A stretch of DNA of 64,000 nt from an uncultured virus (IMG/VR IMGVR_UViG_3300029258_002658). Taxonomy: Duplodnaviria; Heunggongvirae; Uroviricota; Caudoviricetes. Positions 1 to 64,000 of the stretch are shown piece after piece. Location of the stretch: IMG/VR virus record IMGVR_UViG_3300029258_002658; one strand, written 5' to 3'. The translations under genes were made by a program, and so were the position numbers. Every line of letters begins with the position of its first letter. The stretch's first letter is position 1. Under the pieces are notes generated by a model. It was not told where the DNA came from. It was given only the letters and a program-made list of their open reading frames with translations, and ran no database searches.

Positions 1-113
1 ACTTCTTCGTCGGTGACGATCCCCTTCGAGGAGTAGCAGGTTCGAGCCGTGGCTACGCTGTTGTCGTAAGGGGTGCGGAAGCTGTTGTGGAGGGTGACTT
101 CGGGTCGGAACAT
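1..113 (-). CDS. thyX: probable FAD-dependent thymidylate synthase ThyX (5' part only; runs off window)
   Basis: Not in the ORF track. Manual translation from ATG at 113 gives MFRPEVTLHNSFRTPYDNSVATARTCYSSKGIVTDEEV. 'ATARTCYS' resembles the ThyX N-terminal AARxCY motif. RBS GAAAGGAAGG upstream. Only 37 codons are visible. Confidence 0.55.
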   Translation of the reverse strand, partial: MFRPEVTLHNSFRTPYDNSVATARTCYSSKGIVTDEE

Positions 114-141
114 GACCTTCCTTTCGGTGTTGTTTTCGGAA

Positions 142-537
142 CTAGTCTTTCTTGGCTGACTCTGACTTCTTCAGATTGCCACGCAGACGCCAAAACTCTT
201 CAGGCTCCACCATCTTAGCTGTACCCCCTCGCTCCAAAGCATCGGCCACCTGCTTCTCCATCACAGCTTCTTCCGCCGCTGCAACGTGACCGCGAACGGT
301 CTCAAGGTCAGGCCCAACTATCGCGCCGGATGTAGCCTCGGCCACACACGTACTTCCATCGGGGGCAGTTACAAGGTAGCCCGTTCTCCCCTTCCCTAAA
401 TCGTGCGGTCCGTCAGCTTCGACCTTGGTTCCCAGGGCGTAGTGGCACGAGCCTCCCATAACGAAAGGGTTGTAGGCCTCAGTCCAGATCTTCACCTTCT
501 TTGTAGCCTTCCTGGCTTTCTTCTTTTCAGCTGGCAT
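142..537 (-). CDS. hypothetical protein
   Basis: 131-aa ORF in the minus-strand operon; purine-rich RBS-like sequence upstream. Confidence 0.65.
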   Translation of the reverse strand: MPAEKKKARKATKKVKIWTEAYNPFVMGGSCHYALGTKVEADGPHDLGKGRTGYLVTAPDGSTCVAEATSGAIVGPDLETVRGHVAAAEEAVMEKQVADALERGGTAKMVEPEEFWRLRGNLKKSESAKKD

Positions 538-553
538 TGGCTCTCTTTCTAGG

Positions 554-1051
554 TCAGTCAGTCTCTTCGATAGTGACGGAGGACGCGGGTGCCCCTGCCT
601 TCACTCGACGCATCAACACTGCGACCAGTGCGTCAGCCACCTCGTTCTCGGGGTGGCCGTCGTGGCCCCGGATCCAGGTCCAGCTGACTCGCTGCTTGTG
701 GGATAGCACAAGTAGGACGCGCCAGAGATCGTCGTTAGCTACGCCCTTCCAGTCCTGCTCGATCCATCGGGTCATCCACTCCGTCATGCCCTTCACGAGG
801 TATTGACTGTCCGAGAAGACCTCGACCCGCAGGCCTTCCTTCTTCAACGCCTCCAAAGCGCGGATCGCTGCAACCAACTCCATTCGGTTGTTAGTGGTCT
901 CCGCCTCAGCACCGCCGATACGCTTCTGGAAGGTCACGGTGAAGGTGTCATCAGCATTTCTGGTGCCCCACTGAAGGACCGCCGCCCAAGCCCCTATACC
1001 ACCGGGGTTCTTGAGACACCCTCCGTCTGTGTAGATCCGTACCCGTTGCAT
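554..1051 (-). CDS. rnhA: ribonuclease HI
   Basis: Motifs IYTDGGCLKNPG, TTNNRMEL, SDSQY, WIRGH-x-GHPENEVAD. Start chosen at ATG 1051 (ORF track extends to TTG 1069). Confidence 0.95.
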   Translation of the reverse strand: MQRVRIYTDGGCLKNPGGIGAWAAVLQWGTRNADDTFTVTFQKRIGGAEAETTNNRMELVAAIRALEALKKEGLRVEVFSDSQYLVKGMTEWMTRWIEQDWKGVANDDLWRVLLVLSHKQRVSWTWIRGHDGHPENEVADALVAVLMRRVKAGAPASSVTIEETD

Positions 1052-1069
1052 GGATGCCCTTAGCTTCAA

Positions 1070-1336
1070 TCACTCCACCACCGAAAGCACGGCCTTGCAG
1101 CAGACGATGCACGGCCCGTCGTCCTTGGCATTGCCACTCCAACGCCACGCCCCTTCTGTGTTGTCGGAGTTCTTCATCCGGGTGACCCCCGGCACCTTCG
1201 CTCGCCCTGCGATCCACTCCAACATGTCACTGACGAGGCTTATGTCACTGGAGTACCGACGCACGGGCTTACCCATCTTCGCCGCCACACAGCGATTGAG
1301 TTCCTCAAGGTCAGGTTCAGCTTTAGCTTTGGCCAT
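1070..1336 (-). CDS. small phage protein, possibly ABA-sandwich (BC1872-like) domain
   Basis: Pattern ELNRCVAAKMG...YSSDISLV...ICCKAVL-like ending resembles the phage ABA-sandwich family, by eye only. Confidence 0.4.
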   Translation of the reverse strand: MAKAKAEPDLEELNRCVAAKMGKPVRRYSSDISLVSDMLEWIAGRAKVPGVTRMKNSDNTEGAWRWSGNAKDDGPCIVCCKAVLSVVE

Positions 1337-1350
1337 GTCTCGACTCCAGA

Positions 1351-1821
1351 CTAAGGGTAGACAGACCGCCTGCGGGATCGCCACGGAGCATCACGTCCAT
1401 AAGCTGTGGCGTACGGGCAGTCCTCGGGAGGGTCCGCGCCCTCGAACATGCACGGCTGGTGAGCCTCTGGGTACTCGGGGCAGCAAGCGCACATGTACTC
1501 GCGATCAGTCGAGTACAGGCGGTCGCAGTCGATGATCTCCGGTTGCCCCTCTCCGATCTCCAAAGCACCAACCTTGAACCCCTCGAACTCCGCCAGCTTG
1601 GCCTTAGCTTCCTGGACGGAGTCGGCCTCGATGAACCACGTCTCTTCCTTCTCACCGATCAAGCAAGACCGGATCTGCTTATCGGTTAGAGGGCCTTCAC
1701 GAGGTTCACCTTCGAGCCGGATGCCATAGCCATCTACGACGCGGTACTTTCGCACGGGGAGGTCGCCCATCGCTTCAGCGATGTAACGCAACACATGGAT
1801 AGGCACTCGGATTAGTCGCAT
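1351..1821 (-). CDS. hypothetical protein (Cys-rich C-terminus)
   Basis: 156-aa ORF tiling the operon. Confidence 0.55.
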   Translation of the reverse strand: MRLIRVPIHVLRYIAEAMGDLPVRKYRVVDGYGIRLEGEPREGPLTDKQIRSCLIGEKEETWFIEADSVQEAKAKLAEFEGFKVGALEIGEGQPEIIDCDRLYSTDREYMCACCPEYPEAHQPCMFEGADPPEDCPYATAYGRDAPWRSRRRSVYP

Positions 1822-1834
1822 CTGTTTCGTCTTC

Positions 1835-1957
1835 CTACAGGTCGTCCCTCCACGGTCGGTTCAACCAACACGCAGGGCACAAGACCGTCCCGTCTTACAG
1901 AGTGATGTAGCTATCCCCGATAACCCGAATGGGGCCACCGCAACGACTACACTTCAT
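1835..1957 (-). pseudogene. mini zinc-ribbon gene interrupted by in-frame TAA
   Basis: MKCSRCGGPIRVIGDSYITL*DGTVLCPACWLNRPWRDDL*: two CxxC pairs in frame on either side of a TAA at 1895-1897. Confidence 0.5.
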
Positions 1958-2405
1958 CAGCCTCTTGCTCCCCTCTAGCGTCGTCCAACGGCAACGGATG
2001 CCGCTCGCCTGTTGCCTTCCACTTTTGACCCCAACATCTGGTCCCATCACCCCAGGCCATGTTCCCGTTCGGCTCAATGAAGGTAAGGTGTTTGCCACAG
2101 GTTCCGTCCTTCTTGATGTGGCGCACCTTGACCTCCCCAAAGTCTACATGTCCTCCACCGTAGAACCCCTCGACTACCGCAGGCTGCCGGGACCTACCTC
2201 CCCAGTCAAGCAATTCGATGACATCTCCGATGTTAAGGCCTGTGAGTTCCTGCGCCATCTGAGCCTTGACTCTCTGGAGATTCGCCTGAGCCTCCTTTGC
2301 AGCTTCGTTAGCTTCATGGAAACGAGCCTTCGCGGCTTCCCATCCTGTAAACGTCTCGGGGCTTAGCTTTCGCTCTTCGATTGTACGTCTACGTTCTCTT
2401 TCCAT
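1947..2405 (-). CDS. hypothetical protein
   Basis: ORF with AGGAG RBS before ATG 2405; coiled-coil N-terminus then SH3-like beta region. Confidence 0.6.
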   Translation of the reverse strand: MERERRRTIEERKLSPETFTGWEAAKARFHEANEAAKEAQANLQRVKAQMAQELTGLNIGDVIELLDWGGRSRQPAVVEGFYGGGHVDFGEVKVRHIKKDGTCGKHLTFIEPNGNMAWGDGTRCWGQKWKATGERHPLPLDDARGEQEADEV

Positions 2406-2484
2406 GGTGTCTCCTAGCAATGCCCTGTAGCACCCTGGCATTCAATCGTGGTTGTGGGGGACTCGAATCACCACACCGCAACGA

Positions 2485-2691
2485 CTACAGTCCATCGGAC
2501 CCCTCCTGCTTACGGACGATGCAGTCAGGGAACGTCCAGTGCGCCTTGTCGTCCACATCAAACCGAACCAGAACCTGCCGGTGTTCCGGGGCAGATGGAT
2601 CGGCTTTGATAACCGTTCCCTGGTGCATTACGCCCAGGGTACGAGGGTGGAAGAAGCGAGCCTTCATTCCTACCTTCACGCTATCGACCAC
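2485..2691 (-). CDS. small hypothetical protein (SH3/KOW-like)
   Basis: 68 aa, VKVGMKARF...VLVRFD pattern; tiles the operon. Confidence 0.5.
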   Translation of the reverse strand: MVDSVKVGMKARFFHPRTLGVMHQGTVIKADPSAPEHRQVLVRFDVDDKAHWTFPDCIVRKQEGSDGL

Positions 2692-2703
2692 AACAAAACC
2701 CCC

Positions 2704-3195
2704 TTACCGAGGAACCCGAATCACCACAGCGGATTCGTCCCCGTCTATGCCCTGGAAATCCTCGCCCTGGAACTGCTGGTCAGGCCAGCAAGCCGCCATC
2801 CAAATCTCGATGACCCGAACATGCTCGGAGGTGGCCTGCTGCCCTCGGATGTCGAACTCGACCACCCACTCCTCCGGAAGCATTGTCATGGTGACAACCA
2901 CGTTCCGTCGCCGCAGATAAGCTACGACCGGATCCCCCGGAGTCTCCCGCGCCGTCTCCATCGCAGTACACGCTCCCTCGCCTATCCCTGTGTCAGGGAG
3001 GTTCTGGATGCGATAGACCTCGACGTTCTCATCAGACACTGGCTCGACCGTCGCCACGTTCTCGGAAGCCGGAGGAACAGGAGGACGAGACTCCCGCGAA
3101 TCCACACACTCGGTGCAGACGATCAGCAGGGAGCCGAAGAGGAAAGTCCCTCCGACGAACAGGACGGCTATGACGGCGGCTCGTAATTCGTTCAT
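2704..3195 (-). CDS. hypothetical membrane-anchored protein
   Basis: N-terminal hydrophobic helix; ATGA overlap with the upstream gene. Confidence 0.6.
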   Translation of the reverse strand: MNELRAAVIAVLFVGGTFLFGSLLIVCTECVDSRESRPPVPPASENVATVEPVSDENVEVYRIQNLPDTGIGEGACTAMETARETPGDPVVAYLRRRNVVVTMTMLPEEWVVEFDIRGQQATSEHVRVIEIWMAACWPDQQFQGEDFQGIDGDESAVVIRVPR

Positions 3196-4673
3196 GCTTG
3201 GTATCCGTGTCGAGTAAAGAAGTCAGGATCCTCCAGAGCCACTTCAGCCAGCTTCGCGCCCAGCTTCGCAATGGCATCGTGGAAAGCACTGCTCAGGTGA
3301 TCCGAAGAGAACTCGTGTGCGAACTCGTGCAACAGGAGCCGGTTGGTCCCCCGGTCGATCCGCTCGAACCAACGCCGCCCCAGTCGGACCAGATTGAAGC
3401 GCAGGCTACGGTCACCGTAGAACGCCGACGCCCCAATCCCCTTGTTGCTGACGATGCCCACATCCGGGACGAAGCCCAGCAGACGCTCCCCAAGAGCCTC
3501 CGCGTACTCCACTACCCGCCGCATACCCTCGGACCACTTGCCCATAGGTACAGCGTCACACGGAGCGTCCGGGCTCAGCAGAACCTTCGGACTAGGGGTA
3601 ACCTGTCCAGCGGGTTTGATGAAGCCGCCGCTCTTGGACTGCTGCCAAGCCGCCCTCGAAAGGCTCCCTCCCGCCACGACCGTATACCCCTTCGAGGCCG
3701 CGATCTTGTTGGCCTCCGGATCGCTCGGGTCATAGGCCACCCGCTTCTCCCCGAACCTCTTGGTGAGAATGGCCTCCGTCGCTTCGGGACTGCACCGCTC
3801 GTCTTCGAGGGCATCCGTAGCCCAAGTCGAGGCCGCAGCGTCCTCGTCCAACCGGGTGTGCATCTCGTTGGTAAGATACACGTTCAAGGAGCGGAGGAAG
3901 GACGGCGGCACGTTGTCCCGATCCATGTTCACCGGACACCGCTGTTGCACGTCTACGTGCCAAGGATAGTCCTCCCCCAAACCGACAACCGGGATCCCCA
4001 TCTCGAACAGTTGCGGCTCCTCGTCTTCGAGGCACTCGTATACCTGGACGGTCGTGTTGCGCTCGTACCGATTCAACTGTCCCTCGTCGTTGGCAGATTC
4101 GGTCAGCAGCCGCGCCTCGAACGACGCGAGCGGATCTCGCCGCTCTAGCAGCACCCCGTTGACGTAGGTATCAACAGGAGGGGCGGGAAGACTGTGGAGG
4201 ATGGCCTCGGCGGCAGTGTATGCCTCGCGGGTCATCCGCATGGTCCCCTCGAACACACTGCCCGCCGCCGTTCGCTTCCGGGATCGGGTGCGCCCCTCTT
4301 CCGTGAACCGCACAGTACCGGTGGTGCTACTCACCGAGGCTTCGGTGCAGCAGCAGAGGACCGCCTTCTCCCCGAAGTTGAACCGCCCCCTCTTGTTGGG
4401 GGACCGCCGCTTCGAGGTCTCCCGGAAGAGGGTGAAGGAGTCGCGGAGATTCTCGAACCCGTTCGGGTCATCGTCCTCCACCCGCACCTCGACTAGGGGC
4501 CTACCGGGAACTGGTTTCAGGATCACGTCCACACGAGTCACGTCCTGGTCCCACGCATTCTGGAGCAACTCCAGGATCAGGACATGGACGCCGCGTCGGT
4601 TGAGGATCTGGCTCAAACCATCCTTGTCCACTGCGAACCAGTCAGCGGACTTCGTAGCATTCGCACTCGCCAT
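3192..4673 (-). CDS. GHKL (Hsp90/MORC-like) ATPase with C-terminal HExxH motif
   Basis: ELLQNAWD (N box), VEDDDPNGF (G1), GRFNFGEK (G2); C-terminal LLHEFAHE...H; RBS AGGAGG. Confidence 0.8.
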   Translation of the reverse strand: MASANATKSADWFAVDKDGLSQILNRRGVHVLILELLQNAWDQDVTRVDVILKPVPGRPLVEVRVEDDDPNGFENLRDSFTLFRETSKRRSPNKRGRFNFGEKAVLCCCTEASVSSTTGTVRFTEEGRTRSRKRTAAGSVFEGTMRMTREAYTAAEAILHSLPAPPVDTYVNGVLLERRDPLASFEARLLTESANDEGQLNRYERNTTVQVYECLEDEEPQLFEMGIPVVGLGEDYPWHVDVQQRCPVNMDRDNVPPSFLRSLNVYLTNEMHTRLDEDAAASTWATDALEDERCSPEATEAILTKRFGEKRVAYDPSDPEANKIAASKGYTVVAGGSLSRAAWQQSKSGGFIKPAGQVTPSPKVLLSPDAPCDAVPMGKWSEGMRRVVEYAEALGERLLGFVPDVGIVSNKGIGASAFYGDRSLRFNLVRLGRRWFERIDRGTNRLLLHEFAHEFSSDHLSSAFHDAIAKLGAKLAEVALEDPDFFTRHGYQA

Positions 4674-4755
4674 CGGAACCTCCTGTAGGGTGAAGGTCGG
4701 GCTAGGGGGCTATTACGTATAGTGGTGTAACTCCATACTATTGTATGAAAATGGC

Positions 4756-4782
4756 CGAAAGTGAAAAACTTTTTCAGTTTCG
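4756..4782. promoter_or_regulatory. 27-bp palindromic site, copy 1
   Basis: CGAAAGTGAAAAA-C-TTTTTCAGTTTCG, 13-1-13 inverted repeat, intergenic. Confidence 0.7.
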
Positions 4783-4792
4783 AGGTTCGGTC

Positions 4793-6778
4793 CTACCCCA
4801 CCACCCGCAGCTGACCGTCTGCGTATTCCACCTGCTCGCCGCTATCGAGACGCACCCGAACGCCCTGGGGCGTCTCAGCCACCACTGTGCCTCGTTTCCC
4901 CTGAGCATCTTCAACAACAGCCTTACGGCGAGGCCGGAGGGGGAGCGCCCAACGGACCTTCCGCCCGGTCGGGCCTTTCACCTTCCGCCGCCGAGAGGGG
5001 GTGTCCCAACTACCACCTTTCGTCCTACCCTCTTTCTCGAACCCTGCGGCTCGAACACTCGCGGCCTCCTCCTCTTCGAGGGTGTAGGTGATTAGCTGGG
5101 TGTACCCGAGCCGCCGCGCCTCTGCCGCAGCTACCCCGTACAACTTCGATGCAGCGTTCCGCCGTAGCCAAGGATCGCCCCAGACACAGACCCGAGTGAC
5201 TTCCAGGGTACCGGGTCGGTCCTTCTGGAGAACACGGCTCACCGGACGACCTACGACCCCTACCCCTACACGGGTTCGACCCGACCATGCCTCGATACCG
5301 AACTTCCATCCCACGGGAGGGCCGTGGTGGGAGTGGTGCTTCTCGATGAGATCGAAGACTTGCTTCTGGGCACCTCTCTGTTTGGGGGTGACACGACCTC
5401 GCAAGGGCAAACGGATATCGCCCTCCGGCTTCACCTCCCGCACGTCCTCGGCACCACCCTTCAGTTCATTCACCAGGGCTTCCGGCGGGAATCCGTAGGT
5501 CGCCTCGAAGCCGTAGCTAAGGAGATGATCGCGCCAGTCAAGGCAGCAGTGTTGCACTGCCAGCGTATCAGGAAACCCTGACATCTCCCCCTGCTGGAGG
5601 ATATCGCAATACTCTACCCAGTCGAGGGTCTCACCGCAGTAGGGACATACCAGTTCGTCGCTGAGGAAGGCCATCAACGTTTTGTATTGGGTGGGAGTGA
5701 GGGACCACTTCCGGTGCCTCGCCTTCGACCCACCCACGGTCTCCCATCGAGTACGCACGGACTCCCAGTACCCTTTCCTCCCGATCCGGCTCTTCTCCTC
5801 CGCCGGGACGTGAGGTGCCCACAACTCGGACCGTTCCTTGCTTTCCTGTACATCGAAACCCTGGTAGTCGTCCCCTACGAACATCCACTTGTGATGCCAG
5901 ATCTCCGGGTCGGCGGGTGCGGCTCGTCGGGTCGCTGCCCCATTCGAGCGAACGGTGACTGAGTCTCCGACCGTAGGCTCATTGGCTTCATTGAAATCGG
6001 GAGAGTCGATGAAGGTAACGTCCCCGGTCGAGGATCGATACCGAACCATCTCCCAAGTGTGGTTCGGATAAATCTCCTCGGCTATGCGAACAGCACGGTC
6101 TAGTGCCCGTCGCGGTACGACGAGGTGGGCATAGTCCCGATGGACGTAGTGTCTACCTCCGATCACTTTCCCAACTCGACGCATTCCAGCCACGGGACCA
6201 CCTACTGTACCCACAGCCAGCGGCGTGGCTTGCTCTTCCAACCGTTTTCGTAGGGATTTGTCCCGAACTACGTAGAAGACCCCAGGTCCAGCTGGAACAA
6301 CCTCTTGGCCCAAGACCTCCTGGATCCAATCCGCGAGTTCACCCTGGGTGAAGTATTTCTGGAAGGTGTTCAGCGAAGTCCGAACCCCATCGCGGTAGGA
6401 CTCGCCTCCACCCTTGTTCTCCGACTCCAACCGGGCAGCTACTACCAGGGCCTTCTTTGCTGCCTTCCACGCAGTACGCAGTACCTTCGCCCTCTCCTTC
6501 GGATCTTCGATCACATTGACAACGTAGATCAATGCAACAACATCCGCAGGAGACCGGTCTCCCTCTGGTTCATAGTGAGGGTCATACCCACGGACAGAGA
6601 CGCCCTTCGCTCGGAGACGTTCTACATCTCCGCCCTTGCCGCATCCGTAGTCCAGAACTTCAGTACCATGGTCGATGACACCATCATCCAAGGCCATCCG
6701 AACGGGCCTAGACAACGACGACCGCTCGATAGCCGTGCGGTGCCGTTCGATGGAGGATCGACCAACAGTGAGGTACAT
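4793..6778 (-). CDS. multidomain DNA-modification protein: Dnd(phosphorothioation)-associated SAM methyltransferase-like domain, its companion domain, Zn-finger, and Mom/XF1762-like GNAT domain
   Basis: IERHRTAI..LSRPV..LDYGCGKGGDV..YVVNVIEDPKER..TFQKYFTQ (TIGR04096-like MTase); GK..YVH..FIDSPDF..PEIWHHK (companion domain); CPYC; HHSHHGPPVGWKFG..VGRPVSR..LEVTRVC..SKLYG..LGY..ITYTL..RAAGF (XF1762/Mom-like). Confidence 0.75.
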   Translation of the reverse strand: MYLTVGRSSIERHRTAIERSSLSRPVRMALDDGVIDHGTEVLDYGCGKGGDVERLRAKGVSVRGYDPHYEPEGDRSPADVVALIYVVNVIEDPKERAKVLRTAWKAAKKALVVAARLESENKGGGESYRDGVRTSLNTFQKYFTQGELADWIQEVLGQEVVPAGPGVFYVVRDKSLRKRLEEQATPLAVGTVGGPVAGMRRVGKVIGGRHYVHRDYAHLVVPRRALDRAVRIAEEIYPNHTWEMVRYRSSTGDVTFIDSPDFNEANEPTVGDSVTVRSNGAATRRAAPADPEIWHHKWMFVGDDYQGFDVQESKERSELWAPHVPAEEKSRIGRKGYWESVRTRWETVGGSKARHRKWSLTPTQYKTLMAFLSDELVCPYCGETLDWVEYCDILQQGEMSGFPDTLAVQHCCLDWRDHLLSYGFEATYGFPPEALVNELKGGAEDVREVKPEGDIRLPLRGRVTPKQRGAQKQVFDLIEKHHSHHGPPVGWKFGIEAWSGRTRVGVGVVGRPVSRVLQKDRPGTLEVTRVCVWGDPWLRRNAASKLYGVAAAEARRLGYTQLITYTLEEEEAASVRAAGFEKEGRTKGGSWDTPSRRRKVKGPTGRKVRWALPLRPRRKAVVEDAQGKRGTVVAETPQGVRVRLDSGEQVEYADGQLRVVG

Positions 6779-6781
6779 CAG

Positions 6782-7282
6782 CTAGTACGGCCCCGGCTCC
6801 CCGTCGTCCTCTGGAAGACCCCACTCGCTTTCCCATATTCCCATGAAATAAGCGAGCATCTCTGCGATCCCGTCCGACACGTTCACCACTGCTTTCAGAT
6901 CTACCTCGTCCCCATCCCCATCGTATCCGCGAACGAGGAGCCCCGACACTGTGAACTCTTTTGGACCGACGATGCTCGGCCTCGTCTCCTTCAACAGAAC
7001 CGGAACCATGGCAAGCATCTCGTTCCCGTGGTAATCGGTGAACCAGAACTCGTAGCTGCTATCCCTTTCGATGAGTTCTTCGCCACGGCTAGGATCCTCT
7101 TGCAGATCCACAGCCCGTATCGAGTCCTCGGGATCACCTTCAACATCCCGCAGGTGCGCCTCCCAACTCAGGAGGCCGATTTTATCCATCAGGTACTGCA
7201 TCAGGTTGAGTCGGCCCAGGAGGTTGTGTCCCTCCTGCCGCCCGATGGAATCCTGGATGACTTCGTATTGCATCTGAGCCAT
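6782..7282 (-). CDS. hypothetical acidic protein
   Basis: 166-aa ORF tiling between neighbours with 2-3 bp gaps. Confidence 0.65.
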   Translation of the reverse strand: MAQMQYEVIQDSIGRQEGHNLLGRLNLMQYLMDKIGLLSWEAHLRDVEGDPEDSIRAVDLQEDPSRGEELIERDSSYEFWFTDYHGNEMLAMVPVLLKETRPSIVGPKEFTVSGLLVRGYDGDGDEVDLKAVVNVSDGIAEMLAYFMGIWESEWGLPEDDGEPGPY

Positions 7283-7284
7283 AG

Positions 7285-7827
7285 CTACTTGCCCTTGATC
7301 TTAGGCCTCTGGATCTTGCGGACCTCCGGGTGCTTGTGGTGGTCCCCTAGAGGAACTGCTGATCCCGACTCGATCCACGGTTCGATCTCGCCTTCATCAT
7401 ACCGCGTGTAGGAGGTGAAGGAAGACTTCAACCGTCGCAAGGGCTCTGCGTTCTTGGTCTTGAGCCACGGTAGCTGCGGCATCTCTTCCTGCTGTTCCAA
7501 CAAGTACAGCACCAGTACTAGAGCCGACCCGACCCCGTGCCAGAAATCAAATCCTCGGTGGGTGTCCTGCTCCTCTTTGAAGACGGTGTAGTTGAGGAAA
7601 AGGTAGTTCGGATCCTCTGGCCCATGTCCCTCGATCCACCCCGCCCAACACAACGCTTCCACTTCGTAGCTGGCCAAGGCATCCGGAGATCGGTGAAGGG
7701 ACAGGGCCTTGTGACTCCCCTTGAGTTTCCAAAACAGACCCTGGGCTTCGACGGTTTCTCCAGCGACAAGACGCTTCGCCATCTCCAGGTAGGTGGGCTC
7801 AGGCTTCTGTTCCGATTCGCTCATCAC
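7285..7827 (-). CDS. hypothetical protein
   Basis: 180-aa ORF, AAGGAG RBS. Confidence 0.65.
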   Translation of the reverse strand: MMSESEQKPEPTYLEMAKRLVAGETVEAQGLFWKLKGSHKALSLHRSPDALASYEVEALCWAGWIEGHGPEDPNYLFLNYTVFKEEQDTHRGFDFWHGVGSALVLVLYLLEQQEEMPQLPWLKTKNAEPLRRLKSSFTSYTRYDEGEIEPWIESGSAVPLGDHHKHPEVRKIQRPKIKGK

Positions 7828-7869
7828 TTCACTCCTTGGGTAAGAGATTGGTAGGGCCTTCAGTAAACC

Positions 7870-7962
7870 CGATCAAGTAACCATCAAACAAGAGGGGCGT
7901 CAGGATCGGCTCCCAACGCCCTTCTAGTGGCTCGGATGGTTAGTCGATCAAGTAACCGTCAA
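7870..7962. repeat. 18-bp direct repeat pair flanking a terminator
   Basis: CGATCAAGTAACCATCAA (7870-7887) and CGATCAAGTAACCGTCAA (7945-7962). Confidence 0.7.
7886..7925 (-). terminator. probable intrinsic terminator after nrdJ
   Basis: Minus strand AGAAGGGCGTTGGGA..TCCTGACGCCCCTCT hairpin followed by TGTTT. Confidence 0.55.
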
Positions 7963-7965
7963 GCA

Positions 7966-10668
7966 CTAATCGCAGCCGTCGCTGGTCTTACAGGAGAGGC
8001 AGCGGTAGCACCGCCCGACGCGGATAGCAATGTCACCGCATTTGGAGCAGGGCTTAGTGTCGTGGACCTCGACAATACCTGCTAAAGCCTGCGGACCTTC
8101 CTTACTGAGCATCCCTTTCAGTTTGGCCTCCACTTCCTTCTGGTCGAAAACCCCTGTGTCGTGCCTCCCCCCATTCACCTCAGGGTTAATCACGGTCCCT
8201 CCGTAGTACTCATGGTCGATGTACCGCATGATGTAATCGATGGGGCTTCGTGCGTATCCCACCCGCGTATCGGTGGACCGTCCAGCAGGCTCGAACCGAC
8301 TGAACGCGAACTTCCGGATTAGCACCTCGATGGGGATGCCCGACTGGAGCATCATCGACATCGCCGTAGCAAAGGAGTCGAGGAACCCCGACACCGTAGA
8401 TCCCTCCTTAGCCATCTTGAGGAAGATCTCGGCGACCTTCCCGTTGGGGTAGAAACCGATAGTGGCATACCCTTCATGGTTGGCGATCTGGAACTTGTGC
8501 GTCTCGCTCCGACGCTTCGTCGCCAGTCGGTGCCGCTCAGGCATCTTAGGAGGACCATAGTTTGGGCCGGTACGATCCACCTTCCCAGCAGCGGTAACGG
8601 CTTGCGTGACCTTGGAACCGTCGCGGTAGATGGCCACAGCCTTGAGCCCCCTCTCCCAGGCATCGATGTAAGTCTTCTCGATGTCCTCGACAGTAGCCTC
8701 TCGCGGCATGTTGACGGTCTTGCTGATCCCCATGGAGAGGAAAGGCTGGACTGCCGCCATCATCCCAATGTGCCCCGAAGGACGGATGAACCGCTTACCG
8801 TTCAGGGGCTTGAAGGCACAGTCGAAAACGGCTTCGTGTTCGGGGCGCAGACCTGGAGCCCCCTCGATGGTCTTGAGCAGTTCCAGGTGTTTGGTGATCC
8901 CCTCGATCTCGGTAGGGGTGTATCCCAGGGCCTCCAGCCCCACTACCACCGTACGGTTCGAGAGGATCATCGTCCCCCCGCCTGCTAAATCCTTACGACG
9001 GACCAGAGCGATTTCAGGCTCGATGCCAGTGGTATCGCAGTCCATCATAAAGGCTACAGTCCCAGTAGGAGCCAGCAGACTCGTTTGGAGGTTAGCGAAC
9101 CCATCGCAGTCTTCCTTGTCTGCGTAGGCGAGAACACGATCCCAGCTGCCGCCTTGGGCCTCCCCTAGTTCGTCTCCGTTCGGAATGGGAGCGGTGACCA
9201 GCTTCGTAGACGCTTGCTGGTGTCGAGCGATTACGTCCCGCATCGACTGCCGATTCGGAGCCCACGCTTCGCACGGACCACGATCCGAAGCGATGCCCGC
9301 AGAGGTGAGATAAGCCTCCGCCGTCAGGAGACTCGTAACGTTCGCCGCCAGGGTGCGACCGGCGTCGGAGTCGTAGGGCGTCCCCGCCGCCATCAGGAGT
9401 GCCCCTAGATTCGCGTACCCGAGGCCCAACGGGCGATACCGGTGTGAGTTGGCCGTTACCTCCGGTGTAGGGTACTTGGCGCGGTGGACGATGGCATCCA
9501 TCGCGGTGATGAAGATACGCACTGCGTTCTTGAACTGCGACACCGCAAATCCCTTGGCCCTATCCCAGAACCGGAGGAGGTTCAGAGAAGCCAAGTTACA
9601 TGCTGAGTTGTCCACACAGAGAAACTCTCCACACGGATTACTGGCCCGAATGACCGATCCTTCCTGCGCCATCGGGTTCCAGCGGTTGATGTTATCCCCG
9701 AACAACATCCCCGGATCCCCGCAGGTATGCGTTCCCGTAGCGATGCGGCGGAGGAGTTCCCGAGCCTTGATCGTCTCGACCACGTCCCGGCCATTGAGAA
9801 CAAGTCGAAGATCCCAGTCCCCATCTTGCTCCACTGCTTCCATGAAGGCATCCGACGCCCGGACGCTGAGATTAGCATTTTGGAAGAACACCGAACCGTA
9901 CGCTTCCCCGTCCATGTTGGCCGAGAAGCCTGCCGCTGCCAGCGCGTGAGCCTTTCGTTCTTCTAGCGCCTTGGCCTCGATGAACTCCACGATGTCGGGA
10001 TGGTCCACGTCGAGGATCTGCATCTTCGCCGCCCGCCGCACCTTGCCACCACTTTTGATAACTCCCGCGAAGGCGTCATAGCCCTTCATAAAACTCACCG
10101 GCCCCGAAGGACGACCACCTCCGCTCAACCGGTCGTGAGTACTCCGAAGGGTGCTGAGGTTGGTGCCGCACCCCGACCCATCCCGGAAGATAAGCCCTTC
10201 GGTCTTCGCAAGGTCGAGGATCGACTCCATCGTGTCGTCCACCGATAGGATAAAGCAAGCCGAGCCTTGAGGGTGGTCGGAGAAGCCGACGTTGAACCAC
10301 ACAGGGCTATTGAACGTCGCGTATTGATGGACGATCAGCCACTTCAGGTCCGCATGGAAGTTCGCGAGCGACACGCCGTCGTCGTCATCGAAGTAGCCAT
10401 CCTCCTTCGCCCAGGTAGCGATAGTGTCCACCACCCGGCCAATGAGACCGCGTACGGAAGTCTCACGCTCTTCCGTATCCAAGGCCCCCCGGAAGTACTT
10501 GGAGGCTACGGTGTCGATTGCTTGTTGGCTCCAGTCGGCGGGGACCTCCACCCCCTCCTGTTGGAAGATGGTCTTGCCGTCCGGCCCTTGGATAGTCGCG
10601 GTGGCCTGGACCCACTGGATCGCATCCATTGGATCCCCTTGAAGGGCGAAACATCTCTCAAATCGCAT
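7966..10668 (-). CDS. nrdJ: class II (adenosylcobalamin-dependent) ribonucleotide reductase with TSCPD domain and C-terminal Zn ribbon
   Basis: FNSPVWFN, SACFI, GG.VRRAAKM, SNPCGE (thiyl Cys), APTGT, ISKTVNMP, IYRDGSK, KEGSTVSG (TSCPD), C-terminal CxxC..CxxC..GCD. Confidence 0.95.
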   Translation of the reverse strand: MRFERCFALQGDPMDAIQWVQATATIQGPDGKTIFQQEGVEVPADWSQQAIDTVASKYFRGALDTEERETSVRGLIGRVVDTIATWAKEDGYFDDDDGVSLANFHADLKWLIVHQYATFNSPVWFNVGFSDHPQGSACFILSVDDTMESILDLAKTEGLIFRDGSGCGTNLSTLRSTHDRLSGGGRPSGPVSFMKGYDAFAGVIKSGGKVRRAAKMQILDVDHPDIVEFIEAKALEERKAHALAAAGFSANMDGEAYGSVFFQNANLSVRASDAFMEAVEQDGDWDLRLVLNGRDVVETIKARELLRRIATGTHTCGDPGMLFGDNINRWNPMAQEGSVIRASNPCGEFLCVDNSACNLASLNLLRFWDRAKGFAVSQFKNAVRIFITAMDAIVHRAKYPTPEVTANSHRYRPLGLGYANLGALLMAAGTPYDSDAGRTLAANVTSLLTAEAYLTSAGIASDRGPCEAWAPNRQSMRDVIARHQQASTKLVTAPIPNGDELGEAQGGSWDRVLAYADKEDCDGFANLQTSLLAPTGTVAFMMDCDTTGIEPEIALVRRKDLAGGGTMILSNRTVVVGLEALGYTPTEIEGITKHLELLKTIEGAPGLRPEHEAVFDCAFKPLNGKRFIRPSGHIGMMAAVQPFLSMGISKTVNMPREATVEDIEKTYIDAWERGLKAVAIYRDGSKVTQAVTAAGKVDRTGPNYGPPKMPERHRLATKRRSETHKFQIANHEGYATIGFYPNGKVAEIFLKMAKEGSTVSGFLDSFATAMSMMLQSGIPIEVLIRKFAFSRFEPAGRSTDTRVGYARSPIDYIMRYIDHEYYGGTVINPEVNGGRHDTGVFDQKEVEAKLKGMLSKEGPQALAGIVEVHDTKPCSKCGDIAIRVGRCYRCLSCKTSDGCD

Positions 10669-10709
10669 CGGTGGTGCCTTTCGCTCAGGACGCGGGAAAC
10701 AGAGGCTCG

Positions 10710-10753
10710 AAACAAGAGGAGCCCTCCAGCATATCGTGACGCAGGAGGGCTCC
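10710..10753 (-). terminator. intrinsic terminator upstream of nrdJ
   Basis: GGAGCCCTCC..GGAGGGCTCC 10-bp stem followed by TCTTGTTT on the minus strand. Confidence 0.6.
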
Positions 10754-10770
10754 CAAGAAATGTTAGTTCC

Positions 10771-10974
10771 CTAATACAGTTCGCGGCCCACCAATTCGGC
10801 GTGGACCCGTTTCAGCTTACCGCGAGTCCGTGGGGCTTTGCTGCGAAGGGTTGCAGACCAGTCGCGCAACATGGTCTGCGCCTTTCCTCCACGCACGTAG
10901 CCATTCTTTTCCAGATCATTGATGATCTCTTGCAGGAACAGGCGATCTTCGGTCGCCTCTTGCTCTGTGGACAT
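10771..10974 (-). CDS. small hypothetical protein
   Basis: 67 aa, GGAG RBS. Confidence 0.55.
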   Translation of the reverse strand: MSTEQEATEDRLFLQEIINDLEKNGYVRGGKAQTMLRDWSATLRSKAPRTRGKLKRVHAELVGRELY

Positions 10975-10988
10975 GGTGTTCTCCAGGG

Positions 10989-11228
10989 TTAGCAGCTACA
11001 GAAATCGGTATTCAGGCCGGGATGGGCTAGGTTGGTCACCAGAACCAATTTTGGATCGTCGGGCTTGTCATCCCAGCGGACACGAACAACATTCGGGGCA
11101 CTAGGGGCGATTGGTTGCTCTTCCCCGACCACGGTCCCACGACGGAAGGGCAGTTCACCTGTAGTAGCCATGACCGAACGGAGCCAGCCGACTGAGTAGG
11201 CCACACGGTCACCTTCGTGGAAGTTCAT
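10989..11228 (-). CDS. small SH3-like hypothetical protein
   Basis: FHEGDRV..GTVV..VRVRWDD pattern. Confidence 0.55.
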   Translation of the reverse strand: MNFHEGDRVAYSVGWLRSVMATTGELPFRRGTVVGEEQPIAPSAPNVVRVRWDDKPDDPKLVLVTNLAHPGLNTDFCSC

Positions 11229-11232
11229 ACCC

Positions 11233-12468
11233 CTACTCCGTGCGCGAGCCCTGCATCAGGATCGTACCGGAGATGTCCTCCAGCACCGTAGCGAGGTCGG
11301 TGTCGGCGTCGTACTCACGGTCCCCGTTGACGACCTGGGCGAGGTCGTAACGAGTCTGCTGCGGCTTGGCACTGAACTGCCCCATGAAGCGGTTCAGCAT
11401 CGCTTCCATGGTTTCCTTGCCCTTGGTGGCGTCGTGTTTGCCCAACTCCACCTTGAGGATCCGCTTGGCCTGCTTCTCGGAGATCTCTTCGCCAGCGGCC
11501 TCCCGAATCCGGTTAGCGAACCCGATGAAGGTCTCGTCGGAGAAGCTGGAGGCGATCATGTCCCGGACCTCCATGAGGACGGTGCGAACGCGCTGCTGCT
11601 GCGTGTCCTCGGCCCAGATTCCCATTTCGTCGGCGTGACCAGTGACGTGGTACTTGCGCTTGAAGAAGGACGTGAAGACCTGACCGTTCACACAGGCCCC
11701 TGTCAGCACCCCCGGCTCGACGCGGATCGACCCCTGCCCGGTCTCCGACGCGGAGATCCGACAAAGCCCGTGGTGAAGACCCCCTGCCCCATCATCCTTC
11801 CGACCCTCCAGCGAAAAGCTGAGGTTGGGATCCACGACGTACATGCTCATATGCTCACCGAAATCGGTGTAGCGGAAGTTGAGGATGTCGAGGCCTTTCT
11901 CCTCAACCTTACCCATAACGATCTCCAGGATGTCGGCGGTATCGATCCGAAGGTAGGCCGTTGAGTTGACCGAACGGATGGCCCCGGTCGCGTCGAAGTC
12001 TCCGCGAGGGACGTTGTCCACTCCCCGGAAGAGCCGCAGCCGATCCCGCAAACTGGAGTGTCGAAACAGCTGGGTCAGGTACTCCGCCAGCAGATCGAGC
12101 CGTCCTGTCTTGACCTGATTGTCGTGGTGCGAGACCCCGACGCTGACGGTCCCCTCAGGGTTGAGGATGTCCCGAAGACCCTTCGTGGTGAGCCGGAAGA
12201 TCCGGTCGTGGAGGGACGTGTCTGTGAAGACGCCGCTCAAGTCCCGCGACAGGTCGAACTGGACTGCCAGTTCCTTGCCCTCGGGGTTCTGTTCCGTACT
12301 GGGCGTCGGTGTTGGGATGGTCGTCACAGCGCACCACCCCAAGGGCACCACGGCATCGATGCGATTCGCCATTACCTCGGTGGCCCTTTGCATCGCGGCT
12401 CGCACCATCTCCTTAGGGTATCGGGTGAGTCTTCGGGCAGCAGGTACGTTCTCAGTCATCTCTCTCAT
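11233..12468 (-). CDS. DUF932-like phage/plasmid protein
   Basis: RSVNSTAYLRID..ILE and ISASETGQGSIRVEP..ACVNG resemble DUF932 motifs; GGAGG RBS before ATG 12468. Confidence 0.65.
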   Translation of the reverse strand: MREMTENVPAARRLTRYPKEMVRAAMQRATEVMANRIDAVVPLGWCAVTTIPTPTPSTEQNPEGKELAVQFDLSRDLSGVFTDTSLHDRIFRLTTKGLRDILNPEGTVSVGVSHHDNQVKTGRLDLLAEYLTQLFRHSSLRDRLRLFRGVDNVPRGDFDATGAIRSVNSTAYLRIDTADILEIVMGKVEEKGLDILNFRYTDFGEHMSMYVVDPNLSFSLEGRKDDGAGGLHHGLCRISASETGQGSIRVEPGVLTGACVNGQVFTSFFKRKYHVTGHADEMGIWAEDTQQQRVRTVLMEVRDMIASSFSDETFIGFANRIREAAGEEISEKQAKRILKVELGKHDATKGKETMEAMLNRFMGQFSAKPQQTRYDLAQVVNGDREYDADTDLATVLEDISGTILMQGSRTE

Positions 12469-12617
12469 TCCTCCGCAGTAAGAATGGTCAGATTCAGGCT
12501 CCCAGCGAGCCCGATATCCAATATAGTGACGTAGAATGTCCAAAAGCATCCATAAACCGCAAAAATGGAACTTTTTCTGCGCGAGGAAAGGTACAACCTC
12601 CGAAATCCTGACAGATA

Positions 12618-12644
12618 GAGAAGTGAAAAAGTTTTCCGGTTTCG
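12618..12644. promoter_or_regulatory. 27-bp palindromic site, copy 2 (degenerate)
   Basis: GAGAAGTGAAAAA-G-TTTTCCGGTTTCG in a divergent intergenic region. Confidence 0.6.
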
Positions 12645-12807
12645 AACCTCACACCCACGAACACCTGCCTCACTACACCTTCTTGATGGACCCTCGGACC
12701 CCCTTGCCGATCCTTGACCCCAGCTAAGCCCCAGGAGTATCATCGGCAGCTACCCGCGTTTTGAACTCCCGCTTCTTTGCTCTGTATCTACATGGTGGCA
12801 CCAACCT

Positions 12808-13653
12808 ATGGACAGTAGCGTAACGTCCGCGTACATGGTCATCCCATCCGGCCTCCCCATGATCCGCAGCTACCAAACTAAGGGTGGCTACTCCGAGAAA
12901 ATCATCTTCGAGAACCAAGCGGCTTGGCTAGTGGAGGCCGATCTACTGCGAGGCGTCCAGCGCGGGTGGTCGTTACGGAAGCACGGGCGCGGTTCCATCC
13001 AACGAGCCTTCGAGTTGATACAGCTAGCCGGGATGTTGTTGGACCAGCCTATCCCTAACCGCAGACGCAGGAACGGCGAACCTGCGAAGCAGTGGGGCCT
13101 CCGCTTCCGCCGCGAAGAGTTAGCGAGACTACGGGTGTTGCTCTCCTACTGGATCGAGAGGCAGGTGGACGACAATGTCCGAGGAGAACTGCGAGTCACC
13201 TACAACTTCCTCGACCTGGACTTCATGCTCGGGCGCAAGCCCTCGGCGGAGGAGTTGAGCCTTACCAAGTTCACGGGCGATAGCGTCATCCCCATCAAGA
13301 CGTTGTCCTACGAGGGCTGTACGGCCACCGTCGTCCTCCCGGAGATCCCCCACGAGTGTGACCAAACCGTCCCTCGCTCAACGATGCCCTGCGCGATGGG
13401 TAAACGAGTAGCTGGGATCGATCTCGTGGTGCAAGAGGCCTGGGCGTACCTGCCGCCGAAGGGGGAGGCGAAGTGCGGGAAAGGTCGCAAGATCTCTGTG
13501 CCCGAGAGCCTCCTGATGATCTCCCCCTCCAGCGTGTGCTACCCCGACCCGAGCAAGATCGAACGGGCCAAAGGGGGAGGCGCTCCCGTCCCGGAATGGC
13601 TCCGCGACAGTAGCGCCCCCAATTTCCGCCCACTGGATCGCGGGACCGGCTAG
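12808..13653 (+). CDS. hypothetical protein
   Basis: 281-aa ORF, coding-like composition; start uncertain. Confidence 0.6.
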   Translation: MDSSVTSAYMVIPSGLPMIRSYQTKGGYSEKIIFENQAAWLVEADLLRGVQRGWSLRKHGRGSIQRAFELIQLAGMLLDQPIPNRRRRNGEPAKQWGLRFRREELARLRVLLSYWIERQVDDNVRGELRVTYNFLDLDFMLGRKPSAEELSLTKFTGDSVIPIKTLSYEGCTATVVLPEIPHECDQTVPRSTMPCAMGKRVAGIDLVVQEAWAYLPPKGEAKCGKGRKISVPESLLMISPSSVCYPDPSKIERAKGGGAPVPEWLRDSSAPNFRPLDRGTG

Positions 13654-14201
13654 TCGATGGTCCAGTAGCGTCGAGGCAACTCTCCGAACCACGCTTTCGA
13701 TTGTGCAATCGCAGCCGAGACGATTACCTCTGCTACGGAGGCCGGTCCACGTCCTGGGGCGAGTCCATACTTCCGCCCCTGCCCCGCCTTGTACGCGGCC
13801 ATCTGGAGTTTGCGGATCATCTCGCCTTCCGAGGCAAACCCGTACAGCGATGAGACCTCCGAGGCCATGTTCGCTGCCATTAAGTAGAAGGACCCGATCA
13901 TCGAAGAGACACCACCATCCACCCGCATCCGCGCTGCTAGGGCTTTGGCGAACATGTCACGCAAGGCCTCTGCCTTAGCGACGATGCACCGGGCACGGGG
14001 AGTGAACACCATCGGGCTCTCACGCTCCGGGACCATCGGGAACGCGGTGTTGATCCCGATTTTAGGCGGCACGGTGCGCCCGTATCGGCTCGGAGCATTC
14101 GAGGGGACCAGTGGTAGCCGGTTGCTCGCCATACCCTCGTAAGGGGCGGAGTTGTACTCAGCAGAGTACGGGTAGCACAACGGGTGGAACTGGGAGTTCA
14201 T
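13650..14201 (-). CDS. hypothetical protein
   Basis: GGAGG RBS before ATG 14201 (MNSQF). Confidence 0.55.
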   Translation of the reverse strand: MNSQFHPLCYPYSAEYNSAPYEGMASNRLPLVPSNAPSRYGRTVPPKIGINTAFPMVPERESPMVFTPRARCIVAKAEALRDMFAKALAARMRVDGGVSSMIGSFYLMAANMASEVSSLYGFASEGEMIRKLQMAAYKAGQGRKYGLAPGRGPASVAEVIVSAAIAQSKAWFGELPRRYWTID

Positions 14202-14270
14202 ATCGACCTCCGCAAAGAAAAAGGAGCGCCAGAGACGCTCCAATCCTATCCCCTCGAATCGGCTGGCGCA

Positions 14271-14492
14271 CTACCCCGCCACTGGGCGTGTACCTACTTT
14301 CGGCATCGCTTGGCGGATATGAACCACCTGTCCGCACTTACAGCAACGCCCAACCGTAGCCGTGGGTGAACCTAACGCCACACTCTCGTTCTCCTGCTCA
14401 CAGTTAGGGCATACGAACGTGAAGTGCGTCTCCAGCCATGCGCGACGGGCGACGACGTTCTTGCCTTTCTGTGGTGGTTTATTCTCGGGCAT
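14271..14492 (-). CDS. small zinc-ribbon protein
   Basis: CPNC...CCKC; GAAGG RBS; promoter upstream. Confidence 0.55.
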   Translation of the reverse strand: MPENKPPQKGKNVVARRAWLETHFTFVCPNCEQENESVALGSPTATVGRCCKCGQVVHIRQAMPKVGTRPVAG

Positions 14493-14534
14493 TCGGACCT
14501 TCCGTAACCGGGAAATCCCGAGCGGGCTTACTTA

Positions 14535-14563
14535 ATAGTAGCCCTGGTACCGGGTTAGTTCAA
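14535..14563 (-). promoter_or_regulatory. sigma70-like promoter
   Basis: TTGAAC-17 bp-TACTAT on the minus strand, ~40 bp upstream of the ORF at 14492. Confidence 0.5.
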
Positions 14564-14592
14564 GTCAATACCCTAATAACGGAAAAATCCGA

Positions 14593-15159
14593 TTATTCTT
14601 CCCACCCGTCCTCGAAGTCGTCGTAGTCCGGGTCGTAGCCCGAAGTGGATGCGGAGGCAGCTGCTAGGTTCATCGCAGTAGCAGAAGCCTCAGCCATACC
14701 CGCTTCTTCATCCTCGCCGTCGTCTCCTCCACCTCCACCTCTCGCCTCCTCATCCTCCCGGCGCTTTGCGATCATCCGCTGCACCATGAACGTCACGATC
14801 ACGCTCGCGGCGACCGTCGCACCAGATTTGAGGAAATCACGCATCAGTTCCTGGAGGAAGGTCTTCTTCTCACCAACCCTCTCCTCAACTCGCGCCAACC
14901 CCAGCTGGGTGTCATCATGCTCGTCGTGGAGGCCCACGATTCCCCGTAGCACCTCCTCGTGCTGCTGTCGCACGAGGTTTTGCAGATCCCGTACCGATGA
15001 GGGCGATGGCGGAACGTAGGGGGAGTCGGTTTGGGGAGAGGCCCCAACCACGCGACTCCGTACTACCGGAGATCCCACATTTCCGGCCCTAGCAACACCA
15101 CAACGCCCTGGGCGGAAGATGCTTCGCGTGACGCCTATGGTCGGTGGAGGAATGCTCAT
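14593..15159 (-). CDS. hypothetical protein with hydrophobic helix and acidic tail
   Basis: ATVAASVIVTFMV segment; ATGA overlap with the J-domain gene. Confidence 0.55.
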   Translation of the reverse strand: MSIPPPTIGVTRSIFRPGRCGVARAGNVGSPVVRSRVVGASPQTDSPYVPPSPSSVRDLQNLVRQQHEEVLRGIVGLHDEHDDTQLGLARVEERVGEKKTFLQELMRDFLKSGATVAASVIVTFMVQRMIAKRREDEEARGGGGGDDGEDEEAGMAEASATAMNLAAASASTSGYDPDYDDFEDGWEE

Positions 15160-16022
15160 GCTGGGACAACCTTTATCTGATACGGACTGCCGTGAATATA
15201 CAGGATCTGCCCATTGGGCGCTAGACTAGCCTGGAAGGTGCCGCCCATAGATTTCTTGCCGTCCAGGGTCCAGATCTCACCCTGGATCGAGGACTCTACC
15301 AAACGGTTCTCCTGGATCCGTTTCACAAACTGCCGGTACTCCTGGGCCTTAACACGAAAGGCCGGGTAGACCGGGTGCAAGCGGACACCAGCAGAGGGCC
15401 GTTGTTGATGCTGCCTGTTACGAACAGCTGCTGCGGGAACGGGACCTACCGCCGCATCACCATTCACACCACTTCTACCCACACGCCCAACAGGATGCGG
15501 TCGTTTACCTTTAGGTTCGATCTTCGCAGAGTTCATAGGACTCGACTTCGGTGGTACCCCAACCGGACGCACTTCCGCAGAACGCCGAACTTCCTGGACC
15601 ACGTTCTTGAAAAGGACCCCTCCCAAGAACACAGCCCCTGCGACGAACTCCCCGAAGATGTCTTGGAGATCCACCTGCACAACCTTCTTCCGAGACGACA
15701 CTCGCCCTCGTCCCCGCCCCACTAGATCTCGAATGAAATCCCTCTCCGCCCCCTCTCCCCAATCGAAGATATCGCGTTCTGGTTCCTCCAAAGGCAATTC
15801 CCCACCCTGTTCTCTTACCCACTCTAACACCACTCGGTGCGCTTCGTTGATTTCCTTGAACCTCTCTTCTGCATCCGCTGCCTTCGACCGATCAGGGTGG
15901 TACTGCTTCGCAAGCACACGATAGGCGTACTTCACTTGATCTAAGTCCCCGGCCTTCTCAGCACCGAGAACCCGCAAGCATTTCCGGACCTCATCCTTCG
16001 TGTGTTCGCGCTTATGAGTCAT
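15156..16022 (-). CDS. J-domain (DnaJ-like) protein
   Basis: VLG...VKYAYRVLAKQYHPD...AEERFKEINEAHRVV, canonical HPD motif; the C-terminus is unrelated to DnaJ. Confidence 0.85.
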   Translation of the reverse strand: MTHKREHTKDEVRKCLRVLGAEKAGDLDQVKYAYRVLAKQYHPDRSKAADAEERFKEINEAHRVVLEWVREQGGELPLEEPERDIFDWGEGAERDFIRDLVGRGRGRVSSRKKVVQVDLQDIFGEFVAGAVFLGGVLFKNVVQEVRRSAEVRPVGVPPKSSPMNSAKIEPKGKRPHPVGRVGRSGVNGDAAVGPVPAAAVRNRQHQQRPSAGVRLHPVYPAFRVKAQEYRQFVKRIQENRLVESSIQGEIWTLDGKKSMGGTFQASLAPNGQILYIHGSPYQIKVVPA

Positions 16023-17417
16023 ACAGCTGCTGCCATAGTTGAGTTCGATCCGCACGATTGGAGTCTACCACCGGCCCCCGAAGTTGTCGCAGGGATACGG
16101 GTTCATTCCTGTAAAGGGACACGTCGCTACGCTGGGGTGAGAGGGCTCAACACCCTAGCCACGCAACTCCGAGAGAGATCCCCCCTCTTGTTTACGCTCG
16201 ACTGGGCAAAGGTGATCGCCGTTGCCCTCTGGCACGACCTACCATGTCTTCCGGCCCTACTTGACCATCTACGCACCGGGAACGTCGTCTCGCTCGAAGA
16301 CTTGAACCGCTTAGCAGCCCCGGTCAATCCAAATATCATCACCCAGAAGCTATACCTCGATCCAGCCAAAACCCTATCCGCAGGGGAAGGCATGTTCGCA
16401 CGGGTCCGGGCCTACACTCCAGTGAAGCACGAGGCCACGTCCCTTGCTCGTAAGGTGTACCCCTACGCACTCCCCTTGGAGACCCTAGGCAACGCCATCG
16501 CTCTCCAAGTAACGTGGAACGGGGTTGCAGTAGACATCACACGACTACGGATGGCCCCAACAGGAGGGGCTCCCACACGGTGGACCAGATCTCGTGAGGC
16601 TGTAGCTGAGGCTTTGCGAAATGATGGTCGGATCCATCCAACGTACCGGCGGTTGGGGACGGCACGGCTGATGGCCGAGAATCCACAGGTGCAGGGGTTC
16701 GACCACAGCAACGACCCAGAGGCACCGCGTGGATTGCTGATACCTTCGGAAGGTAACAGCTTCGTTAGTCTAGACCTCCGAGGCGCAGAGGTGTGTTCAC
16801 TGGCTTTAGCGTGGAAGCATAGGTACCCCGAAGACGAGCGTGGAAGGGTGCTATGGGACATGCTCCATGAAGGTAGAGACGTACACGCAGAGAATACCGA
16901 GATCATTCAGTCGGTAGCTGGGGCCGAACCTTCGCGAGAGGTGACCAAGGCGATGTTCTTCCAGTATGCCTACCTCGCTACGCATCAGAAAGTGCAGGAA
17001 GGACTCCGGGATGCGGTAGGCCTCGGTCCTTCCCAAGAAGGTCAGATCTATCGCACCTTGGTCAAGCGGTTCCCCTTGGATCGGTGGCGTCGTGATCTCG
17101 ACCTCCAAGCAGGTGCCCAACGGCCTGCGGTCTCGTACCACGGAAGGCGTTGGAAGGGAAAAGGGACGGGCCGATCCATTGCAGCGGTCCATCTCCAAGC
17201 ACCGGTCATCGACTCGGTGGTCGTAGGGTGTCTCGATCTCATCCAGAAAAACCGGGCCTGGAAGCCGGTACTACTGGCTCACGACGAGGTGTTACTGGAC
17301 ATGGACCCTTCTGAAACCTCCCTGGTTCAGGGGGTATTCTGCCAAGGGCTGAGGAAAATCCTGGCAGGAGTTGAGCCCCAGGTATCGACAAAGATTTTTT
17401 CTGAGCGGCTTTCGTGA
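16014..17417 (+). CDS. divergent family A DNA polymerase (compact)
   Basis: RIHP..TARL..NPQVQ; motif A SLDLRGAE; DVH; motif B REVTKAMFFQYAY; LQAPVID; motif C AHDEVL. Start uncertain. Confidence 0.8.
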   Translation: MSHTAAAIVEFDPHDWSLPPAPEVVAGIRVHSCKGTRRYAGVRGLNTLATQLRERSPLLFTLDWAKVIAVALWHDLPCLPALLDHLRTGNVVSLEDLNRLAAPVNPNIITQKLYLDPAKTLSAGEGMFARVRAYTPVKHEATSLARKVYPYALPLETLGNAIALQVTWNGVAVDITRLRMAPTGGAPTRWTRSREAVAEALRNDGRIHPTYRRLGTARLMAENPQVQGFDHSNDPEAPRGLLIPSEGNSFVSLDLRGAEVCSLALAWKHRYPEDERGRVLWDMLHEGRDVHAENTEIIQSVAGAEPSREVTKAMFFQYAYLATHQKVQEGLRDAVGLGPSQEGQIYRTLVKRFPLDRWRRDLDLQAGAQRPAVSYHGRRWKGKGTGRSIAAVHLQAPVIDSVVVGCLDLIQKNRAWKPVLLAHDEVLLDMDPSETSLVQGVFCQGLRKILAGVEPQVSTKIFSERLS

Positions 17418-17533
17418 CCTCTAGGGTATGGACAACGGCTTTTTCTTCGAGCTACCATCCCCCCATCGGCCCAAGTCCGCGCTACGCACATCGCGGCAAC
17501 TCTCCGTTCCTGGTCCGAGAAGGAGTAACTCAC

Positions 17534-17902
17534 ATGAGCGTCATGCCGCCAATGCCCGGCGAGACCGTGGGTGCCCGTCGCCGGACGCGCCCCGCAAAGG
17601 CGTACCAAGGTTCCACTCCGGGGTCGAGCCCCATCTGTCGTGTCCCCGAGGGCATGATGGGTTCGCGAGTGGGCGAAGACGGTGTCACCAAGGTCTACCA
17701 GGGGGGATCGTTCGTCTCCTGCAACCCGCGTAAGCAGCCCTCGTTGACCACTGGTCGCGTGGTGCTGGACCCGACTCTCGTGGCCGGTGGCCGCGTCGTC
17801 GGTCAGCAAGCGCAACAGGGTGGGGGGATGAACTTCGGTACCCTGTTGCTGGGTGGCCTCGTCGGCTACCTCGCCGCCGGAATGTTCAAGAAGGGGCGCT
17901 AG
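17534..17902 (+). CDS. small membrane protein (putative virion)
   Basis: AGGAG RBS; C-terminal TM FGTLLLGGLVGYLAAGMF followed by KKGR. Confidence 0.65.
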   Translation: MSVMPPMPGETVGARRRTRPAKAYQGSTPGSSPICRVPEGMMGSRVGEDGVTKVYQGGSFVSCNPRKQPSLTTGRVVLDPTLVAGGRVVGQQAQQGGGMNFGTLLLGGLVGYLAAGMFKKGR

Positions 17903-18013
17903 CCTCAACTTGACTCCCGACCGCCGAAACGGAGAGGACAAGGCCCTCGTCTGGACCCCAGACGGGGGCCGCGTCATTATAGGGGGCACCAAAGCCGTCT
18001 CTCGGAAGATGTC

Positions 18014-21000
18014 ATGCCGGATACCCCGACCACACTACCGCACCAGATTGCCGTCTACCCGGAAACCGAGGCGACTATGCTTCGACGGGTCACACTTGCT
18101 ATCCCGAACTACGGATGGGAAGCACGAGTAGATCTGCCGGTGAACATCCGGGGCATGTACAACTTCTACCGGTGGTTCGGTAGGCGCGGTTTCTTTGACG
18201 GCGTTTGGCCTGAATGGATCGCCCCGGATGGTAGCCTGCAAATGTGGGGGGCTCACTTCATGCGCCCCGAGGAGGCCCTACCAGCTTCACGGGTGTTAGG
18301 GGACCTGAAAGACTACCTCGATCATGGGTATGTCGATGTTCCAGGTGAAGGGGCTAGCGGAGTAGGGAGACGAGCATCACAGCTGGCCGAACAAGCCACC
18401 AACGAAGTGTTTGGGGAGCGGTATCTAAGTACATCTGAGCCGCGACGACCGGAACTCGTTACTCTGCCTGCGGGCGCGTACACCCCTGAAGAACGGGCTA
18501 CCCGCGAAGCCCAGATCCGACAGACCAATCTCCGCAATGCGGCTGCGTATCGCGAAGCGATGCGTCAGTGGGAAGCTGAACGGCCCTTCCGGGCACGGTT
18601 TGCCGGAGTTTCCGAAGCCCGTTGGAGAGGGTTCCGGAGCCTGTACCTGGAAGACATGCGATGGGTAGCTATCGAGCGCCTTAGCCACCGATGGATATAC
18701 GCCTCTGGGGACGACCTTCTCCTCGATAACTCTCCCCGGAGTCTCGCCAGCGCCATCCTTCGGCAGATGGGTAATGCTGCCATAGACGTGCTGCAACAAG
18801 CCTTGCATTCGCCGGAGGCCCGCGCTTCCTACGAAGATCCAAACGTCCCGGAAGAAAGCCGGATCATTCAACCGGTGGTCGAGTGGATCGAAGGGTACGA
18901 TCCGAAAGTAGCCGACTTCGTTCTCCATGCGGTGTACAACCTCCTTGCGGATACCCCATACACAGCTTCGAGTGGCCCCTACGGAGAGCGAAATCCTTCG
19001 ACCACAGAGGTAGCCAGGAACGCCCTGACTTTCCTGGTCAACTTCACCTTCCTACCGGGTGAGGCAATCAACCGTGCCACACCGGAAGCACCTGAAGCAC
19101 CCACCGTCTCCCGAGTAGAGGTCCCGCTTGGATTCCGCATCAACCGTGGAGACTACCTCGTCGCCAACATTCTTGGGCGGTACCACCAACCAGCACCTCG
19201 TCTAGAAGACGCCCTAGAAGAGCAAGCCCTACAACACCTCCCCCCACCGCTCCGACCCCTCTACAACGCCCTGCCCCACTACCGCCCTAACCCCGGCTCG
19301 CCACAAGTATCCCTGAAACGGATGTTTGTCATGCTCGGGGACACGGAGAAGAGGGTCCGCTTTCTCTACCTAGACCCCAGCTATCAGCGGTACATAGCCG
19401 ACCTCTACATCGAGTACCAGAACAACCCCACGCAATGGCTCCAACAGATTCAAGGGTTCGTCGGAGAAAACCACGGGGAAGTACGGTATCGAGTGACCCG
19501 ACACAAACGGGACACTGCTGGGAACGTACTCGAATCCCAGCCCCTAGGGGAAGCCTTCGGAGATCCATGGGAACTCAGCTGGGGTGAGTATCCGGATGTC
19601 GAGGCCACGGACACCATCAACCAAGGCCTGGAGCATGGCGCGATATACGGCTACTCGCTCCGCAGGGTCTTCGTAGACTCAGGATCCGGGAACGCCTACG
19701 TATCACCACCCACTCCGGTCGTTAGTGATTCCACTTACCAAGGGTACACCCCTCCTGGAGGAACAACCCTGCGGGCAGTGGTGGACGGCCTAACCGAGAG
19801 GGTGCAAGGGCAGTCCATCCAGACCTCTCGCTTCGGTGTCCGCTTGCGTTGGAAAGCAGCAGACTCTGCCTACCTCCCGGTCCGTTACCGTGTGACGCGA
19901 ACCGAAGACACCCGAGAAGTTCCGGTTCCTGTCGAAGGGACCTCAGCCACGGAAGAAGCGTGGTTCCAGTACGGGGAGTACCACCTGATACCCTACGTCG
20001 AGTCCGGCTCTCGACGGGTTCTCGGCCCACGGTCTGACCTCACAGTACCCGCGCCACCAGGGGTTCCTCGACTAACCATAACCGGGAGTCTGAACCCCTT
20101 TGCCATCGACGGTGGTCTTCGCACCAAGATCTCCCAGCAGTATGTCCTCGCTCAGTGGAAGGTCCCCACCCCTGACACGAGCAAGATCGACGCCTTTGAG
20201 GTCAGGACCCGTGACCTTGGCCCACGACGGCCTACGCCGGGGTACAGCAGACGAGCATCAACCTTCAGGACCCAACGCTACCGCCTCCCCGAAGTTCAAC
20301 CGAACGCACCATCCGTCGATCCTCGAACGGGCACCGATCCGAGTAGTCCCCGGCCTCTAGAACCTGGACGGCTCTATCGGTCTGAGATTGGAAACGACAC
20401 CTACTTCCTGGTATTGGCAGGCCGTCTTTCCTCGCCGGACCATGTCTACGAAATCCAGGTGATACCTAGTGTTCGGAAGACTTCCAGTGTTCTCTATCAC
20501 CTACCCGAACCGCTAGGTCAGTTTGCGGATCCTAACCCGGCAGCCAACCACGCAGCCACCCAACCACCCCCACCTACCTCTCCACCCGATCTCTCTGCAA
20601 CCCTTGTCAAAGGACGACCTGGAGAAGGATACGACGCCCAGATCGCCTGGGACATCCCACAACGTGCTATCGGTATCAGCGTCCTGAAGTACAACTCCCT
20701 AGCGAACTCCAACTCAGGGAGTCCCGACGAAGCTGCCTCTAGTCGTTACGCCTGCACAGCGTCCAGTTTCTACGGTGAGAGCCCCGCAGGGGAACCCATT
20801 GCCCTCCAGGATAGGCCTACTCCTGAATTGGGGCGTCGAGAGGCCTACCCAATCCCTCAGTACGGAGGCCTCGGACAGCTTTTCGCAGTACGGACTCGTG
20901 CCTACGGATGGGGAGGAGTGAGCGACTTCACCCCGGATAGCCACACCCCTGTGCTATTCGTACCTCCAGCACTACCGCGCAACGCCGCTTTGTGGATGAT

Positions 21001-21949
21001 CCGGAAGTATCCAGGGGAGACGCGGACCATCATCACCTGGGATCCAGCAGAAGGAGCCGTTCCTGATACCACCACGGTCGAGGCCTGGGTCGTTCCTCCA
21101 GCAGGCGAAGGATTCCGAGTCGTCCCGCCTCCGCCGTCCCGAGAAGAAGGGATCCAAGCCTGGGTAGCTTGGGCAGAACAGTGGGGTGCGCTGCCCTACA
21201 TCCGCCGCCACGTACTAGCTGGTGTACCTACATCTGAAGATCCTGACCGTTTCCGCTGGGAGATCCCGCACACCCTTACAGGCTCCGCTAGGGAGGCCTG
21301 CGAAGGGAACATAGGTCGTCTCAACTACACCCAAGCCCTTGCGAATCTGAAGGCGAAATACGACCAGTACTTCAACTTCCGCAGAAACATTCCAGCAGGG
21401 TACGAATACACCGAGATCAATCGAGCAGACCTCCGCTTCCGTATGGCAGCGGAACGCCAAGCCACCGGTATCGGGTACACCGGTCTCACCAACCTCCTGT
21501 TTGTGATCCGGCCTAACTTCCGCAGCAGTAGTAGCGTCCAGAACGTATGGGCCTATTACGAAGGGGCGCTTCCAGAAAGCCTGGACTGGGAGGGCGTTCG
21601 TCAGATCCCGATCTTCGAGAGTTCTCAGTTCCTGGGTCGGATGCCCGGTGCTTGGAGTACAGAACGGTCTCGGCTCCCCTACGAGGGTGAACTCTACGAA
21701 GTGCCACCGAACCTCGTCGCACCCTTCGTCGTGCCGTCGAACTACCCCGACGTAGTGAAGGAGGTCTGGACACAGGTATCAGGAAACCGACCTGTCCCTC
21801 CAGGAGGTTGGCAGCAGTTGGAGATCGCGCCTCCAAAAACCGCCCCACCCCCAGCAGCTAGCCCTGGAGCGGGGTTGCTGTTACTAGCCCCCCTCCTATT
21901 GCTCGGGCTATCTACCTCTGGCCCTGAAGAACCGAGCGACGAAGGCTAA
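18014..21949 (+). CDS. large protein with FN3/Ig-like beta segments and C-terminal membrane anchor (putative virion surface protein)
   Basis: 1311 aa; repeated L.W...Y.V.R patterns; Pro-rich linkers; terminal AGLLLLAPLLLLGL. Confidence 0.6.
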   Translation: MPDTPTTLPHQIAVYPETEATMLRRVTLAIPNYGWEARVDLPVNIRGMYNFYRWFGRRGFFDGVWPEWIAPDGSLQMWGAHFMRPEEALPASRVLGDLKDYLDHGYVDVPGEGASGVGRRASQLAEQATNEVFGERYLSTSEPRRPELVTLPAGAYTPEERATREAQIRQTNLRNAAAYREAMRQWEAERPFRARFAGVSEARWRGFRSLYLEDMRWVAIERLSHRWIYASGDDLLLDNSPRSLASAILRQMGNAAIDVLQQALHSPEARASYEDPNVPEESRIIQPVVEWIEGYDPKVADFVLHAVYNLLADTPYTASSGPYGERNPSTTEVARNALTFLVNFTFLPGEAINRATPEAPEAPTVSRVEVPLGFRINRGDYLVANILGRYHQPAPRLEDALEEQALQHLPPPLRPLYNALPHYRPNPGSPQVSLKRMFVMLGDTEKRVRFLYLDPSYQRYIADLYIEYQNNPTQWLQQIQGFVGENHGEVRYRVTRHKRDTAGNVLESQPLGEAFGDPWELSWGEYPDVEATDTINQGLEHGAIYGYSLRRVFVDSGSGNAYVSPPTPVVSDSTYQGYTPPGGTTLRAVVDGLTERVQGQSIQTSRFGVRLRWKAADSAYLPVRYRVTRTEDTREVPVPVEGTSATEEAWFQYGEYHLIPYVESGSRRVLGPRSDLTVPAPPGVPRLTITGSLNPFAIDGGLRTKISQQYVLAQWKVPTPDTSKIDAFEVRTRDLGPRRPTPGYSRRASTFRTQRYRLPEVQPNAPSVDPRTGTDPSSPRPLEPGRLYRSEIGNDTYFLVLAGRLSSPDHVYEIQVIPSVRKTSSVLYHLPEPLGQFADPNPAANHAATQPPPPTSPPDLSATLVKGRPGEGYDAQIAWDIPQRAIGISVLKYNSLANSNSGSPDEAASSRYACTASSFYGESPAGEPIALQDRPTPELGRREAYPIPQYGGLGQLFAVRTRAYGWGGVSDFTPDSHTPVLFVPPALPRNAALWMIRKYPGETRTIITWDPAEGAVPDTTTVEAWVVPPAGEGFRVVPPPPSREEGIQAWVAWAEQWGALPYIRRHVLAGVPTSEDPDRFRWEIPHTLTGSAREACEGNIGRLNYTQALANLKAKYDQYFNFRRNIPAGYEYTEINRADLRFRMAAERQATGIGYTGLTNLLFVIRPNFRSSSSVQNVWAYYEGALPESLDWEGVRQIPIFESSQFLGRMPGAWSTERSRLPYEGELYEVPPNLVAPFVVPSNYPDVVKEVWTQVSGNRPVPPGGWQQLEIAPPKTAPPPAASPGAGLLLLAPLLLLGLSTSGPEEPSDEG

Positions 21950-21968
21950 CCAACAAGAGGAGGCTCAG

Positions 21969-22190
21969 GTGGCTTTCCCTAACGACCCCGAGATGAACAC
22001 CCCCAAACGTCTCGCCCAGTACATACTGGCTGACGCAGTGGCAGTAGCCCGAGGCTACTGGACGGAGAAGGATATAGCAGGGGACATCGAACTCACCGAA
22101 CGTGAGAAGGCGCTCGTAGACGACCAACTCAAGAAGTTAGGGGACCGAATCGCCAAGCTGCTGGGGTACACCGAATCCTGGTCGGGGTAG
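21969..22190 (+). CDS. small hypothetical protein
   Basis: GAGGAGG RBS, GTG start, 73 aa. Confidence 0.6.
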   Translation: MAFPNDPEMNTPKRLAQYILADAVAVARGYWTEKDIAGDIELTEREKALVDDQLKKLGDRIAKLLGYTESWSG

Positions 22191-22191
22191 C

Positions 22192-23385
22192 CTATCGCAT
22201 CGCCTTTTCCGGAGCCCAGGCTCCGAGCGCCCCGTCGAGACGCGCCCGCTTCAGTAGTTGGACCACCACCCCAAGATCCGCAGGATTTCCGCCATACGCA
22301 GGGGATTGATACTTCGAGAGGCTGATCCGGACAATGCCCATACGGTAGGGTTCGGGGACGCCCATCGCCTTGACTGTGGCGGATGGTGACATCGCCGCGA
22401 GGCAGGAACACGCGGACCCAGTGCCAACGCACACACCTCGCTCGCTCAGGTAGTCCTGCACCAACCTACCGTGGGTGTTCTTGAAGGCGAGCAGCAGTGT
22501 GTTCGGAGTCCGGGGAGCGAGATCGCCCACAACGAAGACCCCGTCGCGGAAGGTCTGGACGATCTCCTCCTGGAGCGCATCCCGAAGCGCCCGCACTTGT
22601 GAAGCCATCACCGGCAGCGCCTCTTCCCCGAACCCACACGCGGCTCCCAGGCCTACGATGCCAGGGACGTTCTCGGTGCCACCGCGCCGGTTGCCCTCCT
22701 GTGAGCCTCCTACCATCAACGGACTGAAGCACACGCCACGCTTCACAAGGACTGCCCCAACCCCCTTCAGTCCGTGGAACTTGTGGCCTGCGAAGACGAA
22801 GTAGTCGGCCCCTAGCTTTCGGAAGTTGATCGGGATCTTACCCACAGCCTGGGTACCATCAACATGCAGGAGGGCTCCTCCTGTTTTGGCCACCTTTGCA
22901 ATGTCTGCTACAGGGTTGACCACGCCGGTCTCGTTGTTGGCGAGCATCACCGACACCAGCGCCGTGTTCGGGCGCATGGCCTTCTGTATCGCCTCAGGCG
23001 TGATGACCCCACGTCGGTTGGGTTCTACCGGAGTAGCTTCGAAGCCATCGAAGTGACACATACACTCCGTTTTCCGGGCGACGGCAGGGTGTTCCAAAGA
23101 CGAGACTACGATGTGACGCCGTTGGGGCTGGCAAACCTTGACGCTGTGCAGGACTGCGTTGTCGCCTTCGGTTCCTCCTGACGTGAACGTCACCTCCTCC
23201 GGAAAGCATCCGAGGAAGCTAGCCACAGCTTTCCGCGCCCGCTCCACACCTTCCTTGGCAAGGGATCCCAGGTAGTGAGCAGACGAAGGGTTCCCATAGA
23301 TCTCAGTGAAGTACGGGATCATGGCCCGCACCACGCGATCATCGACGCGGGTGGTGGCGTTATTGTCGAGGTAGAGCAAGGGCAT
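22192..23385 (-). CDS. iscS: cysteine desulfurase (IscS/NifS/DndA family, PLP-dependent)
   Basis: YLDNNATT, GNPSS, FTSGGTE, EHPAV, ANNETG, GHKFHG (PLP Lys), GSACS (catalytic Cys). Confidence 0.93.
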   Translation of the reverse strand: MPLLYLDNNATTRVDDRVVRAMIPYFTEIYGNPSSAHYLGSLAKEGVERARKAVASFLGCFPEEVTFTSGGTEGDNAVLHSVKVCQPQRRHIVVSSLEHPAVARKTECMCHFDGFEATPVEPNRRGVITPEAIQKAMRPNTALVSVMLANNETGVVNPVADIAKVAKTGGALLHVDGTQAVGKIPINFRKLGADYFVFAGHKFHGLKGVGAVLVKRGVCFSPLMVGGSQEGNRRGGTENVPGIVGLGAACGFGEEALPVMASQVRALRDALQEEIVQTFRDGVFVVGDLAPRTPNTLLLAFKNTHGRLVQDYLSERGVCVGTGSACSCLAAMSPSATVKAMGVPEPYRMGIVRISLSKYQSPAYGGNPADLGVVVQLLKRARLDGALGAWAPEKAMR

Positions 23386-23484
23386 CCCTTTTCTCCGTGC
23401 AGCGTTACACACTAGCGATAGCAATGCGATCTTAGCCCTCAGGGAAGGTGTGGGCTAGACTGAAGGGGGCATCCACCGGGAGCG

Positions 23485-23511
23485 CGAAACTGCAAAAGTT
23501 TTTCAGTTTCG
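23485..23511. promoter_or_regulatory. 27-bp palindromic site, copy 3
   Basis: CGAAACTGCAAAA-G-TTTTTCAGTTTCG between divergent iscS and ORF 23588. Confidence 0.7.
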
Positions 23512-23587
23512 GGATCTGGAGCATAGGAGTGGGTGCCGAGGTCTAGCGGAGACTTGAACCCGCGTGTAGGCTTCTAGGAGCCACGAC

Positions 23588-26233
23588 ATGCTCCTTACGC
23601 AGGATTCGACCATGAAGATCAACGCGGTATCCGGCCCTGTGCCGAGTAACTTCAAGAGTGAATACAACGGCTTCGTTTCGGCGCTGTCCGGTCTGAGTCA
23701 AGCGAAGGGGATTGTGTTCCCCAGTTCCTTGGTGCGGCTGGTGCAGCTGGCTCTGGCGAAGCCGGATCTGTTTGAGGTACTGTACGGCTACCGCCCTAAG
23801 GCCGACGACATGCGACCCATTCGCCAGGGCGAGTATCGCACCGAGTGGCGGGCCGCACAGTTCCTCCTGGATCTAACCTACCTCCAGGTGGTCTACAACA
23901 TCTACGACAGCGGGAACTCCCTGGCAGGACGATTCATCCGGACGTTGGAGAAGGCTCCCCAGAAACCCCTCCCGCTGCCTATCTTGAAGCGCGTTCTTCG
24001 TACAGGGGGCCTGCCCTCTGTCGCCGCTATCGAGAGGGACTTCCGGGACACCTTCCCAGTGGTCTATCAGCAGACCGCAAGTCGAGCCGGTGTACCGGCG
24101 CTGATGGAAGAGGAGCAACTACTCGAAGCTGAAGAGCCTCTGGTGAAAGGGTTCGCGATCAAAGAGGTGAGGCGGATCTGGCACCAGTTCCCTACCGAGG
24201 CCCTGCGCTACCTTGTTGCGATGGGTATCGCACCACCTGAGCCTTGGTCGCTGTACCACCCGCCTTCTTGCACCAACCTCCATGCCCAGGTGGTCCGCTT
24301 CGTTGCTCTCGTGGAGCAGGCTCGTGCGGCGGCGGTGGCTTGGATGCGTGAGGTTAGCCCCCAGCCCTCCATCGAACCCGATCTCCCCGTCTGGAATCTG
24401 GGGGGACTGGATGCCTACCGCCCACTCCAACCCATCATCAACGCCTTCCGTGGCGATGGCCCTTCCGGCTTCATCCGCACCGAGGTGTTCCTCAGTGCCA
24501 TTTTGCTCGCCTCCTTTGCCAAGAAGTACGGCAAGTCCGGCCTACGCCAGGGTCTCGCGAAACGGTTCGGGGCGCAAGCGGTGTCGTGGATGGAGTCGCG
24601 GCCCTCCCTGGCCCTCTTCAACGAGGTCTTCGACTATCCGAACGACTTCGTAGGGGCACTCGGCTTCCGCCGGGTGATCGACCTACCTCGCGACTACTTC
24701 GACATCCTCTCCATCGACGTACAGTGCCCGTGCCCCTACGAGATGGAGTTCTTCTTCGAGCCTCCAGCGGAAACCCCTCCGATCCCATCTACACCCTACA
24801 TGCCGCCGGGAAAGGGTGGTCCACCAGTAGTGCCTCCGACCACCACCCCGCCATGGGAAGACATTCCGCCTTGGAAGGATATCCCTCCGACGAAGACTCC
24901 ACCTACCCGCGACACCCCCAAGATCAAGACCCCGATCACACGGAGGCCGGAGCCCAAGGAGCAAGAGGAACTACCCCCTATCGAAGAACTCCGTACGCCC
25001 GACGACCGGATCGTGGTGACGCCTCCCTCTCCAGGTGAGACCATTTCTCCCCCTAGCGCGAGGACAGTTACCCCTCGGGTGTCACAACGTCCCCCATCGG
25101 CAGTTGCGCCTACGGACACGATCTCACAACGCCCAGCAGTACGTCCAGGTACCGACACAACACCTCGACCGTCTGCCATCGCTCCTACGGACACGATTTC
25201 GCAACGCCCAGCAGTACGTCCAGGTACCGACACAACACCTCGACCGTCTGCCATCGCTCCTACAGACACGATTTCGCAACGACCGGCAGTACGCCCAGGC
25301 ACTGATACAACGCCTCGCCCTGAGCCGAAGCCAGGGGAGATCGTCTTCGATGACCGGATCATGCGTCCGGCTCCAACGGATACGGTACCTTCCGACCTGA
25401 TTCGTCCTGCGACCCCTTCCCAACGCACGGACGCAACGCAGGATGCGACTCGCCCTTCTGCGTTCCCGCATCTATTGCCTCGGGATCGAGACGAAGCGAG
25501 CCCGATCAGCGACTTCCTACGCCGCCCGAGGTCGGGACCTCCGACAATCATGCCGGACGACTCAGTGCCTTCGGACAGGGTCCAACGCCCATCCCAGCAG
25601 CCGAGTCCCATCAGCGACTTCCTACGCCGCCCGAGGTCGGGGCCTCCGACAATCATGCCTCCCCAGGTGGAAGACTCCAGACCGGAGAATCTTACCTCAC
25701 CGCTGTCGGATCGCTCTGTAGAAACCGATACCTCAGTAGACGCTACGATGTTTACGAGAGACGCCCAGTCCTTGCTCACGGACTTGAAAGACGCGGTGCA
25801 GAAGCAACAACAACAGCAACAACCTGCGGACATCACTACGAAGCCGCATACCGCACCCAGCGATGCGTCCGTGTCGCGGTTCACACCACCACCTCGCCCG
25901 ACAACCACTCCTTCGGCTGATCTATCGAAGCGGCCTCCTGCGAGTATCCGGCCCACTACTCGTGAAACCGCCGACAAAACCAAGCCGAAGCCCAAAGCCG
26001 ACCTCGCCAAGGCTCCGCAGGATACGGTACCGGCTTCATCGTTGTCAGACCGGCCTCAAACAGGAGGGGGCGGTCTCGTGTTCGGGTCAGCCATCATGGC
26101 ATCCACCCGTCCCCACACTCACAGAGGTGCAGGGTCGGCGGGTGGAGGCAGCATCTATGGAGCCATCGGAGATTCTGTTCTGATCCCTGCGAAGTTCATC
26201 CGCAAGCCACCGAGCCCGAGCGAGGGTCCATAG
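23588..26233 (+). CDS. hypothetical protein: globular N-half plus long Pro/Thr/Ser-rich repetitive C-half
   Basis: AGGAG RBS; 881 aa; internal tandem repeats. Confidence 0.7.
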   Translation: MLLTQDSTMKINAVSGPVPSNFKSEYNGFVSALSGLSQAKGIVFPSSLVRLVQLALAKPDLFEVLYGYRPKADDMRPIRQGEYRTEWRAAQFLLDLTYLQVVYNIYDSGNSLAGRFIRTLEKAPQKPLPLPILKRVLRTGGLPSVAAIERDFRDTFPVVYQQTASRAGVPALMEEEQLLEAEEPLVKGFAIKEVRRIWHQFPTEALRYLVAMGIAPPEPWSLYHPPSCTNLHAQVVRFVALVEQARAAAVAWMREVSPQPSIEPDLPVWNLGGLDAYRPLQPIINAFRGDGPSGFIRTEVFLSAILLASFAKKYGKSGLRQGLAKRFGAQAVSWMESRPSLALFNEVFDYPNDFVGALGFRRVIDLPRDYFDILSIDVQCPCPYEMEFFFEPPAETPPIPSTPYMPPGKGGPPVVPPTTTPPWEDIPPWKDIPPTKTPPTRDTPKIKTPITRRPEPKEQEELPPIEELRTPDDRIVVTPPSPGETISPPSARTVTPRVSQRPPSAVAPTDTISQRPAVRPGTDTTPRPSAIAPTDTISQRPAVRPGTDTTPRPSAIAPTDTISQRPAVRPGTDTTPRPEPKPGEIVFDDRIMRPAPTDTVPSDLIRPATPSQRTDATQDATRPSAFPHLLPRDRDEASPISDFLRRPRSGPPTIMPDDSVPSDRVQRPSQQPSPISDFLRRPRSGPPTIMPPQVEDSRPENLTSPLSDRSVETDTSVDATMFTRDAQSLLTDLKDAVQKQQQQQQPADITTKPHTAPSDASVSRFTPPPRPTTTPSADLSKRPPASIRPTTRETADKTKPKPKADLAKAPQDTVPASSLSDRPQTGGGGLVFGSAIMASTRPHTHRGAGSAGGGSIYGAIGDSVLIPAKFIRKPPSPSEGP
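25106..25320 (+). repeat. 75-bp coding tandem repeat (~3 copies)
   Basis: APTDTISQRPAVRPGTDTTPRPSAI units; CCTACRGACACG recurs at 25109, 25184, 25259. Confidence 0.9.
25498..25659 (+). repeat. 57-bp coding direct repeat (2 copies)
   Basis: SPISDFLRRPRSGPPTIMP at 25498-25554 and 25603-25659. Confidence 0.9.
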
Positions 26234-26236
26234 CCT

Positions 26237-27397
26237 ATGTCTGCCGAGTTGCCTGCCGAAGAAGCTGTGGCGATCCTCGAAGAGGCTTCGAGGCGAGGGA
26301 TCGTCCATAAACGCCCTTCGGGGGCACAGGCTGAGTCGTTCCTTCAGTGGTACCTCCGGCAACTCGGGTACGAGAAGAACCGTTGGGGGTCGTACGACAA
26401 AGGCAAGCGCCGGATCAAGTTCACGGCGCGGAACATCCAGATATTCACGAAGGGTTCGGCGTCACGGTGGGTCAAACTAGGCAGCCACCCCATGATTGGG
26501 TACGCCGCTGATCTCATCAAGTTAGCGGCTAGCCACGGCACGACCGAGCAGAAAGAGCAGGTAGAGGCGCAGGCAAAGAAGACCACGGCGAAGAAGAAGA
26601 AAGCCAAGGCCAAGGCCACAGCCAAGGCTCAGGCAAAGCTGCTGGAGGAACACGCAGGGAAGCTAACGGAGTACCGCTACCCCGAAGGCCGGGAAATCGC
26701 TGCACAATACGCCCTTGGGGATCCTGCTGCTGAGGATAGGTATGGGGCACTCTACCAGGACACCCTCGACCACCTGAAAGGGATCCCCAACATCGCGACC
26801 ATGATCCCGAAGCGGGATGATCGTCTGGTGTCCTTGTCCAAACCCCCATTCCGCCCACTCTTCGCTCCGGACATGTCCTACCAGTGGGTTGAGGATCGGA
26901 CCCCTATCGAATTGCTCAGCAAAGGGCCTGGGTGGGGCCAGAAGATGGTAGTTCGCATCGGGACCATGGGATCTCTCACACCCGCCGTGGATCCGGTGAC
27001 GCTGAAGATCGAGGTCCCTTCTTTCTTCTGGGACGAGGGCGAGGTCGATTTCCAGGGCCAACTTGCAGGCTACATCCAGGTCCAACACTACGACAGCGGC
27101 TCCCTCTTCGAGCCCGTCCTGGTTTTCATTTCGGCTTCCGAGAGGCACAGAGGGTACGGCACGTTCCTACTACGCCTCTGGTGTCGGCTTCTCCAAGGGT
27201 ATGGGTTACGACAGTTCGTAGCTGTTGGAATTGGCGAAGAGGGGATGGCATTCCTCGATAGACTGCATGAGAAAGGTCAGCTGACGGTAGAGATCATCCC
27301 CGGCACCAAGACCGCGTTGGTCACCTGCGCTTTCTCTCCTACACGCAAGTTACCTTTCACCACCTCTGGCGGTTCTCGCCGCCTCTTCAGCTACTAA
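26237..27397 (+). CDS. hypothetical protein with C-terminal GNAT-like acetyltransferase motif
   Basis: FISASERHRGYGTFLL resembles GNAT motif A (R-x-x-G-x-G); Lys/Ala-rich linker. Confidence 0.5.
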   Translation: MSAELPAEEAVAILEEASRRGIVHKRPSGAQAESFLQWYLRQLGYEKNRWGSYDKGKRRIKFTARNIQIFTKGSASRWVKLGSHPMIGYAADLIKLAASHGTTEQKEQVEAQAKKTTAKKKKAKAKATAKAQAKLLEEHAGKLTEYRYPEGREIAAQYALGDPAAEDRYGALYQDTLDHLKGIPNIATMIPKRDDRLVSLSKPPFRPLFAPDMSYQWVEDRTPIELLSKGPGWGQKMVVRIGTMGSLTPAVDPVTLKIEVPSFFWDEGEVDFQGQLAGYIQVQHYDSGSLFEPVLVFISASERHRGYGTFLLRLWCRLLQGYGLRQFVAVGIGEEGMAFLDRLHEKGQLTVEIIPGTKTALVTCAFSPTRKLPFTTSGGSRRLFSY

Positions 27398-27403
27398 AAC
27401 GCC

Positions 27404-28450
27404 ATGGCTAAGACTACCGACCCCACCGTTGCGAACACCATCCACCAACAGATCGTCCATGCGGACTTCTGGGCTCTTCCTTCGTGCGGGGCGCAAGCCC
27501 ACACCTACAATGCGAAGAGCATGACCTATAAAGTGGGCGGTGGGCCAATGCGGTTCATCACCATCACGTTGAACCCCAGGGACCTCTACGACGTGGAGTT
27601 GTTTCGGATCAAACGAGGGTCCTACGACAGGGTGACCATGGCCGAAATGGAAGACATCTACGCCGACAAACTGGCGTCGGTTGTCCGTGATCTATGTGCT
27701 GGCAAGCGGACCACCGCTGGCTTCCACTCCCAGATCCCCACGTTCCAAACTTCAGACGGGTACACCCTGTACTACTTGAACGACATGTGGGTGGACTCTC
27801 TCGACCCCAAAACCATCGACATGACCTTCCAAGCCGACGAGAACGGTTACCCCATCGACGTGAATGGGGAGCGCCTCGACGGCCAGTACACGGACCCGGC
27901 CTCCCTCGAAGTCAGCGGCACAAAACGTCTACCGAAGCTACGCGATTCAATCGGGACTTTCGGTAACATCAAGACCGTTAAACACCTCCGCGAGGCGTTG
28001 TTATCAGCCAGCCAGCGACTGCGTGAGTTGGGACATAACAACGTCGCCACCGACTGGGAAGAGCGCGTTCGTAAGATGCCCTCCCGAATGGGTAAAGAGG
28101 CCATCAACTACGTGCTTCTATCCGCTTGCCGTGAAGTAGAGAAGCTGAAACTGCCTCCCGGTGAAATGACTGTCAGTGGCTCTGGGGGCCGGAGGCAACC
28201 AAAACGCCGCCAACTACGCGGCGGAAAGATCAACCCACCGACGATCAAAAAACTATACGAGAAGGAACAGCCGGTCGTAGGTGATACTTTTGTGACGAAA
28301 GGCGGCAAGGTGTGGGAGGTTGCTAGCGTCGAGCCGTACGACGCAGGGGGCCGTAGTAAGGCGAAAACGAAGATCGTAGTGGAATACACCCAGAATCGTC
28401 AGCACCGGGTAGAAGTCTTTACCGAAAAAAGTTGGGCCAATCGACAATGA
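27404..28450 (+). CDS. modular (polyvalent-type) hypothetical protein
   Basis: About four small domains separated by TTAG/EVSG/TVSG linkers; N-domain VANTIHQQI..DLYDVELF..DIYADKL. Confidence 0.65.
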   Translation: MAKTTDPTVANTIHQQIVHADFWALPSCGAQAHTYNAKSMTYKVGGGPMRFITITLNPRDLYDVELFRIKRGSYDRVTMAEMEDIYADKLASVVRDLCAGKRTTAGFHSQIPTFQTSDGYTLYYLNDMWVDSLDPKTIDMTFQADENGYPIDVNGERLDGQYTDPASLEVSGTKRLPKLRDSIGTFGNIKTVKHLREALLSASQRLRELGHNNVATDWEERVRKMPSRMGKEAINYVLLSACREVEKLKLPPGEMTVSGSGGRRQPKRRQLRGGKINPPTIKKLYEKEQPVVGDTFVTKGGKVWEVASVEPYDAGGRSKAKTKIVVEYTQNRQHRVEVFTEKSWANRQ

Positions 28451-28568
28451 CCACACTCCAAGACCTCACGGACCTCCTGGAGGTCCAACTGGAAGTGGGT
28501 CCAGACCACCGCGCCCATCGGGAACACTTGGGTGGCCGAAGCCGTCCCGTAGACCGTAGAGCCTAACC

Positions 28569-29939
28569 ATGACACAACCTATCGCTTGGACCGAAGAGTT
28601 CGGTCTCCTCAACGGGATCTGGACCATCGAATCCCCGAAGGGAGGCCATCGTACCTTCAAGGTCCAGACCCAACCAAAGAAGTCCAAGTTCGCTCCGGGC
28701 CAGCGTGTGGTTTACATGCTCACGGGGCCGAACAACTCGGACGACTGGACACCGTTTGGGTTTATGAGCAAGGATGGCCGGGAGATCTACGTCTGGAAGA
28801 AGTACCGGGACACCGACTCTGGGTTCTACCCCAAGGCCGCGAAAACGCTCCTGTCCCTCGCGCAGTTCCGCGAAGAGGCCGCTCTCCACAAGAAGGGCTA
28901 CCGGCTACTGGGCGAAGCGAAGTGTATGCGTTGCGGTCGGCGGCTTACAACACCCGAGTCCATCGAACGGGGCATCGGCCCAGAGTGCGCCAAGAAAGGG
29001 GTGACCGGCGGTTCTGTAGGTTCCGTCTACGTAAACGAGATCGATGAAATGGTCGGCCCTGTGGTTGAACGACTCAACGCGATCCACCAGATCTTCGAGA
29101 GCCAGCTGAAGGGAAGGCTCCGCTACGGGAAGAACCCCAGCTTCCTCGCGGAGATGCTTGACCCTGTGTTCGTAGAAGCCTTCAACGCCGAAGGGCAGCA
29201 GACACTCGCCCCCACCTCCAAGTACATCGAACCTTACCCTGATGCCGTTCGAGAGTGGCTGAAGGATCTAGCCGAGGCTGTTGCGGGTTACAGCCCTGAC
29301 TGGACCGAAAACTACGAGGCCAACCACATCCACGACCTTGTTCTGAAAGCCCCCTCCATCGAGTCGCTCCTCGACGGCTCCTACCGGGTCAACTTCAGCA
29401 GCATCATAGGGCATATCCGGCCCTACCAGTTCCGGGCGTGGCATGAGCAAGGGTCCGATACCATAGCTGAGTTAGCGGTAGACGCGGCCCTGTACACTGC
29501 CGACATCGCAGGCGCTGCTACGGGTTTCCTCCGCGCCTTCGTCGCCCTCCAAGACCCTGACACTGGGGAGCCAATCCCACCGGAAGAGATCGAGGCCGAA
29601 GACCTTCAGAGGTACATCGACAACCGCCTCGACTGGACCGAGGAGTTCCTCCGGAACCTTGATGACCCTAACCACCCAATCCAGCAGTGGACCTTCATCG
29701 GAGACACCATCCAAGAGAAGTTCCGGGAAGCGAGGAGTGAAGCTGGCCTATCGGCGGCGAAGTTTGACACTGCTATCCGCGATGCTTTGGCTCTCCCCAG
29801 CAGCAAGGAACGAGGGATGACGTGGCTCAAGGGTATGAAGCCGCTGGAGGTTGCCCAAGCGGTATGGCTCTACGAGTCCATGTATGCCGGGGCATTCAGC
29901 GACGGGGACCTCCTACTCGAAGCCGCTCTCGGGGAGTAA
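28569..29939 (+). CDS. DUF6011 zinc-finger domain protein with large acidic C-terminal domain
   Basis: CMRCGRRLTTPESIERGIGPEC signature. Confidence 0.75.
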   Translation: MTQPIAWTEEFGLLNGIWTIESPKGGHRTFKVQTQPKKSKFAPGQRVVYMLTGPNNSDDWTPFGFMSKDGREIYVWKKYRDTDSGFYPKAAKTLLSLAQFREEAALHKKGYRLLGEAKCMRCGRRLTTPESIERGIGPECAKKGVTGGSVGSVYVNEIDEMVGPVVERLNAIHQIFESQLKGRLRYGKNPSFLAEMLDPVFVEAFNAEGQQTLAPTSKYIEPYPDAVREWLKDLAEAVAGYSPDWTENYEANHIHDLVLKAPSIESLLDGSYRVNFSSIIGHIRPYQFRAWHEQGSDTIAELAVDAALYTADIAGAATGFLRAFVALQDPDTGEPIPPEEIEAEDLQRYIDNRLDWTEEFLRNLDDPNHPIQQWTFIGDTIQEKFREARSEAGLSAAKFDTAIRDALALPSSKERGMTWLKGMKPLEVAQAVWLYESMYAGAFSDGDLLLEAALGE

Positions 29940-30005
29940 AGCACACGAGCAGGCTCATAGACCTAGGCACTCCGCCCGAACCGCCGAACAAGACGCCCAG
30001 GTGAC

Positions 30006-30728
30006 CTAAACCTCCTCGAAGTCGATGCCGGAGTTCTCGACACCAGGATCGGCAGCGACCACGGAGAAAGTCCGGGTCGCGAGGCTATCGTTCGCGTCAT
30101 ATCCCTCGTCCTCGATCCGGATCCAGTACTGGTCATGCTCCCAAAACACCTCGACGCGAGTGGGGTCCAGCATCCCCTGGAACTCTGGACCCTTGCGGAA
30201 GATCTCCTCGATCTCGTTTTCTGACGGCCAGTCGTTGGGGTCGGTACTCACCTCACCATCAGCAGTCATCCCTGGCTCCATCCCCACAGTCGGGCCGCCC
30301 ACTCCGGGATGGTAGAACATGTACTCACCCGTCTCCAGGTTCACGAGGTCGTATCCGCCGCGCTCCCCTTCCGCCCACACATTCGGCCAGTACTGGCTCT
30401 TCTCCATCCAAGACTTGATCTCAGCGAGAAGCGAATCGAAGTCTTCAGCTTCCGCAATCGGCTTCCTGATGTAATAGGCCTCGTACACCTCTGGTCTGCT
30501 GTTCCAAGGGATGAATATGTCGTCGTCCTGAGGCTCCCACTCAGGTTCTTCATCGTCCTCCCAGTCCCCCTGGACCGTAGCGACCTCAGCCACCATCACC
30601 ACCCACTCCCCAGCATCGTCCCGATACTCGACCTGAATCGTAGGGACCTCCTCGCGCTCGAACTCGATTCCTTGCCGGAAAGCATTGGCCTCGGCCTCGG
30701 TGTCGAATGCGTACTCCGTCCAGTTCAT
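30006..30728 (-). CDS. highly acidic modular hypothetical protein
   Basis: MNWTEYAF start; D/E-rich small domains. Confidence 0.6.
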   Translation of the reverse strand: MNWTEYAFDTEAEANAFRQGIEFEREEVPTIQVEYRDDAGEWVVMVAEVATVQGDWEDDEEPEWEPQDDDIFIPWNSRPEVYEAYYIRKPIAEAEDFDSLLAEIKSWMEKSQYWPNVWAEGERGGYDLVNLETGEYMFYHPGVGGPTVGMEPGMTADGEVSTDPNDWPSENEIEEIFRKGPEFQGMLDPTRVEVFWEHDQYWIRIEDEGYDANDSLATRTFSVVAADPGVENSGIDFEEV

Positions 30729-30822
30729 GGCTCTGCTTTCTATGGTATTGACCAACGCTCGGTCTAATCTTGCTACGCCACATTCTCCATCAGAAACCGG
30801 AAACCCGCAACAGGAGGGGGCT

Positions 30823-31371
30823 GTGCATTTAGAGCGTGTCGATGTCCTGTTCTCGATCCGGCAGGGCGATGAATCTATCGAGATCGTGGCCGAAAGCCTG
30901 ACAGGCCGCGATACCAGGGAACGCATGGGATCCGTTCTCCTGGAGCCGTCCCCTTTCGTAGAAGGTGCCTGGGTACCTCGGTCACTCCGCATCAAACTGG
31001 AGTGGCGTAGAAGGGGGATCGAACAGCCCCTCCTGTTGGTTACCCTCGAAGAGGTGGGGCGCGTTCATCTGGACTGGGAACGCCCCGTTACAGGCCTGAT
31101 GCTGTGGACGTGGAGGTGTCTCTATGAGGATCACAAGGAGACGCTGGAGGGGAGCAAGATCGAGCGGAGCCAGATTCTTGAAGGGTGGACCCACGAAGGG
31201 CTGGAGGAGCCCTGGGTAGTCTGGAACGCACAGCTAGCAGGGCAACGGGTGACTCTGGACGTTCTCACCGAGCCCGAGGAGGACATCACCCCTCTGGGTT
31301 GGATCCTCGAAACTGAAAAAGTTTTTCAAAAAGGAGAGGCCGGGACTCGCGCCCCGGCCCCCTCTATGTAG
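30823..31371 (+). CDS. hypothetical protein
   Basis: AGGAGG RBS before GTG 30823. Confidence 0.55.
   Translation: MHLERVDVLFSIRQGDESIEIVAESLTGRDTRERMGSVLLEPSPFVEGAWVPRSLRIKLEWRRRGIEQPLLLVTLEEVGRVHLDWERPVTGLMLWTWRCLYEDHKETLEGSKIERSQILEGWTHEGLEEPWVVWNAQLAGQRVTLDVLTEPEEDITPLGWILETEKVFQKGEAGTRAPAPSM
31308..31334. promoter_or_regulatory. 27-bp palindromic site, copy 4 (right end degenerate)
   Basis: CGAAACTGAAAAA-G-TTTTTCAAAAAGG, inside the 3' end of ORF 30823. Confidence 0.55.
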
Positions 31372-31391
31372 ACCGTAGCTGTGGCTACGGG

Positions 31392-32459
31392 CTATGGGAG
31401 ATCCTGGAAGTACTGCCCCGAAGCGATGTAGATGCCATCGTCGGTCTGGTAGGTGATCGCTTTCTTCGCCCACGGGTAGTTAGGGGAAGTGAACCCAGTC
31501 ACCGGATACCGGGCGACGTTGCTGATCCGCACCTCATCGATCCAGCCGGAGAAGAACCGCTCGCCCATCGGGGCACCGACACTGTCCACGAAGGGGGCGA
31601 ACGCTGGGACGTGCCCGATGTGAAGGGTGTCGAGCGTGGCGATGTTTTGGGTAGCGGTCGTCGCTGGCGCAGTCGGCTCTCCGTTGATGAAGATCCGGAT
31701 GTCCGGGCCGTTCTTCTGGACAACGAGATGGTACCACCACAAGTGCCGGGGCCAGATCTGTTGGTAGGAGATTTGACCTAAGGCCCCATCACCATAGAGC
31801 AATGTCAAACCGTCCGGCAGGTTCGGCCCTGGCTGAGCAGAGGATTCGACTAGGAAGATCCCCTTAAAAGCATTCAGAGCCCCGCCGAGGGAGGTGCTGT
31901 CGTAGAGACCCAAGTACGCGATATCCTCCAAGTCGGGATCTACGAGGCTACCACCGGGGCCTGGAATGTTGTTCATCAGCTTGGTCATCCAGAACTCGAT
32001 GGTGAAGTCATCGAGACCGGCGAGGTTCGCCTGAATCCAGGCTCCGTTGTTGACTAAGACATACTCGTCGCTGGGGAAGAAGACCGAGCCCTTCCCGAAG
32101 TGGCGGCGGTTGAGGTCCAACCGCGTCTGGTCCCCATCGGTGTTGTCGATGGGTGGGACCTCCGGATTGTCCTCGTCCACCGAGTTGAGATAGCGATCCG
32201 GTGTTGATCCCGCGACAATGCTGTTGAGGTGCGCCAGTATGAGGGTATTCGCGTCGATGCCAGGGGTCACCGTATCCGGCACCTTGGCTGCTGCCGCCTC
32301 CACTTCCTTCAGCAGGGTCGCATTCTGGAGCATCAGCCTCTTCAGGGCTTGGAGTCCACCGCCAGCCGTCGGCTGCGGGTTGAGATCCCCGCGAGAGAGG
32401 GAGATTTTGCCCTTGGTCAACTTCTCGATCAGAGCGTTGATGTCTTGTTCAGTCGTCAT
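31392..32459 (-). CDS. LamG/concanavalin-like domain protein (putative spike/receptor-binding)
   Basis: DDFTIEFW, WYHLVV, IFINGE, FSGWIDEVRISNVARY; GGAGG RBS. Confidence 0.8.
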   Translation of the reverse strand: MTTEQDINALIEKLTKGKISLSRGDLNPQPTAGGGLQALKRLMLQNATLLKEVEAAAAKVPDTVTPGIDANTLILAHLNSIVAGSTPDRYLNSVDEDNPEVPPIDNTDGDQTRLDLNRRHFGKGSVFFPSDEYVLVNNGAWIQANLAGLDDFTIEFWMTKLMNNIPGPGGSLVDPDLEDIAYLGLYDSTSLGGALNAFKGIFLVESSAQPGPNLPDGLTLLYGDGALGQISYQQIWPRHLWWYHLVVQKNGPDIRIFINGEPTAPATTATQNIATLDTLHIGHVPAFAPFVDSVGAPMGERFFSGWIDEVRISNVARYPVTGFTSPNYPWAKKAITYQTDDGIYIASGQYFQDLP

Positions 32460-32544
32460 AGGTATCCTCCAGGGGAAACGAAAGCACTCGAACACTGCGA
32501 TCTAGTTTACTCGTGGTGTCAAGGCTAACACCCCTATATGGATA

Positions 32545-32573
32545 TTCCAATGCAAAGGTATCCACCTTAGAAT
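32545..32573 (+). promoter_or_regulatory. sigma70-like promoter for fibre operon
   Basis: TTCCAA-17 bp-TAGAAT, 44 bp upstream of ATG 32618. Confidence 0.4.
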
Positions 32574-32617
32574 ACGCCTCACGACCTTTTGATAACCACC
32601 CAACAAGGACCCCGTAG

Positions 32618-33091
32618 ATGACCACACCGCTTACCCTTGAACAGATCGTAGCGCGGGCTGCTGACGCACCTCCCCTAGGGGAATCCGAAGTGGCTCCGCA
32701 GACCACGGGCCGCAGGCCCACCCGAAGCGGGTTCGTTCGTTGGGCACAGCTGCTCATCCAAAGCATCGTGTCATTGCTGACCCAGGCAGGAGACCAGGGC
32801 AATGTGGTTACCGTAGCCGCAGGGGCTACCTACAACGCCTCGGCAGGAGACAGCCTGATCCTCTGCGAGACCGCACCTGGAAGCCCTTGCACAGTCAACC
32901 TCCCGGCGCTACCGAACACAGGGAGGTTGAAGGTCACGGTCAAGAACAAGGGTACTGGAGCCACCTTCGATACCGTGTCGGTGGCTGCAAACGGCACGGA
33001 CACCATCGATGGTCAGGCCACTCAGACCTTGACGGTCCAGTACCAAACCCTCCCAACCCTCGGCTTCAGCGGCGAGTGGTACGTCCTCTAA
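32618..33091 (+). CDS. short fibre/spike-like protein
   Basis: TVNLP..VTVKN..GTDTIDG fibre-type beta domain; shared N-terminal motif. Confidence 0.6.
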   Translation: MTTPLTLEQIVARAADAPPLGESEVAPQTTGRRPTRSGFVRWAQLLIQSIVSLLTQAGDQGNVVTVAAGATYNASAGDSLILCETAPGSPCTVNLPALPNTGRLKVTVKNKGTGATFDTVSVAANGTDTIDGQATQTLTVQYQTLPTLGFSGEWYVL

Positions 33092-33112
33092 GAAACCTTT
33101 CGGAGATGCACG

Positions 33113-34225
33113 ATGTCCCACCGTGACGCAGCATTCGTTCAGGAAGCCGTCGAAGCCGCTTTGGTAGCCGCACAAGCCCTTGAGATAAAGGGTGTCATCA
33201 CAGCGGACGCTGATTTCTTAGCGATCCCCACTCCTGCCGAAAGGGAGAACGGCTGGACGTACCGCTGTCCCGCCGGGAACCCAACGCCAGTCACCGACAA
33301 CACAGTCGCCCCTCCCCAGACCTTCCAGCCAGGGGACGAGTTCTTCTGGGTTACGGGAGGTACCAACTGGGTCAACCTCGGCCCAGGCCTCGCGAAGGGT
33401 ATCGGCTACGACAACAGCAGCACACTGCTCGCAGCGACCAACGTTCAGGACGCCATCGACCAGATCTTCCTCCCTCCTCGGCGTCTCCCGCTCCGCAGTG
33501 TCGGAGGCGGAGCCTCGGTACCCCTGAACGTCGATACGGACTGCGTTGTTGCAGTAGACACCACAGCAGGTCCGACCGTGGTGACGCTACCCCTCGCCTC
33601 TTCGGTACCTGCCTCACCTTCCATCCGAGAGTATTACATCTGGCACTTCGGTGGTGGAAACTCGCTCACCATTCAGCTAACCGGTCCTGACACTTTCCCC
33701 CAAGGCCACACCAAGGTCGAGTTGCCGAGCATCGGTGACGTGATCCAGATCGGAGTTGTTGGTGGTGGAGGATGGGGCTCCATAGGCCGTCAAGAGGTCT
33801 ACATCCAGGTGGGACGCACAACGGCTTGGGCAGCCGCCAACTTCCCTGCCCCCGGTACGCCTGTTCCTTTCGACACCCTCTTCCAAGAGCAGAACGACGA
33901 AATCCTCGACTGGGATGCCGGAAGTCCCACTCTAATCCAAGCGAAAGTACAAGGGCTTTACCGCATATCGTACTGGTTCTCCATCCAATCGCTCGGAGCC
34001 CCCACTTGGAACTGTACTGCTCAGCTGCTTAAGAATGGCGCACTCCTACTGCCGGAATCTCGCATAACCACAGGCAACTTTGGAGGCGAAGACCAAGGGA
34101 CATCCATCGGGACTGTCCTCGTTCCTCTGCTCGCCGGAGAGACTTTGCAGTTAGTGTTGTCCCAATCGGGGCCACTCAACGGTCAGCTGGTTGACGCTAC
34201 GGTATCGGCCTCCATCATCATTTAG
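33113..34225 (+). CDS. fibre/spike protein with C-terminal C1q/TNF-like head
   Basis: ATNVQDAID fibre motif; VDTTAGPTVVTLP; head VPFD..QGLYRISY..LLAGETLQL. Confidence 0.65.
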   Translation: MSHRDAAFVQEAVEAALVAAQALEIKGVITADADFLAIPTPAERENGWTYRCPAGNPTPVTDNTVAPPQTFQPGDEFFWVTGGTNWVNLGPGLAKGIGYDNSSTLLAATNVQDAIDQIFLPPRRLPLRSVGGGASVPLNVDTDCVVAVDTTAGPTVVTLPLASSVPASPSIREYYIWHFGGGNSLTIQLTGPDTFPQGHTKVELPSIGDVIQIGVVGGGGWGSIGRQEVYIQVGRTTAWAAANFPAPGTPVPFDTLFQEQNDEILDWDAGSPTLIQAKVQGLYRISYWFSIQSLGAPTWNCTAQLLKNGALLLPESRITTGNFGGEDQGTSIGTVLVPLLAGETLQLVLSQSGPLNGQLVDATVSASIII

Positions 34226-34260
34226 TCGCCTAACCATGGCCGACCACGGAACCAACCAAC

Positions 34261-34866
34261 ATGGCCGACCATCTAACCCAACTCAAAGGCCTCCTCCGGA
34301 AGCCCGATCCCCTTAACCAGAACGACGTGGCTCCGGCTCCGTCCTCGAAACGCCAAACAAGAGGGGGGTTTCCAGGTTGGGTCGTACGCTGCCTCCGGCT
34401 GCTCACCAACCTCGTTTCAGGGGTGGCCGATCCTCCCAGTATCGGACTCTCCAGTACCTCTCCCGCAGGTGAGGATGTCCCAGCAGGCGGTGGTGAATCC
34501 AGCTTTGTTGTCCCCATCCCATCGACGTTCGTGGAGATGAATGCGCTGACTCTGGAGATCAGCGATATCAACCCCGGCCCAGGGATCTCCGCCTTCGATG
34601 TGGCGCTGTACGACACGGAAGCCAACCGTGACGCTGGCACCTACGATGTCAACGACCCTGGCCTACAGTTCCTGGCCCCGAACATCATCGAAGCCACTGA
34701 CGGGCCGGTGGTCTACCGAGCAGCCGTGTTAGGGCTCATGCAAGGCTCTTTGGATAGCCAACAGGCCTACCTCTGGGGACGTATTCGCAACAACGACGTG
34801 GGCAGTACCTTCGACGGCACGATTGCTGTGGAGGCCTATGGTCGCGCAGGGCAAAGGGCGGTCTAG
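34261..34866 (+). CDS. putative structural protein (beta-rich)
   Basis: Shares the N-terminal PL..NDV..GGF..W motif with neighbours. Confidence 0.55.
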   Translation: MADHLTQLKGLLRKPDPLNQNDVAPAPSSKRQTRGGFPGWVVRCLRLLTNLVSGVADPPSIGLSSTSPAGEDVPAGGGESSFVVPIPSTFVEMNALTLEISDINPGPGISAFDVALYDTEANRDAGTYDVNDPGLQFLAPNIIEATDGPVVYRAAVLGLMQGSLDSQQAYLWGRIRNNDVGSTFDGTIAVEAYGRAGQRAV

Positions 34867-35936
34867 TGGGCGACTTCACCTTCCCTCCTCCCCCTACCGC
34901 AGCTTTCCCGAGAGGTCTCCGCAAAGGAGACATCCTCCGCCCGGAGATGACCTCCTCCATCAACCTCTTTGAGGCCCCTCCTGTTGTTTCATCGGCAACC
35001 AGTGGGCTTGCTCCTCGGATCCGTCCTTCTGCGCTATACGCAGACCGTGGCTTCCTGTACTTCGTGGCATTTGGCAACCCTTGGGGTTTCCATGTTGCTT
35101 CTTTAGCGGACCCCGCAGAGCCGGAGATTATTGGAGAGATCTTCGCCGGGATATCTCCTCTCCCCTACAAAGTGAGGGCTCGTACGGATATGGGGCTAGC
35201 GTGGATCTGCACCAGTTCGGGGAGTCGGGTACGGAAGTACGACGTATCTGACCCTGCCGCACCAGTGCAAATCGCAACCGCGAATTGTGGCGCTCAGCCC
35301 TTCGGCTTCGATGTCAACGAGGACGCCACTCTTATCGTCGCCGCTACAACCAATGGAGGCACAGGCTTTCGCGTAATCGATCAAGCAACCATGACAATCA
35401 TTGGGAGCCTGATCGACGGGACGGCGTATGCTGATGCGGCAATTGAAGGGGGCTACGGCTACGCTACGTCCTTCACCGAAGGGTCGTTACGAGTGATCGA
35501 TGTTAGTGACCCAACCACCCCGACACTACTGGGTACCTTAGCGGGTTTGGGAGGCAACGTCCGACGCATACTCGTCCGCAAGCAGATCGCTTACGTCCTC
35601 GCTCGAAACGGAACGAACCTGCTCTATGTGATTGACTGCACCGATCCAACAACCCCTACCCTGGTGCAGTCCCTACCATGCTTCAACAACGGCGATGAGT
35701 CGAATCTGGAGTTCAACGGCAACGTTCTGCTCACTAGTACATTCTCGACAGGGGCCAACGGACGGCTGCTTCGAGTGTGGTCCCTTGCAGATCCCTTGAA
35801 TGTACGGCTACTGAAGATCATCGAGACCACTGGGACGGACTACTTCTTCGGCATCGCCGCTGCCGGAGATTATCTCTACGTAGGCAATCGCCAGTTTGGA
35901 CCCGACAACCGGGTCTTCACCCTGAGACTGAGGTAA
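34866..35936 (+). CDS. LVIVD-repeat beta-propeller protein
   Basis: Repeats VASLADPAEP, YDVSDPAAP, VIDVSDPTTP, VIDCTDPTTP, VWSLADPLN; GDYLYV. Confidence 0.8.
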   Translation: MGDFTFPPPPTAAFPRGLRKGDILRPEMTSSINLFEAPPVVSSATSGLAPRIRPSALYADRGFLYFVAFGNPWGFHVASLADPAEPEIIGEIFAGISPLPYKVRARTDMGLAWICTSSGSRVRKYDVSDPAAPVQIATANCGAQPFGFDVNEDATLIVAATTNGGTGFRVIDQATMTIIGSLIDGTAYADAAIEGGYGYATSFTEGSLRVIDVSDPTTPTLLGTLAGLGGNVRRILVRKQIAYVLARNGTNLLYVIDCTDPTTPTLVQSLPCFNNGDESNLEFNGNVLLTSTFSTGANGRLLRVWSLADPLNVRLLKIIETTGTDYFFGIAAAGDYLYVGNRQFGPDNRVFTLRLR

Positions 35937-35940
35937 CCCA

Positions 35941-37533
35941 ATGCTCAACTACCTGGAACTCCAACGCCTTATCCGCAACCCCCGTCCTCTCGGCGCGAAC
36001 GATGTCAACCAAAGGAATCCCCAGGGCGGTTTCCCACAGTGGACACGGCGAGTATTCGAAGGCATTTCAGACCGTACCCAAGGCTCGCTTCGGCGGTTCT
36101 CGGAGATTGGGGCCGCTGCTGACTTTCCGGAGTCTCCAGAGGTAGGTGATCTCTATGAAGTCACAGCTGCTGTCACCGACCCGGTGACCGCCCTAGACTT
36201 CGAGAACGGGGACATCATCTACTGGAACGGGACGACCTGGAGGACGCTCCGGACCAAGATCTCCTTGGACAATCCGGCCCAGATCAAGGGCGTCATCACC
36301 GTAGATGGGGACTTCACCTCGATCCCAGTGCCAGACGAGCGCATCGAAGGATGGGTCTACCGCTGCCCAGTCGGCAACCCGACCCCGGTGACGGACAACA
36401 CCGTCGCCCCGCCCCAGACCTTCCAGCCAGGGGATGAGTTCCTGTGGATCGGTGACGGGTCCACGAACTGGATCAACCTTGGACCGGGCAGTGCAACGGC
36501 ACTGGCCTACGACAACTCCGGTAGTGGCCTTGTCGCCGCCAACGTCCAGGATGCCATCGATGAGGTAGCCGGAGGAAGCGGTGGCGGGGGAGGGATCTTC
36601 ACGTTCCCGGAGATCCTTTTCGTAGGTCCGGGATCGCCTGGAGCCGCTGACGACGCTGATCTCAATACACCCTTCGTCACCATCCAGGGGGCTCTGGATA
36701 CGATAGGTATACCTGCGGATCCCGCAGACTTTGTGAGACGGTTCATCGTTATCGTCGCCACTGGAGTCTATGACGAAGATCTAGTTGTGCCTGCGGGTAG
36801 GCTTATCCAACTGCTTGCCATGGGGCCTGTTGTATTAGGCGACGGCTCGCAAAACTGGTACGACTCCGCAACACCCCGGAACATCACCTGGAACCTGGAC
36901 GATGCTCTAGAGTTGGTTCCGGACAAGCAACGTCCGACGCTTATCCTAGGGCCAGCACTAGCACCTATAGGAGCCGGTGCAACCATTCACAATGCCTATG
37001 GGAGCGAATGGTTCGTTAGTGGTTCTCTGATCCCTACGCTGCTCGGAGCCGCTGGCACAAACGAACTGGCACTCACCAATGTTCGTCTAGCAAGAGGTAT
37101 CGACGGCTCTAGCGCAGTCGGGGCTGGTATCAACACGTACATCGACCGAATCCAATGCGGACGAATAAACCCCGTTCCCGTACCCCCGACTACCCCCACC
37201 GAGTCGCTGGTCATCAACGCACCCTCAATGCGACTCATATACGCCCACGAGTGCCTGTTCGGCCTTCCCTATGGCTCGCAAGGAGGTCACGTCCAAGTCC
37301 AATGGTGGAACCGGATCATCCGCTGCAATTTCCGCGACGGGTTTACTCCTTCCGGAGGCTCAATCTCAGATCCTGAATTGGGACGTGCGGGTATGTACCT
37401 CACCGAGTTCGTCGGGACGTACACCGCAGGCGGAACCTTGCCTGTGGATGGTGTCACCAATCATTCCATCAAGGCAACTGGGGCCATCGGCGGAGGAGCA
37501 GCCAAGACCATCATCAGCGATCTCACTCCGTAA
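35941..37533 (+). CDS. fibre/spike protein with probable beta-helix (pectate-lyase-like) C-terminal domain
   Basis: ANVQDAIDEV; PFVTIQGALD..IVATGVYDEDL (typical beta-helix N-cap). Confidence 0.65.
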   Translation: MLNYLELQRLIRNPRPLGANDVNQRNPQGGFPQWTRRVFEGISDRTQGSLRRFSEIGAAADFPESPEVGDLYEVTAAVTDPVTALDFENGDIIYWNGTTWRTLRTKISLDNPAQIKGVITVDGDFTSIPVPDERIEGWVYRCPVGNPTPVTDNTVAPPQTFQPGDEFLWIGDGSTNWINLGPGSATALAYDNSGSGLVAANVQDAIDEVAGGSGGGGGIFTFPEILFVGPGSPGAADDADLNTPFVTIQGALDTIGIPADPADFVRRFIVIVATGVYDEDLVVPAGRLIQLLAMGPVVLGDGSQNWYDSATPRNITWNLDDALELVPDKQRPTLILGPALAPIGAGATIHNAYGSEWFVSGSLIPTLLGAAGTNELALTNVRLARGIDGSSAVGAGINTYIDRIQCGRINPVPVPPTTPTESLVINAPSMRLIYAHECLFGLPYGSQGGHVQVQWWNRIIRCNFRDGFTPSGGSISDPELGRAGMYLTEFVGTYTAGGTLPVDGVTNHSIKATGAIGGGAAKTIISDLTP

Positions 37534-37546
37534 CCGCCTTCATCCG

Positions 37547-37588
37547 AAACGAGAGAGGGGCGTATCCTGTGTGAACCGCCCCTCTCTT
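37547..37588. terminator. hairpin terminator between convergent genes
   Basis: AGAGAGGGGCG..CGCCCCTCTCT stem. Confidence 0.65.
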
Positions 37589-37610
37589 ACTTCGACTCCT
37601 TCGCAACCTA

Positions 37611-37973
37611 CTAGTATTCGTCGTCGCGCCGACGCCCCTTCTTGTTAGACCGCTTCATTGGGTGGTCGCCCCTCCCACTGTTCCCGTCCGACCTCCGGCC
37701 TCCTCCGACATTGGAGCCCTGCTTCTCGATGGCTTCGGATACCCGGATGGTGCGCCCCAGGATCTCCTGACCGTCCATCCCTTCGATAGCCTGTTGGGCA
37801 TCCCCAGGGGACTTGAACGTAACGAAACCGAAGCCGCGTGACTTGCCGGATTCACGGTCAGTGATGACCTTTGCGGAAAGCACTTGGCACCCGATCCCAT
37901 CCTCAAAAGCCTCGCGCAGCGCGTCGTCGTCACACGCCCAAGCAAGGCCTCCTACAAACACCTTGTTCGCCAT
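37611..37973 (-). CDS. RRM (RNP-1) RNA-binding protein with Gly/Arg-rich tail
   Basis: RNP2 VFVGGL, RNP1 RGFGFVTF, ITDRESGKS. Confidence 0.93.
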   Translation of the reverse strand: MANKVFVGGLAWACDDDALREAFEDGIGCQVLSAKVITDRESGKSRGFGFVTFKSPGDAQQAIEGMDGQEILGRTIRVSEAIEKQGSNVGGGRRSDGNSGRGDHPMKRSNKKGRRRDDEY

Positions 37974-38038
37974 CGTTTTCCTTCTCACTGCAAAGGGCTG
38001 GGCTGTCTAGGTGAAAGCCTATCCTAGCCGTCCAACGA

Positions 38039-38794
38039 TCAGTCGGCAACGCCGTAGTTGTCCTCCAGTTCGGAGATCGTCCGCTCCACGGCCACTAGCG
38101 GGTCCTCGCTCTTCACGATAGGCCTTCCGATGACCAGCAGTTCCGCCCCGAAGTCCAAGGCCTTACACGGGGTCACCACCCGCTTCTGATCGTCCTGAGA
38201 CACGTTCTGTTCCGCGAGGAACCACTCTGGGCGGATCCCTGGGACGACAGGCCGTAGGCCTAGATCCCGCACCTGTCGAGCCTCGTGCCCTGAGCAGACC
38301 GCACCCCAAACACCCGCATCCCTTGCCAAGGTAGCGAACATCGGAACCTTCTCCGCAGGGACGCTGCCGTAGATCTTCTCGCATTCCTCGGCGCTCAGGG
38401 AGGTCAGCACCGATACAGCCAGGATCCCTAACTCCGGAACTTCCCCAACATCCGTGTAATGCAGACTCTTTCGGGTGTCCCGAGCCGCTTCGCAAGCCGC
38501 CGTAAGCATCCCGATCCCTCCTGATGCGTGTACCGTCACCAGTGAAGGCATGTAGTTCGCGAGCCGATTCAGCTGGTTCTTAACGGTGTTCGGGATGTCA
38601 TGTAGCTTCAGATCAAGCCACAGCTTCGCCTTCGACTGGACGATGATCCTGGCTAGTGCAGGCCCCAGGGGATCAAGGAACAAGTCGTTCATCTTGAACC
38701 CCCAAACGAGAGGGCTCAGCAGAGTCACCAGCTTTGCCGCAGCCGCCGCCGAGATCCCATCCAAGGCAACGACGATTCTGTTCTTCAGGTCCAT
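38039..38794 (-). CDS. pyrF: orotidine-5'-phosphate decarboxylase
   Basis: IVVALD, DLKLHDIPNTV, VTVHASGG, VLTS, PGIRP, DDQKRVVTP, VIGRPI. Confidence 0.95.
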   Translation of the reverse strand: MDLKNRIVVALDGISAAAAAKLVTLLSPLVWGFKMNDLFLDPLGPALARIIVQSKAKLWLDLKLHDIPNTVKNQLNRLANYMPSLVTVHASGGIGMLTAACEAARDTRKSLHYTDVGEVPELGILAVSVLTSLSAEECEKIYGSVPAEKVPMFATLARDAGVWGAVCSGHEARQVRDLGLRPVVPGIRPEWFLAEQNVSQDDQKRVVTPCKALDFGAELLVIGRPIVKSEDPLVAVERTISELEDNYGVAD

Positions 38795-38807
38795 CCCATT
38801 CCTCCTT

Positions 38808-38841
38808 AAAACAACGAGGGCGAGCCTCGCGACCCGCCCTC
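38808..38841 (-). terminator. terminator-like hairpin between pyrE and pyrF
   Basis: GAGGGCGGG..CTCGCCCTC then GTTGTTTT on the minus strand. Confidence 0.5.
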
Positions 38842-38868
38842 AACCAGGGGTACTGCGCTGCCGATCCG

Positions 38869-39573
38869 TTAAGTGGCGCTGTCTAGATCGAAGAAACGCT
38901 TCGAGCCGAATCGCATGAGGTAGTCTTGTAAGGCCTTGTAGCTATCGGGATTCTGCTCCTCCAGAAGAGCCGCAAGATCCTTCACCGTAGCGAGGGAGAA
39001 GACCGGAACACCCGTCGCCGTTTCGAAGTCCTGGACAGCGTCCTTCTCGTCGCCACCCCGCTCCATCCGGTCGAGGGCCACCACCACGCCAGCCACCGTA
39101 GCCCCAGTATCCGTGACCTTCTGGAGGGCCTCGATCTTGGTCTGCCCCGTCGTGATGACATCATCCACGATGACCACCACATCGTCCGCAGTCGGAGTCG
39201 CCCCGAGGAACTTCGCCTTCTCTCCGTGCTTCTTCTCCTCCTTCCGGTCGGAGGACCACCGAATGGTATTCTGCCACCGATGGAAAGGCGCATCCTCAGC
39301 CAGAGCCATCGCCGTTGCCACGGCCAAGGGGATGCCCTTGTACGCAGGCCCGAAGATGATCGAAGGCTCCTGCATCTTAGGATCCGTCTTCGCGACCACG
39401 AGCCGCCGAATCGAAACCGCAAAGAGGTTGGCAAGGGTCACCATCCCCCGCCCTTCGTTCACCTCTCCGATGTTGAAGAAGTAGGGCGACTCCCTTCCGG
39501 ATTTGAGGGTGAACGTACCCAGTTGCAAAGCCCCCAGTTCGAGCATGATCGAGATCGGGTCGATGCGGTCCAT
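38869..39573 (-). CDS. pyrE: orotate phosphoribosyltransferase
   Basis: FTLKSGRESPYFFN, FGPAYKGIP, RKEEKKHGE, VIVDDVITTG, LDRMERG. Confidence 0.95.
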   Translation of the reverse strand: MDRIDPISIMLELGALQLGTFTLKSGRESPYFFNIGEVNEGRGMVTLANLFAVSIRRLVVAKTDPKMQEPSIIFGPAYKGIPLAVATAMALAEDAPFHRWQNTIRWSSDRKEEKKHGEKAKFLGATPTADDVVVIVDDVITTGQTKIEALQKVTDTGATVAGVVVALDRMERGGDEKDAVQDFETATGVPVFSLATVKDLAALLEEQNPDSYKALQDYLMRFGSKRFFDLDSAT

Positions 39574-39748
39574 GTTTTTCCCCATAGCTGAAAGTGGGAG
39601 CCCACGGGCGGTTGGAGTAAAATCCCCCGGTACGCGATTTATGGCCTCCAAACCCGGAATCTACCAACAAGGTTCATCCAGGGACTCCGCCCGTGGGCAA
39701 GATCGTTGCCTATCCAGTGACGTAGCAATAAAACAAGAGGGGTCAGTC

Positions 39749-40255
39749 CTAGTCGTGATGTGGGAGCAGCGGCGGCAGGCTTCCGCTTTTGCAGAGACTG
39801 TCCAGTTGAGGGATTGCCCACTGAGCGACGGTTTGGCCTTTGGCGGGTCCTTGGGGGATGATCGTATGGGCTAGGAACTCCTGCTCAAAGGTCGATATCC
39901 CTGTCTCTACGACCTTCAGCTTGGCCTGGATAGCCATGCACAGGGATCTCCAGCGGCGTCGGATTTCAGCGGTGTGTGCGGCCTCGCGAGGCTTTGCGGC
40001 TCGTTCCGAGCCGCCGGGGGTGAGGCGGATCTCGTCCTCGTCCGGCGACGGTAGAGGTAGAACGAAACGCACAGACCAAGATTGGTAGCGGAATCCATGG
40101 TAGCGGAATCCGATGTGGACCGTCTCGCTCCCGTCCGGATGTGTTTCGCTTCTGTAGGCGAAATGATCTGCGCCGTACCTCTTCAGGTTCCGTTCGATCT
40201 GGGCACGGCTCCGTTCGGGGGAAACCGAGGTCCCCTGTGCGTATTTCCTAGCCAT
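39749..40255 (-). CDS. conserved phage-type hypothetical protein
   Basis: YAQGTSVS..SRAQIE..L.RYGA ... RRWRSL..IQAKL..VETGISTFEQEFLAH, a pattern I recognise from phage hypotheticals. Confidence 0.7.
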   Translation of the reverse strand: MARKYAQGTSVSPERSRAQIERNLKRYGADHFAYRSETHPDGSETVHIGFRYHGFRYQSWSVRFVLPLPSPDEDEIRLTPGGSERAAKPREAAHTAEIRRRWRSLCMAIQAKLKVVETGISTFEQEFLAHTIIPQGPAKGQTVAQWAIPQLDSLCKSGSLPPLLPHHD

Positions 40256-40530
40256 CACCATCCTCTCGGGGTTCAGGGGTTCGGGGGATCGACGGCCACC
40301 AGTTCACTTCAACGAAACAAAACAAGAGGGGCGGAGTCTTAGTCCGTTGATGCCTACCGTCGCGGGGTGGCCACCGAGTCGTCCTGCTGTTGGTGGGTCG
40401 CTAGGAGCGGTGTTGGGTGGGATCCCTGGGGGCTCATACCAGGGTGGCGGGATGTGGGCAGGCTCGCACAATGGGCGTGGGACGTATGGCGGTGACCACC
40501 CGTGCGACGGAGGAAGCTATTACGGTATGA

Positions 40531-40700
40531 GTGACGCACGACGCGCAAGGGAAACACGGACTGAGCGACGTGCGACGTACGTAGCCAATTAAGGTGTGAG
40601 CGTCGTACGTCGTACGTAGCTGGAGAAATATTTTTTCGAAATGTCAGAGCGACCGCCGAAGACCCATCACGGTGTGGGTGACGCACGACGTACGTGGAGC
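40531..40700. repeat. cluster of CGACGTACGT-type short repeats around an AT-rich spacer (origin-like)
   Basis: GTGACGCACGACG at 40531 and 40678; CGACGTACGTAGC/CGTCGTACGTAGC at ~40573 and ~40608; AGAAATATTTTTTCGAAAT at ~40624. Confidence 0.55.
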
Positions 40701-40816
40701 GTTGGTTCAAGGGTGGGAAATCACCAACTTAGAGAGGGGAACCGCCTCTGACAGGTACAGGAAGCATCCTTATAAGAACCCTTCGTGCGTTTCCATCCCC
40801 GGCACCGGGGCCTATA

Positions 40817-40845
40817 AGGCTACAAACGAGGGCGGGACCTGTCAA
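40817..40845 (-). promoter_or_regulatory. sigma70-like promoter firing into the non-coding region
   Basis: TTGACA-17 bp-TAGCCT. Confidence 0.5.
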
Positions 40846-41008
40846 TACTTTTCTGTGCCCTGCCGCCGAAGATGAACCGCACATCCGCTTGAAAGCCCCG
40901 AAGATACTGGAGTTCGTTGGTGTAAGGAAAATCTGCGAAAAGCGATCACCTCGTATTGCCGGATGTCGAAACGGTGTAGGCAAATACTGGTTGTTAAAAT
41001 GCCCGTAG

Positions 41009-41869
41009 CTATCCCTCCGCACCGTGATTCCCATGCAGTTTCGCCAGCAGTTGGTGGCCCCACCACATCGACTTCTTCGCACTGCGTTTCGGCTCTCTCT
41101 TCCTGACCCCATCGACCACGATGATCCGATCCTCGAAGTACTCTTGCCGCACCCTCTCAACCACCGGGCGCAGGTACTCCGGGATGAACACAGCGAGGCC
41201 GAAGCCCCGTGAGTGGGCGAAGTCGCACTCAGTGGTTGTGACAGTTCCCTGGAGGAAGTTGTGGAGGCCCCACGCCATGTCGTCGGGATCTCCCCAGGTG
41301 GTATGGGCGAAGTGGCACCGTGTGAACGTGCAGTCCTGGAAGGTGCATTGCTGGAAGCGGCTGGAGAGGAAGTCCACCTCCTCGAAGGCGAGGTTGCGAA
41401 ACATGCAGTGTACGAAGATGCACTTCTCGAAGGCGCTCTCTGCGACGGTGAGCGGATCACCGCTGCGGCCTTGGATGAGGGCGTTCTCCAGGAACCCGTT
41501 CGTGACCCGTTTGTCCGCGATTCGGGTTTCCCAACGGAGAGTCTCGGGTAGGATCAGGGCGCGGCCCCCCTCCAAGATCGCCCACACACCCTCTGGTAGG
41601 TCTGGGAGCGTGGCTCTGGTCTCCGGGGTGAGGCCACGGATATGACGCTTGCCTTCCAGCCAGACCCTTTCACGGTAGAGCAATCCCGGCGGGAGGACAT
41701 CCCATGTCATAGTCGGGCTGATGATTCCGGCTCCCGTCTGGTCGTCTTCGAAGAAACGCAGCTTCGCCTCGAAGATGGCAAACAGATCGGGACGAGTGGA
41801 GCCGAGTTGCTCCAACACCTCCGCGTCGTAATCGGTAAGTCCCAGTGCGCTTAGTAGCTTCGGATTCAT
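41009..41869 (-). CDS. pentapeptide-repeat-containing protein
   Basis: SAFEKCIFVHCMFRNLAFEEVDFLSSRFQQCTFQDCTFTRCHF 5-residue periodicity; ATGA overlap with the upstream gene. Confidence 0.7.
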   Translation of the reverse strand: MNPKLLSALGLTDYDAEVLEQLGSTRPDLFAIFEAKLRFFEDDQTGAGIISPTMTWDVLPPGLLYRERVWLEGKRHIRGLTPETRATLPDLPEGVWAILEGGRALILPETLRWETRIADKRVTNGFLENALIQGRSGDPLTVAESAFEKCIFVHCMFRNLAFEEVDFLSSRFQQCTFQDCTFTRCHFAHTTWGDPDDMAWGLHNFLQGTVTTTECDFAHSRGFGLAVFIPEYLRPVVERVRQEYFEDRIIVVDGVRKREPKRSAKKSMWWGHQLLAKLHGNHGAEG

Positions 41870-43302
41870 TGGCTTGATCCTGCCATGGCTGAAACTTCGA
41901 TCTGGCCGATATAGGAGAGTAGGCACCCTACTCGTATCGGGCAGGTTTTGCAGTGGATCCCCGTTCGGCGGGGCCAATACCCCTCTCGGAAGGAGTAGAT
42001 CATCTGCTTCGTGGTGTTGCGGATCCGTGGGACGGCCTGCTGAAGGAGAGGGGCTATCGGGATGCGGGTGACACGCGGCCCCTCGAAGGGGTTGAGGTCG
42101 CGGATCTCCGAGAACCTGGGCTGCTGCTTCCAGACCAGTTTGGCGAGCAGGGAGTACAGCCCTAGCTGGCGCATGTAGGTCAGGACTCGCGCAACCGCCG
42201 ATGGGGGCCTGCCGATGGTGGTTTTGATGTCCGAGACCACGGTCTCTCCGGAGTTCAGGTCGTAGTTGAGGTCCAGGGTGCCGAAGAAGTGAACCGGGAT
42301 CGTCCGTTCGTCGTAGGTGAAGGACAGTCCTACTGGAGCCGCTACTTTCCGTTCGGTGCCGAGGATCTGGATAGGCTCATCCAGTAGCAGGGCGTGGTAG
42401 TGCGTGACCATCCCACTGGCGAACCGTTGGAACTCGACCTTGTCGTCTTCCCTTGGCTTCTGGTCCAGCTTCTTCAGTTCCGGGCTGAGGTTGGTGATCT
42501 CGAAGCAGGCGTCGATGGCCTTCTCAAGGCTGGTGCCGTCAACGTAGCCCTTCTCCATCATCTCGATATGGAGCGTCTCCGCTCCAGCATGGGCCGCAGT
42601 GCCGATGAGCATCATGCGGTTGATAGGCAGCGCCAGCTTCAGCACCTTGTTGCAGAAGTACAGGTACGGGCACTTGGTGAAGACACCCATCCCCGACTGG
42701 TTGATGCCGAGGAAAGCGTTGGGAGCCCTGGCGTCCTGAGGCCAATCCGGTGGCTCATCCTCTTCCTCCGGCATGTCGCGCCAGTCGAAGGCCCAGGCTT
42801 CGACAGGGATATAGACCCCCCTCCCGTTTTGATTCAAGGAGCGCAGTCCAAGCCACTGCCCTCCGTGAAAGGTGTGGAGCGCCCCAAACCCTTCGACCGT
42901 GCCGGAGTAGTGCGGGTCCACGCCGAGGGTGTTCCCGATATCCCACCCGGTATCGGGTGGTTTCTCCGATAAAGCTAGTACTGGTCCCCACTTAGAGGCG
43001 ATTTCCCGTAGATTCGCCTCGATGGTCTCGACCTCCAAAAGTGAAAAAGTTTTACGGTTTCGGGAGGTGGGGGAGAGGATCCAAGCCTTGTCCAAATCAC
43101 TGAACTTCTTAGTGCAGAAGGGGATTCCGGTGGTTCCTCCCATCCTACTGCCCCGGATCGCCTCGACCACTTTAGGGTGGTACGGGCAGTAGACCCGGAA
43201 GGAAGCCACGGCTGACGAGGATCTCTGATAGGGCTGCCGGTACCAGCGAATGCTATGGGCCGGGTCCTTGATGAGTATGTCCCAGGACGGAGTATCGGGC
43301 AT
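41866..43302 (-). CDS. PD-(D/E)XK exonuclease (RecB/AddB/Cas4-like) with probable Fe-S cluster
   Basis: CPY..GTAAH..E..GTLD..SDIKT..RQLGLY..HCKTCPIRVGC (1+3 Cys). Confidence 0.8.
   Translation of the reverse strand: MPDTPSWDILIKDPAHSIRWYRQPYQRSSSAVASFRVYCPYHPKVVEAIRGSRMGGTTGIPFCTKKFSDLDKAWILSPTSRNRKTFSLLEVETIEANLREIASKWGPVLALSEKPPDTGWDIGNTLGVDPHYSGTVEGFGALHTFHGGQWLGLRSLNQNGRGVYIPVEAWAFDWRDMPEEEDEPPDWPQDARAPNAFLGINQSGMGVFTKCPYLYFCNKVLKLALPINRMMLIGTAAHAGAETLHIEMMEKGYVDGTSLEKAIDACFEITNLSPELKKLDQKPREDDKVEFQRFASGMVTHYHALLLDEPIQILGTERKVAAPVGLSFTYDERTIPVHFFGTLDLNYDLNSGETVVSDIKTTIGRPPSAVARVLTYMRQLGLYSLLAKLVWKQQPRFSEIRDLNPFEGPRVTRIPIAPLLQQAVPRIRNTTKQMIYSFREGYWPRRTGIHCKTCPIRVGCLLSYIGQIEVSAMAGSSQ
43036..43062. 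promoter_or_regulatory. 27-bp palindromic site, copy 5 (intragenic)
   Basis: CAAAAGTGAAAAA-G-TTTTACGGTTTCG. Confidence 0.55.
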
Positions 43303-44437
43303 GGGCCAAAGGGTAGTAGCGTTCCTGCCTTCCGAGGAACTACTGCGGGTTGCTCACTCCGCAGATATAGTGGCGTTAGCAACAGCACTGGGTATGCACC
43401 CTGTTCGCGAGACCCAAGCTGCGTGGAGAGTCGTCTGTCCCTTCCACCAGGACTCAGAGGCCGATGGCGGATCGTGTCACCTCTACACCGTAGGTAGGAA
43501 GGGGCCACGCTTTCAGTGTTACGGATTGGGGTGTGGGGCTCATGGCAATGCGATGGATCTCTACTGCTATGTCAGGGGATGGCGGCGGCAGGGTAAGGGT
43601 TCGATGGTCCCTCACGCTGCTTACGAGATCCACAAACTCCAGGGTATGGGCTTCGCGATTAACCCTACCTTTCGAGGTGACACGCAGGCCCTGACCGATG
43701 CGAAGGTGTTCGAAGGGTTCGACCGTGTTGGAGGGGTGGGGCCGTTCTGGGTAGACCCGAAGTGGTGGGGGTATCGGACTCCAGCTGGCGAACGTGATCC
43801 TGAAGGGGCCTTACCTGTGTGGAGCATTGCCGATAAGGATCAATGGAAGACGTGGATGCAGAGGCTTGGGAAGCGCCTCCGGCGGTATTGGCTCACTCCC
43901 GATGGAAAGCCTGTGCCGCTATCGTTCCCGGTCGAGGTGGTCGAAGTTGCAGACCTCGCGGCCTACGTGGTTTGTCGTCCGGGATCCTACGGAGCCTTGA
44001 TGGTCGTGTGTGGCCGTACCTTGGAGTACTTCAGAGACACAGTGGGCAAACCTCAGCTATTCACGGGAGCGGAGTTGGCGGGGAAATCGCGGGTCTCGGG
44101 AACACTCCCGATCTTCCTGGTTCGCTTTGCCGTAGAGAACCCGCTGGACCTGATGGTTCTGAAAGCCCTGGGGGTTCCAGCGGTCCTGGGGGTCTGGTGG
44201 AACCTGCCTCTGGAGGTTGTACCTACCAGTGCTGGGATCCACTGCTACACGGCTTTGCTCCCGAAGGGAGGTGTAGGACGCGAGCGGATGATGAAGACGC
44301 TTCGGCGGGAGCAGTCTTGGCTGCCACGGGAGTATCGGATGGATCGCGACTCCCTGCTTCAGTTCGAGTCGATGGGCGAAGCGGAGGAGTATGTGTTTGC
44401 GGCTCTCAGCCGCAATCGAGCGATGGTCCTAGGCTAG
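43301..44437 (+). CDS. DnaG-like primase (CHC2 zinc finger plus divergent TOPRIM)
   Basis: ADIVAL..CPFHQD..SC..FQCYG.GCGAHGNAMD; FAVENPLDLMVL resembles TOPRIM VEG..D. Confidence 0.7.
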   Translation: MGQRVVAFLPSEELLRVAHSADIVALATALGMHPVRETQAAWRVVCPFHQDSEADGGSCHLYTVGRKGPRFQCYGLGCGAHGNAMDLYCYVRGWRRQGKGSMVPHAAYEIHKLQGMGFAINPTFRGDTQALTDAKVFEGFDRVGGVGPFWVDPKWWGYRTPAGERDPEGALPVWSIADKDQWKTWMQRLGKRLRRYWLTPDGKPVPLSFPVEVVEVADLAAYVVCRPGSYGALMVVCGRTLEYFRDTVGKPQLFTGAELAGKSRVSGTLPIFLVRFAVENPLDLMVLKALGVPAVLGVWWNLPLEVVPTSAGIHCYTALLPKGGVGRERMMKTLRREQSWLPREYRMDRDSLLQFESMGEAEEYVFAALSRNRAMVLG

Positions 44438-44938
44438 GGTGAGGCCTCGATGTACCAGGAGGAAAGGCTCCACCCTCGACTGCTTGGCCCATTGGTCCAT
44501 CCACGCCAGCCAAGTCTGCACGGCCTTGGTGAGCGGGAACGTGGTGTGTCGCTTTGTTTCCTCCCAGATCTCAGCACTGTAGACCAGGGCACGGCTTAGA
44601 GGAGCAATGTAGTGGCGGAAGTACTTGTCGATGCTGGTGCTGCGGTACAGGATCTCATCGGGATCCACGCGCACGAAGCACCTGAGGCTTAGGCTGTCTG
44701 CGATCCTTCGGCGCATCTCCGACGTGGACCAGCAGCTGGTGTCCTGCACCACTGCCATACGCCAGTACATGAAGCGGGTGGTCTCGGAGATCTTCCTCCT
44801 CTTGTCTTTCAGGAGACCCATCGCTGTCGTGTCTACCCCACTCTTCGTCAACCACTCCTCCAGGTAGAACCATGTAGGGGTGACACCATGCTTCATTAGC
44901 TCGGCCCATCGGAGTGAAGCGTTAAACTCTTCAGACAT
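44429..44938 (-). CDS. hypothetical protein resembling the IS5/IS1182 transposase N-terminal (DUF772) domain
   Basis: MYWRMAVVQ..WSTSEMRRRIADSLSLRCFVRVDPDE..STSI; no DDE domain. Confidence 0.45.
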   Translation of the reverse strand: MSEEFNASLRWAELMKHGVTPTWFYLEEWLTKSGVDTTAMGLLKDKRRKISETTRFMYWRMAVVQDTSCWSTSEMRRRIADSLSLRCFVRVDPDEILYRSTSIDKYFRHYIAPLSRALVYSAEIWEETKRHTTFPLTKAVQTWLAWMDQWAKQSRVEPFLLVHRGLTLA

Positions 44939-44951
44939 CGCGGAGACCTTT

Positions 44952-46508
44952 ATGTCCTACGTACTACACCCGTTCCAACGCCAGACGATCAAGAGGGGGG
45001 AGGAGGCTTTGCTGGCCGGGGACAACCTGTTGGTGGCCTCGCCCACGGGTACGGGGAAGTCCCTGATGGAACTCCCTTTGCTGGAGATTGCCCTTGATAT
45101 GGGGCTCACGCCTATCATGGTGACCGTCCGCAACGTCATCATCGATGATCTGAAGAAGAAGGCCGACCGACTGGGGATCAGTACTAGGGGGATGCTCTGG
45201 ACCCCTACGACGTACACAAACCGGCTTGCGAGTGGGAAGGTTCGGGCGGCGGAGTACCTGATTATAGACGAGGGGCACAGGCTCCTGGCCCCGACGTGGC
45301 AGATGCTTCTGGAGGCGAACTGCCCCGTTGCAGCCTTCACCGCCACACCGTTGAGGGGGACCGTGCAGGAAAGTCCGGAGTGGTTGTCGTTCTTCCAGCG
45401 GCGGCATGAGGCTATCACGATCCTTCGTGCGATCCGGCAGCGGTACCTCGCTCCGTTCTTCTTCATCAAGGAGACCATGGGGGCTCTTCGCTCCGGGCTC
45501 ACTGGTGATAGGCAGCAGGACCGAGCCTGTGAGAGCCTCGTCAAGGAGCAGTTGCCGGACATCTTCGATAAGGTGATGAAGTACGACCCGAACCGTGAGC
45601 GGCCCACCGTTATCATGGCACCGACGTTGGCTGCTGCTCTGCGGATCGAGATGTATTTCACCCGTCACGGTCTTCCCACTCAGGCCATGCACGAGAACAC
45701 GGAGAAGACTGCTCGCCGCCGGATGTTGCAGCAGCTGGAGAACAACGAGACGGCCATCGTGGCAATCAACCTGCTTACCGAGGGTGTGGATGTTCAGCAG
45801 GTGGCTCGTGTTGTGGTCTTGCGTGAATCCACGTCTCCGATTCCCTACATCCAAGGCATCGGGAGAGGATTGCGGCCTATCTACGGTGAGGGCGGAAAGC
45901 CGGATTGGGGTCTGAAGGCCGATTGCATGGTCCAGGACTTCACTGGCAACCTCGAACGCTTCTCGACCCAACTCTGGGACCTGATGGAACTGCGTTTCGA
46001 GGAACACGATCTCATCATCCGACCAGATCTTCGTGTGACTTCTTCTGCCGATGCGTCTCTCGACACTGCTAGGGACATGGCCCAGCCGACATTCCGGTTC
46101 ACTGCGACCAAGGCGCACGACTTCACCCTGGAGAAGGATGGGGAGCAGATTCGGGTGACGCTCGGAGAAACACCTGCTGGCCAGTGGGCGGCACGGGTTT
46201 ATCAGGATAACGAAGCCACAACGCACTGCTTGGTGAACGGAGAGTGGCGCTCGAAGCAGACTTCTCTCCGTCCCGTGGACTTCGCTATCGCTGTTGGGGG
46301 CCGTTCGGACCTCGCTTGGAAGTGGATTCACATGCTCGGAGGGGGTATCGAACTGGCTTGCGTAGACTCCCCGACCGTAGGGAGACTCCTGGCGTACACC
46401 TTGGTACTGCGACTTCGAGACAGTGTTGCCAGTAGTGACCTCAGCACCGTGGCTCAGCGCCTTTTGAAGAGCGTCCCACCACCCGTTGTGATACGCTCTC
46501 GGACGTAG
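44952..46508 (+). CDS. superfamily 2 (DExH) helicase
   Basis: Q motif LHPFQ, SPTGTGKS, IIDEGH, TATP, LLTEGVD, QGIGRGLR. Confidence 0.92.
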   Translation: MSYVLHPFQRQTIKRGEEALLAGDNLLVASPTGTGKSLMELPLLEIALDMGLTPIMVTVRNVIIDDLKKKADRLGISTRGMLWTPTTYTNRLASGKVRAAEYLIIDEGHRLLAPTWQMLLEANCPVAAFTATPLRGTVQESPEWLSFFQRRHEAITILRAIRQRYLAPFFFIKETMGALRSGLTGDRQQDRACESLVKEQLPDIFDKVMKYDPNRERPTVIMAPTLAAALRIEMYFTRHGLPTQAMHENTEKTARRRMLQQLENNETAIVAINLLTEGVDVQQVARVVVLRESTSPIPYIQGIGRGLRPIYGEGGKPDWGLKADCMVQDFTGNLERFSTQLWDLMELRFEEHDLIIRPDLRVTSSADASLDTARDMAQPTFRFTATKAHDFTLEKDGEQIRVTLGETPAGQWAARVYQDNEATTHCLVNGEWRSKQTSLRPVDFAIAVGGRSDLAWKWIHMLGGGIELACVDSPTVGRLLAYTLVLRLRDSVASSDLSTVAQRLLKSVPPPVVIRSRT

Positions 46509-46724
46509 TTTTGAGGATTTCAGTGCCATGAACCTCAGAAAGATTGCGATTTCAGGACTCATGCAGTTGTACGGGTATGTGTCAGGGAGGTAATCTGTTT
46601 TTTAGGGCACCTGCCCGGAACGCTTTAAGAGTAAAGGGATTTTTGGTTTACGTCCAGGATCTGAATTAGCCAGAATAGCGAAATGCCGGACATGTCAGTG
46701 TCCATATCCAAGGAAGAGGCTTCG

Positions 46725-46753
46725 TTGCGCCTTGTGGGAATAGGGTTTAGACT
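46725..46753 (+). promoter_or_regulatory. candidate promoter of the structural block
   Basis: TTGCGC-17 bp-TAGACT in an AT-richer 320-bp intergenic region. Confidence 0.35.
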
Positions 46754-46825
46754 CAGTATCGAAGAAGAGTTTTTTCCCAGCTGACCCGCCGTACGAAGCC
46801 TCCCAGATGGGGAGGAGCGACCTGA

Positions 46826-48199
46826 ATGGGCGAGTACGAATCAGTCCCGGTTGTGGATCCTGTCGAGTTCACCTCGCTGGTGTGTCAGCACCTAGGCAAT
46901 GTGAACGAAGGCGACGGTGTGCAACTCTTTGCCTACGCTGTGCGAGCGGTAGGGCAGAAGAAGGCCTCTAAGGATCCTTGGGTACGCTTCGAGCGTGATC
47001 CTAACCGGTGGAAGGGTTCCTTCAACTGGGATCCGCTGGAACAGGACAGGGATGCGGCGGATATCACTGCCTTCATGTCGAACAAGGTCGATGATCCGAA
47101 GATCAATCCTGGAGAGTTTTACTCCGTCTTGGCCCGTGATCCGATGACTCACTACGACATCGCAGAGACGGTGGTCCAAGTAGAGTGCCTGGATGACGAA
47201 GAGGACGACGAGGACACCGGAGAAGCGCAGAACCCCTTCGGAAGCCTCTTCGGGAAGGATCTCCAGCAGCGGGTTACAGGGGCTTTTGAAACGTCGATGC
47301 GCCGCTCGGTGGACAAGTTCGTTCAGAACCTGGAGCAGGGGGCAGATGGGATCGCTTCCGGTGGTTCCGTTGGTGGACCTGTAGGCTCTAGCAATCTGGT
47401 CCGTATGAGCGACGGGTCCTACGTCGCCATGGATTGGCTAGCGAGCCAACTTTCGCGCACCCAAGAAGAACGCGACATGCTCAACGCCAGGGTCGCGGAC
47501 CTGGAGAGACGGCAGCAGGACAGTGATTCCGGTCCTGATTGGGGTAACATGGCCCTGAAGCTGATTGAGAAGGTACTCGACCGTGGACCCTCGGCACTGA
47601 ACGAAGGGGACGGTGCGGCTTCGCAAGGGCAAGATCCTTTCGCAGGCCTTGGAGGCATGGTTCGGGAGGAGATCACTGGGCGGCGGGCACATCCTTCGGG
47701 AGTGTTGCAAGAGCCAACTGGGGCCGGGGTGTCTGGGCCTGCCATCGATGATCCTTTCCAGTCGGTGCTGTTCCAGCCAGGATCCCCAACCGCAGTGCAA
47801 CCGCAAAAACGTCCCGTAGGGCCTGCCCAGCCTTACGCACCGGGACCTGTGGAGGCGGGGGAGAACAATGTCATCCCCGAGCGGGCTGTCCGGGAGATGG
47901 AACCCTTCGCCTCCCACCTTTTCAACCTGCTGTTCAAGGGATTCAAGAGCGGAAACCTTGACAGCGCCCTTGACGATGCCAAACGCAACTTCGGGGACCT
48001 CGCGGACCGTCATCTTCCAGGGGGTCGAGAGACCTTGGCTATGATGTCCATGTACCCTGGCCGGTTTGCCGATCTGTGCATGGCTGCGCTACCGGAGCAT
48101 CAGCGCCTGTTCATCGTGGACCTTGCAGACATCGAAACCGAAGTGAAGGAACTCCTTGCTGAGACCATTCAGGAGTGGGGGCCTCCTCCAACCAGCTAG
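46826..48199 (+). CDS. hypothetical protein (first gene of putative structural block)
   Basis: GGAGGAG RBS; 457 aa; coiled coil and DWGNMALKLIEKVL amphipathic helix. Confidence 0.7.
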   Translation: MGEYESVPVVDPVEFTSLVCQHLGNVNEGDGVQLFAYAVRAVGQKKASKDPWVRFERDPNRWKGSFNWDPLEQDRDAADITAFMSNKVDDPKINPGEFYSVLARDPMTHYDIAETVVQVECLDDEEDDEDTGEAQNPFGSLFGKDLQQRVTGAFETSMRRSVDKFVQNLEQGADGIASGGSVGGPVGSSNLVRMSDGSYVAMDWLASQLSRTQEERDMLNARVADLERRQQDSDSGPDWGNMALKLIEKVLDRGPSALNEGDGAASQGQDPFAGLGGMVREEITGRRAHPSGVLQEPTGAGVSGPAIDDPFQSVLFQPGSPTAVQPQKRPVGPAQPYAPGPVEAGENNVIPERAVREMEPFASHLFNLLFKGFKSGNLDSALDDAKRNFGDLADRHLPGGRETLAMMSMYPGRFADLCMAALPEHQRLFIVDLADIETEVKELLAETIQEWGPPPTS

Positions 48200-48205
48200 A
48201 TCACC

Positions 48206-49735
48206 ATGACGAATCTCCGACCGAGTACAGGTAGTGTAGATCTCCGGGGCGTAGCGGCTCCGTGGGTCGAACTTGAATTGCTCAATATCGATGAGCGGTT
48301 CGTACCGGACATTACCTTGCGCGACGGGGAACTTCGCCTGCAACAACAGCAACAGCTTCCGGGCTCCTTCCGGCCTGACGTGGCAGGGAAGATGGCCGTG
48401 GATATGGCAAACCTTTACAAGAAGACCCTGATGGTCTTCCGTTGGGTTGCTTCGGCGTTGCTGCACAATGCAGGGGTGCGGGAGACACGGCCAGCGTTGC
48501 AATACCGCCAACCTGCGGTGTTAGCCCTGGCTCGGATCGTCCAAGGCAACTACCGGATCTTGACTGGCGATCAACCGGGAGAATGGCGCAATCCGCTTCG
48601 AGTCCTCGTGGAGACGGTGTACCAGGGCCTTGACACACTTTCCGACGACGAGGCCACGCTGTTCTACCTGATGCTCGTAGAGGCTATGGGTATCCCAACT
48701 CGGTTCGTGATCGTCCAACAGAACGGTAGCTACCGGGCGTACGCGGAGTGTCAGTTAGATCCCGACTCGAATAACTGGTTCCCGGTGGATCTCACCTCGG
48801 ATCAGTTGGGGGTCGCTCCTAAAGGGACAAACCGCCAGCATTTCCAGGCCCACGCTACCAAGGGTGTACCCAAGGGACGCGACTATGGACGCGCTCCGAA
48901 GGCTATTGGTCGGCTCCCGATTCGAGGGCACCTCGTGGGGTCCGGGAGAACCCAAGGGTCGCGCTTCTGGGACCGTCCGAAGATCCGCCCCATTCCGCAG
49001 TGGTTCGAGTGGCTGCGGAAGGAAGCGGAACACATTCCCGACGATCTCCATTCGCCTTTCCTCGCCAAGCAGCACTTCCCTCGGGCCAAGGGTGCTGTGG
49101 CGGAGAACCTTGGACCCTACGCCACAGGCTCGATCATCGCTTACATGACTGCCCTGTACGCCCAGCGGTACGGGTATATATTCCGGGCCATCGCTCGGGA
49201 TGCGGTGACAGCCCAAACAGGAGGGGTCTGGCCTACTGACCCAGTGCAGTTGGCGGAACTCCTGGCAAATACGGTGAGGACGATCTTTGCCTACGCAGAA
49301 GAGACCGTGGGTGTGGAAGAGACAGCCACGCCTCTGCGGATGTTCCTGACACACACTTACTACCCAGGGGTCCAGAAGTACGATTGCGACGACCTGACTG
49401 CGTGTTTCATGGCGTTAGCGGAGTCATGTGGCCTTCGCACTGGGGTGCGTCTGGCAGGCAACCCAGGGGAAACGGACAAGTTCCACGTTTACCCGTTCAT
49501 CATGCTCCAGAACGGGATGCGGCGAATCTACGACGTATCGTCGCCGCTCCCGTGGGGGCAGGAGATGGACCGGGGATCGAACTTCCAGGACTTCGTCCCT
49601 TCCCAGCCTCAGACCTACAAGATCTACCTTGACGAACAACGGCGTCGGTACGGGACAGCTGCGGGACTTCCTGTTCTGCCCCGTATCCGTGGCCGTTCGT
49701 CGGTAGCCGGATTCCTCCCCAGGAGCAAGGTATGA
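48206..49735 (+). CDS. transglutaminase-like cysteine protease (tandem: inactive N-copy plus active C-copy)
   Basis: C-copy YDCDD..AESCG..FHVYP..IYD with Cys(49385)/His(49484)/Asp(49532); N-copy LSDDEA..EAMGIPTRFVIV..YRAYAEC..WFPVDLT lacks Cys and His. Confidence 0.75.
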   Translation: MTNLRPSTGSVDLRGVAAPWVELELLNIDERFVPDITLRDGELRLQQQQQLPGSFRPDVAGKMAVDMANLYKKTLMVFRWVASALLHNAGVRETRPALQYRQPAVLALARIVQGNYRILTGDQPGEWRNPLRVLVETVYQGLDTLSDDEATLFYLMLVEAMGIPTRFVIVQQNGSYRAYAECQLDPDSNNWFPVDLTSDQLGVAPKGTNRQHFQAHATKGVPKGRDYGRAPKAIGRLPIRGHLVGSGRTQGSRFWDRPKIRPIPQWFEWLRKEAEHIPDDLHSPFLAKQHFPRAKGAVAENLGPYATGSIIAYMTALYAQRYGYIFRAIARDAVTAQTGGVWPTDPVQLAELLANTVRTIFAYAEETVGVEETATPLRMFLTHTYYPGVQKYDCDDLTACFMALAESCGLRTGVRLAGNPGETDKFHVYPFIMLQNGMRRIYDVSSPLPWGQEMDRGSNFQDFVPSQPQTYKIYLDEQRRRYGTAAGLPVLPRIRGRSSVAGFLPRSKV

Positions 49736-51921
49736 GAACCGACCAATACACCTCGGGTACACCACTGGAACTCCACGACCAGATCAACCATAGCTTGAAG
49801 CTGGTCGCGGGGCCTCCGGTTACCGCGCCTCTTCCGGTGGGTCAGAAGCGTCCTGCTACGGCGGGGGTGCCTTGCCCACCTGCGTATCCCCAGGCGTACA
49901 ATCCGGGGACGCTCATCCCTCCGGTCAGCCTGCCGTACTACAATCCCCCAATGGGGTATGATAGCTGCACCATCCCAGCGTTCTGTCGTGCTTCCGATGA
50001 GCGGATGCCCGTGCCTCCGAAGCCGGGTTGGGCGCGTCATGGTCACGGCTGCACCTGCGGAGGCTCGACGGTCGGTGCGGACTGCGAGTGCGATGCTCAG
50101 GGCTACCTTGGGGAAAACTACGTGCCGGATCGGCCTCCGATCTTCTCGGGGACGTATCGCCCGCGTAGCGTCTACGGTCCGAAGGCGACCGAGGAGAGTC
50201 TGATCGAGGCAATGCTGGTGGATCCGAAGCGGGGCACGGAAGCCGTGATCCAGTACCTCCAGCAGAAGGGCGAGGTGCCGACCACGTCCGGTCCATGCTG
50301 GCCCCCGAAGCCGTGTCGCCCGATCCGTTCCTGTGGCCCGTTGCCGGGGTACAACAGCTGCGACCCCCGTTGGTTCCGACCCCACACCCAACCACGCCGT
50401 CTTTTCTGGCTCCTCTGGACGCCAGAAACGATGCCCAACTACAAGCTACGTCGGTGTATTGCTTCGAGGCTCAATGGGCTATTCGATGCGGCGACCGAGA
50501 ACCCGAATTGCTTTGCTCCAGGGTGGCGCTACAACAATGCCGTCCATGGGCCGAAGGTCTCGCAGTCCATGACTCAGAGCCAGATCGCTTCGCTAGCCGA
50601 AGTGATGGCGGTGGAGCAAGGGTTCCCAGGAGTTAAGTCGATCATCGAAGCCAACCGAGCGGCTCTGGAGCGCGAGTTGAAGGTGCGGGGGTTCGAGATT
50701 ATCACCTTCAAAGACGGTACCCAGGTTGTGGCTGGGCCGATTCTCGACGCTACGGGTTGCGGCCACCCCGGCGAAGTTGGCTTCCTCGGGAAGCTGTTCA
50801 AGAAGGCGAAGAAGGCCATCGGCGGAGCGTTGAAGGGCGTTGGTAATGCCGTGAAGAGTGCGGCCAAGTTCGTCCACAAGAAAGTCATCAAGCCAGTAGG
50901 CAAGTTCGTAGAGCGGAACGCCAAGGGTGCGGTGAAGAAGCTGAAGCAACTGGATAAGAAGCTGGGCATCACCAAGGGCCTGAAGAAGTTCGCCAAGGGC
51001 GCAGGGTCATTCCTCAAGGACAACTGGCCTGCTTTGGCGGGGATTGCTTTGACCGCTGTGACCGGCGGGGCTGCTGCTCCTCTCCTAGGTAGCTTGGGTG
51101 CCGCAGGTGGTTCGATCCTACCCATGCTATCCAAGATCGCTCCGAGTCTTCTTGGTGGGGGTGGTTCCGCCGAGGGGGGTGGTATAGCTGATATCATCGG
51201 AAAACTCGGCTCTTCTGTCCTAGGAGGCAAAGCAGACAACCTGGGCAGCATCGTCTCGAAGGTGTTAGGAGATTCTGGTTCTTCCGGGGGTCTGATGGAA
51301 GTTCTCGGGAAGATCCTCGGAGAAGGCGAAGGAGCCTTGGCGGAAGCGGGCGAAGAGATCGAGATCGTCGCCAAGAAAGAGAGCGCCGGGAAGGGCACGG
51401 AAGCCATCGCTGCGCTGTTCGGAGGCGACGGAGGTCTGCTCGACGCTTTGGGCGGAAACGCCAAGGGTATACCGGACATCCTCCAAGCCGCTGCGGCTCC
51501 TGTCGCAGAAAAGGCTGCTAAGACCGGTGAGTTCGATTTCGCTTCCCTGTTGGCCAATCTCCAGGAGATGGCCGGGGCGATGCGTCCCGAAGGGAACGAT
51601 ACCCTCAAGAAGATCTTAGCCTCGCTGGTGGGCGCACCAGCGGTTGCTAGGTCCGTGAAACGTGTTGGTGGGGTTCCGGTCCAGGCTGTTGTTGGGGCGA
51701 CTCAGCAGGCAGCACTGGTAAGCGGAATGTCCCCTGCCAATGCGCTCGCTGTGGGACGGTCCTACGGTGAGTATTGTTCGTCTACCGGCGCTTGCGCTCC
51801 GTTCAATCCAACCGTCGAGGGATCCCTTCGGGCCGATAGGATCTCATCGTCGGGGACTAGCGTAGGAACTCCGGTACTCGTCGCACTAGCAAAGGAGAGT
51901 TGTCGCCACCTCGCTGCGTAG
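49732..51921 (+). CDS. putative virion core/membrane-penetration protein
   Basis: Cys/Pro-rich N-part, long basic amphipathic helix FLGKLFKKAKKAIGG.., Gly/Ala-rich hydrophobic segment. Confidence 0.6.
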   Translation: MRTDQYTSGTPLELHDQINHSLKLVAGPPVTAPLPVGQKRPATAGVPCPPAYPQAYNPGTLIPPVSLPYYNPPMGYDSCTIPAFCRASDERMPVPPKPGWARHGHGCTCGGSTVGADCECDAQGYLGENYVPDRPPIFSGTYRPRSVYGPKATEESLIEAMLVDPKRGTEAVIQYLQQKGEVPTTSGPCWPPKPCRPIRSCGPLPGYNSCDPRWFRPHTQPRRLFWLLWTPETMPNYKLRRCIASRLNGLFDAATENPNCFAPGWRYNNAVHGPKVSQSMTQSQIASLAEVMAVEQGFPGVKSIIEANRAALERELKVRGFEIITFKDGTQVVAGPILDATGCGHPGEVGFLGKLFKKAKKAIGGALKGVGNAVKSAAKFVHKKVIKPVGKFVERNAKGAVKKLKQLDKKLGITKGLKKFAKGAGSFLKDNWPALAGIALTAVTGGAAAPLLGSLGAAGGSILPMLSKIAPSLLGGGGSAEGGGIADIIGKLGSSVLGGKADNLGSIVSKVLGDSGSSGGLMEVLGKILGEGEGALAEAGEEIEIVAKKESAGKGTEAIAALFGGDGGLLDALGGNAKGIPDILQAAAAPVAEKAAKTGEFDFASLLANLQEMAGAMRPEGNDTLKKILASLVGAPAVARSVKRVGGVPVQAVVGATQQAALVSGMSPANALAVGRSYGEYCSSTGACAPFNPTVEGSLRADRISSSGTSVGTPVLVALAKESCRHLAA

Positions 51922-51995
51922 CACTTGTTACCGTTCGTTTTTGTGTGCCGTTGCCCTCGAAGCCTCTTAGGGGTCATAGAGGAGCGGAGGTCGAA

Positions 51996-53717
51996 ATGAA
52001 GCAGATCACCGTGGCTGGGGGCCAGCGGAGTACCTCCTCGAAGAAAGCCAAAGCCAAAAAGTCGAAGCCGAAGTCAACCTCCGGTTCTCGCCCCTCTCGC
52101 AAGAAGGGGTCGAGGCCTGGGGCGAAGAAGGCAACGACGGCTCGGACGACTTCGGGGGGATCCACAGGCTCCAAGCCGAAACCCAGAAGCAAGAAGGAGA
52201 CTACCGTGGCCGGAACAAAGTCCGTCAAGGTAATGGTCCAGCCGCCTCGGACCACGGGTGCCCGCCGCCCGGTCCAGGGGCGTCGTGGCGCAGGGCGTAA
52301 GCCCGCGACCACGGGCCAAGGCCCCATGCAGGGCCTCGCGCTGAAGCAGTTCTTCTCGAAGGAAGTCGTCCGCGCCGGTTCGCGGGGCGTCGGGATGCTC
52401 GCCGCCAACGCTGCCGGTGGGGTCCTGTCCGACTTCGTCGCGAAGGGACTCGACGCCGTGATGAAACCCGCCGCTGGCCAGAACATGGCGAAGCGGGCGA
52501 GCCTCACCAAGGTCATCACCTCACTGGCCGGGGCGTACCTCGCGTACCGCTTCCTGCCTGCCAACCGCATCCAGAAGCCCTTCCTGGCCGACATGAAGGA
52601 CGGGGCGGTTTCGATGTTCGGTCTCGCCGGACTGACGAACCTCCTCGGGTACTTCGGTGTCATCAAGCCGGAGCAGGGCGTCGGGCAGTACATCGCTGGC
52701 GACAAGTCCCTGATGGGGCTCCCGCAGGTGTTTGGTACTGCGGCCCCGGCAGCAGCCTTGGCTCAGGCGAACCAGCTGGCGAACCAGCAGGGAGACGGCG
52801 GTGCGCTGCCGGATGGCCTGCCCATGGAGGAAGGGGAAGACGTGCAAGGTATGCCGCCCTACTCCACGGACGAGACCGGCGCTGTCTTGAAGTCGTTGCA
52901 GGATGAGAAGGCTTCCCTGGACGCCGCGCTAGACGGGATCCAAGGCCCTTTTAACTACGAGCAGGAGCAGGTTTACGACTCCGCTGCCAAGCACTTGGCG
53001 TCGATGAGCGTCCCGCTAGAGATGGTGCAGTACCACCTCGACAACGGCGACCTCTATCGTGCCATCGCAGCCCTGTCGGAAGCCAAGACCTACGGCGTCG
53101 TCGCCCGCGCCCTGATTGCAGGGTTGGGTGCAGGGGCTCCTGCGGCGATGGAACCGGCGATGCAGCCCGCGATGCAGCCCGCGATGCAACCGGCGATGCA
53201 ACCGGCGATGCAGGCACCTGTTCCGGTGTCTGAGGAGATCGCGGTGGAGGATGCTCGGACGGGCGAGACGGTCATGCTACCCGCACCTTCCGTCGAGGAA
53301 GTGACCGTCGAAACCGCTCAGGGCCGTGCCCTCGACCTCGATACCCTGTATCCGTGGGCGCACTGGATCGCCAGCAACAACAAGGGGTGGTCGCCCTCCG
53401 AAGTCACCACGGCCTTCCTGCTGAACTACATCAGCAACAACGGCCACACCTGGGGCTACGGTGGCGATCAGGTGACTGCCTGGGGTGCCCAGGTGCCGCC
53501 GAACATCTCGGCCCCGTCCGCGTCCGCTGTCTCCGGTGCCAGCATGTACAACGGGAACAACTTCCTGGTGTCTGGCGCTCCGGTCGGCACCTCGCAGGGT
53601 GAGGCTCCGTCCATCGGGCTCGTCTGCTCGGGGTACGTCCACACCGCTCCTGCCGAGGCCAACGCCCTCCAGGCCACGGTCAGCGGGCTCTTCTCCACCT
53701 ACTTCGGCGGCTACTAG
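51996..53717 (+). CDS. putative major virion protein with Lys/Arg-rich N-terminus and hydrophobic helices
   Basis: GGAGG RBS; strongly C/G-ending codons; K/R/S/T-rich first ~100 aa; three hydrophobic helices. Confidence 0.65.
   Translation: MKQITVAGGQRSTSSKKAKAKKSKPKSTSGSRPSRKKGSRPGAKKATTARTTSGGSTGSKPKPRSKKETTVAGTKSVKVMVQPPRTTGARRPVQGRRGAGRKPATTGQGPMQGLALKQFFSKEVVRAGSRGVGMLAANAAGGVLSDFVAKGLDAVMKPAAGQNMAKRASLTKVITSLAGAYLAYRFLPANRIQKPFLADMKDGAVSMFGLAGLTNLLGYFGVIKPEQGVGQYIAGDKSLMGLPQVFGTAAPAAALAQANQLANQQGDGGALPDGLPMEEGEDVQGMPPYSTDETGAVLKSLQDEKASLDAALDGIQGPFNYEQEQVYDSAAKHLASMSVPLEMVQYHLDNGDLYRAIAALSEAKTYGVVARALIAGLGAGAPAAMEPAMQPAMQPAMQPAMQPAMQAPVPVSEEIAVEDARTGETVMLPAPSVEEVTVETAQGRALDLDTLYPWAHWIASNNKGWSPSEVTTAFLLNYISNNGHTWGYGGDQVTAWGAQVPPNISAPSASAVSGASMYNGNNFLVSGAPVGTSQGEAPSIGLVCSGYVHTAPAEANALQATVSGLFSTYFGGY
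53145..53213 (+). repeat. 12-bp coding tandem repeat (AMQP x ~5-6)
   Basis: GCGATGCARCCS-type units; AMEPAMQPAMQPAMQPAMQPAMQ. Confidence 0.9.
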
Positions 53718-53790
53718 TCGTTGAAGGTTTGAGATAGATTTTCCGTTCGATTCACCAGTTGCGAAACTCAATCCCACAGGAGAGAGAATC

Positions 53791-54630
53791 ATGCAGGGAC
53801 TCTTCCCCATGAACGTCGGGCAGGCCGCTCCCATGGCTGCCGTTCCCCCTCCGCCGATGGCCGCTCCGCAGGTGTACGCGGGCAACCCGAACTGCCCGGT
53901 CCCGGCCATCCAGATGTTCCAGGCCCCTCCGTGCCCGGATCCCAACAACTCGCTCCAGATCACGAAGCGCGTCTTCGAGGTCGTCAACGGGGCGTTCTTC
54001 GTGGCCGACACGGGCACGGAGATCGTCTCGGACTTCGCCGCCGATCTGGTCGCAGGTCCCGATGCCGGGGGTGTCCCCGGTGCTGGATCCTTCACCCTCG
54101 TCACGGACGCGCAGACCTTCGCGGTCGTGCGTGACGTGACCATCGCCTTCGACGCCTACGGCGCGAATGCGTTCGAGGCCGTGGAGATCACGGCGGCGCT
54201 GGAGTCCTACGCTACGTCCTTCGGGGCGCTGCTGTCGGGCGCGGTGACCATCGAGAACCAGCCCTTCCCCACCGTGATTCCCATCGCGAGCGCGATCAAG
54301 AACACGGGCGGGATCGACTCCTACTGGACCGTCGATGCGGGTGACACCTCGCTGCCCGCCGGCCACGCCAGCATCTACTACGTCGCTCCGCGCATGGAGC
54401 CGACGCACAGCCACGCCCCGGCTCCCATCGAGATCTACCTGCCCGAGAGCAGCCAGTACCCGGTGACCATCGCGGTCCCGAGTCGTGCCTCGAACGGCGG
54501 GGCGTGGAACTTCGACACGGGCGCTGGTGCCGCCGACCAGACCTTCATCTGGACGGGCGTGGTCACCATCCTCCTGGAGCAGAACACCACGCTCGGGAAC
54601 GTCCCCGGCGCGGCGTACATGGGCCGCTAG
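53791..54630 (+). CDS. candidate major capsid protein (beta-rich, jelly-roll-like)
   Basis: AGGAG RBS, extreme C/G3 codon bias, beta-strand pattern, strong terminator right after. Fold is not demonstrable by eye. Confidence 0.45.
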   Translation: MQGLFPMNVGQAAPMAAVPPPPMAAPQVYAGNPNCPVPAIQMFQAPPCPDPNNSLQITKRVFEVVNGAFFVADTGTEIVSDFAADLVAGPDAGGVPGAGSFTLVTDAQTFAVVRDVTIAFDAYGANAFEAVEITAALESYATSFGALLSGAVTIENQPFPTVIPIASAIKNTGGIDSYWTVDAGDTSLPAGHASIYYVAPRMEPTHSHAPAPIEIYLPESSQYPVTIAVPSRASNGGAWNFDTGAGAADQTFIWTGVVTILLEQNTTLGNVPGAAYMGR

Positions 54631-54661
54631 GCCTTTGTTCCAGGCTGCGTAACGCCGCTTG

Positions 54662-54704
54662 AGGGAAGCCCCGCTCACGTCTGACGTGGGCGGGGTTTTC
54701 CCTT
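54662..54704 (+). terminator. strong hairpin terminator
   Basis: AGGGAAGCCCCGCTCACGT-CTG-ACGTGGGCGGGGTTTTCCCT. Confidence 0.8.
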
Positions 54705-54769
54705 GGGCTCGAATCAGTTATGATTTCGCCAGCCCTACTTGACTGCCACTTCCTTTAGGTGAGGATGTC

Positions 54770-55774
54770 ATGCCCAGAAACCCGAACTCGCCGCCCAGTC
54801 CAGCAGCCCCTCCGCCTTCCAACCAAGCAGGCACAAGCCTGGATCCGACGCGGGTGGAGTACCCGAAGATCATTCCGATTTTCCGGGAGCCTGACAACCC
54901 TGCCGACCTCATCGTTCCGAAAGCGACACCAATCCCGGACCCGTGTGAGATCGAGATCCCCTTCCAGATTCCCCGAGGCCAACACGGGCCATTTATCTGG
55001 CAGGGCATTTACCTCATGTTGGCGGTCTTGGGTACCGAAGATGAAGCCCCGGACTACCCCTTGATCTGGGCTGACCCCGACCACGGTGTCTTCAGCGACG
55101 AAGTGGGGACGCTTTCCGGACCCCCACCGTTCATTGGGGCAGAAGAGGGCTACAACTTCACCTGCGTCTTCGATTTCGCCGGGGACCATATCTTCCGGAC
55201 CCATGTCATCCAGCGCAACGACTGGAGGGTGATGTCGGTCCATCAGGGCCTCCCCGCAGGACAGGCGGGTAAGCTGACCATCATCCGGAACAAGTGTGAC
55301 CGATTCGCTCCGGATACCACGGTCTACTTGTTCGCTGGACTCTTCGGGCGTATGGTGTACACCTTCCCACCACCCTACCCTGTGGACTCGACTACGGAAC
55401 CCATCCGTATTGTCTCGGAGATCACCGGGCCTCTGGTGTGTCCCGGTGGCACCGGCCCAGGTGTTTTCGGGCAGCCCAACATCTCGAACATCCCACTACG
55501 TCGGCGTCACCCAAGTATCGTAGACACGCTGCTGTACTCGGGGCAGCAGCACCTGTACACCCGCATCGGATGGCAGGGAGGCATTCGCTTGAACGACGAC
55601 TACATCCCGGCACGACTCTTCCACCGGTCCCGTGGAGGGCGACTGGCAGCCCCAATGCTGGTGGTCGGGGGTACCAACGTTGAAGTTGAGTTGCTCCAAC
55701 CACTGGTCCTCGATGTTGAACAGGGTGACGCCATCGGTGCCTTCGAGATCGAAGGCGGATCGTACGGCCTCTAG
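54770..55774 (+). CDS. beta-rich putative capsid/minor structural protein
   Basis: 334 aa, appears to be two beta-sandwich halves. Confidence 0.5.
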   Translation: MPRNPNSPPSPAAPPPSNQAGTSLDPTRVEYPKIIPIFREPDNPADLIVPKATPIPDPCEIEIPFQIPRGQHGPFIWQGIYLMLAVLGTEDEAPDYPLIWADPDHGVFSDEVGTLSGPPPFIGAEEGYNFTCVFDFAGDHIFRTHVIQRNDWRVMSVHQGLPAGQAGKLTIIRNKCDRFAPDTTVYLFAGLFGRMVYTFPPPYPVDSTTEPIRIVSEITGPLVCPGGTGPGVFGQPNISNIPLRRRHPSIVDTLLYSGQQHLYTRIGWQGGIRLNDDYIPARLFHRSRGGRLAAPMLVVGGTNVEVELLQPLVLDVEQGDAIGAFEIEGGSYGL

Positions 55775-55782
55775 GAGCGACC

Positions 55783-56376
55783 ATGTCCTACAGCGTCTAC
55801 TCCATCTTCGAGATCCAGCATCGCGGCCTCTTCGACCGCTGCACCATCCAACGGACACCGGCTCCGGGGACGAAGCTGTATCCACCCCTCGGCCCCTACC
55901 CTCAGAGGCTACGCGGGGGGCAGGATCCGTCGCCAGCAGGTATCCGGGATGTCTACTATTCCGACTCGTTCCGCCGTCGTGTCCGGGTAGCTCCTGGGAC
56001 ACTAGATACGGTCAACCTGGGCTTCGCACAGAAGCCGGGGAACCAGATCTCCATCGGAACGCACATCATCGACGTGGACGGCAACTACCTTGATTGGCAG
56101 GCTGTCATCAACCGCCTCGCAGGGGTCGTCTTCTTCTTGATGCTGGATAACGTCCCGATCTTCTCGATCCAGGGCTGTCCAGGTATGCCGATGCCCGGTG
56201 AGTACTACTACGTAGACCTCGATGGCGGGGAACAACTGGGTGTACTCATCGACAACACAGATCCGAACTCCACCCTCCTGGCAACTGATACGGTGGTGGT
56301 TCAGATGCTTCTCCGCGCTGATCCAGTATTCCGCATGGAAGTGGATCGCAAGGACACGCCCAACGCGCCTGTCTAA
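55783..56376 (+). CDS. beta-rich putative structural protein
   Basis: AGGAG RBS, 197 aa. Confidence 0.55.
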   Translation: MSYSVYSIFEIQHRGLFDRCTIQRTPAPGTKLYPPLGPYPQRLRGGQDPSPAGIRDVYYSDSFRRRVRVAPGTLDTVNLGFAQKPGNQISIGTHIIDVDGNYLDWQAVINRLAGVVFFLMLDNVPIFSIQGCPGMPMPGEYYYVDLDGGEQLGVLIDNTDPNSTLLATDTVVVQMLLRADPVFRMEVDRKDTPNAPV

Positions 56377-56392
56377 GAAGGAGGTCCCTGCG

Positions 56393-57034
56393 GTGAGAAC
56401 ACGGACAATCTCTATTCCGCTCGACGCGGAAGACGAAGCCCCAATAGGAGGAGCCCCTCTTGTTGAGGAGCCCGAGCCTCCGGAGGTTTCCCCACCTCCG
56501 TGGGGGGTACAACGCACGGTAACGATGCAACTGGGGGAGGAGGTGGAAGAAGCCCCGGAGGTCAAGTCCTCGCCTGCAACGCCTCCGCCTTCCAGTCCTG
56601 TTCCAGTTTCTCAACCTAAGTCAGCGCCCCCTTCCCCATCGTCAGTCCGGCCTGTGTTTTCGGTGGGCGGGGCCAAGTCCCCTTCTCCAGAATCAGCACC
56701 GAACCCTGCTTTGGTCGTGGCTACCCAGGCCATGCAAAGCGTGACGATGCTCGAACAACGGATCGGGACTATCAATACCCAGGTTCTGAAGATCCAGCAG
56801 CAGCAGATGAGCCTGTCGGCGGATCTGAACCGAATCCAGCAACAACTGGAATTGGGGAACGCCCAAGCCGCCGTGTTAGGGTGGGCGCAGAAGATGCTGG
56901 AAACGCACTACTCGGCGCTGCGGGGGTACGAGTTCTCACCCACTGTCGTTGACCAGATCCAGGAAAACTTGTCGAACGCACAGCAGCGGTTGCAAGCAGT
57001 TCGAACGGCCTTGCAACAGCAGAATACCGGGTGA
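56393..57034 (+). CDS. Pro-rich plus coiled-coil protein
   Basis: AAGGAGG RBS before GTG 56393; Gln-rich heptads. Confidence 0.6.
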   Translation: MRTRTISIPLDAEDEAPIGGAPLVEEPEPPEVSPPPWGVQRTVTMQLGEEVEEAPEVKSSPATPPPSSPVPVSQPKSAPPSPSSVRPVFSVGGAKSPSPESAPNPALVVATQAMQSVTMLEQRIGTINTQVLKIQQQQMSLSADLNRIQQQLELGNAQAAVLGWAQKMLETHYSALRGYEFSPTVVDQIQENLSNAQQRLQAVRTALQQQNTG

Positions 57035-57128
57035 CCCTCGGCGTCTTGTGGAGGGTGAGGCGCAAGGTTACGATACTCGGACCAACTCGTAGATTCAGTC
57101 CTACGGCCCTTACGCCTCGGAGAAAAAC

Positions 57129-58895
57129 ATGGACTTCAGAACAAACGGATCATTGGCTGCAAAGGCTCCCACGGTCGGCCAGGGGATCGTGTCCCAGAAC
57201 CCACCGTCGATGGTCCAACCGACCACTACGACGGATTTCGCAGCAACGGCTATCGGCCAAGCTGAGCAGAGCCGCCTGACGCAGGCCTTGGATCAAGCCT
57301 TGTCTGCGTTGAACCGTACTCCTGGCACAATCACGCTCCTGAAGCACAAGCATCCGGCTCCGAGTCGATTGATCCACGGTGGAGGGATCGGAAAGTTCAC
57401 CGGTAAGGTGCCGGATACAGGACGTTACCGGAATGAGTGGAGCTACATGTTGGTGCCCGCGAACACGCAGGTACTAGCTTTCCGGGGGCGGAACTACACC
57501 GACTCGTATCGGTGGTTCGGGCCAGGGAACCACAACCTCCACGCTGCGGGGGTTCGCTGGCATGACCGAGGTGCCCCTGAGTCACTTATCACATTGCCTG
57601 TGGTCCCCAACGTGGACTCGATCATCCAGCAGACCCTGAACTTGGCGACTCCGACCTACGGTCGTCTCGTCAACCAGAGCAACTTCCAGAGCCACCCCAT
57701 CGTCCAGAAGGTTAAGCAGTACCTCTACAAGTGGGCAGGGATGTTGGCTGGGAAGCCGCAGCAAGAGGCGTACCAGAAATATACGACGTTCCTCCAAAAC
57801 CTCGCTGCCAAGGTGCGGGCCGCTGGGCCGGTGCAGCCGACTCAACAGTGCCGCTCTGGGTTCAGGGTGTGGACTCCCTCGGCAGGGCAAGGCCCGCAGA
57901 ACGGTCCTTGGAACAACTATCCGCCCTCTCAGTACGAGGTCTACCCTCTACCGGGTACGGCGTCCTACTGCTACCAGATCAAGGCCGCGCAGAAGCCTCA
58001 AGGCTTCGTATGCCCGACCGGGGTATACAAGGAGTACTCCAGTGGCGCGAAGGTCTGCATTCCGAAGGATCTTATGGGGTGCGAGGCCCGAGGTGGACAG
58101 CTTCGTATGACGGGGAGACCGGACCGGAAGCGGGGATGGCCGTATACGGTCTACTGCTACTACCCCGGACGTTCTGCGATCATTTCTCGTCACCGCTGGA
58201 CCGCTGGTGGCCCTGTCGTCGTGGACGACTTCCCGTTGAAGCAGACGACGGGCGGCTACGTCATCGATGAGGATGCCCTCGGTGTGGAGATCGATGAGAC
58301 GGTGGGGCAGTTCGGGGGTTTCGGAGGTGTTCAGGCCCCGCACTCTCTCGAACAGCTGAAGGCCATGCACGATGCGCGGATGGGAGGCGCTCCGCCTACT
58401 TCGACACCCATGCCCACGGACCTGCCCGCCCCAGCGATGACCTCTCCGATGACACCACCCGCTCCGGAGGACACGATCCCTTCGCTCCCGGAGGAGATTC
58501 CCCCGTCTCCCGATTCGGTACCTCTCCCAGGAGAACTGACCGATCAGGGTGAAGGGGGTATGTACTTCCCTTCCGCGCAGGATCGGCAGGCGATGGATGT
58601 CCTGGCCGACCTCCGCGACGGGATGCAGAGCCTTCGCCGGGACTCGCGCCAATTCGGGACCACTTTCAAGAAAGAGTTCGAGGAACTGGACGGATTCACC
58701 CCCGAACTCAGTACTAAGCTGGGGAACCTTCGGCAGGCTGCACGGGGCATCCAGTCCATCTCCAACCAATTCCTTACAGGAGAGTTCGAGCCAGTTAGCG
58801 TCGATGACGCTTCCCTGGCCGCTGCTCTCCTGACCTCGGGGGCACCACTGAAGTACGGTGGTGGTAGTCCCCTGCGAGCAGTTCGCCGCCCGTAG
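57129..58895 (+). CDS. modular protein with beta/gamma-crystallin-like and Cys-rich segments
   Basis: NEWSYMLVPANTQVLAFRGRNY..FGPG..L..WHDR resembles crystallin Greek-key motifs. Confidence 0.5.
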   Translation: MDFRTNGSLAAKAPTVGQGIVSQNPPSMVQPTTTTDFAATAIGQAEQSRLTQALDQALSALNRTPGTITLLKHKHPAPSRLIHGGGIGKFTGKVPDTGRYRNEWSYMLVPANTQVLAFRGRNYTDSYRWFGPGNHNLHAAGVRWHDRGAPESLITLPVVPNVDSIIQQTLNLATPTYGRLVNQSNFQSHPIVQKVKQYLYKWAGMLAGKPQQEAYQKYTTFLQNLAAKVRAAGPVQPTQQCRSGFRVWTPSAGQGPQNGPWNNYPPSQYEVYPLPGTASYCYQIKAAQKPQGFVCPTGVYKEYSSGAKVCIPKDLMGCEARGGQLRMTGRPDRKRGWPYTVYCYYPGRSAIISRHRWTAGGPVVVDDFPLKQTTGGYVIDEDALGVEIDETVGQFGGFGGVQAPHSLEQLKAMHDARMGGAPPTSTPMPTDLPAPAMTSPMTPPAPEDTIPSLPEEIPPSPDSVPLPGELTDQGEGGMYFPSAQDRQAMDVLADLRDGMQSLRRDSRQFGTTFKKEFEELDGFTPELSTKLGNLRQAARGIQSISNQFLTGEFEPVSVDDASLAAALLTSGAPLKYGGGSPLRAVRRP

Positions 58896-58939
58896 TTGAA
58901 CCGGCGTCCGTTAGGGCGTCACAGACCCAAAACGGAACT

Positions 58940-59908
58940 ATGAGTCAACCAGGATCAGGACGGCCCGTCTTCGGGCAGCAGCACATGGGAACCACGGGCG
59001 GGCAGCAGTTCAGTGCCCGTGTTCAACACCGTGGCCGTCGCCGCGACCCTTCAGGTGGGGGTCTGGTGATGGGTCCAGGGGGTATCACACAGCAAGGAAT
59101 GGCTCCGCCACAACAGGCGATGCCGCAGATGCCACAGATGCCACAGCAGATGCCGCGTATGGCCGCACCGATGCCGCAGGTGCCCATGCCTGCCCCAGCA
59201 CCCGCACCACCGCAACAGCAGATGGTCCAGGTGCAGTACCCTAATGGGCAGGTAGGAGTGATGCCGGTAGCCCAATACCAGCAGATGATGGCAGCTGCCC
59301 AGCAGGCGCAGCAAGCGCAGGCCGCTGCGGCCCAGGCTCAGGCCGCTGCCCAAGCCCAGGCTGCACAACAGGCTCCGGCGGTAGCGGCTCCCCCGATGCC
59401 TCAGCCGATGCCCCAGCAGGCTCCGCCCCAGCAGGCTCCGCCGCAGTACGCTCCGCAGCAGCAGGCTCAACAACAGCCAATGCCGGTGCCCCAGGGTGTT
59501 GCAGGGGCACCGCAGGGCGAAGAGGCCCAGCCCGATGCTACGGGTGGTTTGCCTCCGCAACTGGACCCCAACGTCCAGATGCTGACGATGCCACCGCCAG
59601 TAGGAGGCCGTACCAACCACGAGCCTCCGAAGCCCGTGTTCGGACACCCCGGATCCATGAAGACCATTGGTCAGGTGGATGATTCGGGTGCTATCGGCAC
59701 CACGGGCGTCATCACTGACATGGGCGTCCAGGCCCAACCCCGGTACGGATCGCAACACGACCATCCCAATGCGTTCCAAGCGCAGGGGACCGACCAACGC
59801 CAACTCGTAGGCGGTGTTCCCTTCGGGAAGCACTACGAGGGCCAACACGCGGGGCAGGCCCCTACCCCGAACAGTGTGGACGGACGGTTCACCGGCTTCG
59901 GAATGTAG
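58940..59908 (+). CDS. Gln/Pro/Ala/Met-rich low-complexity protein
   Basis: Poly-Q/PQ/AQ tracts. Confidence 0.65.
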   Translation: MSQPGSGRPVFGQQHMGTTGGQQFSARVQHRGRRRDPSGGGLVMGPGGITQQGMAPPQQAMPQMPQMPQQMPRMAAPMPQVPMPAPAPAPPQQQMVQVQYPNGQVGVMPVAQYQQMMAAAQQAQQAQAAAAQAQAAAQAQAAQQAPAVAAPPMPQPMPQQAPPQQAPPQYAPQQQAQQQPMPVPQGVAGAPQGEEAQPDATGGLPPQLDPNVQMLTMPPPVGGRTNHEPPKPVFGHPGSMKTIGQVDDSGAIGTTGVITDMGVQAQPRYGSQHDHPNAFQAQGTDQRQLVGGVPFGKHYEGQHAGQAPTPNSVDGRFTGFGM

Positions 59909-59925
59909 CCTCGTAGGGAGACACC

Positions 59926-61800
59926 ATGACAGACGGTGAAGGCAGGTTCCCCTGGCAAGACCAGGATGCGCCAGCCCGTGGCGTTCGACGGGGAAGTGGA
60001 ACCAGACCAAACGCAGGGAAAGCTGCTGCACAACCCCAGAGGCCGCGTCTCTCAACTGGAGGGGCGCAGCCTGGGTTGTTTGAACCCAGAAACGAAGACT
60101 TCTATGGGGTCGGTTCCGATGACGAAGAGGATCCCCTCGGACCCCCACTCGAACCTCGAACCGCCCACCCTCGAACGACAGAGGAGGAGGAGGAGAGCGG
60201 GGAAGTTTCGGGAGTTGAAGTAGAGGTCGAGGATAGTGAAGAACCGGACGCGGACGAAGATGACGAGGGCTCTGTAGAGGATGGCGACGATGGTGATACC
60301 GACGACTCAGGCGGGGACGATGATGTTGAGTGGAACGAAGGCGATCCCTTTGGGGGTGCGGATCGAGATGACGGAGATGATGGGGAGGAAGAAGACGGCG
60401 ACGATGGTGAAGCTGATTCAAGCGGTGGTGGCGATGAGGACCAGGAAGAAGGATCGTCCGGAGAGTCTGCAACGACTGCTTCGGCGGATGCAGGAGATTC
60501 TCCAGAACCTGAGGAACCCGAACCACCTGACGGCATCTTCCACGGAGAGGCAGAGCCTGAAGATGTGAGGAGGGCGAAGCAGGAGCGTCAATCCATCGCA
60601 TCGCCGGAGGTGGCGACCGTCGCCCGGCGACTTGGTCCAGGCGTCGGTATCAGTCAACCTGCTCGCAAGGCCGTCCCCCGACCCCAGGCCCCTCCTGTTG
60701 GGGTTAGTCGGATCTCGGAACGACCTGTGGACGACCTGCCAGTTGGGCTCGGAAGGCTAACCACTGAATTGCGGAAGCTGGGTATTACAAATCCTGGTAT
60801 CGATGCCATGATCTCGTTGGCACAGGAGAACCCTGAGGCCAAGGCGGCTCTAACGCGGCTTGCAGGCAGGGCTGCACTCGTCAACGAGGTCTCGGGTAAG
60901 GCTGGCGTCGATCTTATGCAGGAGTACGGGGCTCTTCCGCGAAACGGCAACAGGCCGAATGTGCCCTACCTCTTCAACCTTCCACCGGGGCCTGCGTTGG
61001 AAGAGCGGATGATCGTAGCGGTGGCCTCCCATGCGTTGTTCGATTCACCTTTCGATTTGAGCAAGCCCGAGCAGCGTGGTGCGGATTGGGGTTCGCCCCA
61101 ACCATTGGGTAGGCTGACCTCAGTGCAGTTGTGGTACTTCAACGCTGAGGATGGGCGTACCAGGACCAATACTACTGGGCTCGATCTCGTTAATCGGTTG
61201 CTGGGTCGAGACCCCAACAAAAGGACTGTGGGGCGCGGCCTTCGCGAGGGCGACTACATCGTAGTGAGCCTGGAAGTAGTGGTTCCAGGGTCGGCGCAGA
61301 AGCACCGGGTGTTCGTGCTGACCTCTGTGAACCGTGCGGGTGGCGTCTCGGTTCCCTCGAAGGCCGACGAGACGCGGTACCGAATGGCTATGGGTATCGT
61401 AGATGGGTTCGCGGTCCAAGATCTCGACCGAGCCGGGGCTCCCCCAAATCGAATCTGGGATGACCTCGCGTACTCGCCGTATCTCCTTACCCGTAACATG
61501 ATCCGAGGGCGTCGTCGCGGTTCGCCTATGCCGGACACGGTGTGTCGCCCCAGCCAAGCCGAGATCTACTACCTGGAGCCTGCTTGGATGGCGCTCCGGA
61601 AGGGTTTGCTCCCTGTTGAGGTAGCCACGTTCGCGGAAGCGGATCGGGAAGGGGCTGCCGAGGCGAAGGTGATCCAGAGCCTGCGTAAGGAGGCCGAAGG
61701 TCGGGCACGACAGCACCGTAGCTTCCAAGGAGTACAACCTCTGGATTCGCAGGAGGTTAGCGGTGATAGCCCTCTGGGAGCCCGTCGTATCTGGTACTAG
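59926..61800 (+). CDS. protein with long Asp/Glu-rich disordered region and globular C-terminus
   Basis: ~130-aa D/E tract; GGGAG RBS. Confidence 0.7.
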   Translation: MTDGEGRFPWQDQDAPARGVRRGSGTRPNAGKAAAQPQRPRLSTGGAQPGLFEPRNEDFYGVGSDDEEDPLGPPLEPRTAHPRTTEEEEESGEVSGVEVEVEDSEEPDADEDDEGSVEDGDDGDTDDSGGDDDVEWNEGDPFGGADRDDGDDGEEEDGDDGEADSSGGGDEDQEEGSSGESATTASADAGDSPEPEEPEPPDGIFHGEAEPEDVRRAKQERQSIASPEVATVARRLGPGVGISQPARKAVPRPQAPPVGVSRISERPVDDLPVGLGRLTTELRKLGITNPGIDAMISLAQENPEAKAALTRLAGRAALVNEVSGKAGVDLMQEYGALPRNGNRPNVPYLFNLPPGPALEERMIVAVASHALFDSPFDLSKPEQRGADWGSPQPLGRLTSVQLWYFNAEDGRTRTNTTGLDLVNRLLGRDPNKRTVGRGLREGDYIVVSLEVVVPGSAQKHRVFVLTSVNRAGGVSVPSKADETRYRMAMGIVDGFAVQDLDRAGAPPNRIWDDLAYSPYLLTRNMIRGRRRGSPMPDTVCRPSQAEIYYLEPAWMALRKGLLPVEVATFAEADREGAAEAKVIQSLRKEAEGRARQHRSFQGVQPLDSQEVSGDSPLGARRIWY

Positions 61801-61827
61801 CGAAACTGCAAAAGTTTTTCAGTTTTG
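61801..61827. promoter_or_regulatory. 27-bp palindromic site, copy 6 (immediately upstream of HTH gene)
   Basis: CGAAACTGCAAAA-G-TTTTTCAGTTTTG, abutting the GGAGG RBS of ORF 61841. Confidence 0.7.
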
Positions 61828-61840
61828 GAGGTTTTCGGAC

Positions 61841-62161
61841 ATGCGACTGCGGGACCTGAAAGAGAAGGTGTTCCCCGACGAAGAGGTCGATGTTCGTGAC
61901 CTATTGGAGCAACTGCGGCAGGAAACTAGCAGCCCAACCAAGGCCCGGTTGTACCAGACTCTCTCCGAACTCACCGGCATCAACTACCATACCTTCGCAC
62001 ATTGGAACAACGGTAGCCGAACACCGAGTCCGTCCTCGGTACGGGCGCTCCAGGCTATTCTGTATCTCCTGCGTATGCCTCCCACTCCTTCCCTCCGGCG
62101 GAGGGTTGTAGCGCGTGGGTGCAAAGCGGATGTAAACCGGGTATCACCCCCTGGCCACTGA
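61841..62161 (+). CDS. XRE/Cro-type helix-turn-helix protein
   Basis: LSELTGINYHTFAHWNNGSRTPS matches the LA..lGv...t...We.G.r.Ps pattern; GGAGG RBS. Confidence 0.7.
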   Translation: MRLRDLKEKVFPDEEVDVRDLLEQLRQETSSPTKARLYQTLSELTGINYHTFAHWNNGSRTPSPSSVRALQAILYLLRMPPTPSLRRRVVARGCKADVNRVSPPGH

Positions 62162-62216
62162 TTCGCAGGGACGGTAATCTAGGGCACCAGAACGTCCTTC
62201 TACCAGGAGATCTGCG

Positions 62217-64000
62217 ATGAAGATTTGGACCCACTACATCCCAGGGCGGCACGACCGCAGTACGGCAGCTGCGTTGGCTCGTGAGGTCACGGCGGTCAAG
62301 AGCGCCCAGAAGCTGCCGGACTATCCTCATTTCTACGTCCGGGCGGTGGTGTCCGATGCGGGGGGTCCGGACGGGCGGTTCTTGGTGTGGGCCAAGTCGC
62401 CTATGACCGACACACAGATCCGGGGGGCGTGGAAGAAGAGCAGTCCCGTGGTAGCTACGCGGACGAAGCTGGCTTCGGTGCCCGCGACGGTCAAAGGCAA
62501 CAAGCCCAAGAAGAAGGCGAAGCCGAAGAATAGTGGGGGCTCCAAGCCCAAAGCTAAGCCCAAGCCCAAAACCAGAGCCAAAACCACCGGAGCAGCGAAG
62601 CCGAAGACCGCGAAGGAGAAACTTGCGGACCTTTGGGCCGGAGCCGAATGTACCCTCGATGGGGTTCCGGCGAAGATCCAGGGGCGCAAGCAGGGCTTCG
62701 CTCATGTCTCGCAGCTGGAGGATCCAGGGGAGTCGGTGGAGTTCTCTTGGGAAGCGGTCAATCGTGTGATGACCGAAGGTGACGAGGCTTTCTCCTCGGG
62801 CAAGACGAAGCCGAAGGCTAAGGCTAAAGCCAGGAAGAAGAAGAAGTCCACTGCCAAGAAGACTGCCAGCGCAAAGCCCAGGACGAAGAAGAAGGCGAAG
62901 GCGAAGAAGGCCTCGAAGGCTACAGGAACGGTTTCCACCAAGAAGGTGAAGCGCAAGAAGGGCAGACGGCCTGGAGCCACGAAGAAGGGCAAGAAGACGG
63001 TGTCCGGAGGGACGCTCGCCTCCCGCCTCAACTGGCTAGACCGAGCCGAGATCCAGGAAATCCTGGAGCGGTGGGGTTTCGCAGTCTACGACTCGGAGTC
63101 CACTGACGACCTCCGCGAAGCGTTGCAGGAGAACATCGAAGACGGGACCATCCCTGAGGAGGAGATCGATACGGTCAGCGGTCCCATGGGTAAGAAGAAG
63201 AAGGCGAAGTCGAAGAAGGCGAAGGGTAAGAAAACGGTAAGCGGAAAGTCTTTCAAAGAGGGGGATCGAGTAAGGGTGGTGAGTCCAGCGGCGATGATCC
63301 TGAGCGGGATCCCTGAAGGGGCGGAGGGCATCGTACGGGCCATCGCAGGTGCCAGAGGCCGGTCGATCTACCCAGACCCGGCTAAGCGACTCGTTTATGT
63401 GGAATGGGACCAGTACCCCGGCAAGGCTATTGGCCGTGATGAGGTCGAGAAGATCGACAATGGCTCGGTAGGCCGGAGGATACCTCGCGTTAGCGTCGAT
63501 GTATTCGAGGACGGGCAGCCTGTACGTGGATCCAGGGACTTCACCCAGGCCTTCGATACCGTGGGGGCACTGCCTCCTGGGGGATGGAACGAAGGCTGTG
63601 GATACGAGACGCTGGCCGGTTGGCTTCACGCCAGCAACGACCGGTACTATGAGGCGCGTCGGCACATCGCTGATCTCGCTATGGATCGCGCCGAGGAATT
63701 GGCTGCCATCCAATACCCTCTCTCCGCCAAGGCCTCAATCAAGAAGGCTTCGCTTGCTCGTCTCCAACCTTTCATCACCGAGGGCAAGCACCGCATGAAG
63801 CGGACAGGTGAGGACGGGAAAGCGGAAGGGGAATGGTACGCCGTCGTGCGGACCATCCAGCAGAACATCCTCAGCAGTGAGATCGTCAAAGCCGGAGGCC
63901 GTACACCTCAGGAAGCGGACGTGCGGTGCGCTGGTCTCGACTTGGAGGGCGTGTCCCAGGCTCCATGTCCGGCCTACACCCCAGCTACGGCTGCGGGTCC
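62217..64000 (+). CDS. large modular protein with histone-H1-like Lys-rich linkers (runs off window)
   Basis: Not in the ORF track. Manual translation from ATG 62217 (AGGAG RBS) is open to the window end: MKIWTHYIPG..KPKKKAKPK..KKTVSGGTLASRLNW..IDTVSGPMGKKKK..KKTVSGKSFKEGDRVRV.. Confidence 0.8.
   Translation, partial: MKIWTHYIPGRHDRSTAAALAREVTAVKSAQKLPDYPHFYVRAVVSDAGGPDGRFLVWAKSPMTDTQIRGAWKKSSPVVATRTKLASVPATVKGNKPKKKAKPKNSGGSKPKAKPKPKTRAKTTGAAKPKTAKEKLADLWAGAECTLDGVPAKIQGRKQGFAHVSQLEDPGESVEFSWEAVNRVMTEGDEAFSSGKTKPKAKAKARKKKKSTAKKTASAKPRTKKKAKAKKASKATGTVSTKKVKRKKGRRPGATKKGKKTVSGGTLASRLNWLDRAEIQEILERWGFAVYDSESTDDLREALQENIEDGTIPEEEIDTVSGPMGKKKKAKSKKAKGKKTVSGKSFKEGDRVRVVSPAAMILSGIPEGAEGIVRAIAGARGRSIYPDPAKRLVYVEWDQYPGKAIGRDEVEKIDNGSVGRRIPRVSVDVFEDGQPVRGSRDFTQAFDTVGALPPGGWNEGCGYETLAGWLHASNDRYYEARRHIADLAMDRAEELAAIQYPLSAKASIKKASLARLQPFITEGKHRMKRTGEDGKAEGEWYAVVRTIQQNILSSEIVKAGGRTPQEADVRCAGLDLEGVSQAPCPAYTPATAAG

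Follow-up and report, generated by a model that had tools for sequence, protein, structure and literature searches.

A shared T-V-G tag on predicted particle proteins beside a transglutaminase-fold enzyme in an uncultured, probably tailless bacterial virus

The virion block and its enzyme

The window (the whole stretch of DNA analysed here, 64 kb) comes from a contig of at least 110-122 kb, with at least 46 kb of the genome lying beyond it. The uncultured virus is probably a large, tailless bacterial virus; the window would then be part of a membrane-containing virus with single-jelly-roll capsid proteins, a morphology read as probable from the genes. The genes from 46826 to the window end form a virion block (Table 1). 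Its proteins share a putative tag, which would read T-V-G or (T)-V-[S/A/G]-G, with variants T-T-G and T-T-[S/G]-G.

Table 1. Tagged genes and other features of the window
Position	Strand	Feature	Basis
4793..6778	-	Candidate cargo polyprotein; tags 6761-6769, 6185-6217, 5729-5740	
17534..17902	+	Small protein; ETVG 17561, LVAG, VVGQ; C-terminal hydrophobic anchor	Weak evidence
27404..29939	+	Candidate cargo polyproteins: 27404 (TTAG 27710, EVSG 27908, TVSG 28169), 28569 (SVG 29013)	
30282..30293	-	PTVG in acidic ORF 30006, single site	
46826..48199	+	First block gene, coiled-coil/Q-rich; SVGG 47366-47377, GVSG 47726-47737	
48206..49735	+	Candidate maturation protease, 509 aa, two transglutaminase-like domains	PF01841, model, triad
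49655..49711	+	Protease C-terminal TAAG (aa 484-487) and SSVAG (aa 498-502), at start of and within disordered tail	
49732..51921	+	729-aa protein; LVAG 49801, STVG, VVAG 50725, EVG 50773	
51996..53717	+	Core-like protein; basic N-terminal arm aa 9-73, net +20; TVAG 52008 and 52203 bracket arm	
53791..54630	+	Single-jelly-roll capsid protein candidate; NVGQ 53812-53823 in N-terminal arm	Structure model
54770..56376	+	Two more conserved block genes, 54770 and 55783, beta-rich-looking	Sequence appearance
56222..61800	+	56222: SVGG 56660; 57129: PTVG 57168, ETVG 58296	
56222..61800	+	58940: GVAG 59495, LVGG 59804; 59926: EVSG (three copies), TVG	
62217..64000	+	Modular protein, runs past window end; 763 aa in 90% identical relative	

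ORF 53791 is modelled as one jelly roll with a low-confidence N-terminal arm. Its best structural match is the SPV1 capsid protein (Foldseek E 2.4e-3), with a modest score (Z 6.4, rmsd 3.3, 122 aligned); the assignment depends on this Z of 6.4, and the protein is a capsid candidate. Helvetiavirae-like (single vertical jelly-roll) viruses have two single-jelly-roll major capsid proteins; here ORF 53791 models as one jelly roll. Of 23 homologues, 22 keep a VG dipeptide in the N-terminal arm, a variable region, and they span all seven identity clusters; 2000 shuffles gave a mean of 7.0 and a maximum of 15. In 18 of the 22 the arm reads VGQ. (The window's own NVGQ was absent from the sites listed in an earlier note on this DNA.) An N-terminal VG is also present in the ORF 54770 orthologues of three related loci (L003, L007, and L011), the window's copy lacking it. 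Pfam searches of 53 ORFs and PHROGs searches of 46 ORFs found no FtsK-HerA-type packaging ATPase in the window, which holds about half of the genome.

ORF 48206, the second block gene, encodes the candidate protease. Pfam PF01841 matches its N-terminal domain (about residues 56-214) above cut-off (E 1.8e-6), and there the catalytic Cys is absent. The C-terminal domain (about residues 304-474) carries Cys394-His427-Asp443, invariant in 13 of 13 aligned sequences. The model (pLDDT 80, pTM 0.85) matches BDI_1141 (Z 12.0) and both factor XIII and LapG (9.6), with Z 9-12 over both domains. The active domain scores Z 9.2-9.6 against factor XIII and TG2/TG3, and TM 0.74-0.80 against the Atlas, where the nearest clusters are mostly viral transglutaminase-like proteins. 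The core fold, as modelled, and the Cys-His-Asp triad place the protein in the transglutaminase-like superfamily. This fold class also covers cross-linkers, deamidases, and acetyltransferases.

An adenain-like identity was rejected on residue order: Cys394, His427, Asp443, versus His54, Glu71, Cys122 in the adenovirus protease (AVP, adenain). PF06035 (Peptidase_C93, LapG/BTLCP) gave no match at E 0.01 in any of 13 homologues. The D-C-D-D active-site context resembles the microbial protease branch. Most homologues retain the dead N-terminal domain and have A-A-G or V-A-G after the fold; several bear TVG near the N-terminus. Residues 486-509 of ORF 48206 have pLDDT below 50, and the TAAG and SSVAG of this tail are possible self-trimming sites. 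The gene is present in the equivalent block of five related loci (L002, L007, L008, L010, and L011).

Enrichment and conservation of the tag

The earlier note had proposed a genome-wide processing system, with short V-G motifs at domain junctions. All of the motifs it quoted were found in the ORF and place given, among them TVSG at 62997, 63171, and 63234, AVGTVGGPVAG at 6185-6217, and TVGG at 5729-5740. Their synonymous codons are diverse, indicating a protein motif and not a DNA repeat. "Genome-wide" is too strong, because most of the signal comes from the virion block and part of the contig is out of view.

Expected counts were taken from per-protein shuffles, with genes grouped by Pfam or PHROG match and by position; the motif tested, [TS]V[SAK]?G, had been picked from these same ORFs. 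The 12 ORFs of the block contain 18 sites versus 5.3 expected (0/1000 shuffles). The anticipated enrichment holds for the block, but not for 15 window enzymes (7 versus 4.8; 206/1000), six spike-like ORFs (2 versus 2.6), or 20 other window ORFs (9 versus 5.6; 108/1000, not significant). TVSG occurs seven times in the window (0.46 expected) and ranks second among 403 tetrapeptides with at least three occurrences; it narrowly misses a 20^4 Bonferroni threshold, so the window by itself is suggestive. Enrichment is seen for TVG and V[SAG]G. Shuffling revealed no enrichment of bare VG (115 versus 132 expected), [ILM]G, or [ILM][SA]G, and a widened pattern including TT and TA variants is enriched in the window enzymes too (11 versus 4.6, P 0.007).

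Related loci provide an independent test, which confirms that the enrichment is real. The pre-set pattern is enriched in five of five related virion blocks (ratios 2.5-5.4, P 3e-3 to 2e-9; L003/L007 and L010/L011 are kin pairs). It is not enriched in 13 non-block genes of these loci (5 versus 3.3 expected) or in 240 bacterial ORFs (43 versus 55). In three divergent relatives (L007, L008, and L011), TVG is the top non-homopolymer tripeptide, with 31 copies (4.9 expected) in 17 of 31 proteins, mostly unrelated. Gly follows TV at +1 or +2 in 57 of 109 dipeptides in 43 block proteins, versus 6 of 32 in window enzymes. T[LIM]G is not enriched in any of the five blocks, nor the reversed motif in four of them. 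TVGQ, TVGK, and TVGR are each enriched, as is TAAG in the pooled blocks (8 versus 1.2). The residue following the tag varies (G, Q, A, R, S, K), which fits a cut site better than a Gln/Lys cross-link code.

Conservation of position is evident, though the tag shares it with a control: of 24 strict window sites, 10 have a counterpart at the same place in two or more divergent orthologues (2.1 expected), and for the control, L[SAG]?G, the figure is 13 of 41 (3.6 expected). Placement of motifs at domain edges, as the earlier note had it, is borne out in part. Tags often lie at the edges of arms and basic tracts (9 of 26 sites within 8 residues of a basic-tract edge, 2.85 expected; mainly in the window virus, 7/11, with little in relatives, 2/15), but several lie inside folds: TVG269 of ORF 4793, ETVG366-369 of the protease, and STVSG of NrdJ. 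For NrdJ, which the note had named as a caveat, x[IV][SA]G is present in all 63 cellular sequences where the site was located (80 examined). Hydrophobicity around the tags is not significantly lower than at sites drawn at random from the same proteins (154/2000, 364/2000). In a 90-97% identical relative, 4 of 100 tag residues changed versus 49 of 577 flanking residues (P 0.08, not significant).

Individual genes differ. Both ORF 46826 sites are matched in three of three divergent orthologues, and the LVAG and VVAG of ORF 49732 in two of three. The EVG of ORF 49732 directly precedes what reads as a Lys-rich amphipathic helix and a Gly/Leu-rich membrane-type region; orthologues have TTGG, TTG, VVG, or TDG ahead of the equivalent helix. 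ORF 51996 ends in ATVSG (53676-53687) and a 9-residue tail, LFSTYFGGY; Gly564 is invariant (7/7), preceded by TVS, TVG, TIS, or SIR. Its L011 counterpart (L011:7115) has five TVG/SVSG sites within the basic tract. The sites at 56660, 57168, 59495, and 59804 are matched in two of two orthologues, that at 58296 in neither, and every ORF 59926 site in none or one of two. In ORF 62217, six motifs (0.63 expected) divide small domains and Lys-rich tracts: TVKG 62487, the three TVSG sites, SVG 63465, and TVG 63558. The relative P0039 retains five of these, with TGGG in place of the sixth, and carries an additional ETVSG before a basic tail. No segment of ORF 62217 matched a family confidently. Some copies are duplicates: KKTVSG occurs twice in ORF 62217, and RRRTVGK twice in L011.

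Together, these data support a protein tag found across the lineage in particle proteins, next to a conserved enzyme of transglutaminase fold whose triad is intact.

Proposed motif-directed maturation and its alternatives

The block displays two traits of motif-directed maturation: a short motif shared by many particle proteins; and a protease-type enzyme with an intact active site. The best reading, to which we assign a probability of roughly 0.6, is that ORF 48206 matures the particle by cutting at the tags. The tandem dead-live protein would be packaged and would act after particle assembly. The tags it would cut appear to lie in the arms of capsid proteins, at the borders of basic core tracts, and ahead of the amphipathic helix and of short terminal peptides. 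In this way propeptides would be lost, the basic arms that bind DNA would be broken into fragments, the amphipathic helix would be uncovered, and the protease would shorten its own tail. The scissile bond (arrow) may be T-V↓G or T-V↓[SA]G, as LapG cuts TA↓AG. A cut after Gly, proposed earlier, was borrowed from adenain, I7, and S273R, enzymes with a different catalytic order, and is possibly wrong. Tag variants align better on T-[V/T], and a LapG-like cut before the small residue is an equal alternative. We found no published account of this arrangement of tag and enzyme.

Poxvirus I7 cuts at AG↓X, and ASFV pS273R at GG↓X. The block resembles these systems in its Gly-motif processing, as proposed, of core proteins, and ASFV is the model for several proteins from one precursor. 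According to one review, I7 and pS273R are Ulp1-like, acquired in eukaryotic hosts, and absent from tectiviruses (PMC4405056). ORF 48206 has a different fold, so the present system would be convergent. AVP is described as processing pIIIa, pVI, pVII, pVIII, mu, and pTP at (M/I/L)XGG↓X or (M/I/L)XGX↓G, with catalytic His54-Glu71-Cys122 (PMC4246237). As with AVP, one virus-encoded Cys enzyme accompanies short Gly-containing sites, in two forms, in many capsid and core proteins, which would be cut; basic core proteins are among the likely substrates, and a short conserved C-terminal peptide follows a site (compare pVIc). Unlike AVP, the enzyme has Cys-His-Asp order on a transglutaminase fold, the sites are T-V-G or V-[SA]-G, and the virus would be a prokaryotic one with a single jelly roll.

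LapG is a proven endopeptidase of the same fold with a C-H-D triad, cutting [T/A/P]A↓AG (PMC3032545, PMC13090378, 10.1101/198937). It shares with ORF 48206 the fold and triad (Z 9.6, aligned on the model's N-terminal domain), and its site resembles the block's TVAG/TVSG. LapG is, however, a single-domain periplasmic enzyme for adhesins, regulated by LapD, whereas ORF 48206 is tandem dead-live and viral, with many candidate substrates. The prohead proteases T4 gp21 and SPN3US gp245 (AXE sites), offer a prokaryotic precedent: in each case one viral protease is described as recognising a motif of three residues in many proteins, both internal and capsid, and as removing its own C-terminal propeptide (PMC7411985; compare the ORF 48206 tail). 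Unlike ORF 48206, they are serine enzymes of tailed HK97-fold phages, with an acidic P1 site.

SSIP-1 gp34, annotated "structural protein," is a distant homologue of ORF 48206 (E 2e-7; 92% probability), with a homologous catalytic domain (D-C-D, H-V-Y, D). To our knowledge, it has no known activity. Its gene follows a Q-rich coiled-coil-like gene and precedes structural genes, as in the window block. Unlike ORF 48206, gp34 is single-domain with a C-terminal hydrophobic anchor, in a 44-kb genome. SSIP-1 has been isolated and is described as a bacterial virus with a membrane and no tail, whose two capsid proteins are each a single jelly roll (PMC6356626, PMC5332951). Those capsid proteins have no detectable profile similarity to the window candidates; in SSIP-1, TVG is not enriched (2 versus 6.5), and G[ML]G reaches 9 versus 5.1 (P 0.075).

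The tag could instead be a docking or packaging signal: a short β-strand that brings proteins into the particle when bound by a scaffold, the capsid surface, or the dead transglutaminase domain, and that is left uncut or cut by something else. Tags often lie about 20 residues or less from the N-terminus (ORFs 4793, 51996, 53791, and 57129; L011 genes), resemble T4 capsid-targeting sequences as described (PMC7411985), and accompany a dead domain conserved in most homologues. Nevertheless, five copies in one basic arm (L011:7115) and tags before terminal peptides of 6-9 residues fit cutting better than a single address, and a live triad is encoded in the same block; docking as the tag's function is unlikely. 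(Docking and cutting are compatible with each other.) It is improbable that ORF 48206 is a cross-linker or deamidase, acting on Gln or Lys beside V-G to stabilise the particle. VGQ in 18 of 22 capsid arms, the enrichment of TVGQ, TVGK, and TVGR, and the fold matches to factor XIII and TG2/TG3 (Z 9.2-9.6) would suit such an activity, but G, A, S, or R follows most tags, Q or K is not favoured next to the V[SA]G form, and the D-C-D-D context is like that of the microbial protease branch.

Clear duplicates (KKTVSG, RRRTVGK), the commonness of TxG turns, the widened pattern's enrichment in enzymes, and some positional conservation of control motifs would all fit a motif with no tie to ORF 48206, arising as a structural or evolutionary by-product where a favoured turn in Gly/Thr-rich linkers has been copied by local duplication. 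This is quite improbable, given that the tag, written in synonymous codons, occurs in 17 of 31 proteins that are mostly unrelated, and given the lack of enrichment of T[LIM]G (5/5 blocks) and of the reversed motif (4/5), and the same lack for the tag in bacterial ORFs and SSIP-1. Cleavage of the tags by a protease of the host, or by a second viral one encoded in the 46 kb or more outside the window, is very improbable; the pairing of enzyme and substrate is one that we infer, but ORF 48206 is syntenic with tagged genes in five related loci, its own tail bears the tag, and several homologues have TVG near the N-terminus.

In published reviews of jelly-roll DNA viruses, maturation proteolysis directed by motifs is a trait gained by the eukaryotic lineages and lacking in tectiviruses (PMC4405056, PMC6260650). 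If maturation by ORF 48206 is correct, a transglutaminase-fold protease in tailless bacterial viruses would represent a second, independent origin of the strategy. The tag could also be used to pick out virion proteins, and the ends of their mature forms, in a group of viruses where hardly any gene matches a family; a protease that recognises a short site of a new kind may be a useful reagent.

Candidate cargo proteins outside the block

Domain boundaries in ORF 4793, derived from 119 homologues, define a dnd-type methyltransferase (MTase) domain (residues ~8-180), domain 2 (~202-340), an unknown domain, and a Mom-like XF1762 domain (472-612); profile matches are TIGR04096 and NF045478. Tags flank both the MTase domain and domain 2, which share one chain in cellular homologues. 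V[SAG]?G lies upstream of the MTase in 1 of 73 homologues checked, and a TVG (5966-5974) falls inside domain 2. The first modules of ORFs 27404 and 28569 match small phage proteins over nearly their whole length and end just before a tag (phrog_9437 matched over 2-88 of 98; phrog_20259 over 19-138 of 140). ORF 17534 has one strict site versus 0.52 expected, and the PTVG of ORF 30006 (1 versus 0.28) is not separable from chance.

The proposal that cargo is packaged as polyproteins fares unevenly. Four of seven independently defined domain ends in ORFs 4793, 27404, and 28569 have a strict motif within 20 residues (five with TTAG), versus none of seven in other proteins; but the junction windows of the Mom-like domain hold a tag at neither end, and the non-block group is not enriched. 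Extension of the tag system to these three proteins is a further step, less likely than not. A broader reading, which we consider doubtful, is of a lineage of large single-jelly-roll bacterial viruses with a virion-wide code, evolved independently of adenain, I7, and S273R and read by a transglutaminase-fold protease with LapG-like register: captured domains would gain flanking T-V-G, be packaged as ASFV-style polyproteins with basic DNA-binding linkers, and be freed on maturation as separate effectors. The domains so captured would be the DNA methyltransferase-like domain and the small phage proteins.

The Thr-Val-Gly tag in virion proteins

The short Thr-Val-Gly tag is real and lineage-wide. 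The earlier note had drawn the pattern [TS]V[SAK]?G from domain junctions in this virus; the motifs that it quoted are all present where it placed them, and per-protein shuffles bear out its expectation of enrichment in structural ORFs. In the 12 ORFs of the virion and morphogenesis block (46826 to the window end), the pattern occurs 18 times versus 5.3 expected (0 of 1000 shuffles). Counts elsewhere were 7 versus 4.8 in 15 enzymes, 2 versus 2.6 in six spike-like ORFs, and 9 versus 5.6 in 20 other ORFs (108 of 1000 shuffles). TVSG by itself (7 versus 0.46) ranks second of 403 tetrapeptides tested, just below a strict multiple-test threshold.

Because the pattern had been picked on the window ORFs themselves, it was tested in other loci. 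A search with the capsid protein gave 13: the window itself; L002, at 95% identity; the divergent L003-L011 (36-51%, some of them near-duplicates); and two distant loci. Block gene order is kept across them. The pre-set pattern is enriched in all five blocks examined: L007, 14 versus 5.2; L003, 13 versus 5.2; L008, 12 versus 2.9; L011, 23 versus 4.8; and L010, 16 versus 2.9. There was no enrichment in 13 non-block genes of the related loci (5 versus 3.3), in 240 bacterial ORFs (43 versus 55), or in SSIP-1, an isolated tailless virus. Pooled over L007, L008 and L011, TVG occurs 31 times versus 4.9, in 17 of 31 proteins, exceeded among tripeptides only by EEE and RRR.

Three other accounts were rejected. 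The codons of the tag sites vary and no repeat family covers them, ruling out a DNA-level repeat or recombination scar. Shuffles, bacterial ORFs, and shadow frames (TVSG 0.06 versus 0.35 per 1000 residues) rule out an artefact of GC content or composition. Finally, bare VG is not enriched and so is not the signal. (Nor are G-[MLF]-G, 5 versus 7.3, and [YF]-G, 34 versus 31.6, enriched in the block.)

Tag forms align on T-[V/T], then a small residue and, usually, a Gly; the residue that follows is free. Enriched forms in 43 block proteins are TVG, TTG, VSG, VAG and VGG, together with TVSG, TVGG, TVAG, TTGG, TTSG and TAAG. Gly stands at +1 or +2 of 57 of the 109 TV dipeptides in these proteins, versus 6 of 32 in the window enzymes. 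The widened pattern is less specific: window enzymes are also enriched for it (11 versus 4.6), so the TT and TA variants are leads only.

The strongest case, overlooked in the earlier note, is the capsid candidate ORF 53791. Of the 23 homologues that have its N-terminal arm (one of 24 is truncated), 22 carry VG in this poorly alignable stretch, across all seven identity clusters; shuffles gave a mean of 7.0 and a maximum of 15 in 2000. The remaining homologue carries TTGG twice. Other sites recur as well: the Gly preceding the final nine residues of the core-like protein 51996 (invariant in 7 of 7 sequences); two sites in ORF 46826 (3 of 3 divergent orthologues); and, in all lineages of ORF 49732, a tag variant before an amphipathic-looking helix. 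Five tags lie within a 370-residue Lys/Arg arm in L011. Of 24 strict sites, 10 are matched in two or more orthologues (2.1 expected), a test that is only moderately discriminating because the control L[SAG]?G also recurs (13 of 41; 3.6 expected).

The earlier note had placed the sites mostly at domain and linker edges; 9 of 26 sites lie no more than eight residues from a basic-tract edge (2.85 expected), mostly in this virus (7 of 11, against 2 of 15 in relatives). Some sites are background: STVSG is a family feature of NrdJ, as had been cautioned; ETVG of the protease ORF 48206 belongs to its conserved core; TVG269 of ORF 4793 lies within a domain; and the sites of ORF 59926 do not recur among orthologues. 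Significance was not reached for flank hydrophobicity (154 of 2000 and 364 of 2000) or for the slower change of tag residues among close relatives (4 of 100 versus 49 of 577, P 0.08).

A transglutaminase-fold enzyme and the proposed use of the tags

A search of 1.84 billion representatives gave 13 relatives of ORF 48206. Its model (pLDDT 80, pTM 0.85) contains two domains, both matching transglutaminase-fold proteins: the first, BDI_1141 (Z 12.0), PNGase and PeiP (Z 10.2), and LapG (Z 9.6); the second, factor XIII (Z 9.6). The N-terminal domain lacks a Cys at the corresponding position. Asp-Cys394-Asp-Asp, His427 and Asp443 in the C-terminal domain are invariant in all 13 aligned sequences (this enzyme and 12 relatives; one N-terminal fragment was omitted), and the nearest Atlas clusters of this active domain are mostly viral. 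TAAG directly follows the fold and SVAG lies in the disordered tail; 4 of 12 relatives have TVG within their first 20 residues. The L011 protease consists of the active domain only (329 aa).

A BFVD match of 304 aa pointed, through its accession prefix, to SSIP-1. Homology to the active domain was detected for SSIP-1 gp34 (E 2e-7 among 57 proteins; 92% probability), a transglutaminase-fold enzyme that carries D-C-D, H-V-Y and D. GMG or GLG occurs in several SSIP-1 structural genes (9 versus 5.1, P 0.075).

The most probable reading is that the enzyme is packaged in the particle, where it would cut the tags to bring about maturation; we put its probability at 0.62, and consider the pairing of protease and tag probable. 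Such a system would work like that of adenovirus, whose protease, AVP, processes capsid and core precursors at (M/I/L)XGG|X and (M/I/L)XGX|G (available part of PMC4246237), and like the prohead proteases of T4 and SPN3US (available part of PMC7411985). ORF 48206 lies outside the AVP family, since its catalytic order differs. The earlier note had placed the cut after Gly. LapG, a protease of the same fold, splits [T/A/P]AAG between its two final alanines, according to the available parts of three sources (PMC3032545, 10.1101/198937, PMC13090378); this suggests, by analogy, the alternative registers T-V|G and T-V|[SA]G.

Rival readings are less probable. A tag that serves as a docking signal and stays uncut is unlikely. 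Cross-linking at Gln and Lys is considerably more doubtful, and slightly less probable again is that the tag is a by-product of linkers. Cutting of the tags by some other protease would be a very improbable outcome.

According to the available parts of reviews, the enzyme that matures jelly-roll DNA viruses is a Ulp1-like protease acquired in eukaryotic hosts, and tectiviruses lack it (PMC4405056, PMC6260650; for Helvetiavirae background, the available part of PMC10848233). The word "protease" is absent from the main text of a survey of prokaryotic double-jelly-roll viruses (PMC5894146) and from those of two reviews of membrane-containing viruses (PMC5332951, PMC6356626). A literature search, with most subscription papers outside its reach, found no paper describing a tag/transglutaminase-fold system.

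Candidate polyproteins

To call the tag genome-wide overstates its reach, as the non-block group taken together is not enriched. The modular protein 62217 is the best polyprotein candidate: six tags lie between small domains and Lys-rich tracts, and are conserved in a 763-aa relative. Family scans found no confident family for its segments.

ORFs 4793, 27404 and 28569 are candidate cargo polyproteins. Homologues (119) set the limits of 4793 at residues ~8-180 for the MTase and ~202-340 for the second domain; tags at residues 4-6, 188-198 and 347-350 lie just outside both. Of 73 homologues checked, only one has V[SAG]?G upstream of the MTase. The opening modules of 27404 and 28569 each span nearly the whole of a small phage protein, and stop just before a tag. 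Thus 4 of 7 domain ends carry the strict pattern (5 with TTAG), versus 0 of 7 for the other proteins of the window; but the Mom-like domain of 4793 is untagged on both sides. Moreover, the two tagged domains of 4793 share one chain in cellular proteins, which counts against the cargo reading.

The 4793 MTase-like domain lacks the middle part of the cellular TIGR04096 protein. If ORF 6782 were read through, the N-terminal TVG of 4793 would come to lie at a junction within the longer protein. Most stops are TAG (32 of 52), and five pairs of close neighbouring genes share a frame; however, in L002 the 11-nt gap between 46826 and 48206 breaks the frame, which argues against stop-codon read-through as a source of larger polyproteins.

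Virus type and other sequence features

The window encodes the genes of a large virus: RNase H, NrdJ, a PolA-like protein, primase, helicase, and a PD-(D/E)XK nuclease; PyrE/F and IscS; and spike-like genes with LamG, BclA_C and LVIVD domains. The plus-strand block has almost no family matches, and no tRNA was found in the window. Window proteins are also present on contigs of 110-122 kb, so about half of the genome lies beyond these 64 kb. NrdJ has bacterial relatives at 48-55% identity, many of them from Acidobacteriota; this names no host. Capsid-gene relatives occur on very long contigs (L011, 618,894 bp; P0021, longest 329,333 bp), which are either jumbo genomes or proviruses.

The ORF 53791 model has one jelly roll after a 50-residue low-confidence arm. 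Its best structural match, at a modest score, is the Sulfolobus polyhedral virus 1 capsid protein (E 2.4e-3, Z 6.4, rmsd 3.3 over 122 residues). Terminase, portal and packaging ATPase were absent from the 46-53 window ORFs scanned, about half of the genome being outside the window. From the modest capsid match and these absences, we infer only that this may be a tailless, membrane-containing bacterial virus. In the PDB, Foldseek matched neither the protease model nor the capsid-candidate model at E 0.001, nor did the capsid candidate match the Atlas. Profiles of 53791 and 54770 did not match those of SSIP-1 gp45-47. Searches of viral contigs (protease, A1, A2, A5), genome contigs (A2) and phage records (protease) returned no result.

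Coordinates of additional features in the window and related loci
Feature	Position	Strand	Description
ORF 4793	4793-6778	-	Phosphorothioation-associated MTase-like domain (TIGR04096) fused to Mom-like XF1762 domain; a single viral gene with two domains of DNA-modification type
ORF 6782/4793 junction	6778-6784	-	In frame, TAG-CTG between; ORF 6782 has TVSG
Host-like metabolic genes	22192-23424; 37611-39651		IscS-type desulfurase, RRM protein, PyrF, PyrE
ORF 23588	23588-26233		Pro/Thr/Asp-rich region with 75-nt tandem repeats
Short repeats	40519-40690		Four 25-nt copies, apparently non-coding
A/T-rich element	4755, 12617, 23484, 31307, 43035, 61800		Core AARSTGMAAAASTTTT
AAACARGAGG	7886, 10710, 16184, 21493, 22877, 26058, 34355, 39731, 40320, 49215		10 copies versus 0.19 expected
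L008 helicase	L008:1-2589		~300 residues longer; insertion resembles intein with homing endonuclease, as read from sequence
L011 gene with basic arm	L011:7115-9769		370-residue histone H1-like Lys/Arg arm
SSIP-1 gp34	L014:21296-22210		304 aa, labelled "structural protein"

The dispersed A/T-rich element has nine strand matches at six places versus 0.01 expected, and three of its copies are hairpin-like palindromes (CGAAACTG...CAGTTTCG). It lies mostly at gene-block boundaries and, among eight loci checked, is present only in L002; it is possibly an operator, promoter or terminator. AAACARGAGG, a possible protein-binding or nicking site, has four intergenic copies just upstream of leftward genes and six inside ORFs.
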